DNA of 64,000 nucleotides from Planctomycetota bacterium (GTDB taxonomy: Bacteria; Planctomycetota; B15-G4): positions 160,001-224,000 of the forward strand of contig JBBQUR010000006.1 in the NCBI GenBank assembly GCA_038212275.1. Reading direction: 5' to 3'. The notes under the pieces were generated by a model that saw only the letters and a list, made by a program, of their open reading frames with translations, was not told the DNA's origin and did not search any database. Shown in pieces: positions 1-64,000 of this stretch. Made by a program: the position numbers and the translations under genes. Positions within the stretch are counted from its first letter, which is position 1. Each line of letters starts with the position of its first letter.

Positions 1-3000
1 GATGCACCACATCCTGGCGGACGCGTGGTCGCTGGACCTGCTCGTGCGCGAGCTGGCGGCGCACTACGCGGCCGCCGTCACGGGCCGGCCCGCCGAGCTG
101 CCGCTGCTCACCGTGCAATACGCGGATTTCGCCGCGTGGCAGGCGGAGCGCATGTCCGGCGACGCGCTGCGCCGGCAGGTCGAACACTGGAAGCGGCAGC
201 TCGACGGTGCGCCGACGATGCTGGAGCTGCCGACGGATCGGCCGCGGCCCGCGGAGCAGACCCATGCCGGCGCGGCGCACGCCTTCTCGCTGGGTCGCGG
301 CCTCACGGCAGCGCTGCGCGCCGCTGCGCAGCGCGCGTGGCAGCCGGCGTCGGGGGCACCGCGCGAGCAGCCCGTCACCGTCGCGATGCTGTGCCTGGCG
401 GGCTTCCATGCGCTGCTCGCCCGGCACAGCGGGCAGAAGGATCTCGTGCTGGGCATGCCCATCGCGAACCGCCCGCGCTCGGAGGTCGAGGACCTCATCG
501 GCATGTTCGTCAACACGCTGGCGCTGCGCATCGACGCTTCGGACGACCCCGAGTTCGGCGTGCTGCTGCAGCGCGTCCAGCGCGCCTGCCTGCAGGCCTA
601 CGATCATCAGGAGCTGCCCTTCGAGAAGCTCGTCGAGGAGCTCGTCCCTGAGCGGGATCTTTCGCGCACGCCGCTCTTCCAGGTGCTCTTCTCGATGAAC
701 GCGGCGCGCTCGGCGGAGCTGTCGGCCGCGGGCCTGACCCTCGGCGTGCTGCCCTTCGAGCTGACGCGCGTGCGCTTCGACCTGGAACTGCATCTGTTCG
801 AGGCCGAAGCCGACATCGACGCGCTGCTGGCCTTCAACACGGACCTCTTCGACGCGTCGACCATCGCGCGACTCGTCGGGCATCTGCAGCGCCTGCTCGA
901 GGCGGCCGTCGTCGCGCCGGAGACGCGCGTCTCGGCGCTGCCGCTGCTGCTCGACGACGAACGCGAGATGCTGCTCGCTGCGTGGGCGGGTGCGAAGGTT
1001 GGCGCGAGTGTTGGCGCGAAGGTTGGCGCGAAGGTCGAGGCCCCGCAGCAGGCCTGCCTGCACCAGCTCTTCGAGGCGCAGGCGGACCGCACGCCGGAGG
1101 CACCCGCGCTGAGGAGCGACGCGGGCTCGATCACCTACCGCGAGCTGGACGAGCGCAGCAACCGCCTCGCGCACCTGCTCGTGCAGCGCGGCGTCGGCCC
1201 GGAGAGCCGCATCGGGATCTGCATGGAGCGCAGTCACGCGATGGTCGTGGCCGTGCTCGCCGTGCTGAAGGCCGGCGCGGCCTACGTGCCGCTCGATCCG
1301 TCGTATCCCGAGGCCCGCCTGGCGCTCATGGCGCGCGTGGCGGCGCTGCCGATCATCCTGGCGGACGGCACGACGCGCGCGCTGCTGGCCGATCTCGCCG
1401 GCCGGCACGTCGCGGCGCCCGCGTCGCAGATCGCCGCATCGGATCTCGTCTCGCCAGGACTCGTCGCGCCGGAGATCCTCGTGCCGGGCACAGTCGTGCC
1501 CGACACCGTCGTGCTGGACACCGTCGCGCCGGACATCGTCGTGCCGGAAGACGAGTCCGCGCGTCTTTCCGCGTGTCCCGCGACTCGTGTCGCCCGCGCG
1601 GTCATGCCGCAGCAGCTGGCCTACGTGCTGTTCACCTCGGGATCCACCGGCGTGCCCAAGGGCGTGGCGATGCCGCACGCGCCGCTGGTCAACCTCATGC
1701 ACTGGCAGCGCGCGCACTCGGACGGCGGGCCGGGCAGCCGCACGCTGCAATTCGCGCCGCTCGCCTTCGATGTCTCATGCCAGGAACTCTTCGCGACGCT
1801 TGGCAGCGGCGGCACGCTGTGCCTGATCGACGACGAGATGCGCCGCGATCCGCAGGCGCTGCTGTCCTTTCTGGTCAGGCACGAGGTGCACCGGGTCTTC
1901 ATGCCCTTCGTCGCCATGCAGCAGATGATCGAAGTCGCGATCGCGCGCGATGCGGTGCCGCCTGCGCTGCGCGAGGTCATCACGGCGGGCGAGCAGCTGC
2001 AGGTCGGCGCCGCGCTGGTCGAGTTCTTCTCCCGCCTGCCGCAGTGCCGGCTCGTCAATCAGTATGGCCCGACCGAATGTCACGTCGTGACGTCGCTCAC
2101 GCTGGAGGGCGCGCCCGCCAGCTGGCCGCGCCTGCCGTCCATCGGCCGTCCCATCGACAACGTGCGGACCTGCGTGCTCGATGGCCTGATGCAGCCGACG
2201 CCGCTGGGCGTCGTGGGCGAGCTGTACCTCGGCGGCGTCGGCATCGCGCGCGGTTACCTCGGCGATGCGGAGCTCACGGCGCGGCGCTTCGTGCCCGATC
2301 CCTTCGCCACGGATCCGCAAGCGCGGCTCTACCGCACCGGGGATCTCGTGCGCTTCCTGGCCGATGGTTGCCTGGAATTCCTGGGCCGCGCCGACACGCA
2401 GGTCAAGCTGCGCGGCTTCCGTGTCGAGCTGGGCGAAGTGGAAGCCGTGCTGCTCGATCATCCGCGCGTGCAGCAGGCCGCGCTGCTCGTCCGCGAGGAT
2501 CTGCCCGGCGATCGCCGCCTCGTGGCCTACGTCGTGGCGGCCGGGGCGGACGACGGTCCGACGCCCACGCCGTGTGACCTGCGCGCCTTCCTCAAGGAGC
2601 GCCTTCCGGCGTACATGCTGCCGGCGGCTTTCGTGCTGCTGGCGTCGCTGCCGCTGACCCCCAGCGGCAAGCTGGACCGCAACGCGCTGCCCGCACCCGA
2701 GGGGCGCCCGTCCGGCCCGGACTTCGTGGCGCCGCGGACCGCGACCGAAACCAGGGTCGCCGGCATCTGGAGCGGCCTGCTGGGCGTGGAGCGTGTCGGT
2801 GTCCACGACGACTTCTTCGAACTCGGCGGCCATTCGCTGCTGGCCATGCAGGTCATCGCCCGCCTGCGCGATGCCTTCGGCGTGGCGCTTCCGCTGCGCG
2901 TGCTCTTCGAGTCGCCGAACGTTGCGGAGCTTGCAGGGCACGTCGACGCGCAGCGCCTGGCCGCGGCCGGTGCCACGCAGGCCCGGCTCGCGGCCGACGA

Positions 3001-3018
3001 CGACGAGGTCATCGAGCT

Positions 3019-3022
<4 letters not shown>
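1..3022 (+). CDS. NRPS, 5'-truncated by window edge: C-A-T module; A-domain code read by eye DVQFIAQVVK (Pro-like); acidic C-terminal docking motif
   Basis: HHILADAWS (C), YVLFTSGSTGVPKG (A3), NQYGPTE, YRTGD, SGKLDR, GGHSLL (T); ends ...DDDEVIEL. Confidence 0.95.
989..1036 (+). repeat. In-frame 12-bp tandem repeat x4 (GAKV/GASV) in the NRPS C-A linker
   Basis: ggtgcgaaggtt ggcgcgagtgtt ggcgcgaaggtt ggcgcgaaggtc. Confidence 0.9.
1445..1549 (+). repeat. In-frame degenerate 15-bp tandem repeat x7 inside the A domain
   Basis: LVSPG LVAPE ILVPG TVVPD TVVLD TVAPD IVVPE. Confidence 0.85.
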
Positions 3023-11301
<8,279 letters not shown>

Positions 11302-11305
<4 letters not shown>

Positions 11306-14300
11306 ACGACCGGCCGTCGTCCGAGCGTGACCGCGAGCAGCTCGCGGAGCTGCTGCGCAGACGCCGCGACGAGCGGCGCCTGCGCCCGGTCTCCTTCGCG
11401 CAGCGGCGCCTGTGGTTCCTCGACCAGCTGCTGCCCGACGGCACGCTCTACAACATCTGCTTCGCCTTCCGTCTGGGCGGGCCGCTCGACGTGGCGCTGC
11501 TGCGGGACTGCCTCGACGCGATCATCGCGCGACACGAAGTGCTGCGCACGACCTTCGAGGCGCGCGACGGCGAGCCCGTGCAGAAGGTGGGCGATGCGCA
11601 GCCGCTCGGCCTCGAGCTGGTGGAGCTCGGTGTGGTGCCGCGCGGAGAGCGCCTGGCCGAGGTCCGACGCTGGGCGCACGATCTCGGCAGTCGCCCCTTC
11701 GATCTCGCGCAGGGACCTCTCGTGCGCGGGCGGCTGCTGCGGCTCGCGGACGACGAGCATGTCCTGGTGCTCGCCATCCACCACATCGCCTTCGACGGCT
11801 GGTCCAGCGCGCTGCTGGTGGACGAGCTGGCCGCGCTGTACGCAGCGGGCGCGACCGCGCACCCGGGCGGCGCCGCCGGCCCGACGGCACCGGCCACACC
11901 GCCGCGTCCGTCCGCGCTCGCGCCTCTCGCCATCCAGTACGGCGACTTCGCCGCGTGGCAGCGCACGCAACTCGACGACGCGGCGCTGAAGGTTCACCTC
12001 GACTACTGGCGCGGCAAGCTGGCCGACGCGCCGGTGCTCGATCTTCCCACCGACCATGCCCGCCCGCCCGTGCCGCGGCATGCGAGCGCGCGTCGCTCGG
12101 TGGACCTCGGGGCGGACGTCGTGGCGGCACTGCAACGCCTCGGCCGCGAGAGCGGCAGCACGCTTTTCGCCACGCTGCTCGCAGCGCTGAAAGTCCTGCT
12201 GCATCGCTACACCGGCCAGGTGGATCTCGTCGTCGGCTCGCCGATCGCGGGACGCAACCGGCCCGAGACCGAGAAGCTCATCGGCTGCTTCGTGAACAGC
12301 CTCGTGCTGCGCACCGATCTCTCCGGCGACCCGAGCTTCCGGCAACTCCTCGGCCGCGTGCGCGAGACGGTGCTCGGCGCCTTCGAGCACGAGGACCTGC
12401 CCTTCGAGAAGCTCGTCGAGGCGCTGCAACCCGAGCGCGACATGAGCCGCAATCCCTTCTTCCAGGTGCTCTACTCCTTCCAGGGCGCGGCGGACTTCCA
12501 GGCGCCGGCGGGCGCGGACGCGGGCGCGCCCGCCGGCGCACTCGACATCCGCGCGCTGGAACTGGACTCGGGCACGACGCGGCTCGACCTCGAGGTCTAC
12601 GCCTTCAGCGGGGCGCACGGCCTGCGCGTGATGATCAACTACCGCACCGACCTGTTCGAGGCCGACACGATCGAGCGCATGCTCGGGCACTTCGCGACGC
12701 TTCTGGAAGGCATCGCGGCGCATCCCGACTGCCGCCTCTCCGAACTGCCGCTCCTCGGCGCCGACGAGGCCCGGTTCCTGCTCGAGACGTGGGGCCGATC
12801 CGCACTCGCGCTGCCCGCCGAGCGCACGGTGCACGCGCTCGTCGCGGCCCAGGTGGCGCGGACTCCGCACGCGGTGGCCGTCGGCATGGGCGAGGAACGC
12901 CTCAGCTATGCCGCGCTGCACGAGCGCGCCGTCCGCCTTGCCGCGCGGCTGACGGCGCTCGGTGTCGGACCCGGCGATCTCGTCGGCGTGTGCCTGCAGC
13001 GCAGTCCGGGAATGATCGTCGCGGTGCTTGCCGTGCTGGAGGCGGGGGCCGGCTACGTGCCGCTCGATCCTGGCTACCCTGCCGACCGCATCGTCTTCAT
13101 GCTGCAGGACGCGCAAGTGCGCGTCCTGCTCACGACCAGCGACCTGGCCGCGCACCTGTCCGTGCAGGACACGACCGTGCTCTGCCTCGATGCGGAGGAG
13201 ACGGCTGCGGAGCTGGTACCGGCTGCGCAGCAGGCCCCGTTGGCGCAGCAGGTCCGAGAGGCCGCGGACTCCGCCTCTTCGGCCTCACCCGTCGCGGTCG
13301 GGGCGTCTGCGCCCGGACGCCGCGCCGGACCCGAGGACCTGGCCTACGTGATCTACACCTCGGGCTCGACGGGACGCCCGAAAGGCGTGGCCGTCCCGCA
13401 CCGCACGGTGGTCAACCTGCTGGCCTCGATGCGTCGCGCGCCGGGCCTCGATGCGGACGACGTGCTGCTCGCCGTGACCACGCTGTCCTTCGACATCTCG
13501 GTGCTGGAGATCTTCCTGCCGCTGATCGTCGGTGCGCGGGTGGAGATCGCCGCGCGCGAGGAAGCCGCCGACGGCCACGCGCTGGCGCGCCGCCTCGCGG
13601 AGTCCGGCGCGACCTTTCTGCAGGCCACGCCGGCGACCTTCCGCATGCTGCTCGAGGCCGGCTGGGAGGGCGACGGGCGCCTGAAGGTGGTGCTCGGCGG
13701 CGAGGCCTGGGGCTGGGATCTCGCGTCGGAGCTGCTGGCGCGCTGCGGCCCGGTGTGGAACGGCTACGGCCCGACCGAGGCCACGGTCTACGCCACGATG
13801 CGGCAAGTGCAGCCCGGCGAAGGGCGCGTGAACATGGGCGGCGCTGTCGGCAACGTCACGCTGCACGTCCTCGACGCGTGGCAGAAGCCCGTGCCCATCG
13901 GCGTGCCGGGCGAGCTGCACATCGGCGGCGCGGGCGTCGCGCTCGGCTACCTCAATCGTCCCGAGCTGACGGCCGAGCGCTTCGTGCCCGACCCCTTCGC
14001 CACGACGCCGGGCGCGCGCTGCTACCGCACCGGCGACAAGGTGCGCTTCCGCGCCGACGGCAGCATCGAGTATCTCGGCCGCCTCGACCAGCAGATCAAG
14101 CTGCGCGGCTTCCGCATCGAGCCGGGCGAGATCCAGGACGCGCTGTCACGCCATCCGTGCGTGGCGGACTCGCTGGTCGTGGTGCGCGAGGATCGGCCCG
14201 GCGACCAGCGCCTCGTGGCCTACGTCGTGACGCGCGGCCCGGAGCTGCCTTCGACCGCGGAGCTGCCCTCGATCGCGGAGCTGCGCGACTTCCTGCGCGA

Positions 14301-17300
14301 CAGCCTGCCCGAGTACATGCTGCCGAGCGCGTGCGTGCGCCTGTCGGCCTTCCCGCTGACGCCGGTGGGGAAGATCGACCGCAAGGCGCTTCCCGTGCCG
14401 GACGCCGGCCGCGCCGAGCCCTCCGCAGCCCGCGTCGCGCCGCAGGGGCCGGTGCAGGAAGTGCTCGCAGGCCTGTGGGCCACCGTGCTCGGCGTCGAGC
14501 GCGTGAGCGCGCACGACGACTTCTTCGAACTCGGCGGGCACTCGCTGCTGGCGACGCGGCTTGCGAGCCGCATCCGCGACGCCTTCGAGGTGGAGCTGCC
14601 GCTGGCGGAGATCTTCAACGCTCCGACGGTGGCCGGCCTCGCCGCGCGCATCGACTCGCTGCGCAGCGGCCCGCCCGTGCACGCTTCGCCGGCGCTCGTT
14701 GCGGCGCCTGCCGGCACGCCCGCGCCGCTCTCGTTCCAGCAACAGCGCCTGTGGTTCCTGGCCGAGCTCGACCCGCACAGTGCCGGCTACAACATGGGCG
14801 TCGCGTACCGGATGCACGGTGTGCTGGATGCGGCCGCGCTGGCCGGCAGCCTGGCTGCCCTCGTGGATCGGCACGCTGCGCTGCGCTGCCGCTTCCCGTC
14901 CGTCGACGGCCGGCCGGTCGTGGTGCTCGCGCCGGAGCTTGCCGTCCCGCTGCAACACGTGGACGTGTCGTCGCTGCCCGAGGAGCAGCGCCGGGAGGCG
15001 GCAGACGAGGCGCGGCGCGCGGAGGCCGCACGGCCCTTCGACCTGGCGGCCGGTCCGCTCGTGCGCGCCGTGCTCGTGAAGCTCTCCGCGCAGGAACACC
15101 TGCTGCTGCTGTCGATGCATCACATCGTCTCCGATGCCGGTTCGCTGGAGGTGCTGTGGCGCGAGTTGTCGCAGCACTACACGGCCGCGCTCGAGGGACG
15201 AGCGGCGCAGCTTGCACCGCTGCCATTGCAGTACGCCGACTACGCGCGCTGGCAGCGCGACCTGCTCGCCGGCCCCCGCCTGCAGGCCGAGCTCGACTGG
15301 TGGCGCGCGACGCTTGCGGGCAGTGCCCCGGCGCTGGAACTGCCCACGGACCATCCGCGCCCGAGATGGCAGCGCTCCGCAGGCGGCAGCGAGACGCTCT
15401 CCGTGGATGGCGCGACGCTGGGCGCGCTGCGCACCCTGGGCGGCCGGCATGGCGCCTCGCTCTTCATGGTGCTGCTCGCCGCCTGGGAGGTGCTGCTCAT
15501 GCGCACCTCGGGCGTGGAGGACATCGTCGTCGGCACACCCGTCTCGGGGCGCACGCGCACGGAGGTGGAGGGACTGGCCGGCTTCTTCATCAACACGCTC
15601 GTGCTGCGCAACGACCTGTCGGGCGGGCCGAGCTTCCGCGAACTGCTGGCGCGCGTGCGCCGCTCCACTCTGGCGGCCTTCTCGCACCAGGACATTCCCT
15701 TCGAGAAGCTGGTCGAGGAACTCGCGCCACCGCGCGACCTCGGCCGCAACCCGATCTTCCAGGTCTTCGTCAACCTCATCGACGTGTCGGACGACACGGG
15801 CCTGCAGCTGCCCGGCCTGCGCGTGGAAGCCGCCGGCGGCGGGGGCATGGAGATCTCGAAGTTCGACCAGACGCTGTACCTCTTCGTCGCGGCGGACGGT
15901 CTGGCTGTCCGGCTCAACTACAACAGCGACCTGTGGGATGGATCGTCCGCGCGCGAGACGCTGCGCCGCTTCGGCACGCTGCTCGCCGCGATCGCGGCCG
16001 ATGCGGAGCGACCGATCACGACGCTGCCGCTCGTGCCTCCCGAAGAGCGACTGCAGCTCGCGGCGCGGCGCAACGCGGACGTCGTCCGTCACGGCTTCGT
16101 GCCCTTTGCCGAGTCCGAGGTGGAGCAGTCCATCGGAGAACGCTTCGCTGCGCAGGTGGCGCGCAGCCCCGACCGCCTCGCCGTCGAGACGCCGGACGAG
16201 GCGTGGAGCTATGCGGAGGTCGATGCGCTCGCGCGCCGCGCGGCCTGCGCCCTGCGGGACGCGCTGGACGCCCGGCATGTGGCCGGGCCGCAGCGTATCG
16301 CGCTGCTGCTCAGACCCGGCGGGCCGCAACTCTCCGCAGTGCTTGGCACGCTGCTCGGCGGCCACGCCTACGTGCCGCTCGATCCCGCGTATCCCGAAGC
16401 GTGGTTGCGCTTCGTGCTGGAGGACACGGGCGCGGCGGCGCTGCTCACCGACGGACGCAGCGTGGAACTCGCGCGCCGCCTGGCCGGCAAGGCCGTGGTC
16501 CTCGACCTCGATGCGCTGCCCGCGGCCGACGGCGCGGCGAGCGCACCTGGCGCACCTGGCGCGGATGGCGCGGCCGGCGCCGTCGACGTGGCGAGGCCAC
16601 TGCCGCACGTGTCGCCCGATGCGCTTGCCTACATCCGCTACACCTCTGGCTCCACGGGCAGACCCAAGGGCGTCATGCAGAGCCACCGCGGGTTGCTCGC
16701 CCACATCCGTGCCTACACCAACACGCTGCACATCGATGCGAGCGATCGGGTCTCCGCTTTCTCGTCCTACACGCACGACGGCGGACTCATGGATCTCTAC
16801 GCGGCGCTGCTCAACGGCGCCACGCTGTGTCCGCTGTCGCTGCGCGAACGCACGCCGGGAGAGACGGTCGCGCTCATCGAGGCGCTGGGCATCACGATCT
16901 ACCACGCGACGCCCTCCGCCTTCCGCCACGTCATGGGCGCCATGGCCGAGGGACGCACGCTGCCGCGCGTGCGGCTCGTGGTCTTCGGCGGCGAAGAGCC
17001 GCGTCCCGACGATCTGCTGCTGTATCGCCGGCACTTCGAGCGCACGTGCTGGCTCGTGAACGGACTGGGCTCCACGGAGTCCTCGCAGGCGCTGCAGGGT
17101 TTCCTGAACCACGACTCGCCGCTGGATCGCGCGCGGCTTCCCGTCGGCCACGCCATCGAGGGCACGCAGGTCGTGCTGCTCGACGCGGACGGCCGCGAGA
17201 CGGATGCCTTCGGGGAGATCGGCATCCGCAGCGACCACATTGCGCTGGGCTACTGGAACAATCCCGAAAAGACGGCGGCCGTGTTTTCTCCGGGCCCTGC

Positions 17301-20300
17301 GGGAACCGGGCGCGTGCGCCAGTATCGAAGCGGCGACATGGCGCGCCGACTGCCCGACGGGCGCCTGCAGTGGCTCGGCCGCAAGGACGGACAGGTCAAG
17401 ATCCGCGGCTACCGCGTGGAGCCCGGCGAGGTCGCGGCGATCCTCGGAGCGCTGCCCGGCGTGAGGCAGGCGGCAGTCGTCGCGCGGCCCGGGCCCGATG
17501 GCGAGGCGTGTCTCGTCGCCTATGTCGTGGGCGACGAGGCTCGCCCGCCGGACGTCGCGAGCCTGCGCATCGCGCTGGCCGAGCACCTGCCCGAGCACAT
17601 GCTGCCGCGCGCCGTCGTCGCGCTGCCCGCGCTGCCGGTCAAACCTTCCGGCAAGCTCGATCGCGAGGGGCTGCCGGAGCCCGCGTGGTCCTCCGCACGG
17701 CCCATGGATTCCTGGCGACCGCCGGCGACGGCCACCGAGGAGGCTGTTGCGGCGATTTACGCGCAGGTGCTCGGCGTGCCCGCCGTGGGAGCCGACGACG
17801 GATTTTTCGCTCTGGGCGGGCACTCGCTGCTTGCGACGCAGGTCGTGAGCCGTGCGCGCGCGGCCTTCGACGTCGAGCTGCCGCTGATGGAGATCTTCGA
17901 GCACCCGGGCGTGGCTGCGCTGGCGCGGCGCATCGAGGCGCTGCGGCGTCGCGCCGTGACAAGCGACCTCGACGCGCCAGTGGCTGCGCCGGCCGATGCG
18001 ACGCCGGTGCTCTCCTTCGGCCAGCAGCGCTTCTGGTTCCTCGAGCAGCTTCAGGTGGGGACGGCAGCGCACAACATGCACGCGGTCTGGCGGCTGCAGG
18101 GCGCGCTCGACGTGGAGGCGCTGCAGCGCGCGCTCACCGACATCGTCCGACGTCACGACGTGCTGCGCACCAGCTTTCCCGCGGGCGCGGACGGCGAACC
18201 GCAGTGCCGCATCGCCGCGCCGGCGGATGTTCCGCTCGCCCGAATCGACCTGTCGATGCCCGACCTGTCGACGCCCGAGCTGCCGACGCCCAGCCTGTCG
18301 ACGCCCAGCCTGTCGGCGCACGGCCCGGCGGCGCGCATCGACGCTGAGTCGGCTCGCGAGGCGCGAGTCCTGGAACTGGCCGCGGCGGAATCGCGCACGC
18401 CCTTCGACATCGCCACGGGGCCCTTGCTGCGCGTGCGGCTCGTGCGGATGTCCGAGCACGACCACGTCTTCATGCTCACGATCCACCACATGATCAGCGA
18501 CGCATGGTCGGTGGGGATCTTCTGGCGCGAACTGGTCGCGCTGTACTCGGCCTTTGCGGCCGGCCAGGCCTCGCCGCTGCCCGCGCTGCTCCTGCAGTAC
18601 ACCGACGTCGCGGCCTGGCAGCGCACGGCTCTCGTCGATGAACGCCTGGCCGCACAGCTCGCCTACTGGACGAAGCAGCTCGCCGGCGCGCCGGCGCTGC
18701 TTGAGCTGCCGACGGATCGTCCGCGGCCCGCGGTGGAGAGTTCCGAGGGCGCACGCTGCTCGCGCAGCCTCGGGCCTGAGCTGACAACCGCACTCAAGCA
18801 GCTGGCGCTGCGCCAGGAGGCCACGCTCTTCATGGTGCTGCTCGCGGGCTTCGGGGCGCTGCTCCAGCGCTACACCTCGCAGGACGACATCGTGGTCGGC
18901 GTGCCCGTCGCGGGGCGCACGCGCGTCGAGACCGAGGCGCTCATCGGGCTCTTCGTGAACTCGCTCGTGCTGCGCACCGACCTGTCGGGCGATCCGGGTT
19001 TCGATCAGCTGCTGCAGCGCGTGCGCGGCGTGAGCCTCGGTGCCTTCGCCCATCAGGAGCTGCCCTTCGAGCGGCTGGTGCAGGAGTTGCGCCCGCCGCG
19101 CGAGCTCAGTCATCACCCTGTCTTCCAGGTGCAGTTCGTGCTGCAGAATGCACCGCGCACGCGCGATCCGCTGCCCGGCCTCCAGCTGCAGGTGATGGGG
19201 ACGGAGCGCACGACCTCGCCGTTCGACCTGACGCTCTTCGCCTGGGAGTCGGGCGATCGGCTGGCGCTGACGGCCGAGTACAAGACCGCGCTCTTCGACG
19301 CGGGCACCGTGGAGGGCATGCTCGCGCACCTGGAGACGCTGCTCGCGGGGGCTGCCGCAGAGCCGGGGCGGCGACTGTCGAAGCTGCCGCTGCTCGGCGA
19401 GGTGGCGCGCCGTCAGCTGCTCGATCAGTGGAACGCGAGCGGGGTCAACTGGCCGGACATCGCCAGCGTGCACGCGCTCGTCGAGGCGCAGGTGCGGCGC
19501 ACTCCGGACGCCGTCGCGGTCGAGTGGGAGGGCCGGCGGCTCACCTACGCGGAGCTCGACCGCCGCGCCCGGCAGATCAGCGGGCGTCTGCGCGCGCTGG
19601 GCATCGGCCGCGGCTCGCGCGTGGGCCTCTGCCTCGAGCGCAGCGGCGATCTCGTCGCCTCCCTGCTGGGCATCCTGCAGTCGGGCGCCGCCTACGTGCC
19701 GCTGGATCCGACGCATCCGGCCGAGCGCCTCCGCTTCATCCTGGCCGATGCCGAGGTGCACGCTCTGGTGACGCGAAGCGGCTTGCTCGCGGGCCTCGGG
19801 CCGGAGGTTGGTGCGCTGGCCACGCTGCTGCTGGACCGCGAGGAGTCTGCCGACGCAGGGGCCGACGACGCGAGGCTGCCCGAGGTCGAGGTCTCGCGCG
19901 AGGATCTGGCCTACGTCATCTACACCTCCGGGTCGACCGGCCGCCCCAAGGGCGTGCAGGTGCCACACGGCGCGGTGGTGAACTTCCTGCTGTCCATGCA
20001 GCAGCGCCCCGGCCTGGCACCCGAGGACGTCTTCGTCTCGGTGACGACGGTCGCCTTCGACATCGCGGTGCTGGAACTCTTCGGCCCGCTCAGCGTCGGC
20101 GCACGCGTCGTGCTCGTGTCGGCCGCCGCCGCTGCGGATGGCATGCAGCTGGAGAGCAGGCTGGCACAGTCGCGCGCCACGATCTGCCAGGCCACGCCGG
20201 CCACATGGCGGCTGCTGCTGGAGGCCGGCTGGGCAGGTGACCGGCGGCTGCGCATTCTCTGCGGAGGCGAGGCCTGGTCACGTGATCTGGCCGATCAGCT

Positions 20301-21423
20301 GCTCCCGCGTTGCGGCGCCCTCTGGAACATGTATGGTCCGACCGAGACCACGGTCTGGTCGGCGGTGCAGCGCGTGGAGGCGGGCGGCGCGCCGGTCTCG
20401 ATCGGCACGCCCGTCGCGAACACGACGCTGCACGTGCTGGATGCCTCCGGCGAGCCGCTGCCCGTCGGCGTGCCGGGCGAGTTGTGCATCGGCGGCGCGG
20501 GCGTGGCGCGCGGCTACTGGAAGCGGCCCGAGCTGACGGCAGAGCGCTTCGTGCCGGACGTGCTGCAGGCGATCCCCGCTGCGCCAGCGCAGCCCATTGC
20601 GCAGGCAAGTCACGGTGCGCAGGCAAGTCAGGGTGCGCAGGCGGATCACGGTGCGCGCCTCTACCGGACCGGAGACCGCGTGCGTCGCCGGGCCGACGGC
20701 ACGCTGGAGTTTCTCGGCCGCCTCGATCACCAGGTGAAGGTGCAGGGCTTCCGGATCGAACCGGGCGAGATCGAGTCGGTGCTCGCGGCGCATCCGGGCG
20801 TGCGCGAGGCCGTGGTCGTGGCGCACGCCTTCGGCCCCGGCGACACGCGGCTGGTCGCCTATGTCGCGTCCTCCGGCGAGCAGCCGCCGACGACCGCTGC
20901 GCTGCAGGCCGCCGTGCGCGCGCGGCTTCCCGAATACATGCTGCCGTCGGTCTTCGTACCGCTGGCTGCACTGCCCCGCACGCCGAACGGCAAGCTCGAC
21001 CGCGCGGCGCTGCCCGCGCCGGAGCGCGTGCGCGTGCGGGCCGACTCCGCGGCGACGCTGCCTCGGTCGCCGCTCGAGAAGCAGCTTGCCGCGATCTGGC
21101 AGGACCTGCTCAAGATCGACACGGTCTCCGTGCAGGACAACTTCTTCGATCTCGGCGGTCACTCGCTGTTGTCGATGCGCGTCGTCGCGCGCCTGCAGCG
21201 CGAGGCGGGCGTGCACCTCAATCCCGGCGAACTGGTCCTGCAGACGCTGGGCCAGGTGGCCGCGGCGTGCGAGCGCGCGCTGGAGGCACGGGACACGGCT
21301 GACGGAGCCGCTGACCCGACTGCGGCGGCAAGCGGAACGAGCAGCGCGTCCGGGGCGCCGCCGCGAGAGCCCGGCTGGCTGGCCAGGCTGCTGGGACGCG
21401 GGCGGCGCCTGGACGAGCGCTGA
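11302..21423 (+). CDS. Trimodular NRPS C-A-T-C-A-T-C-A-T (A codes DILQVGGVYK, DGMHVGGQAK, DILQLGMVWK = Gly); no TE/R domain
   Basis: 3373 aa ORF; C motifs HHIAFDG, HHIVSDA, HHMISDA; three YTSGSTGRPKG A3 motifs; three GGHSLL T motifs; ATGA overlap with upstream gene. Confidence 0.95.
18247..18318 (+). repeat. In-frame 15-bp tandem repeat ~x5 inside a C domain
   Basis: DLSMP DLSTP ELPTP SLSTP SLSA. Confidence 0.85.
20599..20652 (+). repeat. In-frame 18-bp tandem repeat x3 inside an A domain
   Basis: gcgcaggcaagtcacggt gcgcaggcaagtcagggt gcgcaggcggatcacggt. Confidence 0.9.
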
Positions 21424-21487
21424 ACTCCGCCCTTACGGCGTCGTGCTCTTCACCGCGTTCGAGAGCGAGAAGCCGGTGCACCGGTCG

Positions 21488-21558
21488 GGCGCCGAGGCCG
21501 TGGCGCCGAGGCCGTGGCGCAGAGGTCGCGGCGCAGGGGTCGCGGCGCAGCGGCCCGC
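21488..21558. repeat. Intergenic 14-bp tandem repeat x5 between convergent NRPS and carboxypeptidase genes
   Basis: ggcgccgaggccgt x2, ggcgcagaggtcgc, ggcgcaggggtcgc, ggcgcagcggcccg. Confidence 0.85.
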
Positions 21559-21569
21559 GGGGCGGGCCG

Positions 21570-23081
21570 TCACACGCCGTAGACGTCGGCCAGCCGCCCC
21601 CTGATGTGCCGCGCGAAGGCCTCGGTGTCCAGCACCTTGCCCGTCACGCGCCTGCAGATCTGCTCGGCCGTGTAGACCTGGTCGTGCCGATGGATGTTGT
21701 CGTGCAGCCAGTCGCGCAACGTGTGCAGGTCGCCCTTCGCGATGCGCTTGTCGAGGCCGCGGATCTGGGCGCGCGCCGCTTCCATGAACTGTGCGGCGTA
21801 GAGATTGCCGAGGCTGTACGTGGGGAAGTAGCCGAAGAGGCCCATGGCCCAGTGGATGTCCTGCAGGACGCCTTCGCTGTCATGGCGGGGGCGGATGCCG
21901 AGCACCTCGGCCATGCCGTCGTTCCAGCGCTGCGGCAGGTCCTTGACCGACTGCCGGCCCTCGATGAGGTCGCGCTCGATCTCGTAGCGCAGGATGATGT
22001 GCAGGTTGTAGGTGAGTTCGTCGGCCTCGACGCGGATGAACGACGGGCGCACGATGTTCGCGGCGCGCCAGATCTCGTCCACCGTCGTGCCCTTGAGCTG
22101 CGGGTGCAGCGCCACGAGCTTCGGCAGCCAGTGCACCCAGAACGGGTGGCCTCGCGCGATGAAGTTCTCCCACAGCCGCGACTGGCTCTCGTGGATGGCC
22201 ATCGAGATGGCGCCGCCCAGCGGCGAGCGGCCGCGTGCGGGATCGAGGCCTTGCTCGTAGAGGCCGTGGCCCGCCTCGTGAATGACGCCGAAGAGTCCGC
22301 CGCGCAGATCCTTCTCGTCGAAGCGGGAGGTCATGCGCACGTCGCGCGGCGCGATGCCCGTGCAGAAGGGATGCGTGGAGAGGTCGAGGCGGCCGGCCTG
22401 CAGGTCGATGCCCATCGCCTCCACGACGGCGCGCGAGAAGCTGCGCTGCGCCGCGATGTCGAAGCGCCCGACGAGCGGCGCGGTGTCGATGCGGAGCTTG
22501 CGCTTGCCGACGGCGCGCACGAGCGGCACGGTGATCGCGCGCAGCTCGTCCAGCAGCGGGTCGATGCTCGCGATGGTCGCACCGGGTTCGTAGTCGTCGA
22601 GCAGCGCGTCGTAGAGGCGGCCCTTGCCGGCCTTCAGCTTCGCGACGCGGCGCTTCAGTCCGATCATGTGCTCGAGCGCAGGGCGGAAGAGCGCCCAGTC
22701 CTTCTTGAGGCGCGCCGCGCGCCAGGTCTCCAGGCCACGGCTCTCGGCCAGCGCGAGGTCGCGCGCGAGATCGGGCGGAATGCACGTGGCCTTGTCCACC
22801 GAGCGCTTCGTGAGTTCCAGGCCGCGCCGCTGCAGGGGCGAGAGCCGCGCGCGCCCCGTGTGCAGCGTGGCGACGAGCCTGCCGAGTGCCGGGTCGGTCG
22901 TCCGCTCGTGCGCGACGGTGGCCAGCGCGGCCATGACGTGAGCGCGGCTGCCCGCGCCGGCCGGCGGCATCATGACTTCCTGGTCCCAGCCGACGAGCGA
23001 ACCCGCCGCGGAGAGGTCGCGGATCTCCGCCACGCGGCGCTCGAGTTCGGCCCAGGACTTCGGGGTGGCCTTGCGTGCCAT
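21570..23081 (-). CDS. Carboxypeptidase, peptidase family M32 (Taq-like)
   Basis: HEAGH zinc motif, HESQSRLWEN, HPFC, IRVEADELTYNLH, QDIHW, GYFPTY. Confidence 0.95.
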   Translation of the reverse strand: MARKATPKSWAELERRVAEIRDLSAAGSLVGWDQEVMMPPAGAGSRAHVMAALATVAHERTTDPALGRLVATLHTGRARLSPLQRRGLELTKRSVDKATCIPPDLARDLALAESRGLETWRAARLKKDWALFRPALEHMIGLKRRVAKLKAGKGRLYDALLDDYEPGATIASIDPLLDELRAITVPLVRAVGKRKLRIDTAPLVGRFDIAAQRSFSRAVVEAMGIDLQAGRLDLSTHPFCTGIAPRDVRMTSRFDEKDLRGGLFGVIHEAGHGLYEQGLDPARGRSPLGGAISMAIHESQSRLWENFIARGHPFWVHWLPKLVALHPQLKGTTVDEIWRAANIVRPSFIRVEADELTYNLHIILRYEIERDLIEGRQSVKDLPQRWNDGMAEVLGIRPRHDSEGVLQDIHWAMGLFGYFPTYSLGNLYAAQFMEAARAQIRGLDKRIAKGDLHTLRDWLHDNIHRHDQVYTAEQICRRVTGKVLDTEAFARHIRGRLADVYGV

Positions 23082-23358
23082 GAGTGGTCTCCGTGCGGTC
23101 GGTGCGGTTCGCGTTGCTTGTTGTGCGGCCGTTGCAGCCGGTGCGGCTTGCGCGGCCGGTGCGGTGGGCGTGATGGGAGCCGTTGCGCGGCGGGTGCGAC
23201 GTCGCGGCTTCCACCGGGACGCGAGGCGCCATCATGCCCCGCCGGTGCGGACCATCAAGCGCTCGCGTCGGCGAAGCGGGGCCGAAAGCATGGCGAGCCT
23301 CGCGGCTGCCGCGCTAGCATTCCCGCGATGCCGCACCACGATGGTCAGGAGATCCGGG

Positions 23359-24009
23359 ATGTCCTCTGAAGCCACGCTCGTGACCGCTCGCCATTTCGAG
23401 TATCTGGCCGCTCGCACCGCGCCCGAGGGCGAGTTCCTCGGGCAGCTGAAGGCGGCGGCGAGCGCGGCCGGCATCCCGTCCATCTGGATCTCGCCCGCGC
23501 AGGCCAGCCTCATGCAGATCCTGCTGAAGCTCCAGCGCGCGCGCACCGTGCTGGAGGTGGGCACGCTGGCCGGCTACTCGGCCATCGCGATGGCGCGCGC
23601 CCTGCCGCCCGACGGCCACGTGCACACCATCGAGCTCTCCGACAAGCATGCGGACTTCGCGCAGGCCTGGGTGGCGCGCTCGGACGTGGCGGGGCGGGTG
23701 ACGGTCCATCGCGGCGCCGGCCTCGCCGTGCTGCCGCAGTTCGACGCGGACTCCGCCGACGCCGCTTTCCTCGATGCGGACAAGGGCAACTATCCCGGCT
23801 ACCTGCAGCACGCCCTGCGCATCGTGCGCAGCGGCGGGCTCATCATGGTGGACAACGCCTTCGCCTTCGGTCAGCTGCTCGACGAGCACCCGACCGACCG
23901 CGAGGTCGGCGCGGTGCGCGCCTTCAACGAGATCATGGCCGCCGAGAAGCGCGTGCAGGCCGTCATCGTGCCCATCGGCGACGGCCTCTGGGTGGGCGTC
24001 AAGCGCTGA
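23359..24009 (+). CDS. SAM-dependent O-methyltransferase (Methyltransf_3 / CCoAOMT-like)
   Basis: LEVGTLAGYS, FLDADKGNY, GGLIMVDN, PIGDGL; AGGAGA RBS before ATG 23359. Confidence 0.9.
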   Translation: MSSEATLVTARHFEYLAARTAPEGEFLGQLKAAASAAGIPSIWISPAQASLMQILLKLQRARTVLEVGTLAGYSAIAMARALPPDGHVHTIELSDKHADFAQAWVARSDVAGRVTVHRGAGLAVLPQFDADSADAAFLDADKGNYPGYLQHALRIVRSGGLIMVDNAFAFGQLLDEHPTDREVGAVRAFNEIMAAEKRVQAVIVPIGDGLWVGVKR

Positions 24010-25528
24010 CGGTGCGGCGCGGGCCGTCGGTCCCGGCGCGCGGCGTGTCGGCTCGCGTGTTCAGCGCCACGGCGAGCAGCAGCGCCGAGGGCAGCAGCTG
24101 CAGCAGCAGCCGGTCCCAGGCGTGCGCCATCCAGTTGTCGAGGCCGGCCTTCTGGATCTCCAGCAGCATGACACCCAGGAGCACCGCGCAGAACTGACCG
24201 ACGAGCACCGCCGCCAGGGCGAGCCGGGCCAGGCTTCTCCGGTCGGCACGCACGTGGCGCATCATGCCGACGGCGCATGCCAGCAGCACGAACGGGCCCG
24301 TGACGCCCCAGAGCTCGATCTGCTTCAGGCTGTGCCACCAGCCGGCCGCCATCGCCGGCACGACCTCGGGAAGTCGCGCGAGTTGTCCGGGCGTCGGCGG
24401 TCGGATGTAGACCTGTGGCACGAAGGTCGCGGCAAGCGCCTTCCACGCGAGCAGCACGACGACCGGCAGGGCCAGCCAGGCGAGCGCGAGCCACGGCGGG
24501 CGGACACGGGCACCGGCATCCTCCGGGTGGGAGCCGGCGCTGCCGCGCGACCAGCCGAGCAGCAGTGCGCAGAGGCCGAGCGGCACGAGCAAGGAGCACC
24601 ACACGGCGCCCTCGTTCTTCATCAGCGTGGCGCTTGCGGCGGCGATCATGGCGGCGAGCACATCCGCCGGCGCGCGCGTCCTCAACGCGCGCAGCAGGAA
24701 GCCGAGGCTCGCGGCGAACTGCAGCCCGAGCGGAAAATCCACGTAGGTGGTGCCGGGCGAGCCGGGCACGGTGGCGGCGGCCATGACCGGCGTCCAGAGC
24801 AGCAGGCCCAGCGCGAGCAGCGCCGTCGTGCGGCCCGCCGCGTCGCGCAGCAGCGAGTAGAGCAGCATCAGTCCGGCGCAGAGGAAAAACAGGTAGCCGG
24901 GCTTGGCGGCGTGGTCGTCCTCGGAGCCGAGCACGCTGTACTGAGCGAAGGCCAGCAGCGGGCGGTAGAGCGGATAGTCCGGATTGGCGTGGATGCGGCG
25001 CGCGTCGGCGAAGACCTCGCTGAAGCGCCCGCCGTGGCTGGTGTCGAGCCGCGCGCCGTCGAACAACCACGCAGCCTTGGCGTTCCAGAAGGCCACGCTG
25101 TCGTAGCTGACATCCGGCAGGCCGACGAGTTGCACGGCGATGAGCAGCAGCGGCGGCAGCAGCAGGCACGCGAGCAGCGCAACGAGCCGGCGCCGTGACA
25201 CGGAGCGGGTCGCGATGGTCGCGATGGTCGCGCCGCGTGCCGCGGCGTGCGCGCGGTGCCAGCGCAGCAGTCCTGCGGGCAGCACGGCGAGTCCGGCGAT
25301 CACGAGAGCCCACACGGCGGGCGTCGTCGGCAGGGCGGGGCCCCAGGTCAGCATGACCCCGTGAAGGGCAAGCACGGCCAGCAGGGCGCCCGCGAAGTAT
25401 GCGGCGGGGAGCGCAAGCAGCGGCGGCCAGTCACGCACGCCACGGACGCGGCCGAGCAGCAGCAGGCCAAGGCCGAGCCAGCTCAAGTGCAGGGCGAGGA
25501 GCGGCAGCCATGCGCTGAGGAGGCTCAT
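23999..25528 (-). CDS. Multi-pass membrane protein, probable GT-C fold (ArnT/PMT-like) glycosyltransferase
   Basis: More than 10 hydrophobic segments; loop motifs YDSVAFWNAKA, HANPDYPL, YVDFPLG, LMKNEG. Confidence 0.65.
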   Translation of the reverse strand: MSLLSAWLPLLALHLSWLGLGLLLLGRVRGVRDWPPLLALPAAYFAGALLAVLALHGVMLTWGPALPTTPAVWALVIAGLAVLPAGLLRWHRAHAAARGATIATIATRSVSRRRLVALLACLLLPPLLLIAVQLVGLPDVSYDSVAFWNAKAAWLFDGARLDTSHGGRFSEVFADARRIHANPDYPLYRPLLAFAQYSVLGSEDDHAAKPGYLFFLCAGLMLLYSLLRDAAGRTTALLALGLLLWTPVMAAATVPGSPGTTYVDFPLGLQFAASLGFLLRALRTRAPADVLAAMIAAASATLMKNEGAVWCSLLVPLGLCALLLGWSRGSAGSHPEDAGARVRPPWLALAWLALPVVVLLAWKALAATFVPQVYIRPPTPGQLARLPEVVPAMAAGWWHSLKQIELWGVTGPFVLLACAVGMMRHVRADRRSLARLALAAVLVGQFCAVLLGVMLLEIQKAGLDNWMAHAWDRLLLQLLPSALLLAVALNTRADTPRAGTDGPRRTVSA

Positions 25529-25962
25529 TTCGACTCGCTGCCGCCGGGCACGAGCGTCCAGCCGAGCGGATCGCCGTTGGTGAGCGTCAGCAGGTGGAAG
25601 GACTGCTGCTGCGCCGTCAGCTCCGCGCGCAGGGCGTCGCTGTCCGCGAAGACTCGGCGCCCCGGAAAGCGCGCAGCGACGAACGGCGTCGGCACGCCGT
25701 GGGTGGAGAGCAGGATCGCGTCGTCCGCGGGCAGCGCTTCGATGGCGGTGTACACGGGCAGCAGCCGCGCGTACCAGCCATCGTGTTCGCGGCGCAGCGT
25801 CTCGCTGTCATGCGCGGCGACGTCGGCAACGAGCGTCGTGAGCGCGGGGAACAGCGCCGTCGGGCCCGGCCGCAGCGCGATCACGATGCTGGCGAGCAGC
25901 CCGAGGCCGAGCGCCGCGACGAGCGCCGGATGCGGAGGGGGTGTCGGAGCGCGTGGCGGCAC
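25525..25962 (-). CDS. Small hypothetical membrane-anchored protein
   Basis: GTG start inferred; hydrophobic segment ALVAALGLGLLASIVIAL; stop overlaps the next ATG. Confidence 0.6.
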   Translation of the reverse strand: MPPRAPTPPPHPALVAALGLGLLASIVIALRPGPTALFPALTTLVADVAAHDSETLRREHDGWYARLLPVYTAIEALPADDAILLSTHGVPTPFVAARFPGRRVFADSDALRAELTAQQQSFHLLTLTNGDPLGWTLVPGGSESK

Positions 25963-26036
25963 GCCGCGATCTTCGCTTCCCGCGGCCGTCGTTGCACGAG
26001 GGCGGCCCCGTGCGGCGGGCCTGCCCGAGCCCCGCG

Positions 26037-27884
26037 TCAGGGCGTGATGGTCGTGGTGCTGACCCCGGAGGCGCCGGTGAAGCCGCCGTGGAAAGTGACC
26101 ACCTGCGAGTGGAACACGACGCCGACCGCGCTGGCCGGCACCCAGATCGGCAGCGACCCCAGGCCGCGTCCATCGAGGCTGCCGCTCGAGAGCATCACGA
26201 AGTGCTGCAGGATGTCCCAGCCATTCCACGGGAGGGTCGAGTCGTCGAGCGCGATGAGCAGCGCCCATGACTGCTGGCTGCCGCCGCCGAAGCTCCAGTG
26301 CGCCGAGGCAGCTCCGGGAATGTCGGTCGGGATGTCGAGCCGGGGCGGGGCCGTCTCGATCCACGTGATCGCGGCGCTGTCGCTCGTGCCGCCCGGGCCC
26401 GTGAGCGTGAGCGTGCCGGGGCCGAGCGCGGGGGCGTCCGGCAGCGTGACGAGGAGGTTCTGTTCGTCCGCGGCGGAGAAGGCCAGCGCCGGCACGCCGC
26501 CCGCACTCACGGCGGACACGGCGGACATCCCGCTGCCTGTGATGGCGAGCGTGGCGCCATGGAAAGCTTCCACGCCGGCGGGTGCGAGGGCGCTGATCTC
26601 GGGAGCGAGCGGCGGCACGAGCGCGTTCAGCGCGGCCGCCATGTCGATGCGCCCGTGCGCGACCCAGGTCCCGACGTCCACGGCGCTGCTTTCCAGCGCG
26701 GCCCGCACGAGCAGGGCGCTGCTCGGATTGCGCGTGCCGCCGAGCCGCGCGTAGAGCAGGTCCGCGGCGCCCGCCACGAGCGGGCAGGCCATCGACGTGC
26801 CGTTCATCGTCGTGTAGCCGCCGTCCTTGTACGTGGAGTAAATGGTCTGGCCCGGCGCGGCCACGTCCACCCAGCTTCCGTAGTTGGAGAAGGATGCACG
26901 GCTGTCCGAACTGGTGGACGCCGCGACGGCGATCACGAAGTCATGCGCGGCCGGATAGAACTTCGTGGCCACGCCGTCGTTGCCGGCCGCCGCGACGAGC
27001 ACGCAGCCCGCATCGCGCGCCGCCTGCAGCGAGGTGCGGATGGCGGGATCGTTGTAATTGCTGCCCCACGACATCGAGAGCACGAGCGCGCCCCGCGCGA
27101 CGGCGTCGTCGATGGCGGCGACGAGAGCGCTCGTCGGGAAGCTGCTGTTGCCGCAGCGGTAGCTCGCGAAGCGGCCGGCCCAGGCCGCGCCGGCGACGCC
27201 CACGCCGTTGTCCGTCTCCGCGGCCGCGATGCCGCAGCAGTGCGTGCCGTGGCCGTAGCTGTCCGTGGGATCGTTGTCGCCGGCGTAGGTGTCGAGGCCC
27301 CACGCGTAGTGGCCATCGAGGTCCGGGTGCGTGGTGTCCACGCCCGAATCGATGACGGCGACGACGGCGGCCGGGTCGCCCGTGTAGATGGCCCAGGCCT
27401 CGGGAGCGCGGACCTTCGAGAGGTTCCACTGGCTGCTCCACTTCGGGTCGGCCGGCACGGCGCCGGGGACGACGGCCGGCAGCGCGACGACGGGCCGGTG
27501 CAGCACGTTGGGCTGGGCGAAGCTCACGTCGGCCGTCGCCTGGTAGCGCGCGATGAAGGTGTCGAGGTCCGAGCCGGCAGGCAGCGCGACGCGCGCGAGC
27601 GACGCACTCACGGCGCCGAGCCGCTGGCAGCCCAGCGCGGTGTGGCGCGCCTGCTGCTGCGCGGCCGGCGTGCCGGGCTGGAACTGCACCAGCAGCTCGC
27701 CCGCCACGACCTGCTGGCCGCGCCACGTGGCGCTGGCGAGGTTCGGATCCGGGCGGTTCTGCGCGGAGAGCATCGCCGTGCAGCCGAGCTGCAGCGCACA
27801 GGCGATCAGCACCCGCAGGAGGCGTCGCACGGCGGGAGGGTTCGGCGGAGGCGAGGGCTGGCACATCGGGACGGACTCCGGCAT
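26037..27884 (-). CDS. Exported S8 (subtilisin/thermitase-like) serine protease with Ig-like/IPT region and C-terminal domain
   Basis: Catalytic VIDSG, GHGTH, GTSMA; AAAGN oxyanion; signal peptide and propeptide; exact start uncertain. Confidence 0.93.
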   Translation of the reverse strand: MPESVPMCQPSPPPNPPAVRRLLRVLIACALQLGCTAMLSAQNRPDPNLASATWRGQQVVAGELLVQFQPGTPAAQQQARHTALGCQRLGAVSASLARVALPAGSDLDTFIARYQATADVSFAQPNVLHRPVVALPAVVPGAVPADPKWSSQWNLSKVRAPEAWAIYTGDPAAVVAVIDSGVDTTHPDLDGHYAWGLDTYAGDNDPTDSYGHGTHCCGIAAAETDNGVGVAGAAWAGRFASYRCGNSSFPTSALVAAIDDAVARGALVLSMSWGSNYNDPAIRTSLQAARDAGCVLVAAAGNDGVATKFYPAAHDFVIAVAASTSSDSRASFSNYGSWVDVAAPGQTIYSTYKDGGYTTMNGTSMACPLVAGAADLLYARLGGTRNPSSALLVRAALESSAVDVGTWVAHGRIDMAAALNALVPPLAPEISALAPAGVEAFHGATLAITGSGMSAVSAVSAGGVPALAFSAADEQNLLVTLPDAPALGPGTLTLTGPGGTSDSAAITWIETAPPRLDIPTDIPGAASAHWSFGGGSQQSWALLIALDDSTLPWNGWDILQHFVMLSSGSLDGRGLGSLPIWVPASAVGVVFHSQVVTFHGGFTGASGVSTTTITP

Positions 27885-27944
27885 CGGGCGGATGTCCCGT
27901 TCTTCGGCACGCTCGCGTCGTGCCCTGAGCTCAATCGCGGCGAT

Positions 27945-28676
27945 TCAGTCGGCGGGGCGGCCTGCGGGGCCCGCGCCGGACTTGCCGCCGAGGCCGGCCG
28001 CGGCGGCCTGCGCGCGCTGCTGGGCGCGCCGGTGGCGGATGACCACGCCTTCGACGAGGAAGACGACGTCCTCCGCGATGTTGGTGGTCTGGTCGGCCAT
28101 GCGCTCGAGCTGCCGGCTGGCGGAGAGCAGGTCCACGCAGCGCTCGACGCTGGCCGGCGCGCTCTGCATGCGCGCCTGCAGCGCCGCGAAATTCTCCCGG
28201 TGGATCTCGTTGACCTGCCGGTCGCGCGCGCAGACGTCGCGCGCCAGCTCGGAGTTGCGCGAGACGAGCGCGTCGAGCGCGTCGTGCAGCATGACGCGCA
28301 CGACCTCGGTCATGCGTTCGAACTGCAGCGGGAGGTCGAGCGGGTCGTGCGCCGCGAGGTCCAGGGCGCGCTCGGCCATGTTGCAGGCGAGATCGCCGAT
28401 GCGCTCGAGGTCGTTGTTGATCTTGAGCACGGCCGTGATGTAGCGGAGATCGGAGGCGACGGGCTGGTGCAGGGCGAGGATGCGCAGGCACTCCTCGTCC
28501 ACGTCCAGCTCGACCATGTCGATCGAGTCGTCGGCTTCGAGCACGCGGCGCGCGAGATCGACGCGGCGCTGCGTGAGCGCGGTGGTCGCGTTGCGCGTCG
28601 CTTCCTCGACCATGCCGCCCATGCGCAGGATGCGCTGACGCAGCAGCTGCAGGTCGTCGTCGAGGGACTTGGTCAC
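27945..28676 (-). CDS. phoU: Phosphate signalling/transport regulator PhoU
   Basis: LALHQPVASDLR, DLERIGDLACNMA, LERMADQTTNIAEDV; GTG overlaps phoR stop. Confidence 0.95.
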   Translation of the reverse strand: MTKSLDDDLQLLRQRILRMGGMVEEATRNATTALTQRRVDLARRVLEADDSIDMVELDVDEECLRILALHQPVASDLRYITAVLKINNDLERIGDLACNMAERALDLAAHDPLDLPLQFERMTEVVRVMLHDALDALVSRNSELARDVCARDRQVNEIHRENFAALQARMQSAPASVERCVDLLSASRQLERMADQTTNIAEDVVFLVEGVVIRHRRAQQRAQAAAAGLGGKSGAGPAGRPAD

Positions 28677-30628
28677 GGGGACTCGGTGGGTGACGCCCGG
28701 GTGGCGGGCGCTCCTGGTGCGGGCGCCGACTTCGTTCGAGGCCCGGTCGCGGGCGCCAAGGTAGCCGGGCCGGAGGGCAAGGCCAAGCCTGCTGCCTGCG
28801 GGGCACCGGGCGCCGCCCCGGCGGTCCGCAGCGGAATGGTGATGCGGAAGCTGCTGCCCCGTCCGAGGGTGCTCTGGACCGAGGCCCGGCCGCCGTGGGC
28901 GCGCGCGACGTGGCGCACGATGGAAAGCCCGAGTCCGGTGCCGCCCAGCTCGCGCGAGCGGTTCTTGTCCACCCGGTAGAAGCGCTCGAAGATGCGCTCG
29001 GTCTCGTGGGCGGGGATGCCGGGGCCGGTGTCGGAGACCTCCACCCAGGCCTCGCCACCCGGGCTGCCTTCCGCGCCGGACGGAGCCGTGGTGCCCAGCT
29101 CGAGGCGCACGCGGCTGTCTTCCGGCGAGTACTTGATGGCGTTGTCGAGCAGGTTGGTGATCGCCGTGGCCAGGGCAGTGCGGTCGCCGAGCACCGGCAC
29201 CTCCGTGCCGGGCAGGCCGGCCTGCAGCTGGATGCGGCGCAGCGCGGCGGCGGAGGATGCGTCCTCGTGGCACGAGGCGGCGATCTCGCGCAGGTCGAGC
29301 GGCTGGAGCTGCAGTGCGCCGTCCTCGGCCTCGATGCGAGCCAGCGAGAGCAGGTCGCTCACGATGGCGACCATGCGGTCGGTGTTCTCCCGCGCACGCT
29401 GCAGGAAGCGCGTGCGCGTGGCGGGCACCATGTCGGGTTCGTCGAGCACGGCTTCGACGAAGCCGCGCATGGAGGTGAGCGGCGTCTTCAGTTCGTGGCT
29501 CACGTTGGTCACGAAGTCGCGGCGCACGAGTTCGAGGCGGCGCACCTCCGTCAGGTCCTGCAGCACGAGGACGCAGCCCCACGGGCCGTGGTCGTCGGCG
29601 AGGGGCGAGGCGGTGAGGCGCAACACGCGGTCGTGGTTGTCGCCGACGAGGAGCGCCTCGCCCGTCGCGATGCGCCCCTGCGCAAGACAGCGCGCGATGA
29701 CGTCGACGATCTCGAGCGTGCGCGTGACCTCCCACACCGGGCGCCCGCGCGCCTGGCCGGGCGGCACCTCAAGGATGGTTGCCGCCGCGGCGTTCAGGAG
29801 GACGATGCGCTGGCTGGCGTCCGTGGCGAGCACGCCTTCGGTCATCGAGGAGAGCACTGCGAGCAGCTCCGTCTGGTCGCGAAGGATGCGCTGGAAACGC
29901 TCGTCGAGGCGGTCGGCCATGATGTTGACCGCCGATGCGAGGCCCGAGAGCTCGCCCTGGCCGGAGACGGGCAGGCGTTCAGCAGTCTCGCCGCGCGCCA
30001 CGCCGTCCACGAAGGTCGTGATGCGCTGCATCGGCCGGTTCACGCCGCGCGCCAGGATGAGAGCGGCCAGCGCTCCGAGCGCCAGCGCCACGCCCGCCGA
30101 GAGCAGCAGCGCGGAGCGCAGGCTTGCGTGCTCCGCGGCGAGGTCGTCCGCCGGGATGGCCACGCGCGCGTAGCCGAGCAGCGAGCCGTCGGCGCTCTCG
30201 ATGGGGAGAGCGTCGTAGAGCATGTCGACGCCGAGCGTGCGGCTCCAGCGCAGCACGGGTTCGTGCGGACAGCGCGCCGCGAGGATCTCCGGACGGGTGG
30301 CGTGGTTGTCCATGTCCTGCGCGCGTTCGTGCGTGTCGGCCACGACCGTGCCGTCGGGGAGCACGATGGTGAAGCGCCGGCCGGGAGCGAGCGACGCGGC
30401 ACGGGAGAGCAGGTCGGGCAGCTCGACGCCGAGCTGCGCCGGGCTGTCGCCGCGTTCGAGCGGAGCGCGGCACGCGGCGGCCAGCAGCGCCGCGTGACCC
30501 GCCAGCTCGCGCCGCGTGGCGGAGGCGCCGAGTTCGGTCAGCTGATCGAATGCCAGCGTGCCCATGACGGCCAGCGCGACGGCGGCAGCGAGCGCGATCG
30601 CGGCGAAGACCTTCCAGAAACCCGTCAT
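28673..30628 (-). CDS. phoR: Phosphate regulon sensor histidine kinase (HAMP-PAS-HisKA-HATPase)
   Basis: DFVTNVSHELKTPLT, NLLDNAIKY, DTGPGI, FERFYRVDKNRSRELGGTGLGL; between phoB and phoU. Confidence 0.93.
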   Translation of the reverse strand: MTGFWKVFAAIALAAAVALAVMGTLAFDQLTELGASATRRELAGHAALLAAACRAPLERGDSPAQLGVELPDLLSRAASLAPGRRFTIVLPDGTVVADTHERAQDMDNHATRPEILAARCPHEPVLRWSRTLGVDMLYDALPIESADGSLLGYARVAIPADDLAAEHASLRSALLLSAGVALALGALAALILARGVNRPMQRITTFVDGVARGETAERLPVSGQGELSGLASAVNIMADRLDERFQRILRDQTELLAVLSSMTEGVLATDASQRIVLLNAAAATILEVPPGQARGRPVWEVTRTLEIVDVIARCLAQGRIATGEALLVGDNHDRVLRLTASPLADDHGPWGCVLVLQDLTEVRRLELVRRDFVTNVSHELKTPLTSMRGFVEAVLDEPDMVPATRTRFLQRARENTDRMVAIVSDLLSLARIEAEDGALQLQPLDLREIAASCHEDASSAAALRRIQLQAGLPGTEVPVLGDRTALATAITNLLDNAIKYSPEDSRVRLELGTTAPSGAEGSPGGEAWVEVSDTGPGIPAHETERIFERFYRVDKNRSRELGGTGLGLSIVRHVARAHGGRASVQSTLGRGSSFRITIPLRTAGAAPGAPQAAGLALPSGPATLAPATGPRTKSAPAPGAPATRASPTESP

Positions 30629-30739
30629 CGTCGTGGCTGCTCGGTGGGGCGACGGGCGTCGCCCGAGGTCTGATGAACGAGGCGTTTCGAAAGGGAGCCG
30701 TCGCGGGTCAACTGTCGTCGCGGGCCCGATGCGGCCGGA

Positions 30740-31441
30740 TCAGCTCGGCGCCTCGGCGAAACGATAACCGATCGCACGCACCGTCTCGATGAGGTGGCGC
30801 TGCGGCCCGAGTTTCTTGCGGATCGTGCGCACGTGCACGTCGATGTTCCGCTCCATGACCATGGAGTTGGGTCCCATGGATGCGGTCAGGATCTGGTCGC
30901 GCGTGAACACGCGGCCGGGGCGCGATGCGAGGTAGTGCAGGATGCGGAATTCCGTGGCGGTCATGGGCACTTCCGCCTCGCCCAGCGTGACGCGATGGCG
31001 CACCGGGTCGATGCGCAGAGCGCCGACGACGAGGGCTCGCTTGTCGTCCGGGCCGCGGGCCTCCTCGCGCGTGCGGCGCAGCACGGCGCGCACCCGGGCC
31101 AGCAGCTCGTTGGGCTTGAACGGCTTGGCGATGTAGTCGTCGGCTCCGAGACCGAGCCCCAGCACGACATCGCTCTCCTCACCCTTGGCCGAGACCATGA
31201 TGATGGCCGCACCGGCGGCGGCGCCGTCGGCGCGCAGGCGGCGGCAGACCTCGAGGCCGTCCATGCCGGGCAGCATGAGGTCGAGCAGCACGAGGTCGGG
31301 CACGACGCGTCGCGCCGCGGCAAGCGCAGCCTGCCCGTCGGCAGCCGTCGCGACGTCGTAACCGTCGCGCGTGAGGCTGTAGTTCAGCAGCTCGAGGATG
31401 TCGGGCTCGTCGTCGACGATGAGGATCTTGCTTCGGCTCAT
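30740..31441 (-). CDS. phoB: OmpR/PhoB-family response regulator
   Basis: ILIVDDE, LLDLMLPGMDG, GADDYIAKPF, ETVRAIGYRF; context. Confidence 0.9.
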   Translation of the reverse strand: MSRSKILIVDDEPDILELLNYSLTRDGYDVATAADGQAALAAARRVVPDLVLLDLMLPGMDGLEVCRRLRADGAAAGAAIIMVSAKGEESDVVLGLGLGADDYIAKPFKPNELLARVRAVLRRTREEARGPDDKRALVVGALRIDPVRHRVTLGEAEVPMTATEFRILHYLASRPGRVFTRDQILTASMGPNSMVMERNIDVHVRTIRKKLGPQRHLIETVRAIGYRFAEAPS

Positions 31442-31669
31442 GGGTTTCAGATTGCCCGTGCCCTGTCAAGAAAGCATGAAGGTTCATCGGGCGGAAGCGC
31501 GCGGGCTTGCCGAGTGCGGTGCCCGCCACGCCGCGCTCGCGTCGTACATGCAATCTTTACACATCAGGACACGGCGGCGCACGCACGTGACTTGATCGCG
31601 ACTCCGCCTCGCCGGCATGCTCTGCCGCCGTTGGAGCTTGGTGGGTCGCCCGGTTGCCGTGTTCCTTCG

Positions 31670-31745
31670 CCACGATGAATGCGCCATGAGGCCGCGTGAA
31701 GATCGAGAGAAATTTGCTCGTGACGATCACGCGATCTTCATATGA
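31670..31745. promoter_or_regulatory. Candidate Pho boxes in the phoB / porin divergent promoter
   Basis: TCAY half-sites at 10-11 bp spacing: minus strand at about 31675, 31686, 31696; plus strand TCAC 31727 and TCAT 31738; also CTGTCAA near 31463. Confidence 0.4.
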
Positions 31746-31799
31746 GGCGGTTTTCATCGTGCCCATCCCTTCACAGGCACCTCCGGAGACCTCGGATCC

Positions 31800-33110
31800 A
31801 TGAGACAGCTGTTTCGCCTTGCTCCCGCCACGCTCGCCGCGCTGCTCGGCGCGCTGCCCGCAGCCACTGCCGCCCAGGCCACGGATGCCAGCACGGTCGA
31901 TGTCGCCATCCTCGACATCCTGCGTGCCCGCGGCATCATCGACAGTGCGCAGTACGAGGAACTCGTGGCGCTTGCGCACGAGAAGGCAGCCTCCGCGTCT
32001 TCGGAGATCGACCTCATCGAGGGCAGGCTCGCACGGCTCGCGGCCCCCGATCCGACGCTCAGCATCGACGGCGGCAAGCCAGGCAAGCTGGTGTTCAAGT
32101 CCGCGGACGGCAAGTGGTCTCTCGGCGTGAACGGCATGCTGCAGGCCCGCGCGGAGTACGGCAATTCGAACGATGACAGCAAGGACGTGAAGAACTACAG
32201 CGACGCGCGCGGGCGGCTCAGCTTCGATGGCACGGCCGGCGCAGAGAACGTCACGTACAAGTTGGAGCTGAACACCTCCACCCAGAGCACCTCCAGCTCG
32301 ACCTCGTCGACGAAGAATTTCTCGCTGGAAGACGCGTGGGTGAACTGGGGCTTCGAGAGCGGCGCCAACCTGAAGTTCGGCCAGTTCAAGTTTCCGCTCG
32401 GTCGCGAGGAACTGACATCCTCGAGACAGCTCGAGTTCGAGGAACGCTCCATCGCCTCCAACCAGTTCGCTCCGTCGTTCGAGCCGGGCGCCATGGTTCA
32501 CGGCACGGCCGGCAGCGGCGAGTGGGAGTACTACCTCGCGTCATCGAACGGTCAGGGCACGGGAGCCAGCAATCCCTCGGGCAGCAACCAGAACGGTCTG
32601 CGCAACGGTTTTCGCGTGGTCTACAACCCGCTCGGCCCGTTCAAGCTGGAAGGCCCTGCCTTTCAGACCCTCGATGACGGCGCCACGAAGCTCGGGCTCG
32701 GCTTCGCCCTGAACAAGAACAGCGACTCCACCGGCAAGAACACGGTGACGCCGGGCGCCGACACGACGACGATGGACTTCGAGGCGCAGATGTTCAGCGG
32801 ACCGTGGGCGCTGCTGGCCGAGCACTACGACCGCACCTCGAACCTGCCGGGTGGCGCGGCCGACGTCGACGATGACGGCAACACGTTTCAGGTGGGTTAC
32901 TTCCTGGTGCCGCACCGCTGGGAGCTCGTGTCGCGCTACTCGAACATCAACTTTCAGGCGAGCCCCGATCAGAGCGAGCAGTCCCTCGGCGTGAACTACT
33001 ACGTGGACAAGCACAACGGCAAGTGGTCGCTGAACTTCAACAAGCTGGACAATCAGGGCTCGAGCCCCGACACCAATCAGCTGCAGCTCCAGTACCAGCT
33101 CATCTTCTGA
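31800..33110 (+). CDS. Phosphate-selective porin, OprO/OprP family
   Basis: Signal peptide, GQFKFPLGREELTSSRQLEFEERS motif, C-terminal LQYQLIF; divergent from phoBRU. Confidence 0.85.
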   Translation: MRQLFRLAPATLAALLGALPAATAAQATDASTVDVAILDILRARGIIDSAQYEELVALAHEKAASASSEIDLIEGRLARLAAPDPTLSIDGGKPGKLVFKSADGKWSLGVNGMLQARAEYGNSNDDSKDVKNYSDARGRLSFDGTAGAENVTYKLELNTSTQSTSSSTSSTKNFSLEDAWVNWGFESGANLKFGQFKFPLGREELTSSRQLEFEERSIASNQFAPSFEPGAMVHGTAGSGEWEYYLASSNGQGTGASNPSGSNQNGLRNGFRVVYNPLGPFKLEGPAFQTLDDGATKLGLGFALNKNSDSTGKNTVTPGADTTTMDFEAQMFSGPWALLAEHYDRTSNLPGGAADVDDDGNTFQVGYFLVPHRWELVSRYSNINFQASPDQSEQSLGVNYYVDKHNGKWSLNFNKLDNQGSSPDTNQLQLQYQLIF

Positions 33111-33345
33111 GCGGCCGCGTCTCGGGCCGTCGGTGGCCCGATCTGTCGCGGCGACCTGCAGGAATCGTGTCCGGGCTCACGGACTTCCGGTGAAGTTCCG
33201 CACCCCGGAGTGTCGGCCGGTGTTATATTCGCGGCCCCCCCGCAGGCTGCCGTGCAGCCCGTACGTGCGGGCCGGCTCCCTTGGGTCGGTGCTGCCGTTC
33301 GTCCGACATATCCCACCCCTGCTTTGCTTCGGAGAGCCATTGCAT

Positions 33346-34914
33346 ATGAACTTCCGTCTTCCGCTTTCGATGGTGTTCGCCGGTCTCATGGCCGCCCCCG
33401 CTTTCTGCCAGGCCACTCCGATCGGCACCGTGCGCGTCGCGACGGCTCTCGCGCGACCCGTGTGGGTCGGCCAGGCCCCGGGCGAGACGGATCCGACCCG
33501 CCTCTTCGTGATCGAGCAGAAGCAGGCCGACATCCACATCGTGCTCAACGGCGTGGTGCAGGAGCCGCCTTTCCTCGACCTCACCAATGCGAAGGTCGTG
33601 ACCAGCGGCAACGAGCAGGGACTGCTCGGCATGACCTTTCACCCCGACTTCCAGAACAACGGCCTCTTCTACATCAACTTCACGTCGGCTTCGGGCGGCG
33701 CCACGATCGTCGAGCGCTATGGCGTCATCGGCACGCCGGCCACCGCAACGGCGGCGGACGTGTCGTCCGCAACCGTGATCATCGGCCCGATCACGCAGCC
33801 GCAGACCAATCACAATGGCGGCAATCTCGCCTTCGGCCCCGACGGCAAGCTCTACATGGGCATGGGCGACGGCGGCAATTCCAATGACACCGGCCCGGGT
33901 CACGTGACCGGCGGCAACGCGCAGTCGGGCACCACGCTGCTCGGCAAGATGCTGCGGCTGAACGACGACGGCACGATTCCCTCCGACAACCCGTTCCTGA
34001 CGCCCGGCGACGGCATCATGGACGCGATCTGGCAGTTCGGCATGCGCAACCCCTGGCGCTGGTCCTTCGACAGCGAGACCGGCGATCTCTGGATCGCCGA
34101 CGTCGGCCAGGACGCGCACGAGGAGATCGACTTCGTCCCCGCGGGCCTCGGAGGACTGAACTTCGGCTGGCGCTGCATGGAGGGCTTCACGTGCACCGGT
34201 CTTTCCGGCTGCACCTGCAACGCTCCGACGCTGATGCTCCCGATCCACGACTACGCGCACACCGGCGGCAACTGCTCGGTGACGGGCGGCGGCCTGTATC
34301 GCGGCCAGGCCATTCCCGATCTCGCGGGCACGTATTTCTTCGCGGACTACTGCAGCAAGAAGATCTGGTCGCTGCGCTATGACGGCGCGACGGTCAGCGC
34401 CTTCACCGACCGCACGGCGGAACTCGCGCCGATCGCCGGCCAGTCGATCGATGCGATCACGTCCTTCGGCACGGACACGAAGGGCGAGCTGTACATCTGC
34501 GACCAGACCGGCGGCGACATCTTCAAGATCGTGCCGAAGAACGCCTTCACCGGACTGGGCTGCGCTCTGCCCGGCATGAACGGCAAGCCGGTGCTCTGGG
34601 CGGAAGGCAACTTCACGGCCAATGGCACGGGGACGATCCACCTGCAGAACGCGCTGGGTTCTGCCAGCTCCGTGCTCTTCGTCGGCCTCGTCGAAGGCGC
34701 CGCACCTTTCAAGGGCGGCGTGCTCAAGCCCGTGCCGGCCATCCTGACCCTGAACCTGCCGGTCGGCGCGAACGGAAAGGTCGACATCCCGTTCCTCATC
34801 GATCCGGTGGTTCCGAGCGGCACGCTCATCGCCTTCCAGTACGCGATCCAGGATCCTGGCGCGGTCAAGGGCGTGGCGCTGTCGAACGCACTCAAGGGCG
34901 TGACCACGCCGTAA
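33346..34914 (+). CDS. PQQ-dependent sugar dehydrogenase (glucose/sorbosone DH beta-propeller) with C-terminal domain
   Basis: EQGLLGMTFHPDF, NHNGGNLAFGPDG, GMRNPWRWSFD, DVGQDAHEEI; GGAGAG RBS; signal peptide. Confidence 0.9.
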   Translation: MNFRLPLSMVFAGLMAAPAFCQATPIGTVRVATALARPVWVGQAPGETDPTRLFVIEQKQADIHIVLNGVVQEPPFLDLTNAKVVTSGNEQGLLGMTFHPDFQNNGLFYINFTSASGGATIVERYGVIGTPATATAADVSSATVIIGPITQPQTNHNGGNLAFGPDGKLYMGMGDGGNSNDTGPGHVTGGNAQSGTTLLGKMLRLNDDGTIPSDNPFLTPGDGIMDAIWQFGMRNPWRWSFDSETGDLWIADVGQDAHEEIDFVPAGLGGLNFGWRCMEGFTCTGLSGCTCNAPTLMLPIHDYAHTGGNCSVTGGGLYRGQAIPDLAGTYFFADYCSKKIWSLRYDGATVSAFTDRTAELAPIAGQSIDAITSFGTDTKGELYICDQTGGDIFKIVPKNAFTGLGCALPGMNGKPVLWAEGNFTANGTGTIHLQNALGSASSVLFVGLVEGAAPFKGGVLKPVPAILTLNLPVGANGKVDIPFLIDPVVPSGTLIAFQYAIQDPGAVKGVALSNALKGVTTP

Positions 34915-34976
34915 GGCCTCACACGGCGGCAGACGACTCCGCGGCCGCCACGGCTGCCTGCGGATCGACGACAAGA

Positions 34977-35006
34977 CGGGCGGCGGGTGGCGACACCCGC
35001 CGCCCG
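34977..35006 (+). terminator. Strong hairpin downstream of the dehydrogenase (probable terminator or 3' stabiliser)
   Basis: Perfect 13-bp stem cgggcggcgggtg-GCGA-cacccgccgcccg; weak U-tract. Confidence 0.55.
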
Positions 35007-35081
35007 CGTCGTTGACTTCCCAAGCCTGCTGCCGTATCCCACACGCCGGCGAGGCCCTCGCGGCCTCGAGCTGACAAACTA

Positions 35082-35212
35082 CACACGGCACCCTCCGCGA
35101 GCGGCCTTCACGGCTCGCGGGGAGCGCATGGGGGAACCCGGTGCAACTCCGGGACTGGCCCGCAACCGTAAGCCGCGCCGCGGCAAGTCGGATTGCCCAT
35201 GCCCGCCGTGGA
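35082..35212 (+). promoter_or_regulatory. Cobalamin riboswitch (compact form lacking the long P6 extension) upstream of btuFCD
   Basis: GGGAA-cccGGTGcAActCCggg-ACTG-cccgcAACcGTAA...AAGtcGGAttgCC core; closing cacgg/ccgtg stem; precedes a B12-type ABC transporter. Confidence 0.88.
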
Positions 35213-35235
35213 GACCTTCGGATGCAGGGTGCGAC

Positions 35236-36192
35236 ATGACATCTGCCCAAGACGCGGTGGCGCGACGGACCAGGCTGCATGCCTCGTGCTCCGCGCTCGT
35301 GGCGATGCTGCTGCTGTCGCTGCAGTTCGCAACGCCCGGCTGCGGCCGTGAGCCGGTTCAAGCCGCCGACCTGCACCTGCCGGCGGCGCCTCAACGCATC
35401 GTGCCCGCCAGCGCGGCGGCGGTGGATCTGGTGTGCGCCCTCGTCGGTCCGGAGCGCATCGCCGGGCTGCCGGCGCAAGCGCTCGACTACTCGGGCCTGC
35501 ACGCACGTGGCGCCGCGGGAGAACCCTATCTGCGCCTGCCCCAGTTCCAGGCCTACGCGGCCGAACCGTTGCTCGCGCTGGACCCCGACCTCGTGCTCGC
35601 GGACAACTGGCAGCTGGCCGACACGACCGCGCGCTTGCGCGAAGCCGGCGTGCCCGTGCTCGCTCTCACGGCACTCGAATCGTATCGGGACGTGCGGTCG
35701 AGCGTCACGCTCCTGGGCGAGGCGCTCGGCGTGCCGGAGCAGGCGCGCCTCGTCGTCGCGGATCTCGATGCGCGCGTGGATGCGCTGAAGTCCAGCGGCG
35801 GGCAGCGTGCGGGACACACCGTGCTGGCCTACAGCAATGGCGGCGCGGGCGGGTGGGTTGCAGGCGCCGGCACCGCGGCTGACGAGTGGATCCGTCTTGC
35901 CGGCCTGAAGAATGCAGCCGCCGATCGCGTGGGCCACCAGCGCTGCAGCTTCGAGGAACTTCTCACGCTGGACCCCGACCTGCTCGTGGTGAGCGGTCCG
36001 GGCAACTTCGATCGCAAGGGCGCCACCGAGCGCCTGCTGCGAGAGGAACCCGCGCTCGGCGGCCTGCGCGCGCTCGCCGGCCAACGCGTCATCGTGCTGC
36101 CCGCGTGGCTCTACGACACGGCGAGCCAGCACATCGTGTCGGCGGCCGAGGCGCTCGCGCAGGGAGCCGATCGCGCGCTGGGTGGGTCGTGA
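35236..36192 (+). CDS. btuF: Cobalamin ABC transporter substrate-binding protein
   Basis: PQRIV, EPLLALDPDLVL, SFEELLTLDPD (Peripla_BP_2); riboswitch upstream. Confidence 0.82.
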   Translation: MTSAQDAVARRTRLHASCSALVAMLLLSLQFATPGCGREPVQAADLHLPAAPQRIVPASAAAVDLVCALVGPERIAGLPAQALDYSGLHARGAAGEPYLRLPQFQAYAAEPLLALDPDLVLADNWQLADTTARLREAGVPVLALTALESYRDVRSSVTLLGEALGVPEQARLVVADLDARVDALKSSGGQRAGHTVLAYSNGGAGGWVAGAGTAADEWIRLAGLKNAAADRVGHQRCSFEELLTLDPDLLVVSGPGNFDRKGATERLLREEPALGGLRALAGQRVIVLPAWLYDTASQHIVSAAEALAQGADRALGGS

Positions 36193-37307
36193 GCAGCGCA
36201 GGCAGCGAGGCTCCTCTCGCCGGCACCGTGCGCGCCTCGGGCGCCGGTAGCTCGCGGACTTCCTGGCTGTTCGCGGTCTGCATGCTGCTGTGCCTTCCGG
36301 CTCTTGTGCTGCTGTCGTTGCGCACGGGCAGCGCCGGCAGTCTCGGCCTGGCGGAGATCGTGCGCGGCTGCCGTGCCGCATGCGGGGGAGCCGATCCGCT
36401 CCCGGGCGCGACTCAGGTCATCGTCGAGCTTCGGCTCTGGCGCGCGCTCACGACGGCCGGCGTGGGTGCGGCGCTGGCCCTCTCCGGGGCACTGCTGCAG
36501 GGACTGTTCCGCAATGCGCTCGCCTCGCCTGCCGTCCTCGGCGTCACGGGAGGCGCGAGTCTCGGAGCGACGCTTGCCATCCTCGCGCTCGGCGGCGGCG
36601 CTCCGCTGCTGCTCGCCGTGGACGGCAGCCGTGCCGGTCTGATGGTGCCGCTGTGCGCCTTCGTCGGCGCGACGTTCGCGGTCAGTGCGGTCATGCTCCT
36701 GGCCGGAGCAGGCGGCCGCATCTCCGCACCGACGCTGCTGCTCACGGGCATCGCGCTCAACAGCGTGATTGCCGGCGTGCTCGCGCTCCTCTCCGCGCTG
36801 TCCCTGCGCGACTGGGAGGTCTCCCGCGCGATCCTTTCCTGGACCTTCGGCACGCTGGACGACCGCTCGCCGCAGCACGTGCTCACCATCGGCATCGGGC
36901 TGGCCGTCGCGCTTCTCGTCGTGCCTTTCGTGGCGTGGGAGCTGGACCTGCTGCAATCCGGTGAGGATGACGCGCGCTCGCTGGGCGTGCACACCTTCCG
37001 GGTGCGCCTGCTGTGCATCGCGGGCAGCTCGCTCGCCGCCGCCGCGGCCGTGGCCGTCGCGGGCCAGATCGCATTTGTCGGCCTGGTCGTGCCGCATCTC
37101 GTGCGGCTCGTCACAGGCCGCGGCCACCGCTCGCTGCTGCTGCTGTCGCCGCTGGCCGGCGCGGTCTTTCTGGTGGGGGTGGAGTGGGCCCAGAGGGCCC
37201 TGCTCGGAGACCGGGCGCTGCCGCCCGGCGTCATGATGTCGCTGGTCGGCGGGCCGTTCTTCCTCGCGCTGCTGATGTGGCAGCGCAAGGAGCTGGAGAC
37301 GTGGTGA
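36189..37307 (+). CDS. btuC: Cobalamin ABC transporter permease (FecCD family)
   Basis: LALSGALLQGLFRNALASP, GEDDARSLGV, IAFVGLVVPH, GGPFF. Confidence 0.85.
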   Translation: MSSAGSEAPLAGTVRASGAGSSRTSWLFAVCMLLCLPALVLLSLRTGSAGSLGLAEIVRGCRAACGGADPLPGATQVIVELRLWRALTTAGVGAALALSGALLQGLFRNALASPAVLGVTGGASLGATLAILALGGGAPLLLAVDGSRAGLMVPLCAFVGATFAVSAVMLLAGAGGRISAPTLLLTGIALNSVIAGVLALLSALSLRDWEVSRAILSWTFGTLDDRSPQHVLTIGIGLAVALLVVPFVAWELDLLQSGEDDARSLGVHTFRVRLLCIAGSSLAAAAAVAVAGQIAFVGLVVPHLVRLVTGRGHRSLLLLSPLAGAVFLVGVEWAQRALLGDRALPPGVMMSLVGGPFFLALLMWQRKELETW

Positions 37308-38089
37308 GCTCCCTGCGCGGCGACGACCTCGTCTACGAACACCCGGGACCGGTGCGTGCGGTGGACGGCGTGTCGCTGGAGCTGCGGCCGGGAGAGTTGC
37401 TCGTGATCCTCGGCCCCAATGGTTCCGGCAAGAGCACCTTGCTGCGACTGCTCGGCGGCCTGCTTCGTCCCGCCCGGGGCAGCGTGCTCTGCGACGGCAG
37501 GTCCATGTCGTCGATCGGATTGCGCGAGCGCGCCCGCATGCTTGCCGTCGTGCCGCAGTCTCTCGCCACGATGCCTGAAACGAGCGTGGCGGCCTTCGTG
37601 ACCGGCGGTCGTTACGCGCGCATCTCGCCGTGGCGCGGCCCGCAGGCGCGCGACGCTCGTGCCATCGGCTACGCGCTGGAGGCCGCCGATGTCGGCGACC
37701 TCGGCAACAGGCGCATGACGGACCTTTCGGGAGGGCAGCGCCAGCGCGTGCTCGTGGCGCGCGCGCTCGCGCAGGAAGCGCAGGTGCTGCTCGTGGACGA
37801 GCCGACGGCCGCGCTGGACCTCGAACACCAGGTCCGAGTCTTCGCCATGCTGGCGCGCCTCGCCGACCACGAGCGCTCGGTCCTCGTGGTGACGCACGAC
37901 GTGAACCTGGCGAGCCAGTTCGCCGATCGCGTGCTGCTGCTGGCCGGAGGGCGGCTGGTCGCCGGCGGCGTGCCCGACGAGGTGCTGCGCAGGGAGGTCC
38001 TCGAACCGGTCTACGGGCCGCACCTGCACTTCGGGCGCATGCCTCCGCCGGATCAGCGTCCCTTCGTGATTCCCTGGTTGAGGGCCTGA
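37304..38089 (+). CDS. btuD: Cobalamin ABC transporter ATPase
   Basis: GPNGSGKST, LSGGQRQR, LLVDEPT, VTHD. Confidence 0.85.
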   Translation: MSSLRGDDLVYEHPGPVRAVDGVSLELRPGELLVILGPNGSGKSTLLRLLGGLLRPARGSVLCDGRSMSSIGLRERARMLAVVPQSLATMPETSVAAFVTGGRYARISPWRGPQARDARAIGYALEAADVGDLGNRRMTDLSGGQRQRVLVARALAQEAQVLLVDEPTAALDLEHQVRVFAMLARLADHERSVLVVTHDVNLASQFADRVLLLAGGRLVAGGVPDEVLRREVLEPVYGPHLHFGRMPPPDQRPFVIPWLRA

Positions 38090-38190
38090 CGCCGCTCCCG
38101 GACGCCCCGCAGGCTCGGTGAGCCCGGGCCGCCTCCATCGCATGGCGCTGCCCGACTCCATTTCAAGCACGGGCCGGTCGATACGGCCAT

Positions 38191-40734
38191 GTGGACATCC
38201 AGACTTCGCCTTGTTCCCGACCGCTCCTCCCGCAACGCGCCTGGCGCAGCCTGCTGCTGCCCGGCCTGGCGGCAGCCTTCGTCTGCGTCCCGGCGGCCGT
38301 CGTGCCGGCGCAGCTCGCCTTCGTGCCCAACCGCGGTCAATGGGAGGGGCCCGCACTCTTCCGCGCAGAGCGCGGCGAGCAGACCGCGTGGTTCCTCGCC
38401 GACGGATTCGTCCTCGCGCTCGAGCCCCGACCCGAGCACACCGATCCCACGGAACTCACCGGTCGCGGCGTGGCGTTGCGCCTGTCCTTTGCCGACACGA
38501 CACGCGGCCCCGCGCCGCGGGGCGAGGGCCGTCGCCTCGAGCGCAGGAACTGGTTCACCGCGGGCCGCGCGATCACGGAAGTGCCCGCCTTCGACGCGCT
38601 GCGCTACCGCGACGTCTGGCCCGGTGTCGACATCGCGCTGCACGCCGGCGACGACGCCCTCGAGTACGACCTGTGCCTGCAACCGGGCGCCGACGTGTCG
38701 GCCATCGCGCTGCGTTGCGAGGGCGCGCTGGCGCTCGAGCTGGACGACGACGGCGCCCTGCTGCTGCACACGGAGCTCGGCCCGCTGCGCCAGCCCGCGC
38801 CGCGCACCTGGCTCGTGCATGAGGACGGCGGCCGAGAAGAGGTCGTGTGCATGTACAGGCTCCTGGGAGGCAACCGCTTCGGCTTCGAGATGCCGGGCGG
38901 CACGGCGGGGCTGGCAGCCGTCATCGACCCTGTGCTGCAGTGGGCGAGCTACCTCGGCGGCACGAGCCTGGAATACGTGTACGCGGTGACGTGCAGCGAA
39001 GCCGGCCTCACCGTCGCCGGCGCCACGTCCGTGAGCAACTTCCCGACGACGACCGGCGCCTACGACAAGAGCTGGAACGGGCAGCAGGACGCCTTCGTGT
39101 CGCGCCTCGCGGCCGACGGAAGCACGCTCATCTACTCCACGTTTCTCGGCGGGAGCAAGGATGAGGAGGCGCGCGCGGTGACGATCGACGGCCAGGGCGG
39201 CATCGTGATCGCCGGATGGACGTCGTCTGCCAACTTCCCGACCTCGGCCACGGCCTTCGACAAGAGCTGGGGCGGAGGCACCGGCACGCTGCACTCGGAC
39301 GCCTTCGTGACGCGCCTGTCGCCGACCGGCACGGCGCTCGTCTTCTCGACCTATCTCGGCGGCACCAAGGAAGACTTCGCCAGCTGCGTGGGCGTCGATG
39401 GCGCCGGACGCGTGCACGTCGCGGGCAAGACGTCCTCCGCGGATTTCCCGACGACGACGGGCGCCTTCGATCGCACGCACAACGGCGGCAGCAACGACGT
39501 GGGCGACGCCTTCGTCGCGTGCCTGCAACCCGACGGCGCGGTGCTGTACTCGTCGAGCTTCCTCGGCGGCGCCGGCGACGAGTTCATCAATGCCCTCTTC
39601 GTCGGCGATGACAGCAGCACGACGGTCGCAGGCTGGACGTCATCGGCCGGCTTTCCGACGACGCCAGGCGCCCTCGACACGGTGCTTGGCGGCACCTCGG
39701 ATGCCTTCGTCGCGCGACTTCCGGCGGACGGCGCCACGCTGTCCTTCTCCAGCTTCCTCGGCGGATCGGGCGACGACAACGCGCTCGCGCTCGCTGCAGG
39801 CAGCGACGGATCCTTCTCGGTGGCGGGCACGACGCTCTCGACGGACTTTCCCGTGACCAGCGGCGCGATGCAGCAGGCCTGGCACGGCGGCACGTACTTC
39901 GGCGATGCCTTCGTCGTCACGCTGGAGGCCGGCGCGACGGCCGTGCGCTCCGCTTCCTACTTCGGCGGCGCCGGCGACGACGTGGCCACCGGCCTCGGTT
40001 TCACGCCCGACGGCACGCTCGCGCTCTGCGGCTGGACGCAGTCGGCGGACCTTCCGCTCGGCGAAGCGCCGATGGACGCCTCGCTCGGCGGCACGACCGA
40101 CGCCTTCTTCGCGCGCACCGATCCCGCGGACGGCACGCTCATGTCGGCCACCTATTTCGGCGGCCCCAGCCAGGACAAGGCCTACGGTCTGGCGCTCGGT
40201 CAGGATGGTCTCGCGGCGATGGCCGGCTACACGAACTCGGCCGCGTTCCCCGTGACGAGCGGCAGCTACGACACGCACTTCGACGGCTTCGAGGGCCTCG
40301 TCGGCGACGGCTTCATCGCGCAATTCGCGCTCGAACTCGACAGCGGCTCAGCCGCCACCGCCACCTGGGTCGATGCCGGCTTCGCACTGGCCGGGCAGGC
40401 AGGCAAGATGCCCGCGCTGTCGGGGACAGGCAGCCTGGCGCCGCTGAGCCCGGGCACCGTGAATCTCGAGAACGCCGCGCCCTCGGCGCTCACGCTCGTC
40501 ATCAGCAGCTCCGTCGCCGGCTACCTCCCGGTGAAGGGCGGCACGCTCGTTCCCTACCCGATCTTCAACATCCTGGTGCTCGGCACCGACCCGATCGGTG
40601 GCCTCGTCATTCCCTACACGTGGCCCGCGCAGGTTCCGTCGGGGCAGACGCTCTACGTGCAGGCGTGGGTCCTCGATGCGGGCGCGGTGTTCGGGGCGGC
40701 GGCGAGCAATGCGATTGTGGCGACGGCGCCCTGA
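38191..40734 (+). CDS. Exported SBBP-repeat (beta-propeller) protein with C-terminal domain
   Basis: FVPNRGQW N-domain; repeated STYLGG...GxTxSxDFPTTxGAFD...DAFV units. Confidence 0.88.
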   Translation: MDIQTSPCSRPLLPQRAWRSLLLPGLAAAFVCVPAAVVPAQLAFVPNRGQWEGPALFRAERGEQTAWFLADGFVLALEPRPEHTDPTELTGRGVALRLSFADTTRGPAPRGEGRRLERRNWFTAGRAITEVPAFDALRYRDVWPGVDIALHAGDDALEYDLCLQPGADVSAIALRCEGALALELDDDGALLLHTELGPLRQPAPRTWLVHEDGGREEVVCMYRLLGGNRFGFEMPGGTAGLAAVIDPVLQWASYLGGTSLEYVYAVTCSEAGLTVAGATSVSNFPTTTGAYDKSWNGQQDAFVSRLAADGSTLIYSTFLGGSKDEEARAVTIDGQGGIVIAGWTSSANFPTSATAFDKSWGGGTGTLHSDAFVTRLSPTGTALVFSTYLGGTKEDFASCVGVDGAGRVHVAGKTSSADFPTTTGAFDRTHNGGSNDVGDAFVACLQPDGAVLYSSSFLGGAGDEFINALFVGDDSSTTVAGWTSSAGFPTTPGALDTVLGGTSDAFVARLPADGATLSFSSFLGGSGDDNALALAAGSDGSFSVAGTTLSTDFPVTSGAMQQAWHGGTYFGDAFVVTLEAGATAVRSASYFGGAGDDVATGLGFTPDGTLALCGWTQSADLPLGEAPMDASLGGTTDAFFARTDPADGTLMSATYFGGPSQDKAYGLALGQDGLAAMAGYTNSAAFPVTSGSYDTHFDGFEGLVGDGFIAQFALELDSGSAATATWVDAGFALAGQAGKMPALSGTGSLAPLSPGTVNLENAAPSALTLVISSSVAGYLPVKGGTLVPYPIFNILVLGTDPIGGLVIPYTWPAQVPSGQTLYVQAWVLDAGAVFGAAASNAIVATAP

Positions 40735-40808
40735 GCGGAGCGCGCGGGGGGGCGCGGGGGGCGCGGCTTCGCTTGGCCGGGGGCTGCCCCTGCGGGCGAG
40801 ATGCGCGG

Positions 40809-41005
40809 GAGTCGCATGGGGCGGGGAGTGCGCGGGGCGGGAGGATTGTCCGGCGCTGCGCCCGTGGGGCAACAGGACACGGAGCAATTCCGGGAGCGGC
40901 GCCCTTCGCGCCGGACAAACCTCCCGTCCCGCGCACGTGCCGAGGCACGGGCTTCCGTGCCATGCGAGGGTGGGGCAGGTCCCGGCGGGCGCTTCGCTGC
41001 GCCTC
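40809..41005 (+). repeat. ~200-bp structured REP/MITE-like element, copy 1
   Basis: Near-identical to the reverse complement of 41520-41714; internal 27-bp arms gcgcggggcgggaggattgtccggcgc / gcgccggacaaacctcccgtcccgcgc. Confidence 0.9.
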
Positions 41006-41102
41006 ACGCGTGGGCTTTTGGGGGAACGCATTTTCCGCAATGAGATGGTGATGGACTCGGCATGCGGTCAGACATCGCTTGAGCGGGGATGGGGAGATTG
41101 CG

Positions 41103-41285
41103 GTGCTCGGCGCGTGATGCTCAGGTGCGGAATGCTCAGCACTCAATGATCAGAACGCAATCCTCAAGCGGGCAATGTTCGGCGTGCACGGCGCAGCGCG
41201 GAACGCCTCGCGCGTGACGCTCAGCTCGAGATGCTGAGCGCGTGCCTCTCAACGCGTAGTTCCCAGCAAGTGCTGCTCAGCGCGG
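41103..41285 (+). repeat. Degenerate 14-15-bp tandem array (core ATGCTCAG)
   Basis: Cores at 41103, 41117, 41132, 41146, 41160, 41175, 41217, 41231, 41259, 41273. Confidence 0.7.
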
Positions 41286-41357
41286 GATGACCATGACGGG
41301 CGGCAGGCACAGCGAATGCGTCACGCAGTGGCGGAGACGGAACGCGTCCGCTGAAGC

Positions 41358-41413
41358 GACTCGCAGTTGGGCAGCACACGACTTCGCAGTTGGGCGCTGC
41401 ATGACTTCGCAGC
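41358..41413 (+). repeat. 22-23-bp direct repeat x2.5
   Basis: gact(t)cgcagttgggc at 41358 and 41380, partial copy at 41403. Confidence 0.75.
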
Positions 41414-41519
41414 GCTCGCGCTCCGCCGGACCGCCGTCATTCGTCTGAGCCACCGCTCCGCCCGAGACTCGGGCCGGGCGCGCTCGCAGTCCTTACGTTC
41501 AACCTACGCAGCGTGCGAC

Positions 41520-41714
41520 GGCGTCGAGAAGCGCAAGCCCCGGGAGTGCTGACCGCCTCGCCTGGCACGGAAAAGCCTGCCTCGGCGAGCGCGGGACGGG
41601 AGGTTTGTCCGGCGCGAAGGGCGCCGCTCCCGGAACCACGACGCGTCCTGTTGCCCCAGGGGCGCAGCGCCGGACAATCCTCCCGCCCCGCGCACCCCCC
41701 GCCCCAAGCGACTC
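41520..41714 (-). repeat. ~200-bp structured REP/MITE-like element, copy 2 (inverted)
   Basis: Reverse complement aligns with 40809-41005. Confidence 0.9.
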
Positions 41715-41772
41715 ACATCTTCCTCGGCCCCAGCGCGGTCAGCACCCCCGGCGCGACCGCGAAACAAAGCCG

Positions 41773-42681
41773 TCACACCGGCGGCTCCACATCTTTGTTC
41801 CGCTGCCTCGCCTCCGCCCGCTGCTTGTCCAGGAAGGCCTGCTCCTGGCTGCGCAGGCGGCGTTGCGCGTCGCGCCGCGACTTGTCGCGCAACGCGGCGT
41901 CGGTGCCCTGCGCGCTGTCCTCGGCGTCCACCCGGTAGTAGCCGACGCGATCGGCATCCTCGCGGTCCGTCGGCAGGCCTGCGAGAAAAGTACCGAGCAC
42001 CTTGCCGCCGGCGCGCGAGATGCTTGCGACCGAGCGCAACACGAGGTCCTTGTGCGTGTCTTCCATGCGCACGACGAGGAGCGCTCCGTTGGTGCGCGGG
42101 ATGAGCACGCAGGCGTCGGTGTAGGGGTTGACCGGCGGCGTGTCGATGAGCACCCAGGTGAAGCGGCGCTTGAGTTCGGACAGCAGGTTCGTGAAGCGCT
42201 CGCTGCCGAGCAGGTCGGCGGGGCTCTTCGGCTCGGCGCCCGCCGCGAGCAGCGACACGTGCGGCACCACCGTGGGTTGCAGGCACGCGGAGAGGGAGAC
42301 CTTGTCCGCCAGCAATTCGGTCACGCCCGGCGTGGCGGGCTTCCCGAACAGGCGCGCCTGCACCGGCTGCCGGAAATCGCTGTCCACCAGGCACACGCGC
42401 GCTCCGGGAACCTCGGCGAGACAGCACGCGACGTTGGCCGCCGTCACCGACTTGCCTTCGCCTTTCTTGCTGCTCGTGACGACGACGGCCCAGGGCCCCC
42501 CGCCCTTGTTGAGCGCGGCAAGGTTCGTGCGGCAGGCGCGATATTGCTCGGCGTGCAGGCTGCGCGCGTCGTGGTACATGACCAGCGCGTCGGACACGCG
42601 CGAGAGCAGACCGCCGGGACGTTCGGCATCGGCGCGCAACTCGCTGGCCGGGCCGCGCGAGGCATCTGGCGTGGTGGTCAT
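41773..42681 (-). CDS. CpsD/CapB-family bacterial tyrosine kinase (soluble BY-kinase)
   Basis: EQYRACRTNL, Walker A SSKKGEGKS, A' LVDSDFRQP, Walker B LIDTPP, GYY near the C-terminus. Confidence 0.88.
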   Translation of the reverse strand: MTTTPDASRGPASELRADAERPGGLLSRVSDALVMYHDARSLHAEQYRACRTNLAALNKGGGPWAVVVTSSKKGEGKSVTAANVACCLAEVPGARVCLVDSDFRQPVQARLFGKPATPGVTELLADKVSLSACLQPTVVPHVSLLAAGAEPKSPADLLGSERFTNLLSELKRRFTWVLIDTPPVNPYTDACVLIPRTNGALLVVRMEDTHKDLVLRSVASISRAGGKVLGTFLAGLPTDREDADRVGYYRVDAEDSAQGTDAALRDKSRRDAQRRLRSQEQAFLDKQRAEARQRNKDVEPPV

Positions 42682-44366
42682 GCGGGGTCTCCGGGCAGGC
42701 CGGCGTGGCGTCGCGCGAGATCGGCGGCACCCAGCAGCAGGTCGTGGTCATGGTCGCGCAGGCCGGCGACGGCCGCGCGTGCCTGCGCCGACAGGCGCCG
42801 GCACGCACCCCGGGCAAGCAGCAGTTCATCGGCTGCAGCTTCCTCGCCACGTGAGGCGACGACATCCGCCGCGCGCGACAGCACCGCCGCCTGCCCGTAG
42901 AGCGCGATGGCCTGGTCGGCCAGGCCGGCCAGCACCAGCTGCCGCTCCTTGAGGCCCGGCCCGTGGCTGCCCAGCGCCGCCGTGACGGTCTGCACGAGGT
43001 CGGCGGTGCCCAGCGAGAGCGACAACGCCTCGCTGCGCAGCGGCGCGGGCACGATCGGCGGATCGGGCGCCTCCGCTCCGCGGGCACGCTTGCCGAAGTC
43101 GCCCGTCGCGGCCGCCGCGCCTCCGGCGGCCAGGCGCCGGCCGGGTTCAGCGATGCCGGCGCCGGCGATCATCAGGCGCAGGATCTCGTTCGTCCCCTCG
43201 AAGATCATGTTCACGCGCGCGTCGCGCAGCATGCGTTCGTACGGGTAGTCGGTGGTGAAGCCGTTGCCGCCGGCGCACTGCATCGCGTCGTTCACCGTGC
43301 GCCACAGCACCTCGGTGCCGAAGATCTTGCAGGCAGCGGCCTCCAGCGCGAGGTCGTCGTGCCCGCCGTCCGCGAGCCCCGTCGTGAGAAAGGTCATGCA
43401 CTCCAGCGCGTGGAGATCCTGCGCGGCGCGGCCGAGCTTCTCGCGGATCAGCTCGAACTCCGCGATCGGCCGGCCGAATTGCCGGCGCTGCCCGGTGTAC
43501 TCCACCATCTGTGCGAGCAGGAAGCGCGAGCTGCCGATGCATCCGCCCGCAAGCCCGGTGCGCCCGGTGTTGAGCACCTCGAGGGCGATCTTGAAGCCCT
43601 GGCCCGGCTCCCCGACGAGGTTCTCCGCCGGCACCTTCACGTCCTCGAAGAGCAGCGGCACGGTGGAGCTGCCCTTGATGCCGAGCTTGTCCTCTTCGGG
43701 CCCCGAGGAAAAACCGTGCGCGCGCTCCACGAGGAAGCAGGAGATGGACGGCTTGCCGTCGGCGCGGACGTGATCGGGCGTGCGCGCGAAGACGGTGACC
43801 AGATCGGCGAAACCGCCGTTGGTGATCCAGAGCTTCTCGCCGTTGAGGACGTAGTGGCGGCCGTCGGGAGTGCGCGTCGCGGTGGTGCGCAGCGCCTGGG
43901 CGTCGCTGCCCGCACCCGGCTCGGAGAGCGCGAAGGCCGCGAGGAGTTCGCCGCTGGCGAGGCGCGGCAGGTAGCGCGCCTTCTGCTCCTCGTTGCCGAA
44001 GAGCAGCAGCGCCTTGATGCCGATCGTGCTGTGGCCGCCGGACAGGATGGCCACCGCCCCGTCGAGCATCGAGAGGTCGCAGCCGATGCGGACGTAGCTC
44101 GTGAGGTCGAGGCCGAGCCCGCCGAAATCCTCCGGGACACGCATCCCGAAGAGTCCCAGCTCCGACAGGCCGTCGATGACGGCGCGCGGGATCTTGTGCT
44201 CCCGGTCGATGGCGCGGCTGTCGATCGAGCCCGCGGCGAAGCGCGAGAGGCTGTCGCGGAACATGTCGACCAGCTCGCGCTTCTCGGCGGCAAGGCGCGG
44301 GTAGGGGAAAAGCAGTTCCGTGCGCAACTCGCCCAGGAACAGCGACTTCAGGAAGGAATCGGTCAT
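42678..44366 (-). CDS. Acyl-CoA dehydrogenase (long, ACAD9/VLCAD-like)
   Basis: FALSEPGAGSDA, LNGEKLWITNGG, EDKLGIKGSST, RRQFGRPI, IFEGTNEILR. Confidence 0.93.
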   Translation of the reverse strand: MTDSFLKSLFLGELRTELLFPYPRLAAEKRELVDMFRDSLSRFAAGSIDSRAIDREHKIPRAVIDGLSELGLFGMRVPEDFGGLGLDLTSYVRIGCDLSMLDGAVAILSGGHSTIGIKALLLFGNEEQKARYLPRLASGELLAAFALSEPGAGSDAQALRTTATRTPDGRHYVLNGEKLWITNGGFADLVTVFARTPDHVRADGKPSISCFLVERAHGFSSGPEEDKLGIKGSSTVPLLFEDVKVPAENLVGEPGQGFKIALEVLNTGRTGLAGGCIGSSRFLLAQMVEYTGQRRQFGRPIAEFELIREKLGRAAQDLHALECMTFLTTGLADGGHDDLALEAAACKIFGTEVLWRTVNDAMQCAGGNGFTTDYPYERMLRDARVNMIFEGTNEILRLMIAGAGIAEPGRRLAAGGAAAATGDFGKRARGAEAPDPPIVPAPLRSEALSLSLGTADLVQTVTAALGSHGPGLKERQLVLAGLADQAIALYGQAAVLSRAADVVASRGEEAAADELLLARGACRRLSAQARAAVAGLRDHDHDLLLGAADLARRHAGLPGDPA

Positions 44367-44509
44367 GGTGCGACCATCATGGCCGCTGCGCCGCCCGCGA
44401 TGAAGCGCCGTCAGCAGCACGTCGCCGCTCCGCATCCGGGATTGACCCTGACGCTGCCGTGTGCGAGAACGTCCCGGTCCGGTCGGGAGCCGGGCATGAT
44501 CTTTTTACA

Positions 44510-44725
44510 ATCCGTCGAGTTTGCCGGCCCTTGGGAAGACGGTGCGAATCCGTCACGGTCCCGCCGCTGTATGCGGAGTCAAAGGGCGCCAGGTGTTGTC
44601 GCAAGCGGTCTCACGACGGCGCGCGACGGACTCCAGTCACTGCTGGCCAGCGAGGATCTCCTCGCGTCCGCCGGCGGGAAGACGCGCCCCGAGGTCAATC
44701 CGCGAGTCAGAACACCTGGCCGATG
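44510..44725 (+). promoter_or_regulatory. Cobalamin riboswitch (full-length AdoCbl/class I type)
   Basis: GGGAAgaCGGTGcgAATCCGtcACgGtCCCGCCGCTGTa ... GtCACTG ... GGGAAGaC ... GAGtCAGAAcACCTGgC (B12 box). Confidence 0.93.
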
Positions 44726-44785
44726 AACGTTCACTCCGTCCCCGGATATGGGATCGGCGTGAATCGTCCGTTGGTGAAGACAAGA

Positions 44786-44824
44786 GGCCGCGCGGGATGC
44801 AACCCGTCGCGGCTTTCGCGTTTT
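44786..44824 (+). terminator. Candidate attenuator/terminator hairpin of riboswitch 2
   Basis: ggccgcgcggg-atgcaa-cccgtcgcggct followed by ttcgcgtttt. Confidence 0.55.
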
Positions 44825-44885
44825 CCGGCGGACCGTTCTTCGGGCAGCTGAGGTTCGACAGGCCGGCACTTTTTCCGGAGCCTGC

Positions 44886-46334
44886 ATGTTTTCCAAGCTT
44901 TCTTCCCGCCTCATCACGCTGCTTGCTTCCCTGCGCGCGACGTTCTCGCGCCCCGGTCCGCTGACCGCACTGCCGTTCGCCCTCGCCCTGCCGTTCGGCA
45001 TTGCCGCGCCATGCGGTATCGCTCTGCCGATCGGCGTCGCCCTGCTGGCGCCAGCGGCAAGTGCCTCCGACATCACCTTGCCGGCGGGCTTCAACGTCGA
45101 GACCTCGCCCGCGTCGTCCGGCAGCGTCGCGGCCGTGCTGCCCGACGGCACGCTCCTCGTCGGCACCGGCTTCTTCGGCGCCGATGAACTCTCCGTGCGC
45201 CACGCCGATGGCACCCAGACGCTGTTCGCCACGGGCTTCGGAAGCATCGCAGGCATCGCGCAGTCCCCCGTGACAGGCGACATCATCGTCGGCGACTCGT
45301 TTTTCCTGCCCGTGCTGCGCGTGCTGCACGACCTGAACCACGATGGCGACGCGCTGGATGCCGGCGAGAACGTGCCGTCTCCCGTGGCGCTGCCCGTGCT
45401 GTCCAACGGCGCCGCGCCGCTGCCCTTCGCGCTGACTTTCCGGCCGGGAACGGATGAGCTCTTCATCACGGGCTCCACGCCCTTCGGCGTCTCCCCCACG
45501 CTGGGCGTCGTCCTGCGTGTCAGCGGCGGCATCGCCACCGTCTTCGCGGATGGCCTCGGCTATGCCTCGGGCCAGGTCTGGGCCGGCGACACGCTGTACG
45601 TGGCTGACCTGAAAGCGGTCAGCTTCGTCGGCCGCGTGCTCTCGCTCAAGGACGGCAATGCCGATGGCGATGCGCTCGATGCGGGCGAGGCCGTTGCCTT
45701 CGCAGGCAATCTCACGGGCGCGAGCGACCTGGTGCTCGCGCAGGACGGCAGCTTCTATCTCTCGGGCCTGTTCGACGACTCGGACTTCAGCGGCACGGTC
45801 GGACGCCTGCTGCCGGACCTCGACGGTGACGGCGCCTCCGATGGCGTCGACGAGCGCTTCCTCGACGGCTTCACCTTCACGGGCGGCCTCACGCTGCTCG
45901 AGAGCGGCGCGGGATTCGTGCCGGGCGCCGGCGGCGACGGCATGCTCGTCGTGCAGGACTTCGCTGCGGAGACCGTGGATCGCGTCGTGCGTTCCGCCCC
46001 GCTTGCCACGCTCGCGCTGTCCGGCTCGGCCGCGAACAACAGCGCGTTCACCATGACGGTCGGCGGTGCGCCGGGCGCCGCGGCGCTGGTGCTGCTCTCC
46101 ACCGACCAGATCGGCCCGACGCTCCACGGCATCGGCGACCTGTGCGCGGGATTCAACTCGCCTTACCTGCTGCTGCCGCTGCCGCGCGTGAATGGCGCAG
46201 GCAGCACGTCCCGCACGCTGCTCTTCCACAGCGTGGAGGGCGCCGTGGGCGTGTCGTTCACGGTTCAGGCCTTCACGCTGCAAGCCGGCGACATCGGCAT
46301 CAGCAACGCCTTCGACCTCGTGCTGGCTCCATGA
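44886..46334 (+). CDS. Exported beta-propeller-like protein with DxDxDG Ca-binding loops and C-terminal domain; B12-riboswitch controlled
   Basis: Long hydrophobic leader; blade-like repeats (TLFATGFGSIAGIA, TVFADGLGYASG, FAGNLTGASDL); DLNHDGD, DGNADGD, DLDGDG. Confidence 0.75.
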   Translation: MFSKLSSRLITLLASLRATFSRPGPLTALPFALALPFGIAAPCGIALPIGVALLAPAASASDITLPAGFNVETSPASSGSVAAVLPDGTLLVGTGFFGADELSVRHADGTQTLFATGFGSIAGIAQSPVTGDIIVGDSFFLPVLRVLHDLNHDGDALDAGENVPSPVALPVLSNGAAPLPFALTFRPGTDELFITGSTPFGVSPTLGVVLRVSGGIATVFADGLGYASGQVWAGDTLYVADLKAVSFVGRVLSLKDGNADGDALDAGEAVAFAGNLTGASDLVLAQDGSFYLSGLFDDSDFSGTVGRLLPDLDGDGASDGVDERFLDGFTFTGGLTLLESGAGFVPGAGGDGMLVVQDFAAETVDRVVRSAPLATLALSGSAANNSAFTMTVGGAPGAAALVLLSTDQIGPTLHGIGDLCAGFNSPYLLLPLPRVNGAGSTSRTLLFHSVEGAVGVSFTVQAFTLQAGDIGISNAFDLVLAP

Positions 46335-46354
46335 ACACGAAACGGGAGAAGACC

Positions 46355-47374
46355 ATGATTCGCAAGCCTGTCATCGTCCTTGCCCTGGGGCTCGGCTGCG
46401 CCGCGCTCGGGCTCGGTTTCAGCACGCCCCTGTGCGCCTTCGCGCAGTCCGTCGTCGCCTTCGTCGCGGGCACTTCCGCCGGGAACAATCAGACCCAGCC
46501 GATCGGAGAACCCACCGGCGGAGGCGACTTCGAAGGCTCCATGGATACTCTCACGCTCGGTTACGGCGGATCGCTCACGCTGCTCCTCGGGTCCGCCTGC
46601 TTCGACGGGCCCGGTACGGACCTCATCGTGTGCGAGAACCCGTTCTTCATCACGGGCAGCAGCAACCTGTTCGTGGAGGCGATGTTCGTGGAGGTCTCCA
46701 CGGATGGCGTGAACTTCGCGCGCTTTCCCACCAGCTACACCGGTGACGCGGGGCCGTTCCAGCCCTTCTCGGGCGTGCCCATGTCGTGGTACCGGGGCTT
46801 CGCGGGCGTGATGCCGGTGCATGCCAACAGCAGCTTCGGCATTCCGTCGCTCGACGTGGTGGCTGCCGGCGGCGACGCCTTCGACCTCGCGGATCTCGCC
46901 GACGACCCGCTCGCCATGTCGGGCGCCGTGAACCTCTTCGAGATCCACTACGTCCGTCTCGTGGACGTGCGTGGCGGCGTCTCGCTGGACAGCGCGGGGA
47001 CTCCGGTGTGGGACAGCGGTCTGAACAGCGTGGCCTCGGCGGACGTGGATGCCGTGATCGGCGTGAACAGCCTGTGCGTCACGTCGGGCGGCCGCCCGCA
47101 CGTGGAGGTGTCGCTTGCGTCCGGAATCCTCACGATCCACATCGACGACAACGACGGGTTCACGGACGTCAAGCACGGGCTCACGGCGTCGGTGGATGGC
47201 GTGCCGATCCCGTTCTCCGCGCTGCTGCCGTTCTTCGTGATCACGCAGATCAACGTGACCGGCGTGACGCTGGTCACCGGGCCCGTGCCGCTCGGCGTCT
47301 ACCCCATCACGCTGAAGGTCTCTGCGCAGGACAATCAGGGGCTGTTCGGCGGTGACTCGCTGAGACTGCCCTGA
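46355..47374 (+). CDS. Exported cell-surface protein resembling BtuH / LIC_13355-type domains (putative corrinoid-binding)
   Basis: LTLGYGGSLTL, DGPGTDLIVCENPF, EVSTDG, FAGVMPV, AGGDAFDLADL, YVRLVD, DVDAV; signal peptide; alternative start 46331. Confidence 0.7.
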   Translation: MIRKPVIVLALGLGCAALGLGFSTPLCAFAQSVVAFVAGTSAGNNQTQPIGEPTGGGDFEGSMDTLTLGYGGSLTLLLGSACFDGPGTDLIVCENPFFITGSSNLFVEAMFVEVSTDGVNFARFPTSYTGDAGPFQPFSGVPMSWYRGFAGVMPVHANSSFGIPSLDVVAAGGDAFDLADLADDPLAMSGAVNLFEIHYVRLVDVRGGVSLDSAGTPVWDSGLNSVASADVDAVIGVNSLCVTSGGRPHVEVSLASGILTIHIDDNDGFTDVKHGLTASVDGVPIPFSALLPFFVITQINVTGVTLVTGPVPLGVYPITLKVSAQDNQGLFGGDSLRLP

Positions 47375-47575
47375 CCGCAGGTCGACGCCGCGCACGGGTC
47401 GCGGTCCGCCCGGCGGGCCGGACTCGTGCGCGGTTCGCCGGGTCGGATGAGGCGGGAGCCGTGGCGCGTGGCGCGGTGTCGCGGGATACACTCGGCGCTC
47501 GGCCACCTTGACGGCGCCGACGCGCCCGAAGGCGCCTCGTCGTCCCGAACGATCCCCGCAGGACAGCCCGCCCCC

Positions 47576-48691
47576 GTGACCGTCGCGCCCTCGCTGCCCG
47601 CCGCCATTCTGGATGACCTGCAGCTTGCCGCCACGGCGGTCGAGGTCCTGCCGCTGCCTGCGCCCGACTGCAGCGAGGCGCCGGCCATTGCCGCCGCCGC
47701 GGCTCGCGCGCCGGCGCTGGTGACGATGCCCGGGCAGCCTGACCGGCCGACGCTGGCGCGCCTTCGGGACGCCTGCTGGCCCGCCGCGCACTTCGCCGCG
47801 ATCTGGCGCGTGTCGGCCGACGGCCGCATCAAGCGCATGACCAGCGCCGGCGACGGCGAGCTCGACGCGCGCGCCGACAGCTCGGGCGGGCTCGCGCCGT
47901 TCACGGTGCTGCTCGCGCGCAGCCGCCAGGACACCTTCGGCCAGCAGACCACGCGCGCGAAGTTCGATGCCAACGCCACGGGCTGGAACGGCAACCCGGG
48001 CTCACCCACTTACGGCCACTACCGCTGGATGCGACGCCTGCTCGCGGAGGTGGCCCGCCCGCGGCCGGGCCAGCGCACGCTGGATGCCGGCAGCGGCACC
48101 GGCTGGGTGGGCATCGAGGCGGCACGACTCGGCGCGAGCGTGTCGGCCTTCGATCCGAGCCCGGCCATGATCGAGCTTGCGAAGGGCAACGCCGCGGAGA
48201 CCGGCGTGCCGCTCGACGCGCGCGTGGGCTTCGTCGAAAACGCGCCCTTCGACAGCGCCTTCGAGCTGGTGCTCAACTCCGGCGTCATCAGCTTCGCGCC
48301 GGATCCCGAGGTCTACCTCGCGCGGCTCGACCGCCTCGTGGAGCCCGGCGGCATCCTCGTCATCGGCGACATCAATCCGCTGGCGCGCGGCTTTCTGCGC
48401 CGGCGCCGCGTGCAGCCGCTGCTCCCCGCACGCGAACTCAACGGCCTGACGCGCGACGCGGTGGAGGCGCTGCTCGTGCGGCGCGGCTACGTCATCGAGG
48501 CCAGGCGCTTCTACCAGCTCACCTTTCCCGTGCCGCAGCTCATGGCGCTGTCCGAGCGCAAGGGCCTGGCCCTGCCGTGCGCCGCGCTGCTCGCGCTCAA
48601 CAAGCTGGCGACCGCCGTCGACGCGGCGCTGCTCTCGCGCTCGTCGGGCAGCTTCGACTCCTGGATCCTGCGCGCCCGCAAGCCGGCCTGA
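47576..48691 (+). CDS. Class I SAM-dependent methyltransferase with N-terminal extension
   Basis: LDAGSGTG, FDPSPAMI, PGGILVIGD; start uncertain. Confidence 0.8.
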   Translation: MTVAPSLPAAILDDLQLAATAVEVLPLPAPDCSEAPAIAAAAARAPALVTMPGQPDRPTLARLRDACWPAAHFAAIWRVSADGRIKRMTSAGDGELDARADSSGGLAPFTVLLARSRQDTFGQQTTRAKFDANATGWNGNPGSPTYGHYRWMRRLLAEVARPRPGQRTLDAGSGTGWVGIEAARLGASVSAFDPSPAMIELAKGNAAETGVPLDARVGFVENAPFDSAFELVLNSGVISFAPDPEVYLARLDRLVEPGGILVIGDINPLARGFLRRRRVQPLLPARELNGLTRDAVEALLVRRGYVIEARRFYQLTFPVPQLMALSERKGLALPCAALLALNKLATAVDAALLSRSSGSFDSWILRARKPA

Positions 48692-48739
48692 GCTGCCGGC
48701 TTTCCGGGAACAGCCCTCGCCCCCGGGTCGTCTCACCGC

Positions 48740-48850
48740 GCCGGGACTTCGGGACGCCGCCGAGCCTTCGGGACGCAGCCGAGCCTTCGGGACGACGCCG
48801 GGACGTCGCCAGGCCGCCGGGACTTCGGGACGCCGCCGACCTTCAGCGCC
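48740..48850 (+). repeat. 19-bp tandem direct repeat x~6 immediately upstream of the ECF sigma gene
   Basis: gccgggacttcgggacgcc / gccgagccttcgggacgca / gccgagccttcgggacgac / gccgggacgtcgccaggcc / gccgggacttcgggacgcc / partial. Confidence 0.9.
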
Positions 48851-48882
48851 GCGGCACCGGCGCGCGTACAGGCAGGTGAACC

Positions 48883-49479
48883 ATGACCAGCTCCGCACCG
48901 GACGACCGAGACCGCCTGGCCGCCGTCGTGCGCGGAGACGGGGATGCCCTCGATGCCTGGTATCGCCATGAACACCCCGTCGTGCACCGCCTGTGCACCG
49001 GCTTCCTCGCGAACACCGCGGAGGCCGACGACGCCACGCAGGACGCGCTGCTGGCGCTGCTGGACAGCCTGCCGCGTTGGGACAGCGCGCGCGACTGGCC
49101 GCGCTGGCGCAACACGATCGTGCTCAATCACTGCCGCGATCGTCTGCGGCGTCGGCAGGCGCGCAGCCGCGCCGAGGATGCCGGCGCGCGGCACGCGCCA
49201 CCGGCCGCGCTGCCGGCGCCCGACGACCTCGCCGCCGCGCGCGAAGTCCGGGAGGTGCTGATGTCCGTACTCGTCGAGCTGTCACCGCGCGAGCGCGAGG
49301 TCTTCGTGCTGCGCGACCTGCAGGGCGAAGCCGGCGCCGACGTCGCCGCCGCGATGGGCATCGGCGAGAGCAGCGTGCGCTCATTGCTCACGCTGGCGCG
49401 GCGCCGCCTGCGTCGCCTGCTCGAAGAGCGCGCGCCGGGCCTCTGCCCGCTGCCGCTCGCCGGAGCGCGCGATGACTGA
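48883..49479 (+). CDS. ECF RNA polymerase sigma-70 factor
   Basis: EADDATQDA (region 2), NHCRDRLR, LSPREREVFVLRD...VAAAMGIGESSVRSLL (region 4). Confidence 0.9.
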   Translation: MTSSAPDDRDRLAAVVRGDGDALDAWYRHEHPVVHRLCTGFLANTAEADDATQDALLALLDSLPRWDSARDWPRWRNTIVLNHCRDRLRRRQARSRAEDAGARHAPPAALPAPDDLAAAREVREVLMSVLVELSPREREVFVLRDLQGEAGADVAAAMGIGESSVRSLLTLARRRLRRLLEERAPGLCPLPLAGARDD

Positions 49480-50107
49480 CGCACGCCGCGATGACGACGA
49501 GCTGCAGGACGACGCGCTCGCAGCGTTGCGCGCGGCGTGGGCCGAGCTTCCCGTCCCCGCACCGACACGCGAGCTGGACGAAGAAGACGAGGCCACGCGG
49601 CGCGCCGTCGGCTGGATGGTCGCTGCCTGGCGCAGCCCCGAGGTCGTGGCGCCGGGTGTCGCGACGGCGCAGCACGCGCCGCTCGCGCTGCACGCAATGC
49701 TCGCGCTGCACGCAATGCAGGCGCGGGACGCAATGCACGCGCGGCACGCCCGGCTCGCGCGGCACCCAGACGCGGACCACGACGCTCCGCGGCTGACCGG
49801 CTGGCGCCGCCAGGTTGCCGCGGCCGCGCTCATCCTCGCGCTGCTCGGCGCCGCGCTGATGCTGCGCGACGTGCCCGGCCTCGACGCGGGCCGGCCGACG
49901 CCGGGCGAGGCCGGCCCCGTGGCGGCGGGCGATCCCCGCGCCGAGCCGGCGCCCTCGGCGCTGTCCTCGCCGGCATTCACGTCGCCGCCCGCCACGCTGC
50001 CGCTGCTGGCATCGGCGAGCCCGCCCCCCATCGAGCTGCGCGCCGGTCACACGCGCGTGCTGCTGTTCACCGAATCCACCCGCCGTACCCAGGAGATCCA
50101 ACCATGA
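49472..50107 (+). CDS. Putative anti-sigma factor (single TM)
   Basis: Overlaps sigma stop; TM VAAAALILALLGAALML; internal ALHAM repeats. Confidence 0.6.
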   Translation: MTDARRDDDELQDDALAALRAAWAELPVPAPTRELDEEDEATRRAVGWMVAAWRSPEVVAPGVATAQHAPLALHAMLALHAMQARDAMHARHARLARHPDADHDAPRLTGWRRQVAAAALILALLGAALMLRDVPGLDAGRPTPGEAGPVAAGDPRAEPAPSALSSPAFTSPPATLPLLASASPPPIELRAGHTRVLLFTESTRRTQEIQP

Positions 50108-51156
50108 CCTGCCGCGTCCTTGCTCCATGCATCTTCGTCCTCACGCTGCTGGCCGCCGCGCTTCCCTGCCCCGCGCAACAGGCAGGCGCCACGCCGTCGA
50201 ATGTCGCGGAGGTTGCCGCCACGCCGGTCGTCAGCGACTCCCGCGAAGCGCCCGTGTTCAACGCCGCCGACGTGGCGGTGCGCTACGTCCGCGTCGACAA
50301 CGACTGGAGCCGCGTCACTCAGGCGCTCTCGGCGCAGGCTGAGCGCCGCTTCTTCGTGCGTGGCGCCGACGGAGCCGTGAGCGGCCCCTACAAGAACGTC
50401 GACAACTTCGGCAGCGTGATCGTCCTGCACGATCACGTATCGCTGCTGCCGGAGCTCGAGGCCACGCTGGCGCAGCTCGTCGAGGTCACGGCGGCACCGC
50501 CGGAGACGCGCGAGCCGTTGCAGGTCATCGAGTACAGGCCGCGGCACGAGGCCGTGAGCAGCCTGCTGCGCGCGCTGGAACCCTTCGCGCGCCGGATCGC
50601 GAACAACTCCGACGACTCCGGGCTGGGCACGACCGCCGTGAGCAACGTCACGATGCTGCCGGAGGCCGGCGTCCTCGTGCTGCGCGACACGGCGGCGCGC
50701 CTGGCAGAGATGCAGAACCTGCTGGCGCGGATCGACGTGCCCGCGCCGCAGGTGATGCTCACCTGCCTGCTCATCCAGGATGTCCCCGAGGCCGACGGCG
50801 CAGACGCAACGGCCGGCCTGCCAGGGGACCTGGTGGCCGACCTCCGCCAGCTACTGCCCATCCACGGACTGGCCCGCGTGGGGCAGGCCGCGCTGCGCAT
50901 CGCGGTGGTTCCCGGCAGCAAGGTCAGCCTCACTGGCAAGCTCGAATCGGGACAGAACTTCGAGCTGAGACTCGAGCCGACCGGCTACGACCGCGAGAAA
51001 GGCAGCCTTTCGGTCACGCAGTGCACGCTGCGCCTCGACGAGGACGCCTTGTTCACGACGAGCGCGGTGCTGGCGGCCGGCGAGCACACGGTCCTGGGCG
51101 CCTCGGGCAAGCAGCCGCTTTTCGTCGTGCTGCGCGTGGTGCCGCTCGACGACTGA
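50104..51156 (+). CDS. Exported protein with secretin-N (NolW-like) repeats, no secretin barrel
   Basis: Signal peptide; VLVLRDTAARLAEMQNLLARIDVPAPQVML; ATGA coupling. Confidence 0.65.
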   Translation: MTCRVLAPCIFVLTLLAAALPCPAQQAGATPSNVAEVAATPVVSDSREAPVFNAADVAVRYVRVDNDWSRVTQALSAQAERRFFVRGADGAVSGPYKNVDNFGSVIVLHDHVSLLPELEATLAQLVEVTAAPPETREPLQVIEYRPRHEAVSSLLRALEPFARRIANNSDDSGLGTTAVSNVTMLPEAGVLVLRDTAARLAEMQNLLARIDVPAPQVMLTCLLIQDVPEADGADATAGLPGDLVADLRQLLPIHGLARVGQAALRIAVVPGSKVSLTGKLESGQNFELRLEPTGYDREKGSLSVTQCTLRLDEDALFTTSAVLAAGEHTVLGASGKQPLFVVLRVVPLDD

Positions 51157-51210
51157 GCTTTGTGCTCGACGCTTGACAGACGTGCGGGGGGCGTGCTGAT
51201 CTGTATCGGC

Positions 51211-51591
51211 ATGTCCCCCCGCACTCCCTCGCTGCTGCGCTGGCTCCGTATCGCGGTTGCCGCGCTGGTGCTCTTCGGCGGCGAGGACCTTCACGAGCTG
51301 CTGCACAGGCAGAATTGGTCGGTTCCTGCAGGCGGAAACGCGGCCAGCGGCCAGCTCGAACTCCACGCGGGTGCATGCCAGTTCGGGCAGTCAACGCACG
51401 AGCTGCACTGCCATGCCTGCCTGCTCTGCAAGACCGCTCAAGCTCACGACCTGCTGCTTCCCGTCGACGGCACCGCATGGGTGTCGACCGGCGCGGCGCC
51501 TGCTTTCGTGTGCGACACCACGACCTGCGTGTCGCCCCTCGACCTTCCTGGAACGCTCGGGGCCCGCGGGCCTCCCGTGACATCGGCCTGA
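51211..51591 (+). CDS. DUF2946-like His/Cys-rich leader protein ending in RGPP (putative metal-responsive arrest peptide)
   Basis: N-terminal hydrophobic segment, LHELLH, HELHCHACLLCK, C-terminal ARGPPVTSA*; TTGACA at 51173. Confidence 0.75.
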   Translation: MSPRTPSLLRWLRIAVAALVLFGGEDLHELLHRQNWSVPAGGNAASGQLELHAGACQFGQSTHELHCHACLLCKTAQAHDLLLPVDGTAWVSTGAAPAFVCDTTTCVSPLDLPGTLGARGPPVTSA

Positions 51592-51616
51592 CCCTTTCGT
51601 CGCGCGGTCGCCCGCG

Positions 51617-51690
51617 CCGCCCACTTCGAGTGGTGCGGACGGAGTGACCCGCCGGTCACCGATCCGTCCCGGCACGCTGTGCGTGCCTTT
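51617..51690 (+). promoter_or_regulatory. Three consecutive hairpins between leader ORF and porin gene; last one terminator-like
   Basis: ccgcccact-tcg-agtggtgcgg; gtgacc-cgcc-ggtcac; ggcacgc-tgt-gcgtgcc-ttt. Confidence 0.5.
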
Positions 51691-51708
51691 GATCCAGGGA
51701 GTTCACTC

Positions 51709-53169
51709 ATGCATGTCCCATTCCGTACCCACGGCACGCGGTCTCCTCGTGCTGATTTGTCGTGCCGGCAGGCCCGGTCGTGCCTGCTGTTGTTGCTGGC
51801 CGTGTGTGCCGGCAGCCCGGTGTCTTCCGCGCAGGATGCGGCGCCCGCGGCGGCAGGGTCCGCTGCACAAAGCAACGAGGAGCTGCAACGGCTGCTCGCC
51901 GAGGAACGCGCGGCGCGCATCGCACTCGAGAAACGTCTCGCGAAGCTCGAGCTGAAACTCACCGAGCGGGAGGACGCCGATCTTGAAGCGCAGCTCCGCG
52001 GCCTCGTCGCGCCGGCCGATCTGGTCGTCGCACCGACGCGGACGATCTTTCCCAGCGCCGCCAATCCGCGCATCGGCGTCTTCATGGACTCCACCGTCGG
52101 AGTTGGAAATCTCAACAACGAGCTGGGCGACCCGGAGGGCAACAACTTCTCGCTGCGCGAAACCGAGGTCGACTTCAGCCTGCCGATTTCGCCGTTCGCG
52201 GAAGGCGTGCTGGTCGTCCCCTTCGAGGACGACGGCAACGGCGACTTCGCCTCCAGCATCGAGGAGGGCTACGCGAAGATCGGCCTCGGCGGGCTGCTCG
52301 ACAACGACTGGAAGACCGTCATGAAGCTCGGCCGCTTCCGGCCGCAGTTCGGGCGCAACAACCAGCTCCACCTGCACGACTGGCTGCAGGTGAATCAGCC
52401 GCTGCCCGTGCAGAATCTGCTCGGTCCGGAGGGGATCATCGGCAACGGCGCCAACTTCGAGATTCCGGTCGCGCACTTCGGCGAGACCGCCGGCGAGGGC
52501 CAGACCACGACGCTCAACCTGGCGGTCGTGAACGGCGACATCCTCTCGACGAGCGACGGCGACCTCGGCGCGCTCGCCAACAGCGAAGGAACGAGCCTCA
52601 ACTCCCAGGGTCCGGTCGCCGTGGCGCGGCTCTCGCACTACGTGGAACTGGGCACGCTCTCGGACGTCGAGGTCGGCGTGTCCACGCTGCAGCGCCTGGA
52701 CAACCAGGCCGTCATGACCGACTCGGGGGCGGAGATCAACCCGAGCTACTACGACGCGGACTTCACCTGGCGCAGTCGCGACGACGAGACCGGCATCGGC
52801 AGCTGGCTGGTGCAGACCGAAATGATGCAGACGAACGTGAACTACGGAGACTCCGGCATCGGAGGCAGCTCCAACAGCCAGTCGCGCGACGGCTGGTGGG
52901 TCACCGTGCAGCGCCAGATCACGCCGAGCACGTACATCGGCCTGCTCTACGCGGAGAGCGACGTGCTCGGCAACAACGCGCACGATGATTCCATCTCGCC
53001 CTACGTGACCTGGTATGCGGATGAGTTTTTCCGCGTGCGCTGGCAGGTGGACCGCCAGTCGCAGAGCGGGTCCGGCAGCGACAACTTCAGCGATGCGTAT
53101 CGCGGGCTCATGGAAGTCACCTGGAACTTCGGCGCCCACCCTCCCCACCCCTACTGGGTCAACCGGTAG
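51709..53169 (+). CDS. Outer-membrane beta-barrel/porin associated with metal ABC uptake
   Basis: Signal peptide, coiled coil, NPRIGV, LRETEV, EEGY, GRFRPQFGRNNQLHLHD, C-terminal GAHPPHPY. Confidence 0.8.
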   Translation: MHVPFRTHGTRSPRADLSCRQARSCLLLLLAVCAGSPVSSAQDAAPAAAGSAAQSNEELQRLLAEERAARIALEKRLAKLELKLTEREDADLEAQLRGLVAPADLVVAPTRTIFPSAANPRIGVFMDSTVGVGNLNNELGDPEGNNFSLRETEVDFSLPISPFAEGVLVVPFEDDGNGDFASSIEEGYAKIGLGGLLDNDWKTVMKLGRFRPQFGRNNQLHLHDWLQVNQPLPVQNLLGPEGIIGNGANFEIPVAHFGETAGEGQTTTLNLAVVNGDILSTSDGDLGALANSEGTSLNSQGPVAVARLSHYVELGTLSDVEVGVSTLQRLDNQAVMTDSGAEINPSYYDADFTWRSRDDETGIGSWLVQTEMMQTNVNYGDSGIGGSSNSQSRDGWWVTVQRQITPSTYIGLLYAESDVLGNNAHDDSISPYVTWYADEFFRVRWQVDRQSQSGSGSDNFSDAYRGLMEVTWNFGAHPPHPYWVNR

Positions 53170-53180
53170 AAAGGCATCCG

Positions 53181-54191
53181 ATGAAAACACTCTTCACCAT
53201 GTTGCTCGCCGTCACGCTCGGGCCCGTCAGCGCCGCCAGCGCCGTGGCCCCGCACCTCGAGGCTCCGCAGCCGGCCCGCGGAGCGCCGCTCGCACCGCCG
53301 CCGCTCGCGCCGCCGCAGTCCGACGCTCCGCTGAAGGTCATTGCCACCACGCCGACGTACGGCGATCTTGCGCGCGAGATCGGCGGCGAGTTCGTGGACG
53401 TGATCGACCTGTGCCGGGCCACGCAGGACATGCACGCAGTCGGCGCCACGCCGTCGCAGATGGCGCGCATGCAGGGCGCCGGCCTTGTGCTGTACACCGG
53501 GCTGGACGCCGAGGGCTGGCTCGATCCCATGCTGCGCAGCTCCGGCAACCTGGCGCTGCTGCCCGGCAACGCGCGCTCGATCGCGCTGTCGGACGGCATC
53601 CCTGTGAAGGAGGTGCCGGCCGAACTGTCGCGCTCGAACGGCGACATCCATGCCTATGGCAATCCGCACCTCTGGGCCGACCCGCTCGCCGTGCGCACGA
53701 TGGGCGACCGCGTGAAGGAGGCGCTCGCCGACGCGCTGCCGGCGCACGCCGACGAAATCAACGCGCGCGGCACCGCCTTCCACGACCGGATCACGAAGAA
53801 GCTCGTGGAATGGCTGAAGAAGTACGCGCCCCTCAAGGGCAAGCGCGTGGTGACCTACCACCCTGCGTGGCCGTACCTGCTCGAGCGCTTCGGCCTGGAG
53901 CTGGCCGGCACGGTGGAGCCCAAGCCCCGCGTCGCACCAACGGCGAGTCACCTGGAAAAGCTGGTGGAAACGATCAAGTCAGAGCACGTGAAGCTCATCA
54001 TCCGCGAGCCCTTCCAGTCGCCGGATGCCACCGACTACCTTGCCCAGCAGACGGGAGCGACGGTGCTGGAACTTTCCACGCACCCTGAGGGCGGCGGCGC
54101 GGGAGATGCGATCATCAACCACTTCGAGGAGTCGCTGGCGGCGATTTCCGCCGTGGTGGACCCCGTCGCGCCGGCCACGCCCGGAGCGTAG
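53181..54191 (+). CDS. Metal (Zn/Mn-type, ZnuA family) ABC transporter substrate-binding protein
   Basis: QDMH, GDIHAYGNPHLWADP, YHPAWPY, EPKP. Confidence 0.9.
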   Translation: MKTLFTMLLAVTLGPVSAASAVAPHLEAPQPARGAPLAPPPLAPPQSDAPLKVIATTPTYGDLAREIGGEFVDVIDLCRATQDMHAVGATPSQMARMQGAGLVLYTGLDAEGWLDPMLRSSGNLALLPGNARSIALSDGIPVKEVPAELSRSNGDIHAYGNPHLWADPLAVRTMGDRVKEALADALPAHADEINARGTAFHDRITKKLVEWLKKYAPLKGKRVVTYHPAWPYLLERFGLELAGTVEPKPRVAPTASHLEKLVETIKSEHVKLIIREPFQSPDATDYLAQQTGATVLELSTHPEGGGAGDAIINHFEESLAAISAVVDPVAPATPGA

Positions 54192-54197
54192 ACGAGC

Positions 54198-54980
54198 ATG
54201 CCGAAGCCCATGACCGAAACCTCCGCCGCTCCGCTCGTGCGCCTCACGGACGTGAGTTGCGGTTACGAGCGACACGTGGTTCTCACGGGCGTGTCGCTCG
54301 TGCTGCGGAAGCGCCACATGCTGGCACTCGTCGGGCCCAACGGCGCGGGCAAGACCACGCTGCTCCGCACGCTGCTCGGGCTGCTGCCGGTGCGCGCCGG
54401 GAGCATCGAGTACGGAAGCGGCCATCCCCCGCGCATCGGATACGTGCCGCAGACCGACATCTCCGAGGTGCTGTTTCCCGTGACCGCGCTGGAAGTCGCG
54501 CTCATGGGACTCACGCCACACCTCGGGCTGCTGCGGCGGCCGAATGCCGCCGACCGGCAGGCCGCGCGGGACGCGCTGGCCCGCTTCGACGTGGCCAACC
54601 TCGCCGAACGGCAATTCCGCTCGCTTTCCGGCGGCCAGCGCCAGCGTGTGCTGCTCGCGCGCGGGCTCGTCGGCAATCCGGAGATGCTCGTGCTCGACGA
54701 ACCGGTGCGCGGGCTGGACATCGCCAGCTCCGCCACGCTCGTGCAGCTCATGGTCGACCTCGCCAGGCAGCAGGGCATCGCCATCGTCGTGGCCACGCAC
54801 AGCCTGGACCTCGTCGCCAACCATGCCGACGACGTCGCGCTGGTGCGGCACGGCACCGTGCGCGCCGGGCCGGCGCGCGAGATCATGACCACGCCAGTGC
54901 TCACGGAGTTTCACGGGCTGCCCGTGCACGTGCACGAGGTGGACGGTCAACGCGTCGTCCTCGCCGGGAAGGAACCATGA
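54198..54980 (+). CDS. Metal ABC transporter ATPase (ZnuC-like)
   Basis: GPNGAGKTT, IGYVPQ, LSGGQRQR, LDEP. Confidence 0.92.
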   Translation: MPKPMTETSAAPLVRLTDVSCGYERHVVLTGVSLVLRKRHMLALVGPNGAGKTTLLRTLLGLLPVRAGSIEYGSGHPPRIGYVPQTDISEVLFPVTALEVALMGLTPHLGLLRRPNAADRQAARDALARFDVANLAERQFRSLSGGQRQRVLLARGLVGNPEMLVLDEPVRGLDIASSATLVQLMVDLARQQGIAIVVATHSLDLVANHADDVALVRHGTVRAGPAREIMTTPVLTEFHGLPVHVHEVDGQRVVLAGKEP

Positions 54981-56455
54981 GCATGACGCACTGGCTCGAC
55001 GGCACGCCGCTGGCCGCCATCCCGGGCGCCACGGTGGCCGCGCTGATCGCGGGCACGCTGCTGCCGATGCTCGGCGTGTGGGTCGTGTACCAGCGCATCG
55101 TGTTCCTGGGCGTGACACTGGCCCAGGTGGCGGCCGCGGGCGTGGCGCTGGGACTGCTGCTCGACCTGCCACCGCTGCCGATGGGCTTCCTGCTCTGCGC
55201 GATCATGGTCGGACTTGTCGTGCGCGGCTTCCGCGGCGGCATCGGCAGCGGCGGCGACAGCGCGCTCGGCGCGGCCTTCTGCGTGGCCTCCGCGCTCGCG
55301 CTGCTCTTCATCTCGCGTTCGCCGTCCGAGGTCGAGGAGATCGAACGCGTCCTGCACGGCAACCTCATCTTCGCGCTGCCGGCGGACGTTGAGCGCGTCT
55401 CCATCGCACTGGTCGCCGGTCTCGTCGTGATCGGGCTGTTCTTCAAGCAGATCCTGTTCTCCGCCTTCGACGGCGAGACGGCGGCCGCGCTCGGGCTCCG
55501 CCCGCGCAGCTGGTTGCTGCTGCTCTTCGTGGTGCTTGCGATCGTGCTCACGCTCTCCATGAGCACCACCGGCTCGCTGCTCACGTCCGCGCTGCTCATC
55601 CTGCCGCCGCTGGCCGCGCTGCAGTTCCGTCGCGGGCTGAAGGCCAGCTTCGCGCTCGCGGCGCTGCTGGGCTTCGTCGCGACGCTCGCGGGACTGCTGC
55701 TCGCCGTCACGGCGGATCTGCACCTCGAGTCGTCCATCGTGGTGACCTCGTTCCTGTTGCTGCCTCTGGTGGCGTGCTGGAGAATCTCGCCCTTCCTGGC
55801 GCTCGCGCTGGCCGCGGGCCTGGCCTTCCTCGCGCCGCAACTTGCGCCGAAACAGCAGCCGCCGCTCGCGTCGCCGCATGCGGCCGTGGATCCCGCCGCA
55901 GACCTGCCGGACGACATCACCGCACTGCTGGCCGAGGCCACGAGAGACGAGGCCGGCGGTGCGGCGACTTCCGCGCCGACTTCCGTGCCGACGGCCGCGC
56001 TGGCTGCCGCGGCGACTTCCGTGCCGACTTCCGTGCCCGCGACCACCGATGCATCGCTGGCTCCGGCTGCGTCGCCAACCGACAAGGCGGGTCACCACTC
56101 CGAAGCGCTGCAGCTGCATCTCTTCGCGCAACCCGCCGCCGAAGCGAACTCCGTGGAAGTGAGCTGGACGCTCGAGCTGCGCCGCAACGTGCCGCCCCAG
56201 CCGCTGCCGCGCACGGTCTACCTGGTGACGACGGGTTGCGGCGTGACCGACGAGCGCGCCATCGTGCGCGACACCGCTCAGCTGCGACCGACCGACACGA
56301 TGCTCACCGGCGGCTTCACGCTCGTCGGCACAAGTTCCGTCGGTCCGATCGCCGGCCAGCTCTGGACCGGCCCGCGCAACGACGAGCGCTCGACGCCCGT
56401 GCCGAACTCCGTGGTGCTGCCATCCACAGCGCCGTCGGCTCACGGCCACCCCTAG
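54977..56455 (+). CDS. Metal ABC-3 permease (ZnuB-like) with a long C-terminal extension
   Basis: LGVWVVYQRIVFLGVTLAQVAAAG, LHGNL, FDGETAAALG, LILPP; then an A/T/P-rich linker and a soluble domain. Confidence 0.88.
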   Translation: MSMTHWLDGTPLAAIPGATVAALIAGTLLPMLGVWVVYQRIVFLGVTLAQVAAAGVALGLLLDLPPLPMGFLLCAIMVGLVVRGFRGGIGSGGDSALGAAFCVASALALLFISRSPSEVEEIERVLHGNLIFALPADVERVSIALVAGLVVIGLFFKQILFSAFDGETAAALGLRPRSWLLLLFVVLAIVLTLSMSTTGSLLTSALLILPPLAALQFRRGLKASFALAALLGFVATLAGLLLAVTADLHLESSIVVTSFLLLPLVACWRISPFLALALAAGLAFLAPQLAPKQQPPLASPHAAVDPAADLPDDITALLAEATRDEAGGAATSAPTSVPTAALAAAATSVPTSVPATTDASLAPAASPTDKAGHHSEALQLHLFAQPAAEANSVEVSWTLELRRNVPPQPLPRTVYLVTTGCGVTDERAIVRDTAQLRPTDTMLTGGFTLVGTSSVGPIAGQLWTGPRNDERSTPVPNSVVLPSTAPSAHGHP

Positions 56456-56659
56456 GGAGGGCATCACGGTGCGCTCGGCAAGCCGGATGGTTCGCTCACA
56501 CGGGCGTGGTCAGGCATCGACACCGCCACGACGATCAGCGTCCATCCGAACGGCGCCGGAGTCCGGGCCGGCAGCTGGACGGCAAGGTCGTCAGCCGCCT
56601 GGAGGGACTCGTCGACAAGTGACAGTCCATCGCCCTCAATCAGGAGTCGACGCGCCACC

Positions 56660-57220
56660 ATGGGAGCATTGACCTTCAGCATCAACGTCACCCTCGACGG
56701 TTGCGTCGACCATCAGGAGGGTATCGCCGACGACGAAACACACTCTCTCTTCACCCGCCTCATGGACGAGGCCGGGGCGATGCTGTGGGGCCGCATCACC
56801 TACGAGATGATGGAGAGCTACTGGCCGGCGGTCGCCCGCGGCGACGAAGAGGCGCCGCCGACGATGCGCGAGTGGGCGATCAAGCTGGAGGCCAAGCAGA
56901 AATACGTGGTGTCGTCGACGCGAACGGACTTCCCGTGGACCAACAGCCACCTCATCGCCGGCGACTTGCGCACGAGCGTGCAGAAACTCAAGGATGCGAC
57001 CCCTGCCGGCGTGCTCCTCGGTAGCGGCAAGCTCGCGACCGAGCTGGACCGGCTGGATCTGATCGACGAGTACAGATTCCTCGTCCACCCCAGGATCGCC
57101 GGCCACGGCCCGACCCTTTACCAGAGCGGGCTACCCGGCACGCGACGGCTCGAGCTGGTCTCGTCGATGCCACTTCGCTGCGGCGCCGTCGCCATGCACT
57201 ACCGGCGCGCGCGCGGTTGA
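56660..57220 (+). CDS. Dihydrofolate reductase / RibD C-terminal family protein
   Basis: INVTLDG, LWGRITYEMM, GSGKLA, LIDEYRFLVHP..AGHG. Confidence 0.9.
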   Translation: MGALTFSINVTLDGCVDHQEGIADDETHSLFTRLMDEAGAMLWGRITYEMMESYWPAVARGDEEAPPTMREWAIKLEAKQKYVVSSTRTDFPWTNSHLIAGDLRTSVQKLKDATPAGVLLGSGKLATELDRLDLIDEYRFLVHPRIAGHGPTLYQSGLPGTRRLELVSSMPLRCGAVAMHYRRARG

Positions 57221-57322
57221 CATCCGGTTGCGTGTTCGCGGCCCTGGACACCTGCTGGCTACCCATTGCCCGGGACCTGGACGTCTCGCATTGACGCAGC
57301 ACGACCTGCGATTGGGTCCTGA

Positions 57323-59563
<2,241 letters not shown>

Positions 59564-59677
59564 TCAGGCGAGGCGCAGCGTGTCGCGAGCCAGCGCCGTG
59601 ATCATCACGCTGCTGTGCACCGCCATGGCAGCCGCCCGGCTGATGTTCGACGCGCGGTCACCGGGACCGTCTCGCGC

Positions 59678-60385
59678 TCAGTCGAGCAATTCGTAGGTGA
59701 CCTCGATGCGTGACACGACCTCGAAGCTGCCCGGCGGCGCCTCGGGAGAGCCCTCCACGCTGTCCGGCGAGAGCTGACTCTCCTCGATCGAGCGCACGGC
59801 GCCGAGGCGCAGGCTGACTTCCTGCGCGAGCATCTCGGCCTTGGTGCGCGCTTCGATCAGCGCGCGTTCGCGCGCGCGATCGCCGGCGCCGCGCATGTCG
59901 GTGATGCCGAAGCGCATCTGCTCGATGGCATCCGCGCCGGCGCCCAGCACCACCGCCAGGAGCGCGGGCAGGCGTTGCAGCTCGTTCACCGTGACCACCA
60001 TGCGCTGGCCGAGCCACCACGCGTCGGGTCGGTCGGCCCCCTGAAGCACGAGCTGGATGTCGCGCATGACCATGTCGGTCGGGCGCACGCCCGCCTGCTC
60101 GAGCACCTTGCTGAGCTTGGCCATGCGCGCGCTGCCCTGCGCCCACGCGGCTTCCGCAGTCGGCGCCGTCAGCTTGATGACGCACTCGAAACTGGCCTGC
60201 GACGGCGGCAGCGACATGCGCCCCGTGCCCGAGACCTTCAGCACGCGCCCCGCGTCGACGGCCGGCAGGTCGAACGACCCCGCGAGCGTCGGTCGCTCGG
60301 TGCAGCCGCCGAGGAGCAATGACGCCAGCAGCACCGGCACGATCGCCAGGCCTCTCGTCCGCGCGTCACCCGATGCGCCTCTCAC
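59678..60385 (-). CDS. SIMPL (DUF541) domain lipoprotein
   Basis: LLLGGC lipobox, VSGTG, ARERALIEARTKAEMLA...LGAVRSIEE, VTYEL; GTG overlaps peroxidase stop. Confidence 0.8.
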   Translation of the reverse strand: MRGASGDARTRGLAIVPVLLASLLLGGCTERPTLAGSFDLPAVDAGRVLKVSGTGRMSLPPSQASFECVIKLTAPTAEAAWAQGSARMAKLSKVLEQAGVRPTDMVMRDIQLVLQGADRPDAWWLGQRMVVTVNELQRLPALLAVVLGAGADAIEQMRFGITDMRGAGDRARERALIEARTKAEMLAQEVSLRLGAVRSIEESQLSPDSVEGSPEAPPGSFEVVSRIEVTYELLD

Positions 60386-61569
60386 TGCGGGAACTGCGCC
60401 GGGGCCGTGTCCATGAATCCCTCGCCGTTCAGCGACTCCATGAAGGCGACGAGTGCGTCCACGTCCGCGTCGGCCAGGTCCAGCTTGAACATCTTGGGCG
60501 AGAGGTGCGGATTGGGTTGCCCGCCCTTGCGATAGTGCTCGACGACGTCCTTCAGCGTCGCAAGCGAACCGTCGTGCATGTACGGCGCGTGCCGCGACAC
60601 CTCGCGCAGGCCGGGCGTCTTGAACGCGCCGAGGTCGTCGGGCTTGCCGCTGATCTTGCCACGACCCTCGTCCTTGAAGCTTCCGGCGGAAGCATCCCAG
60701 CCGATGCCGAGATTGTGAAACTTGCTGTCCGTGAACGACGTGCCGACGTGGCACGTCGCGCAGAGCGCCTTGCCGAAAAACAGTTCGCTGCCTTGCTTGA
60801 CCTGTTCGCTCACCAGCGCCTGCCCCGCGACGTCGTCGTCTTCGGCATCCCGCCAGCGGTCCCACGCCGAGTTGCCCGAGATGCGCGTGCGCTCGTAGGC
60901 CGCGATGGCCAGCGCGATGCGGTCGAGGTTGATCGCGTCGTCACCGAAGGCCTGCTTGAAGTACGGCTTGTAGCCGGCGACGCCGGCGACCGAGGCGACG
61001 ACCGCGTCGTGCGTGTTGCCCATCTCGATCGGGTTGGCCATCGGGCCGATGGCCTGCGCCTCCAGCGAGGCTGCGCGGCCGTCCCAGAAAGTCTCCGGGT
61101 AGAAGGCGAAGGCCGCGTTGACGAACGACGGCGCCTTGCGTCCGCCCCGCTGCCCGCGAATGCCGGTGGACACGGGTGTCTGCTCGGAGAATCCGAACTC
61201 GGGCGCGTGGCACGTCGCGCAGGAGATGCTGCCGTCCGCGGAAAGGCGCTTGTCGTAATAGAGCCAGCGGCCGAGGCGCACCTGCTCGGGCGTCGGCGGG
61301 TTGCGGATGTCCGACAGCGAGGCATCGAGGCCGAGCAGCTTGCCGGGCAGCGGCACCACGGGATTGCTGCGCTCCAAGTCCTCGGCCGACGGTGCGGGGC
61401 CGCGCTGCGCCACGTGCGCATCCTGCTCGAGCTGCTCGAGCTGCTCGACGCCGGCCCCCGCCGAAACGGCGACTCCGGCCGCGATCGAGACCGCGAGGAA
61501 TGGAATCGAAACCAACTTCAACCACTGGACGCTCACCACTCGCTCCTTTGCAGGCGATGGAACGGACAT
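60382..61569 (-). CDS. Di-heme cytochrome c peroxidase (bCCP/MauG family)
   Basis: Two CATCH heme motifs, FWDGRAASLE, NPIEMG, FKTPGLR, APYMHDG. Confidence 0.92.
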   Translation of the reverse strand: MSVPSPAKERVVSVQWLKLVSIPFLAVSIAAGVAVSAGAGVEQLEQLEQDAHVAQRGPAPSAEDLERSNPVVPLPGKLLGLDASLSDIRNPPTPEQVRLGRWLYYDKRLSADGSISCATCHAPEFGFSEQTPVSTGIRGQRGGRKAPSFVNAAFAFYPETFWDGRAASLEAQAIGPMANPIEMGNTHDAVVASVAGVAGYKPYFKQAFGDDAINLDRIALAIAAYERTRISGNSAWDRWRDAEDDDVAGQALVSEQVKQGSELFFGKALCATCHVGTSFTDSKFHNLGIGWDASAGSFKDEGRGKISGKPDDLGAFKTPGLREVSRHAPYMHDGSLATLKDVVEHYRKGGQPNPHLSPKMFKLDLADADVDALVAFMESLNGEGFMDTAPAQFPQ

Positions 61570-61632
61570 GAGTGTCCTAGGCCTGCGACACGGAGACAAG
61601 CACGTCGCATGCCGAGACGGCAAATTCATGCG

Positions 61633-61720
61633 GTCGCCGATGCGCCGGATGTCGCCGCGGCGTCGCCGGATGTCGCCGGATGTCGCCGTGGTGCGGCCGT
61701 CGTGCGGCCGTCGTGCGGCC
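61633..61720. repeat. 10-11-bp degenerate tandem repeat upstream of the peroxidase
   Basis: gatgtcgccg x3 among variants, grading into tcgtgcggccg x2-3. Confidence 0.8.
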
Positions 61721-61750
61721 AAGAAGGCAGTCGCCCCCCTGGCGCCGCCC

Positions 61751-62437
61751 TCAGGCCCTGTGCGCCGCGGCGCGTGCGATGCGCACGATGAGCTGGTATT
61801 CATCGGCGCGCACGGGCTGCACCGAGAGCCGGCTGCCGCGCTGCATGAGCGGCATATTCCGCAGTTCCTTGATCCCGGCGAGCGTTTCCCGGTCGATCGG
61901 CTGCAAGAAGGTTTCCACGTAGCGGATGTCCACGAGAAACCACGTGGGTTGCTCGCGCACGCTGGCCGGATCGTAATGGTGATCCTTCGGATCGAAGGCG
62001 GTGGGGTCCGGCTTCGGCTTGCTGGCCACCTCGGCCAGTCCGACGATCGCCGGCGGGTCCGCATTGGAGTGGTAGAAGAGCACGCCGTCGCCGACGCGCA
62101 TCTGGTCGCGCAGCGTGTTGCGCGCCTGATAATTGCGCACGCCGTCCCAGCCGGTGACACCGTCGCGCGCGAGGTCCGCGATGGAGTAGCTTTCGGGCTC
62201 CGTCTTCAGCAGCCAGTAGTTCCGCTGCCGCGGCGGCGAGCCGACGCCGCCTTCGCCGGCGCCGAAAGCGGAGATGCCCGGATTCCGGCGGCTGGCGCCC
62301 TTCACGCCGTTCGAGCCGTTCGCGCCCTTCGCGCCTCTCGCGCCTTTTGCGCCTCTCGCACCCGGCGCGCTCCGGCCGTGAGCTGGCTTTCCGGCTCCGC
62401 CCGGGGTTTTCGGGCGGCCGCCGCCTGCGGGGCTCAC
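61751..62437 (-). CDS. EVE domain protein with basic Gly/Ala/Lys N-terminal tail
   Basis: YWLLKTEP, WDGVRNYQARN, FYHS, RLSVQPV; GTG overlaps orn stop. Confidence 0.92.
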   Translation of the reverse strand: MSPAGGGRPKTPGGAGKPAHGRSAPGARGAKGARGAKGANGSNGVKGASRRNPGISAFGAGEGGVGSPPRQRNYWLLKTEPESYSIADLARDGVTGWDGVRNYQARNTLRDQMRVGDGVLFYHSNADPPAIVGLAEVASKPKPDPTAFDPKDHHYDPASVREQPTWFLVDIRYVETFLQPIDRETLAGIKELRNMPLMQRGSRLSVQPVRADEYQLIVRIARAAAHRA

Positions 62438-63063
62438 GCCTGCGACCCCGCGCCCGGCTCCGCACCTTCCTCCAGCGGCGGCGCGACGCTCTTCTTCGGA
62501 GGCGCGAGCCACTGATTGCGGTAGTGCTTGAGCTGCGCGATGGACTCGCGGATGTCGTCCAGCGCGCGGTGCTTGTCGCCCTTGCGCGGCGCGTTGCCGA
62601 TGGAGGCCACGTTCCAGCGCGTCGCGACCTCCTTGAAGGAGCTCACGTCGATGGTGCGGTAGTGCAGCAGCTCGTCCACCGACGGCATCTGCAGCTTGAG
62701 GAACATGCGGTCGCACCAGATGGAGTTGCCGCAGAGCGGCGCACTGCGCGGGCGCACCCACGCCTTGAGGAAACCCAGCGTCTCGCGCTCGGCGTCTTTG
62801 AGACTCATCGAGCTGAGCCGCACCTTTTCGGTGAGCCCCGACTTCGTGTGCATCTCGCGCACGATCGGAATCATGCGGGCGATGTGCTCGGGGCCGGCGT
62901 GCACGATGATCTCCGGCCCCTCGGCCACGATCTCGAGCTGGTTGTCGGTGATGAGCGTCGCGATCTCGACGATCGTGTTCTGCAGCGGATCGAGCCCGGT
63001 CATCTCGAGGTCGATCCAGACCAGCAGATCGTCGCGCGGGCCATTGGCCGGAGTGTTCAGCAC
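62434..63063 (-). CDS. orn: Oligoribonuclease
   Basis: LVWIDLEMTGL, MHTKSGL, PLCGNS, HYRTIDVSS, HRALDDIRESI. Confidence 0.95.
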   Translation of the reverse strand: MLNTPANGPRDDLLVWIDLEMTGLDPLQNTIVEIATLITDNQLEIVAEGPEIIVHAGPEHIARMIPIVREMHTKSGLTEKVRLSSMSLKDAERETLGFLKAWVRPRSAPLCGNSIWCDRMFLKLQMPSVDELLHYRTIDVSSFKEVATRWNVASIGNAPRKGDKHRALDDIRESIAQLKHYRNQWLAPPKKSVAPPLEEGAEPGAGSQA

Positions 63064-64000
63064 CGTGAGTCCTCGGACAGAAACCAGCGTTCCAGGACAA
63101 GCAGGGTAAAGAGTGGCTCGTGAGCCGCAACCCGATTCTGCGCGTGATCGTCCAGCAGGGCCTCCACCGCGGCGGGTCGGAAGAGGCCGCGCCCCCGCGC
63201 CGCGGGCGACAGCAGCACCTCCCGCGCATGGCCCGCGAGCGGCCCGCGGAACCAGTGCTCGAGCGGCACGCCGAAGCCCCGCTTGGGTCCGCTGAGCACG
63301 TCCGCAGGCAGCAGGCGCCGCAGCGCGTGGCGCAGGACGAGCTTGCTGGTCGTCCGCCACGGCGGGCCGCCGAGCAAACCGTCCGTACTGTCGCCACGGG
63401 CGGCCCCACGGCCGGCGCCACGCGCAGCGCTCGCACGCCCCAGCTTCAGGCGCCCCGGCAGCGAGGCCGCGTACTCCAGCAGCTCGCGGTCGAGGAAGGG
63501 ACAGCGCGCCTCGAGTCCCTGCGCCATGCTCGCGATGTCGAGCTTCACGAGCAGGTCGTCGGGCAGGTAGCGCTCGAGGTCGAGCAACAGCGCCTCGTTG
63601 AGCGGCAGCGGCAGGTCCACGTCGGCGCCGTAGAAGGACGGCGTGCCGAAGAAGGCCTGGCCTTCGGGCGTGAGCAGGCCGCGGATCTGCCCTGCGGTCA
63701 TGGCCACGCGCCAGTCGTGATTGCGCTGGCGCGGCGTGCGGTCCAGGCTGTCCACGAAACGCACGAGTCGCGCGCCCGCGCCGCGCGCACCGGCGAACGA
63801 CGCCTCGCCGTTGGAGACCAGCGCGCCGCCCGCGCCCGTGGCGACGGCTGCGGAGGCCGCCGCAGACAGCGCGAGGCGCAGCGGCGCGGCAAACGGGCCG
63901 TCGAGGCGATCGGCCAGAGCCAGCGCGCGGTAGCGGTCGTAACCGGCAAAGGCCTCGTCGCCGCCGTCGCCGGTGAGCACGACCTTCACGTGCTCCTTCG
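63057..64000 (-). CDS. asnB: Asparagine synthase (glutamine-hydrolysing) family, C-terminal part (truncated by window edge)
   Basis: VVLTGDGGDEAFAGY, YLPDDLLVKLDIASM, LEARCPFLD, KRGFGVP. Confidence 0.88.
   Translation of the reverse strand, partial: KEHVKVVLTGDGGDEAFAGYDRYRALALADRLDGPFAAPLRLALSAAASAAVATGAGGALVSNGEASFAGARGAGARLVRFVDSLDRTPRQRNHDWRVAMTAGQIRGLLTPEGQAFFGTPSFYGADVDLPLPLNEALLLDLERYLPDDLLVKLDIASMAQGLEARCPFLDRELLEYAASLPGRLKLGRASAARGAGRGAARGDSTDGLLGGPPWRTTSKLVLRHALRRLLPADVLSGPKRGFGVPLEHWFRGPLAGHAREVLLSPAARGRGLFRPAAVEALLDDHAQNRVAAHEPLFTLLVLERWFLSEDSRC

Follow-up and report, generated by a model that had tools for sequence, protein, structure and literature searches.

The Planctomycetota genome analysed here encodes a family of domains that sit, for the most part, at the extreme C-terminus of unrelated exported proteins. 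The family is confined to part of one lineage and has no match in Pfam-A, NCBIfam or the PDB chain sequences, and it may act as a modular tag that places its cargo in the cell envelope. Four carriers lie in the window, by which we mean the whole 64,000-nucleotide stretch of DNA that was analysed. Two of their tails are canonical; the other two are, on profile-profile comparison, divergent sister subfamilies of the same superfamily.

Four carriers in the window

The canonical tails belong to a PQQ-dependent glucose/sorbosone dehydrogenase (GSDH; 33346..34914, plus strand; Pfam GSDH, 2.5e-41) and to a protein with DUF7948 and SBBP beta-propeller repeats (38191..40734, plus strand; Pfam DUF7948, 6e-39, and SBBP, 3e-8). 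The dehydrogenase, taken from the translation and present in a public record as an identical 522-aa protein, consists of a signal peptide MNFRLPLSMVFAGLMAAPAFCQA, the catalytic domain and the canonical C-terminal domain (P0002 residues 472-593; 34546..34911, plus strand; HMM 114 bits, E 9e-33), which reads ...LSNALKGVTTP before the stop. The SBBP protein has a signal-peptide-like N-terminus, its start codon being uncertain, and carries the domain at residues 726-847 (40366..40731, plus strand; HMM 113.8 bits), ending in ...ASNAIVATAP. The two tails match each other in BLASTP with 39% identity over 113 residues (E 9e-14), and each reaches E ~6e-33 in the iterated HMM.

The divergent tails belong to a subtilisin-like S8 protease (26037..27884, minus strand; Pfam Peptidase_S8, 3e-45) and to a propeller-like exported protein (P0004; 44886..46334, plus strand), recognised by translation and domain search and without a Pfam family. 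In the protease, a fervidolysin-like prodomain, the S8 domain and a weak TIG-like domain precede the tail (residues ~510-615; 26040..26357, minus strand), which was assigned by profile-profile comparison and AlphaFold2 and ends in ...GVSTTTITP. The tail of the propeller-like protein (46002..46331, plus strand) was assigned by profile-profile comparison with the canonical A1 and ends in ...GISNAFDLVLAP. The four carriers have unrelated neighbours in the window, including PKS/NRPS genes, a two-component system, a porin and ABC transporter parts. The sequence-only reading had described these four ORFs as ending in Pro behind signal-peptide-like N-termini, which holds with the N-termini judged by eye; the homology that it had claimed for the dehydrogenase and SBBP tails is borne out by the BLASTP match.

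Size, register and spread of the family

A genome-wide HMM count extends the core family beyond the window proteins to 140 ORFs in 4.65 Mb (~30 genes per Mb), each with exactly one domain (140 in all), and gives no match to a characterised family. Median pairwise identity among the copies is 31%, which indicates that they are old and maintained rather than recent duplicates. In 134/140 the domain is C-terminal and ends at most 15 residues from the stop; five of the other six copies directly follow the signal peptide and one is internal. Of the outcomes that the sequence-only reading had named as refuting, none came about in full: many proteins match the HMM, no characterised family does, and the domain is C-terminal in 134 copies though not in six.

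The register relative to the stop is fixed (...SNA-L-x-x-T-T-P). The C-terminal consensus is K-G-V/F-A/S-L/A-S-N-A/G-L-R/K-A/G-T-T/V-P, and its SNA motif places S at -9 in 59 of the 79 motif-bearing tails. A terminal Pro is found in 86/136 family ORFs versus 13% of long background ORFs; this count and that for signal peptides refer to the 136-ORF set obtained one search round before the set of 140. Terminal Pro could merely protect against carboxypeptidases. The linker upstream of the domain has no special composition. Small ORFs made almost wholly of the domain have no signal peptide and appear to be fragments.

Across a Planctomycetota sample, the domain occurs in 39/201 genomes. Genomes throughout a whole order encode over 100 cargo proteins each. 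Public data gave matches to 21,551 clusters, and 149 of the best 150 matches were C-terminal. Among the relatives listed, the domain-bearing clade is made up of MAG-labelled records only, and the ESM Atlas matches are to unnamed Planctomycetota clusters only. Tests of 21 diverse members against Pfam and NCBIfam returned no family match to the domain, a sequence profile search of the PDB gave nothing useful (best MpAFP RII, E 0.0015), and a full-text search covering part of the literature found no paper describing it. The proposal of an undescribed, lineage-specific domain is supported.

Cargo and export

Judged from the encoded proteins, the cargo is predicted to be extracytoplasmic and its members mutually unrelated. 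A crude signal-peptide test was positive for 104/136 family ORFs versus 104/600 control ORFs, in answer to the check on co-occurrence that the sequence-only reading had proposed. A random 35 family ORFs comprised FG-GAP proteins (11), beta-helix proteins (2), DUF642 proteins (2, one also with CBM_4_9), 13 without a Pfam family, and one each of phytase-like, sulfatase, M10+TIG, SGL/NHL, Laminin_B, MtrC-like cytochrome and DUF7948+SBBP. In public relatives the range widens to CCP_MauG, transglutaminase, Kelch and PPC. One copy forms the C-terminus of a polytopic PMT_2 GT-C membrane protein that has eight or more transmembrane segments. This fusion was considered as a conserved part of the machinery and rejected, its orthologue being found in 1/40 relatives (E<=1e-20); a phylum-wide search with the full-length fusion as query was dominated by matches to the domain, and nothing relevant flanks the gene.

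Predicted fold

The domain, ~105-125 residues long, is predicted to be an Ig/macroglobulin-like two-sheet beta-sandwich. The AlphaFold2 models of the dehydrogenase tail (pLDDT 95.0, all-beta) and of the S8 tail (pLDDT 95.4) contain 10 strands in identical order and have 16 of their top-50 structural neighbours in common. The best neighbours are CD109 for the former (Z 8.3, rmsd 3.0, 104 aligned) and alpha-2-macroglobulin for the latter (Z 10.1, rmsd 2.8, 98 aligned), within lists of generic Ig/MG domains at Z 8-10, values that are common for sandwiches and functionally uninformative. Foldseek against the PDB gave weak generic matches (TM <0.5), headed by the Wzt O-antigen-binding domain at TM 0.43. 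Of the two fold comparisons that the sequence-only reading had proposed, the one with Ig-like folds gave a match; the T9SS CTD is missing from neighbour lists that are filled by generic Ig/MG sandwiches, so a likeness to it may still exist.

Comparison with known sorting systems

Like the type A T9SS CTD of Bacteroidota, the domain would be a folded beta-sandwich that forms the very end of numerous unrelated proteins with signal peptides, and its cargo would number dozens to hundreds of proteins per genome; the T9SS CTD is reported to be a beta-sandwich as well (PMC4804311). The two differ in length (~120 residues here versus a 72-position model), in phylum, in the few N-terminal or internal copies and the one inner-membrane carrier found here, and in sequence, as Por_Secre_tail (TIGR04183/PF18962) matched 0/21 diverse members at E<=1 and nothing genome-wide at E<=0.01. 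PorV (NF033710) and PorU (NF033707) had no match in the genome, which is 91% complete, and SprA (TIGR04189) had none either, its control also matching nowhere.

The likeness to type I dockerin is that of a small, mostly C-terminal module on varied exported enzymes that occasionally stands elsewhere. GSDH orthologues of other Planctomycetota bear a dockerin at the place of this domain. In named Planctomycetota records, 24/79 complete GSDH ORFs carry our domain, with three more by hhalign (96.4%); among 12 other GSDH tails scanned, nine match Pfam Dockerin_1, five of them above the gathering cut-off, and divergent GSDH tails reach only 23-54% against A1 by hhalign in groups A, C and E and 3.7% in group B, and we assign them to neither module. 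None of the 14 dockerin-rich genomes (at least 10 matches) in the 201-genome sample is among the 39 domain-bearing ones, a weak result in that chance alone would give ~2.7, related genomes do not count as independent, and the dockerin counts are those among the matches listed. Dockerin is a duplicated calcium-binding helical module, whereas this domain is predicted to be all-beta, and Dockerin_1 (PF00404) matched 0/21 members and nothing in the genome at E<=1e-4, as did cohesin (PF00963) in the genome at E<=0.01. We offer the dockerin comparison as an analogy of position.

PPC (PF04151), whose part in secretion or retention is unclear, is likewise a beta-sandwich that secreted enzymes carry at the C-terminus; it matches 0/21 members, and in some relatives (P0036) is a separate cargo domain upstream of the tail. 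The PEP-CTERM/exosortase, LPXTG, GlyGly-CTERM and MYXO-CTERM systems, with processing by sortase-type enzymes, also place a lineage-restricted C-terminal tag on many surface proteins, but their signals are motifs of ~25-35 residues with a transmembrane helix (in the PEP-CTERM type also a basic tail, and a cognate exosortase), whereas the tag here would be a soluble domain of 120 residues. Exosortase_EpsH was not found in the genome, and exosortase is neither associated with the domain nor exclusive of it (15/39 positive versus 69/162 negative genomes). Genome-wide neighbourhood enrichment pointed only to regulators, ECF sigma and Ser/Thr kinase-TPR pairs, at a marginal uncorrected P of 0.004-0.02, and to no conserved neighbouring translocon gene.

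A candidate docking tag

We give about even credence to a role for the domain as a modular tag that docks or localises proteins in the envelope by way of a shared receptor; function, compartment and receptor are all what we infer here. Domain and cargo would be exported through Sec, and the domain would fold outside the cytoplasm and then, with no catalytic activity of its own, serve its carriers as a shared tag for localisation. It would dock very different cargo (proteases, PQQ dehydrogenases, FG-GAP/VCBS repeat proteins, sulfatases, a cytochrome c peroxidase and an MtrC-like cytochrome) onto a shared envelope receptor, either protein or glycan, in a periplasm-facing compartment or at the cell surface, and the docked cargo would be retained or organised at the envelope instead of lost. 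In use, the domain may be analogous to a dockerin or to the anchoring half of the T9SS CTD. The N-terminal and internal copies, together with the copy tethered to the GT-C protein, incline us to see in the domain an autonomous module for docking or anchoring. A larger claim, in which our confidence is low, is that the domain is the cargo tag of an envelope sorting system peculiar to part of the Planctomycetota, with a dedicated receptor or translocon that would secrete or display well over 100 proteins per cell, as an independently evolved functional equivalent of T9SS or of cohesin-dockerin display.

A recognised secretion signal would also be consistent with the exact C-terminal register and the terminal Pro. 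We consider it unlikely that the domain serves, like the T9SS CTD, as export signal for an outer-membrane secretion pathway yet to be discovered in these Planctomycetota. Its folded shape and free C-terminus would then be what is recognised in the periplasm, and after translocation it would be removed or used for attachment. Such a signal would suit the position of 134/140 copies and of 149 of the best 150 public matches, the enriched signal peptides, the presence of over 100 cargo proteins in each genome throughout an order, and the beta-sandwich reported for the T9SS CTD (PMC4804311). It sits poorly with the six N-terminal or internal copies, with a polytopic inner-membrane GT-C carrier that could not cross the outer membrane, and with carriage by the classic periplasmic enzymes PQQ dehydrogenase and CCP_MauG peroxidase; moreover, the genome has no PorV, PorU or Por_Secre_tail match, and no conserved translocon gene was found among the neighbours.

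We regard as unlikely the alternative that the domain has no localisation role and is a general, CBM-like ligand-binding module or a stabilising, protease-resistant cap best tolerated at the C-terminus. The cargo is not mainly carbohydrate-active (cytochromes, peroxidases, proteases, dehydrogenases), the 96% C-terminal placement in exact register goes far beyond ordinary accessory Ig/CBM modules, and the single copy per protein is unlike tandem Ig spacers. These points weigh against the generic Ig/MG sandwich, the Wzt O-antigen-binding domain as top Foldseek match (TM only 0.43), the occurrence at either chain end and the failure of the searches run to find machinery, all of which a role of this kind would accommodate.

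The divergent tails

The S8 and propeller-like tails have no BLASTP match to the canonical tails and fall under threshold in the genome-wide HMM search. Their single-tail HMM scores (19.9 bits for P0004, 10.8 bits for S8) place them 10th and 16th when ranked with the C-terminal tails of 1901 genes outside the family, and single-sequence hhalign gives 85.7% for P0004 and 1.4% probability for S8. Homology emerges from profiles built from relatives, BLASTP being blind to these tails. Canonical A1 aligns with the P0004-tail family (13 sequences) at 96.8% probability (E 2.5e-10) over 107 columns reaching the terminal Pro, and with the S8-tail family (20 sequences) at 95.9-96.0% (E ~5e-9) over 87-102 columns; the two families align with each other at 93.9%, and identity in the profile alignments of the divergent tails is 13-20%. 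The P0004-type tail is that of a single-copy orthologue in 12/12 same-family genomes searched, and the S8-type tail occurs at 1-5 copies per genome in 25/40 relatives searched (26/41 counting G000). The earlier description of both as divergent versions therefore stands, at 96.8% and 96.0%.

That the likeness is convergence or chance arising from beta-rich, high-GC composition, leaving only two window proteins with the domain, is very improbable, as the empty BLASTP searches, the 1.4% for S8 and the 13-20% identity are outweighed by three independent profile-profile comparisons at 94-97% in register to the C-terminus, by two confident models with the same strand order and shared neighbours, and by the 10th and 16th ranks among 1901 control tails.

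Significance

With the domain named, thousands of proteins now called hypothetical in Planctomycetota MAGs would be better annotated, and the exported or surface proteome of these uncultured lineages would be defined. As pull-down bait or phylogenetic profile, it would provide a handle on how enzymes are placed in the unusual planctomycete envelope. A dedicated receptor or translocon, if there is one, would amount to a new protein-sorting system, and if the envelope-sorting reading is true, such a system would have arisen independently within a phylum about whose envelope biology little is understood.

A C-terminal domain common to four exported proteins

The four open reading frames named from the sequence alone were all confirmed as real by ORF check and translation. 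The S8 protease (26037-27884, minus strand) matches Peptidase_S8 (3e-45) and carries a fervidolysin-type prodomain; ORF and Pfam analysis supports the GSDH-type PQQ dehydrogenase (plus strand, likely start ATG 33346, stop 34914) and the DUF7948+SBBP repeat protein (38191-40734, plus strand), and the propeller-like protein (44886-46334, plus strand) has no Pfam family. In all four, the last 110-125 residues are uncovered by any Pfam or NCBIfam model.

The tails of the PQQ dehydrogenase and the SBBP protein are 39% identical over 113 residues (BLASTP, E 9e-14); for the S8 and propeller tails, BLASTP found nothing, and a hidden Markov model (HMM) seeded with the PQQ and SBBP tails and iterated over all six-frame ORFs of the genome did not reach them at genome-wide thresholds. 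Scored in isolation, the propeller tail attains 19.9 bits and the S8 tail 10.8 bits, levels reached by 10 and 16, respectively, of 1901 control C-terminal tails from non-family genes, and most high-scoring controls end in an SN-type motif. Profiles of the divergent tails were then built from related genomes (20 sequences of the S8 type, 13 of the propeller type) and compared by hhalign with the canonical profile, giving 95.9-96.0% probability (E ~5e-9) for the S8 type and 96.8% (E 2.5e-10, 107 columns, the alignment extending to the terminal Pro) for the propeller type; the two divergent profiles match each other at 93.9%. AlphaFold2 folds both the PQQ tail (window positions 34546-34911; pLDDT 95.0) and the S8 tail (95.4) as all-beta structures, their ten strands correspond one to one via the hhalign register, and their top-50 structural neighbours have 16 entries in common, including alpha-2-macroglobulin 7s62_A, TEP1r 2pn5_A and LILRB4. 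Profiles and models together confirm that the four exported proteins have a common C-terminal domain, canonical in the PQQ dehydrogenase and SBBP protein and divergent in the S8 protease and propeller-like protein.

The window has a GC content of ~72% and belongs to a 4.65 Mb assembly of 40 contigs. The PQQ dehydrogenase gene is flanked by genes for a Porin_O_P outer-membrane porin (31746-33107) and a Peripla_BP_2 binding protein (34915-36189), the open frame of the latter starting immediately past the dehydrogenase stop, and the three genes (31746-36189) look like an operon. Elsewhere, positions 7001-21420 hold a PKS module (KS-AT-KR-ACP, a 1434-aa ORF) and then an NRPS ORF of 3402 aa, with three adenylation (AMP-binding) domains, three carrier (PP-binding) domains and four condensation stretches; a further large ORF extends past the window start. 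At E<=1e-4, Pfam matches none of three long ORFs: 602 aa (24002-25807, minus), 647 aa (36416-38356, minus) and 525 aa (51592-53166, plus). The 647-aa ORF was missed by a GC3-based gene caller and may not be a gene.

Family size, position and cargo

In its first round, the HMM matched 109 ORFs of the genome at E<=1e-3, and in 107 of them the match ends no more than 15 residues before the stop; at convergence there were 140 ORFs with a single domain each, 134 of them C-terminal. The family thus extends genome-wide, and six copies, N-terminal or internal, depart from the C-terminal position. The last 14 residues follow the consensus K-G-V/F-A/S-L/A-S-N-A/G-L-R/K-A/G-T-T/V-P in exact register: an SNA motif occurs in 79 tails, its S at position -9 in 59, and 86 of 136 family ORFs end in Pro, compared with 13% of 6662 long background ORFs. 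This last Pro may serve for recognition or may simply shield the chain from carboxypeptidases. The domain also contains an invariant Gln and conserved Gly and Pro residues. Median pairwise identity is 31% (131 copies), and the copies are therefore old paralogous domains. They also cluster, with 53 of 130 family genes within 2 kb of another. Co-occurrence with signal peptides appears as enrichment and falls short of universality (104/136 family ORFs versus 104/600 controls by a crude heuristic).

Pfam analysis of a random sample of 35 members found FG-GAP/VCBS proteins (11), beta-helix (2) and DUF642 (2, one also with CBM_4_9), single instances of phytase-like, sulfatase, matrixin+TIG, SGL/NHL, Laminin_B, MtrC-like multihaem cytochrome and DUF7948+SBBP proteins, and 13 members without a Pfam family. 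Among public relatives, the cargo further includes CCP_MauG peroxidases, transglutaminase, Kelch and PPC. One MtrC/MtrF-like multihaem cytochrome that contains a Big_9 domain (contig C25, 40935-43475) ends in the tail domain; cytochromes of this type are cell-surface proteins in Shewanella, which connects the tag with a kind of protein that is surface-located there. Fragmented genes or frameshifted copies probably account for three ORFs that contain little beyond the domain and lack a signal-peptide-like start (C2, 25658-26113; C28, 20004-20543; C15, 87239-87511).

Copies in unusual positions

A C-terminal position is not obligatory, since five copies directly follow a signal peptide and one is internal. 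The five N-terminal carriers are one metallo-beta-lactamase-fold protein, two proteins of ~370 residues and two giant TIG/GSDH/Kelch proteins. The giants, of 1301 and 1771 aa, are adjacent (C4, 144058-155149) and contain TIG, GSDH-like and Kelch domains, with Malectin only in the larger; both bear a Cys-containing variant of the tail domain (YGxGCxG...GC) right after the signal peptide.

Another copy forms the C-terminus of a polytopic membrane protein that matches PMT_2 (GT-C) and has eight or more transmembrane segments (C20, 72769-75141). The soluble C-terminal parts of GT-C enzymes face the periplasm, and this copy is therefore probably held there. An orthologue, sought with the N-terminal 650 residues, occurs in only one of 40 relatives (G010), so that the fusion is sporadic; we rejected it as a part of the machinery and regard it as cargo.

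Novelty and taxonomic spread

No relevant Pfam or NCBIfam match was obtained for 21 diverse members, even at E<=1, and a profile search of PDB sequences returned nothing useful, so that no characterised family in these libraries matches the domain. Structural-neighbour searches recovered Ig/MG-like domains with Z scores of 8-10, which are common for such folds, Foldseek gave weak generic sandwiches only, and ESM Atlas matches were solely unnamed Planctomycetota clusters. Full-text literature searches turned up no published description. We conclude that the tail domain is a real, very large, undescribed family deployed like a sorting or anchoring tag.

Among 1.84 billion representative proteins, a cut-off of E<=1e-3 yields 21,551 profile-matched clusters and one of 1e-10 yields 7,336, and 149 of the best 150 hits end within 15 residues of the protein end. 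The domain is present in 41/41 searched genomes of the window's own order, with at least 104 scored matches in most; the class as sampled consists of this one order (42 genomes, five families). Across the phylum sample, 39 of 201 genomes carry it at E<=1e-5 and 162 have none; carriers include several families outside the window's class, where its spread is patchy. Named relatives with the domain are all MAG-labelled Planctomycetota.

Exchange with dockerin

Among 79 complete orthologue ORFs of the window's PQQ dehydrogenase from named Planctomycetota records, 24 have the tail domain at their end, with three more added by hhalign at 96.4%. In many others, several of them from records labelled Phycisphaerales or Phycisphaeraceae, dockerin repeats take the place of the tail domain (for example, L058, 7123-7392, and L068, 7045-7314), and many of these finish in Cys plus one residue. 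Dockerin_1 (PF00404) matched 9 of 12 scanned orthologue tails, five above the Pfam cut-off. The orthologues thus present a natural module swap between tail domain and dockerin. Dockerin has no match in the source genome, and the phylum sample holds 14 genomes with at least 10 dockerin matches, none among the 39 tail-domain carriers; at most this hints that the two genome types exclude each other, since kin are non-independent and match counts are lower bounds.

Sorting machinery and proposed function

The sequence-only reading proposed a C-terminal secretion or attachment domain. Of this, a shared family deployed in the manner of a sorting or anchoring tag stands; of known machinery, model searches of the genome found no T9SS PorV, PorU or Por_Secre_tail domain, no exosortase and no cohesin (the SprA search was uninformative, its control matching nowhere). 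Exosortase is also not associated with the domain across the phylum (15/39 carriers versus 69/162 non-carriers). The four window genes have unrelated neighbours, and a genome-wide neighbour test recovered only ECF sigma factors paired with Ser/Thr kinase-TPR proteins. Such pairs, the kinases of ~1100 residues, adjoin tail-domain genes at C20, 57007-60889, C36, 3609-7735, and C28, 20805-24152, with marginal enrichment; in the window, the propeller gene is likewise followed, 2.5 kb downstream, by an ECF sigma gene (48880-49476).

The data are consistent with a shared tag that would travel, autonomous and non-catalytic, with Sec-exported cargo. We favour, at roughly even confidence, a putative docking or retention module that would hold cargo by binding a common putative envelope receptor, because of the flexible placement, the membrane-tethered copy, the periplasm-type cargo enzymes and the dockerin swap. 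The exact C-terminal register would suit a cleaved outer-membrane export signal, which we consider a less likely reading. A role unrelated to localisation seems about as probable as such a signal. In its deployment the tail domain resembles sorting and anchoring tags, a known kind of device of which it would be a new family.

Follow-up and report, generated by a model that had tools for sequence, protein, structure and literature searches.

The window, a 64,000-nt stretch of planctomycete DNA, carries on its forward strand a small leader ORF followed by genes for an outer-membrane porin and for an ABC metal importer (Table 1). The initial annotation had described a 126-aa ORF with a hydrophobic N-terminus, the motifs HELLH and HELHCHACLLC, and an RGPP four codons before the stop, and all of these are present at 51211–51591: HELLH occupies residues 28–32, HELHCHACLLC residues 63–73, and RGPP residues 119–122, after which come four residues and the stop codon. 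The N-terminal segment has a hydropathy of 2.55 (over 11 residues), and AF2 places helices at residues 8–22 and 25–36 in a low-confidence model (pTM 0.30) in which no folded domain is predicted. An N-terminal export signal or membrane segment is predicted from this hydropathy and the AF2 helix. The consensus of the leaders near the N-terminus is LHxxxH.

Table 1. Features of the leader, porin and importer locus (positions are those of the window)
Feature	Position	Strand	Remarks
Predicted sigma-70 -35 element TTGACA, weak -10	51173..51178	+	38 nt before leader ATG
Leader ORF	51211..51591	+	126 aa; DUF2946/CruR-like predicted arrest peptide
Hydrophobic helix (residues 12-22; signal peptide or anchor), then HELLH (His28, His32)	51244..51306	+	From hydropathy, AF2 and consensus
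CLLC (Cys70-Cys73), predicted metal site, 45 residues before Arg of RGPP	51418..51429	+	
Predicted anti-Shine-Dalgarno strand	51544..51552	+	9 bp helix with 51693-51701; 27 to 19 nt upstream of first Pro codon
RGPP codons, predicted arrest motif	51565..51576	+	By analogy with CruR, the P site would hold the first Pro and the A site the second
Structured intergenic region	51592..51708	+	117 nt; four possible hairpins and porin RBS
Porin ribosome-binding site AGGGAG	51696-51701	+	Within the intergenic region
Outer-membrane porin	51709..53169	+	486 aa; signal peptide, N-terminal coiled coil, predicted 16-stranded barrel
Cluster A-I metal-binding protein, ZnuA family	53181..54191	+	His85, His163, His227
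ABC ATPase, ZnuC/AztA/MntA-like	54198..54980	+	
ABC-3 permease, ZnuB-like	54977..56455	+	Long C-terminal extension

The porin gave no match to Pfam and none of significance to NCBIfam, and its homologues are all named "hypothetical" in their sources. Its conserved features are an HxH motif and a C-terminal GAHxPHPYW, the barrel here ending in GAHPPHPYWVNR, as the initial annotation had it. The nearest structure is that of OprP (Z 26.9, rmsd 4.5, 317 residues aligned), far above the TonB-dependent receptor FecA (Z 13.7). A receptor of the latter type, with a 22-stranded barrel and an N-terminal plug, is excluded by the length of 486 aa and by best structural matches to 16-stranded porins, which bears out the earlier view of a non-TonB porin. 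The ZnuABC-like operon claimed downstream is likewise present, with a ZnuA protein (PF01297; 171.5 bits, E 3e-50), an ABC ATPase and an ABC-3 permease in order. ZnuA is the gene after the porin in 71 of 74 homologous loci, and the other three loci end within 131 nt.

Conservation of the leader

The arrest motif alone was rejected as evidence, since it is common in chance frames at 70% GC: R[AG]PP falls within the last 20 aa in 322 of the 44,411 six-frame stop-to-stop frames of this genome, and 52 of the 322 also have CxxC. The leader is considered real because it is conserved. An R[AG]PP-tailed ORF precedes the porin in 63 of 69 loci with porin orthologs, compared with 20 of 2150 control windows (0.9%), statistics which are overstated because the loci are related. 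A[AG]PP is found at none of the 69, and five of the six loci without R[AG]PP have the same leader with the tails APKTSPP (two loci), APKTPPP, IRSPP and SPRDPP. Third codon positions are the most variable in the leaders, and in each of the 18 leader pairs tested pS is higher than pN. A leader profile built without the source protein (that of the present locus) returned the source leader as its top match among 52,265 genome frames (E 1.6e-11), and leaving out its ten closest relatives as well still gave E 6.2e-7; the next-best frames for the two profiles have E values of 0.44 and 0.24. Profile and pattern searches of the source genome revealed no convincing further copy. Matches to the leader profile make up 2,426 clusters at 50% identity, and across Planctomycetota, Myxococcota, Nitrospirota and others the gene order is conserved together with the arrest motif and the Cys at a constant distance from it.

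Within the 63 aligned leaders, which were chosen by the R[AG]PP motif, the R, P and P are invariant, with RGPP in 39 and RAPP in 24. The Cys70 column is at least 90% conserved. A Cxx[C/H] motif lies 43–46 residues ahead of the Arg in 58 of the 63 (CxxC in 40, CxxH in 18), the second Cys or His being absent at the right spacing in the other five; the distance is exactly 44 in 43 leaders and in 133 of the best 150 library matches, and 45 in both the source leader and CruR. Unlike its length, the sequence of this spacer is not conserved. The CxxC at the CruR spacing is CLLC; CHAC, at 48 residues, does not have that spacing. The conservation of RGPP and CxxC upstream of orthologous operons, which the initial annotation had suggested looking for, is borne out by these counts, whereas the DUF2946 model (PF11162) failed to match the source leader at E ≤ 1, nor did a genome search with it recover the locus. 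Among the 63 homologues six pass the Pfam gathering cut-off of 23.7 bits and 32 match at E ≤ 0.5, so that the leader appears to be a remote relative of DUF2946. The sequence comparisons support the arrangement proposed for the locus, in which an arrest leader resembling CruR is coupled to a non-TonB porin and to an importer of cluster A-I.

The intergenic RNA and its possible output

A strict promoter scan found no sites at the locus. Of 58 leaders, 33 have TTG[AC][CT] at 33–41 nt upstream of an in-frame start, with a peak at 35–38 nt, compared with 5 of 58 controls; a -35 element so close to the ATG suggests a leaderless or nearly leaderless transcript beginning at the leader. Three hairpins, the last with TTT, had been noted in the intergenic region. 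Four are in fact possible (51602–51617, 51621–51633, 51637–51669 and 51671–51687), the last followed, as described, by TTT only. It is a poor candidate for an intrinsic terminator, being absent from the terminator-scan list, and an anti-Shine-Dalgarno (anti-SD) helix is the likelier RNA switch. In the minimum-energy fold of the free RNA the first two hairpins give way to pairing with the RGPP codons, and the region folds with a z of -4.49, none of 200 shuffles folding as well. Rfam gave no match to a known riboswitch, either here or for the leaders of 11 homologous loci.

Across the homologous loci the 3' end of a leader is predicted to pair with its own porin RBS at -13.9 kcal/mol, compared with -11.0 for swapped pairs (0 of 20,000 permutations), while for control segments the difference is only 0.6–0.7. 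Pro codons are inherently complementary to SD sequences. In the source locus, the Pro-Pro codons were rejected as the anti-SD strand, the predicted partner lying upstream of them (Table 1), and a synonymous-shuffle test found better pairing at p ≤ 0.1 in only 17 of 59 loci. Opening of the RBS is eased by at least 2 kcal in 31 of 59 loci when one ribosome is masked in, the relief being smaller in the remaining 28, and in 38 with two ribosomes, compared with 7 for a control mask. For the source locus the site stays closed under the one-ribosome mask (10.9 to 12.3 kcal/mol) and is opened only by the two-ribosome mask (5.8). We lean towards the modelled anti-SD helix as the main output.

The same metal-released arrest might instead act through Rho-dependent transcription termination, as in CruR, and not by hiding the RBS. 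That one ribosome fails to open the RBS here would suit such an output, as would the two Rho-family matches in the genome, the C-rich last 60 nt of the leaders (median C-G skew 0.16, compared with 0.13 for intergenic regions and 0.04 for the porin) and the precedent of CruR, with the same spacing and the same direction of control (PMC9426467). However, Pro and Ala codons account for part of the skew, the very stable fold of the region is unlike the unstructured rut sites (PMC9426467), and the predicted leader/RBS pairing is locus-specific across the homologues. We regard Rho in place of RBS hiding as unlikely; the two outputs are not mutually exclusive.

The sensed metal and other roles for the leader

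Zinc is favoured over Mn, Co, Ni and Cu as the metal that would be sensed because the binding protein has zinc-type relatives, the sensors are His-rich with CxxH variants, and some loci have Zur-like boxes. The sensor regions contain 12–13% His and under 1% Met. His85 and His163 of the binding protein are conserved in 71 of 71 homologues and His227, which aligns with a His of Lmb, in 70 of 70; the fourth ligand position is variable. PF01297 with three His ligands is the cluster A-I zinc type (ZnuA/AdcA/Lmb), the third ligand in Mn-type proteins of the cluster being Glu. With the C-terminal half as query, no Mn-labelled structure appears before the 22nd of 31 places, and Lmb, ZnuA, AdcA and related chains stand ahead of it.

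A Zur-like palindrome, which matches the predicted Desulfovibrio Zur box (the sole type tested) in its outer 12 bases, occurs at the promoter of the leader in 5 of 59 loci compared with a background of 0.003 per window; the five are from related Phycisphaerae, and the box was spotted post hoc. The source locus has none, and the only Fur-family protein of the source genome (91% complete) scores higher as Fur (104 bits) than as Zur (52 bits), so that neither a box at the promoter nor a zur gene was found there. Of 41 relatives surveyed, 39 have one to four matches to Fur-family proteins of any type. No DtxR/MntR C-terminal domain was found. A ZIP-family gene stands ahead of the porin in one homologous locus. 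In 35 of 43 candidate downstream ORFs there was no shared metal-specific family besides the ABC-3 permeases, nor did the scan of these 35 other ORFs find a Cu, Ni or Co family.

A sensor for another metal (Ni, Co, Mn, Fe or Cu), or for several, seems to us quite improbable. It would agree with CruR and CutF, the two DUF2946 leaders tested experimentally, both of which sense copper through Cys motifs (PMC9426467, 10.1101/2022.11.11.516240), with the His-only CutF-like proteins which precede HupE/UreJ Ni/Co genes (10.1101/2022.11.11.516240), and with the range of cluster A-I proteins, which carry Zn, Mn or Fe (PMC8811889). AztC and MntC, moreover, both fall far below the NCBIfam cut-off for the binding protein, MntA and AztA tie for the ATPase, and Mn-labelled structures rank 5th and 9th–11th for the whole binding protein. 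Against it are the three invariant His, the zinc-type nearest structures, the Met-poor, His-rich sensor with its CxxH forms, the Zur-like boxes, the ZIP neighbour and the lack of Cu, Ni and Co families among the ORFs scanned.

That the leader is a secretion monitor of the SecM, ApdA or ApdP type, released by the pull of Sec, with the His and Cys structural or redox-sensing, is very unlikely: it shares the core motif and the N-terminal export signal with these, and CutF requires its signal sequence and may form disulfides (10.1101/2025.02.05.636593), but a metal importer and not sec genes lies downstream in 71 of 74 loci, and CxxH is incapable of forming a disulfide, yet its spacing is kept. 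Least credible of all is a small exported metal chaperone for the importer that lacks cis regulation, which the export signal, the His and Cys content and the first position in a metal-uptake operon would allow, but which is at odds with the lack of a predicted folded domain, with conservation limited to motif positions and the distance from the C-terminal Arg, and with the avoidance of R[AG]PP in proteomes otherwise (PMC12992588).

Proposed switch and comparison with known systems

From the sequence evidence we consider it on balance probable that the conserved 126-codon leader stalls at RGPP and senses a divalent metal, most likely zinc, so that the porin and importer would be made only in scarcity. 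That an arrest leader regulates this operon is very probable; granted this, the arrest is very likely metal-sensed, and granted a metal, that metal is probably zinc. The operon would be transcribed from its own sigma-70 promoter beginning at the leader. A ribosome would stall with Pro-Pro in the P and A sites, the Cys pair then being just clear of the exit tunnel, with the His-rich part beyond it. Stalled ribosomes, here probably a queue of two, would block pairing between the 3' end of the leader and the porin SD, and may also shield the RNA from Rho; with the SD kept unpaired the operon would be on. Metal bound to the His and Cys residues would fold the nascent chain and pull it free, upon which the ribosomes would run off, the anti-SD helix would return and the operon would be off. 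Metal is taken to release the stall because the downstream genes encode an importer. A bolder version, in which this zinc-sensing switch with its leaderless mRNA and queued-ribosome readout is the only zinc control of uptake in Zur-less planctomycetes and the porin is a zinc-selective channel, is speculative and somewhat doubtful.

Roy et al. (PMC9426467) noted that neither copper nor zinc has a described riboswitch, and that sensors in the form of nascent peptides may serve instead. If the zinc version is true, the leader would be a protein-based stand-in for a zinc riboswitch, would add a second metal and whole phyla to the range of metal sensing on the ribosome, and would account for the znuABC operons that have no Zur site, a gap pointed out in some delta-proteobacteria (PMC545781). 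The CxxC/CxxH and RGPP/RAPP/KTSPP variants that occur naturally offer a ready series on how ligand set and spacing relate to metal choice and arrest release, and the porin is a candidate TonB-independent metal channel. Our literature searches, which took in part of the supplementary tables, found no paper that demonstrates a zinc-sensing arrest peptide. In the uORF survey of Fujiwara et al. (PMC12992588) the word zinc does not occur in the main text; published source tables include similar leader/receptor pairs, listed without comment, some labelled "zinc-regulated TonB-dependent receptor".

Like ApdA, ApdP, ApcA and SecM (PMC12992588), the leader is small, has a predicted export signal and carries the arrest core close to its C-terminal end, but those peptides monitor protein export. 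RGPP arrest was the most robust and was EF-P-resistant in several contexts (PMC12992588). Zur-repressed znuABC operons (PMC545781, PMC4176598) share the zinc-type cluster A-I importer and, in the five loci above, the Zur-like palindrome; the source locus has no such box, and control here would be post-transcriptional. The porin resembles the 16-stranded OprP/OprO, DcaP and VhChiP in its barrel fold (Z 23–27) and N-terminal extension, but is only 9–13% identical to them and has conserved His motifs.

CutF of Rhodobacter capsulatus (10.1101/2022.11.11.516240, PMC9973294, 10.1101/2025.02.05.636593) is a DUF2946-type exported nascent sensor whose stalling melts the RNA covering the RBS of the next gene; the SD predicted to be paired here is opened by the two-ribosome mask but not by the one-ribosome mask. 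It has CxxxC and PPP, however, and copper induces its stall, turning on a detoxifying oxidase, whereas an importer implies a stall released by metal. CruR (Bp2923, DUF2946/PF11162) of Bordetella pertussis (PMC9426467) is likewise the small first gene of a metal-uptake operon, with an export signal, a CxxC 45 residues before a C-terminal R[AG]PP, a long GC-rich intergenic region and the same expected direction, in which the stalled state is on. Its arrest was demonstrated by toeprinting (PMC12992588), and adding five residues to its spacer strongly reduced the copper response (PMC9426467). CruR heads a TonB-dependent receptor and acts by demonstrated Rho termination. The present leader is also a first gene, but what follows is not a CruR-type copper-homeostasis operon: the leader stands before a porin with a predicted 16-stranded barrel and an importer of cluster A-I, is His-rich with CxxH variants among its homologues, carries RGPP, likely senses zinc and has a predicted anti-SD output. 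By analogy, the proposed switch is likely of the CruR/CutF kind, for which the proven cases are copper only, and its wiring to a zinc-type importer and porin is likely new.

Conservation of the leader gene

The 126-aa ORF ahead of the porin and ABC genes was initially annotated as a probable metal-sensing arrest peptide from its motifs. Since R[AG]PP-ended frames are common in this genome of 70% GC (among 44,411 stop-to-stop frames, 322 carry R[AG]PP within their last 20 residues, 52 of them together with CxxC), the motif alone is no proof. Alignment of the porin gave 74 loci in GTDB genomes, mostly of the Planctomycetota with a few from Myxococcota or Deltaproteobacteria, Nitrospirota, Opitutales and others; five with too little upstream DNA were dropped. 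Those porin homologues that carry a source name come chiefly from Planctomycetota, which makes a planctomycete origin of the window probable. In 63 of the remaining 69 an ORF ending just 5' of the porin has R[AG]PP within its last 16 residues, as against 20 of 2150 control windows of equal size from the same loci, while A[AG]PP in its place occurs in none of the 69. Five of the six exceptions have a similarly built leader with a different end (APKTSPP twice, APKTPPP, IRSPP, SPRDPP). In the sixth, a ZIP-family gene stands immediately 5' of the porin, close to the contig end. The APK-T-[S/P]-PP end is possibly an undescribed variant of the arrest motif. Far more remote porin homologues, in loci with this gene order, also have leaders with ARGPP or ARAPP.

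A profile built without the window's protein ranked the leader first among 52,265 frames of the genome (E 1.6e-11; 6.2e-7 when its ten closest relatives were also omitted), and matched 2,426 clusters of the 50% library at E<=0.001. When 18 non-overlapping pairs of leaders were compared, 483, 421 and 820 differences fell at the first, second and third codon position, and pS exceeded pN in every pair, the closest being nearly even (0.09 against 0.11); pairs were chosen by protein identity, which biases those of low identity. Comparison thus gives good support for the leader as a real, conserved gene, and the conservation of RGPP and CxxC 5' of orthologous operons, proposed as a check, was found in the form of R[AG]PP and Cxx[C/H].

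Features of the locus and of homologous loci (L handles) from other genomes
Feature	Position	Strand	Remarks
Cobalamin riboswitch	35075-35237
Cobalamin riboswitch	44509-44737		ahead of genes for a methyltransferase and two exported proteins, one of them LIC_13355-like
ECF sigma factor, probable anti-sigma factor, Secretin_N-like exported protein	48883-51156		directly 5' of leader; sigma and Secretin_N-like genes retained there in 7 close relatives
Leader ORF	51211-51591	+	126 aa; hydrophobic N-terminus, HELLH, HELHCHACLLC, RGPP plus 4 residues before stop
Folded region	51535-51720		z -4.49
Predicted anti-SD segment	51544-51552		9 bp with porin SD
Porin SD	51693-51701
Porin	51709-53169	+	486 aa; starts 117 nt after leader; no family hit
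ZnuA-family binding protein	53181-54191	+
ABC ATPase	54198-54980	+
ABC-3 permease	54977-56455	+
Permease C-terminal extension	55800-56455	+	about 215 aa; low-complexity Ala/Thr/Ser/Pro insert
RibD_C-domain gene and 731-aa ORF	56660-59563		3' of operon; the 731-aa ORF, named by sequence recognition, presumably catalase-peroxidase-like
L039 ZIP-family gene	133-1041		5' of porin
L039 second leader-like His/Cys ORF	5821-6282		3' of ABC genes
L041 leader	5428-5862		ends APK-T-[S/P]-PP; one Cys replaces CxxC
L042 leader	ending 5974		as L041
L043 leader	4986-5450		as L041

Putative sensor, porin and importer

Cxx[C/H] lies 43-46 residues ahead of the Arg in 58 of the 63 leaders (at 44 in 43 of them; CxxC in 40, CxxH in 18), a peak not forced by the scan, which covered 40-49. 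Of the best 150 library hits, which came through the leader profile and so are not independent, 133 have a spacing of 44, and 87 have CxxH and 54 CxxC. Counted to the Arg of RGPP, CLLC of the window's leader stands at 45 and CHAC at 48; it is CLLC, as the candidate CxxC sensor, that has the CruR spacing. The spacer shows no sequence conservation in the leader alignment, and AF2 gave no compact domain (pTM 0.30); fixed length without fixed sequence would fit a nascent chain whose length counts from the peptidyl-transferase centre. In many leaders of the Tepidisphaerales (L058-L099) the spacer includes another hydrophobic stretch, the end is CRGPP and the putative sensor reads HDxxNCxxH.

The suggested membership in DUF2946 fared less well: the Pfam model missed the window's leader, but it matched 32 of the 63 homologues at E<=0.5, six of them above the cut-off. 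The leader is best described as a remote DUF2946 relative, predicted to work like a DUF2946 leader, which failed the formal family test.

The porin model (AF2 from a 60-sequence alignment, pLDDT 86) combines a barrel with a coiled coil at the N-terminus, and its top Foldseek matches were the 16-stranded porins VhChiP and Omp32. With VIA-align, OprP (Z 26.9, rmsd 4.5, 317 aligned) and DcaP (25.0) far outscored FecA (13.7); a TonB-dependent receptor was rejected on this basis, in agreement with the non-TonB barrel first proposed. The alignment shows no substitution at His221, His223, His477 or His480. In the genome of L013/L037 the porin match is broken over two frames, by frameshift or assembly error.

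The ZnuA-family gene follows the porin in 71 of the 74 loci, the other three being cut off, and no second PF01297 gene was found in the genome. The proposed wiring of a CruR-like, predicted arrest leader to a porin and an ABC importer is supported on comparative grounds. Eight same-family permease relatives have extensions of 150-173 aa with 7-14 His, six detectably similar to the window's; the extension may serve as an additional domain for metal capture in the periplasm.

Transcript and predicted masking of the porin ribosome-binding site

TTGACA stands 38 nt 5' of the leader ATG. Of 58 leaders, 33 have a similar -35 element 33-41 nt ahead of an in-frame start, compared with 5 of 58 controls. 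The accompanying -10 element is weak; a strict promoter scan gave no site. From this distance we infer a leaderless transcript, with no space for a 5' riboswitch; Rfam gave no match at this leader or those of 11 homologues.

We adopt a CruR-type logic, in which the ribosome would stall at RGPP when metal is scarce, leaving the importer on; metal binding would fold the emerging chain and release the stall, upon which the anti-SD helix would re-form and the importer would be turned off. RGPP is reported as the most robust arrest motif in several contexts and EF-P-resistant (PMC12992588). In the window, the RGPP codons are predicted to base-pair with the first part of the intergenic sequence. Of 64 loci 59 were compared (three with long spacers and two with no clear start were dropped), kinship among them inflating the statistics that follow. 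SD partners cluster from -5 to +20 nt around the first Pro codon, and opening of the RBS was eased by at least 2 kcal/mol in 31 of 59 under a one-ribosome mask and 38 under two, versus 7 under a control mask. Own leader/SD pairs gave -13.9 versus -11.0 kcal/mol when swapped (control segments differ by 0.6-0.7), and native pairing was better than the synonymous-shuffle mean in 44 of 59 (p<=0.1 in 17).

At the window locus the anti-SD helix lies 27-19 nt 5' of the P site, and one modelled ribosome fails to open the RBS (10.9 to 12.3 kcal/mol) while two succeed (5.8). The folding model thus disfavours a simple one-ribosome scheme in this genome; a ribosome queue or steric hindrance would be needed, or else the output would be Rho-dependent rather than SD masking, Rho being encoded in the genome and leader ends being C-rich.

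The metal probably sensed and known nascent-chain sensors

Several features speak for zinc: the binding protein's three His that never vary; the matches to its C-terminal half, where the first Mn-labelled structure came 22nd of 31; a content of 12-13% His and under 1% Met in the 45 residues ahead of the first Cys (best 150 library hits); and tolerance of CxxH. With the whole binding protein, however, Mn-labelled chains rank 5th and 9th-11th. Zinc is likely the metal sensed and imported, and only likely because cluster A-I proteins bind Zn, Mn or Fe (PMC8811889). In the genome (91% complete) a search for DtxR-type domains was negative, and the single Fur-family gene scores higher as Fur (104 bits) than as Zur (52).

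ATGCAA-N5-TTGCAT occurs at the leader promoter in five of 59 loci (L058, L061, L071, L090, L093), with five other matches in 637 kb; over its 12 defined bases it agrees with the outer part of a Zur box that was predicted for znuABC-zur of Desulfovibrio (PMC545781). The palindrome was noticed after the fact, the five loci are from related Phycisphaerae, and it is absent at the window locus. It suggests two control layers, leader and repressor, in some Phycisphaerae, and if the two can coexist, the leader is less readily seen as a substitute for Zur.

DUF2946 has been linked to copper uptake by fitness data (10.1101/072470), the Caulobacter Zur-activated czrCBA-zntA efflux operon begins with a DUF2946 gene (PMC4176598), and Ni or Co sensing has been proposed for His-only CutF relatives (10.1101/2022.11.11.516240). 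A term search of part of a 2024 metallostasis review (PMC11672702) gave no mention of CruR, CutF or DUF2946, and our literature search yielded no paper in which an arrest peptide was shown to sense zinc. The leader system extends the known cases in an expected, not a surprising, direction, and brings zinc sensing by a nascent peptide within reach of a direct test.

Comparison places the leader with CruR and CutF, as a variant that heads another type of operon and whose metal probably differs from their copper. The spacing of 45 in CruR equals that of CLLC, and five added residues strongly weaken its copper response; the signal sequence is reported dispensable for CruR (PMC9426467) and required for CutF (10.1101/2025.02.05.636593). 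CutF has the SD-opening output that is proposed here, with the opposite sign (10.1101/2025.02.05.636593; 10.1101/2022.11.11.516240; PMC9973294).
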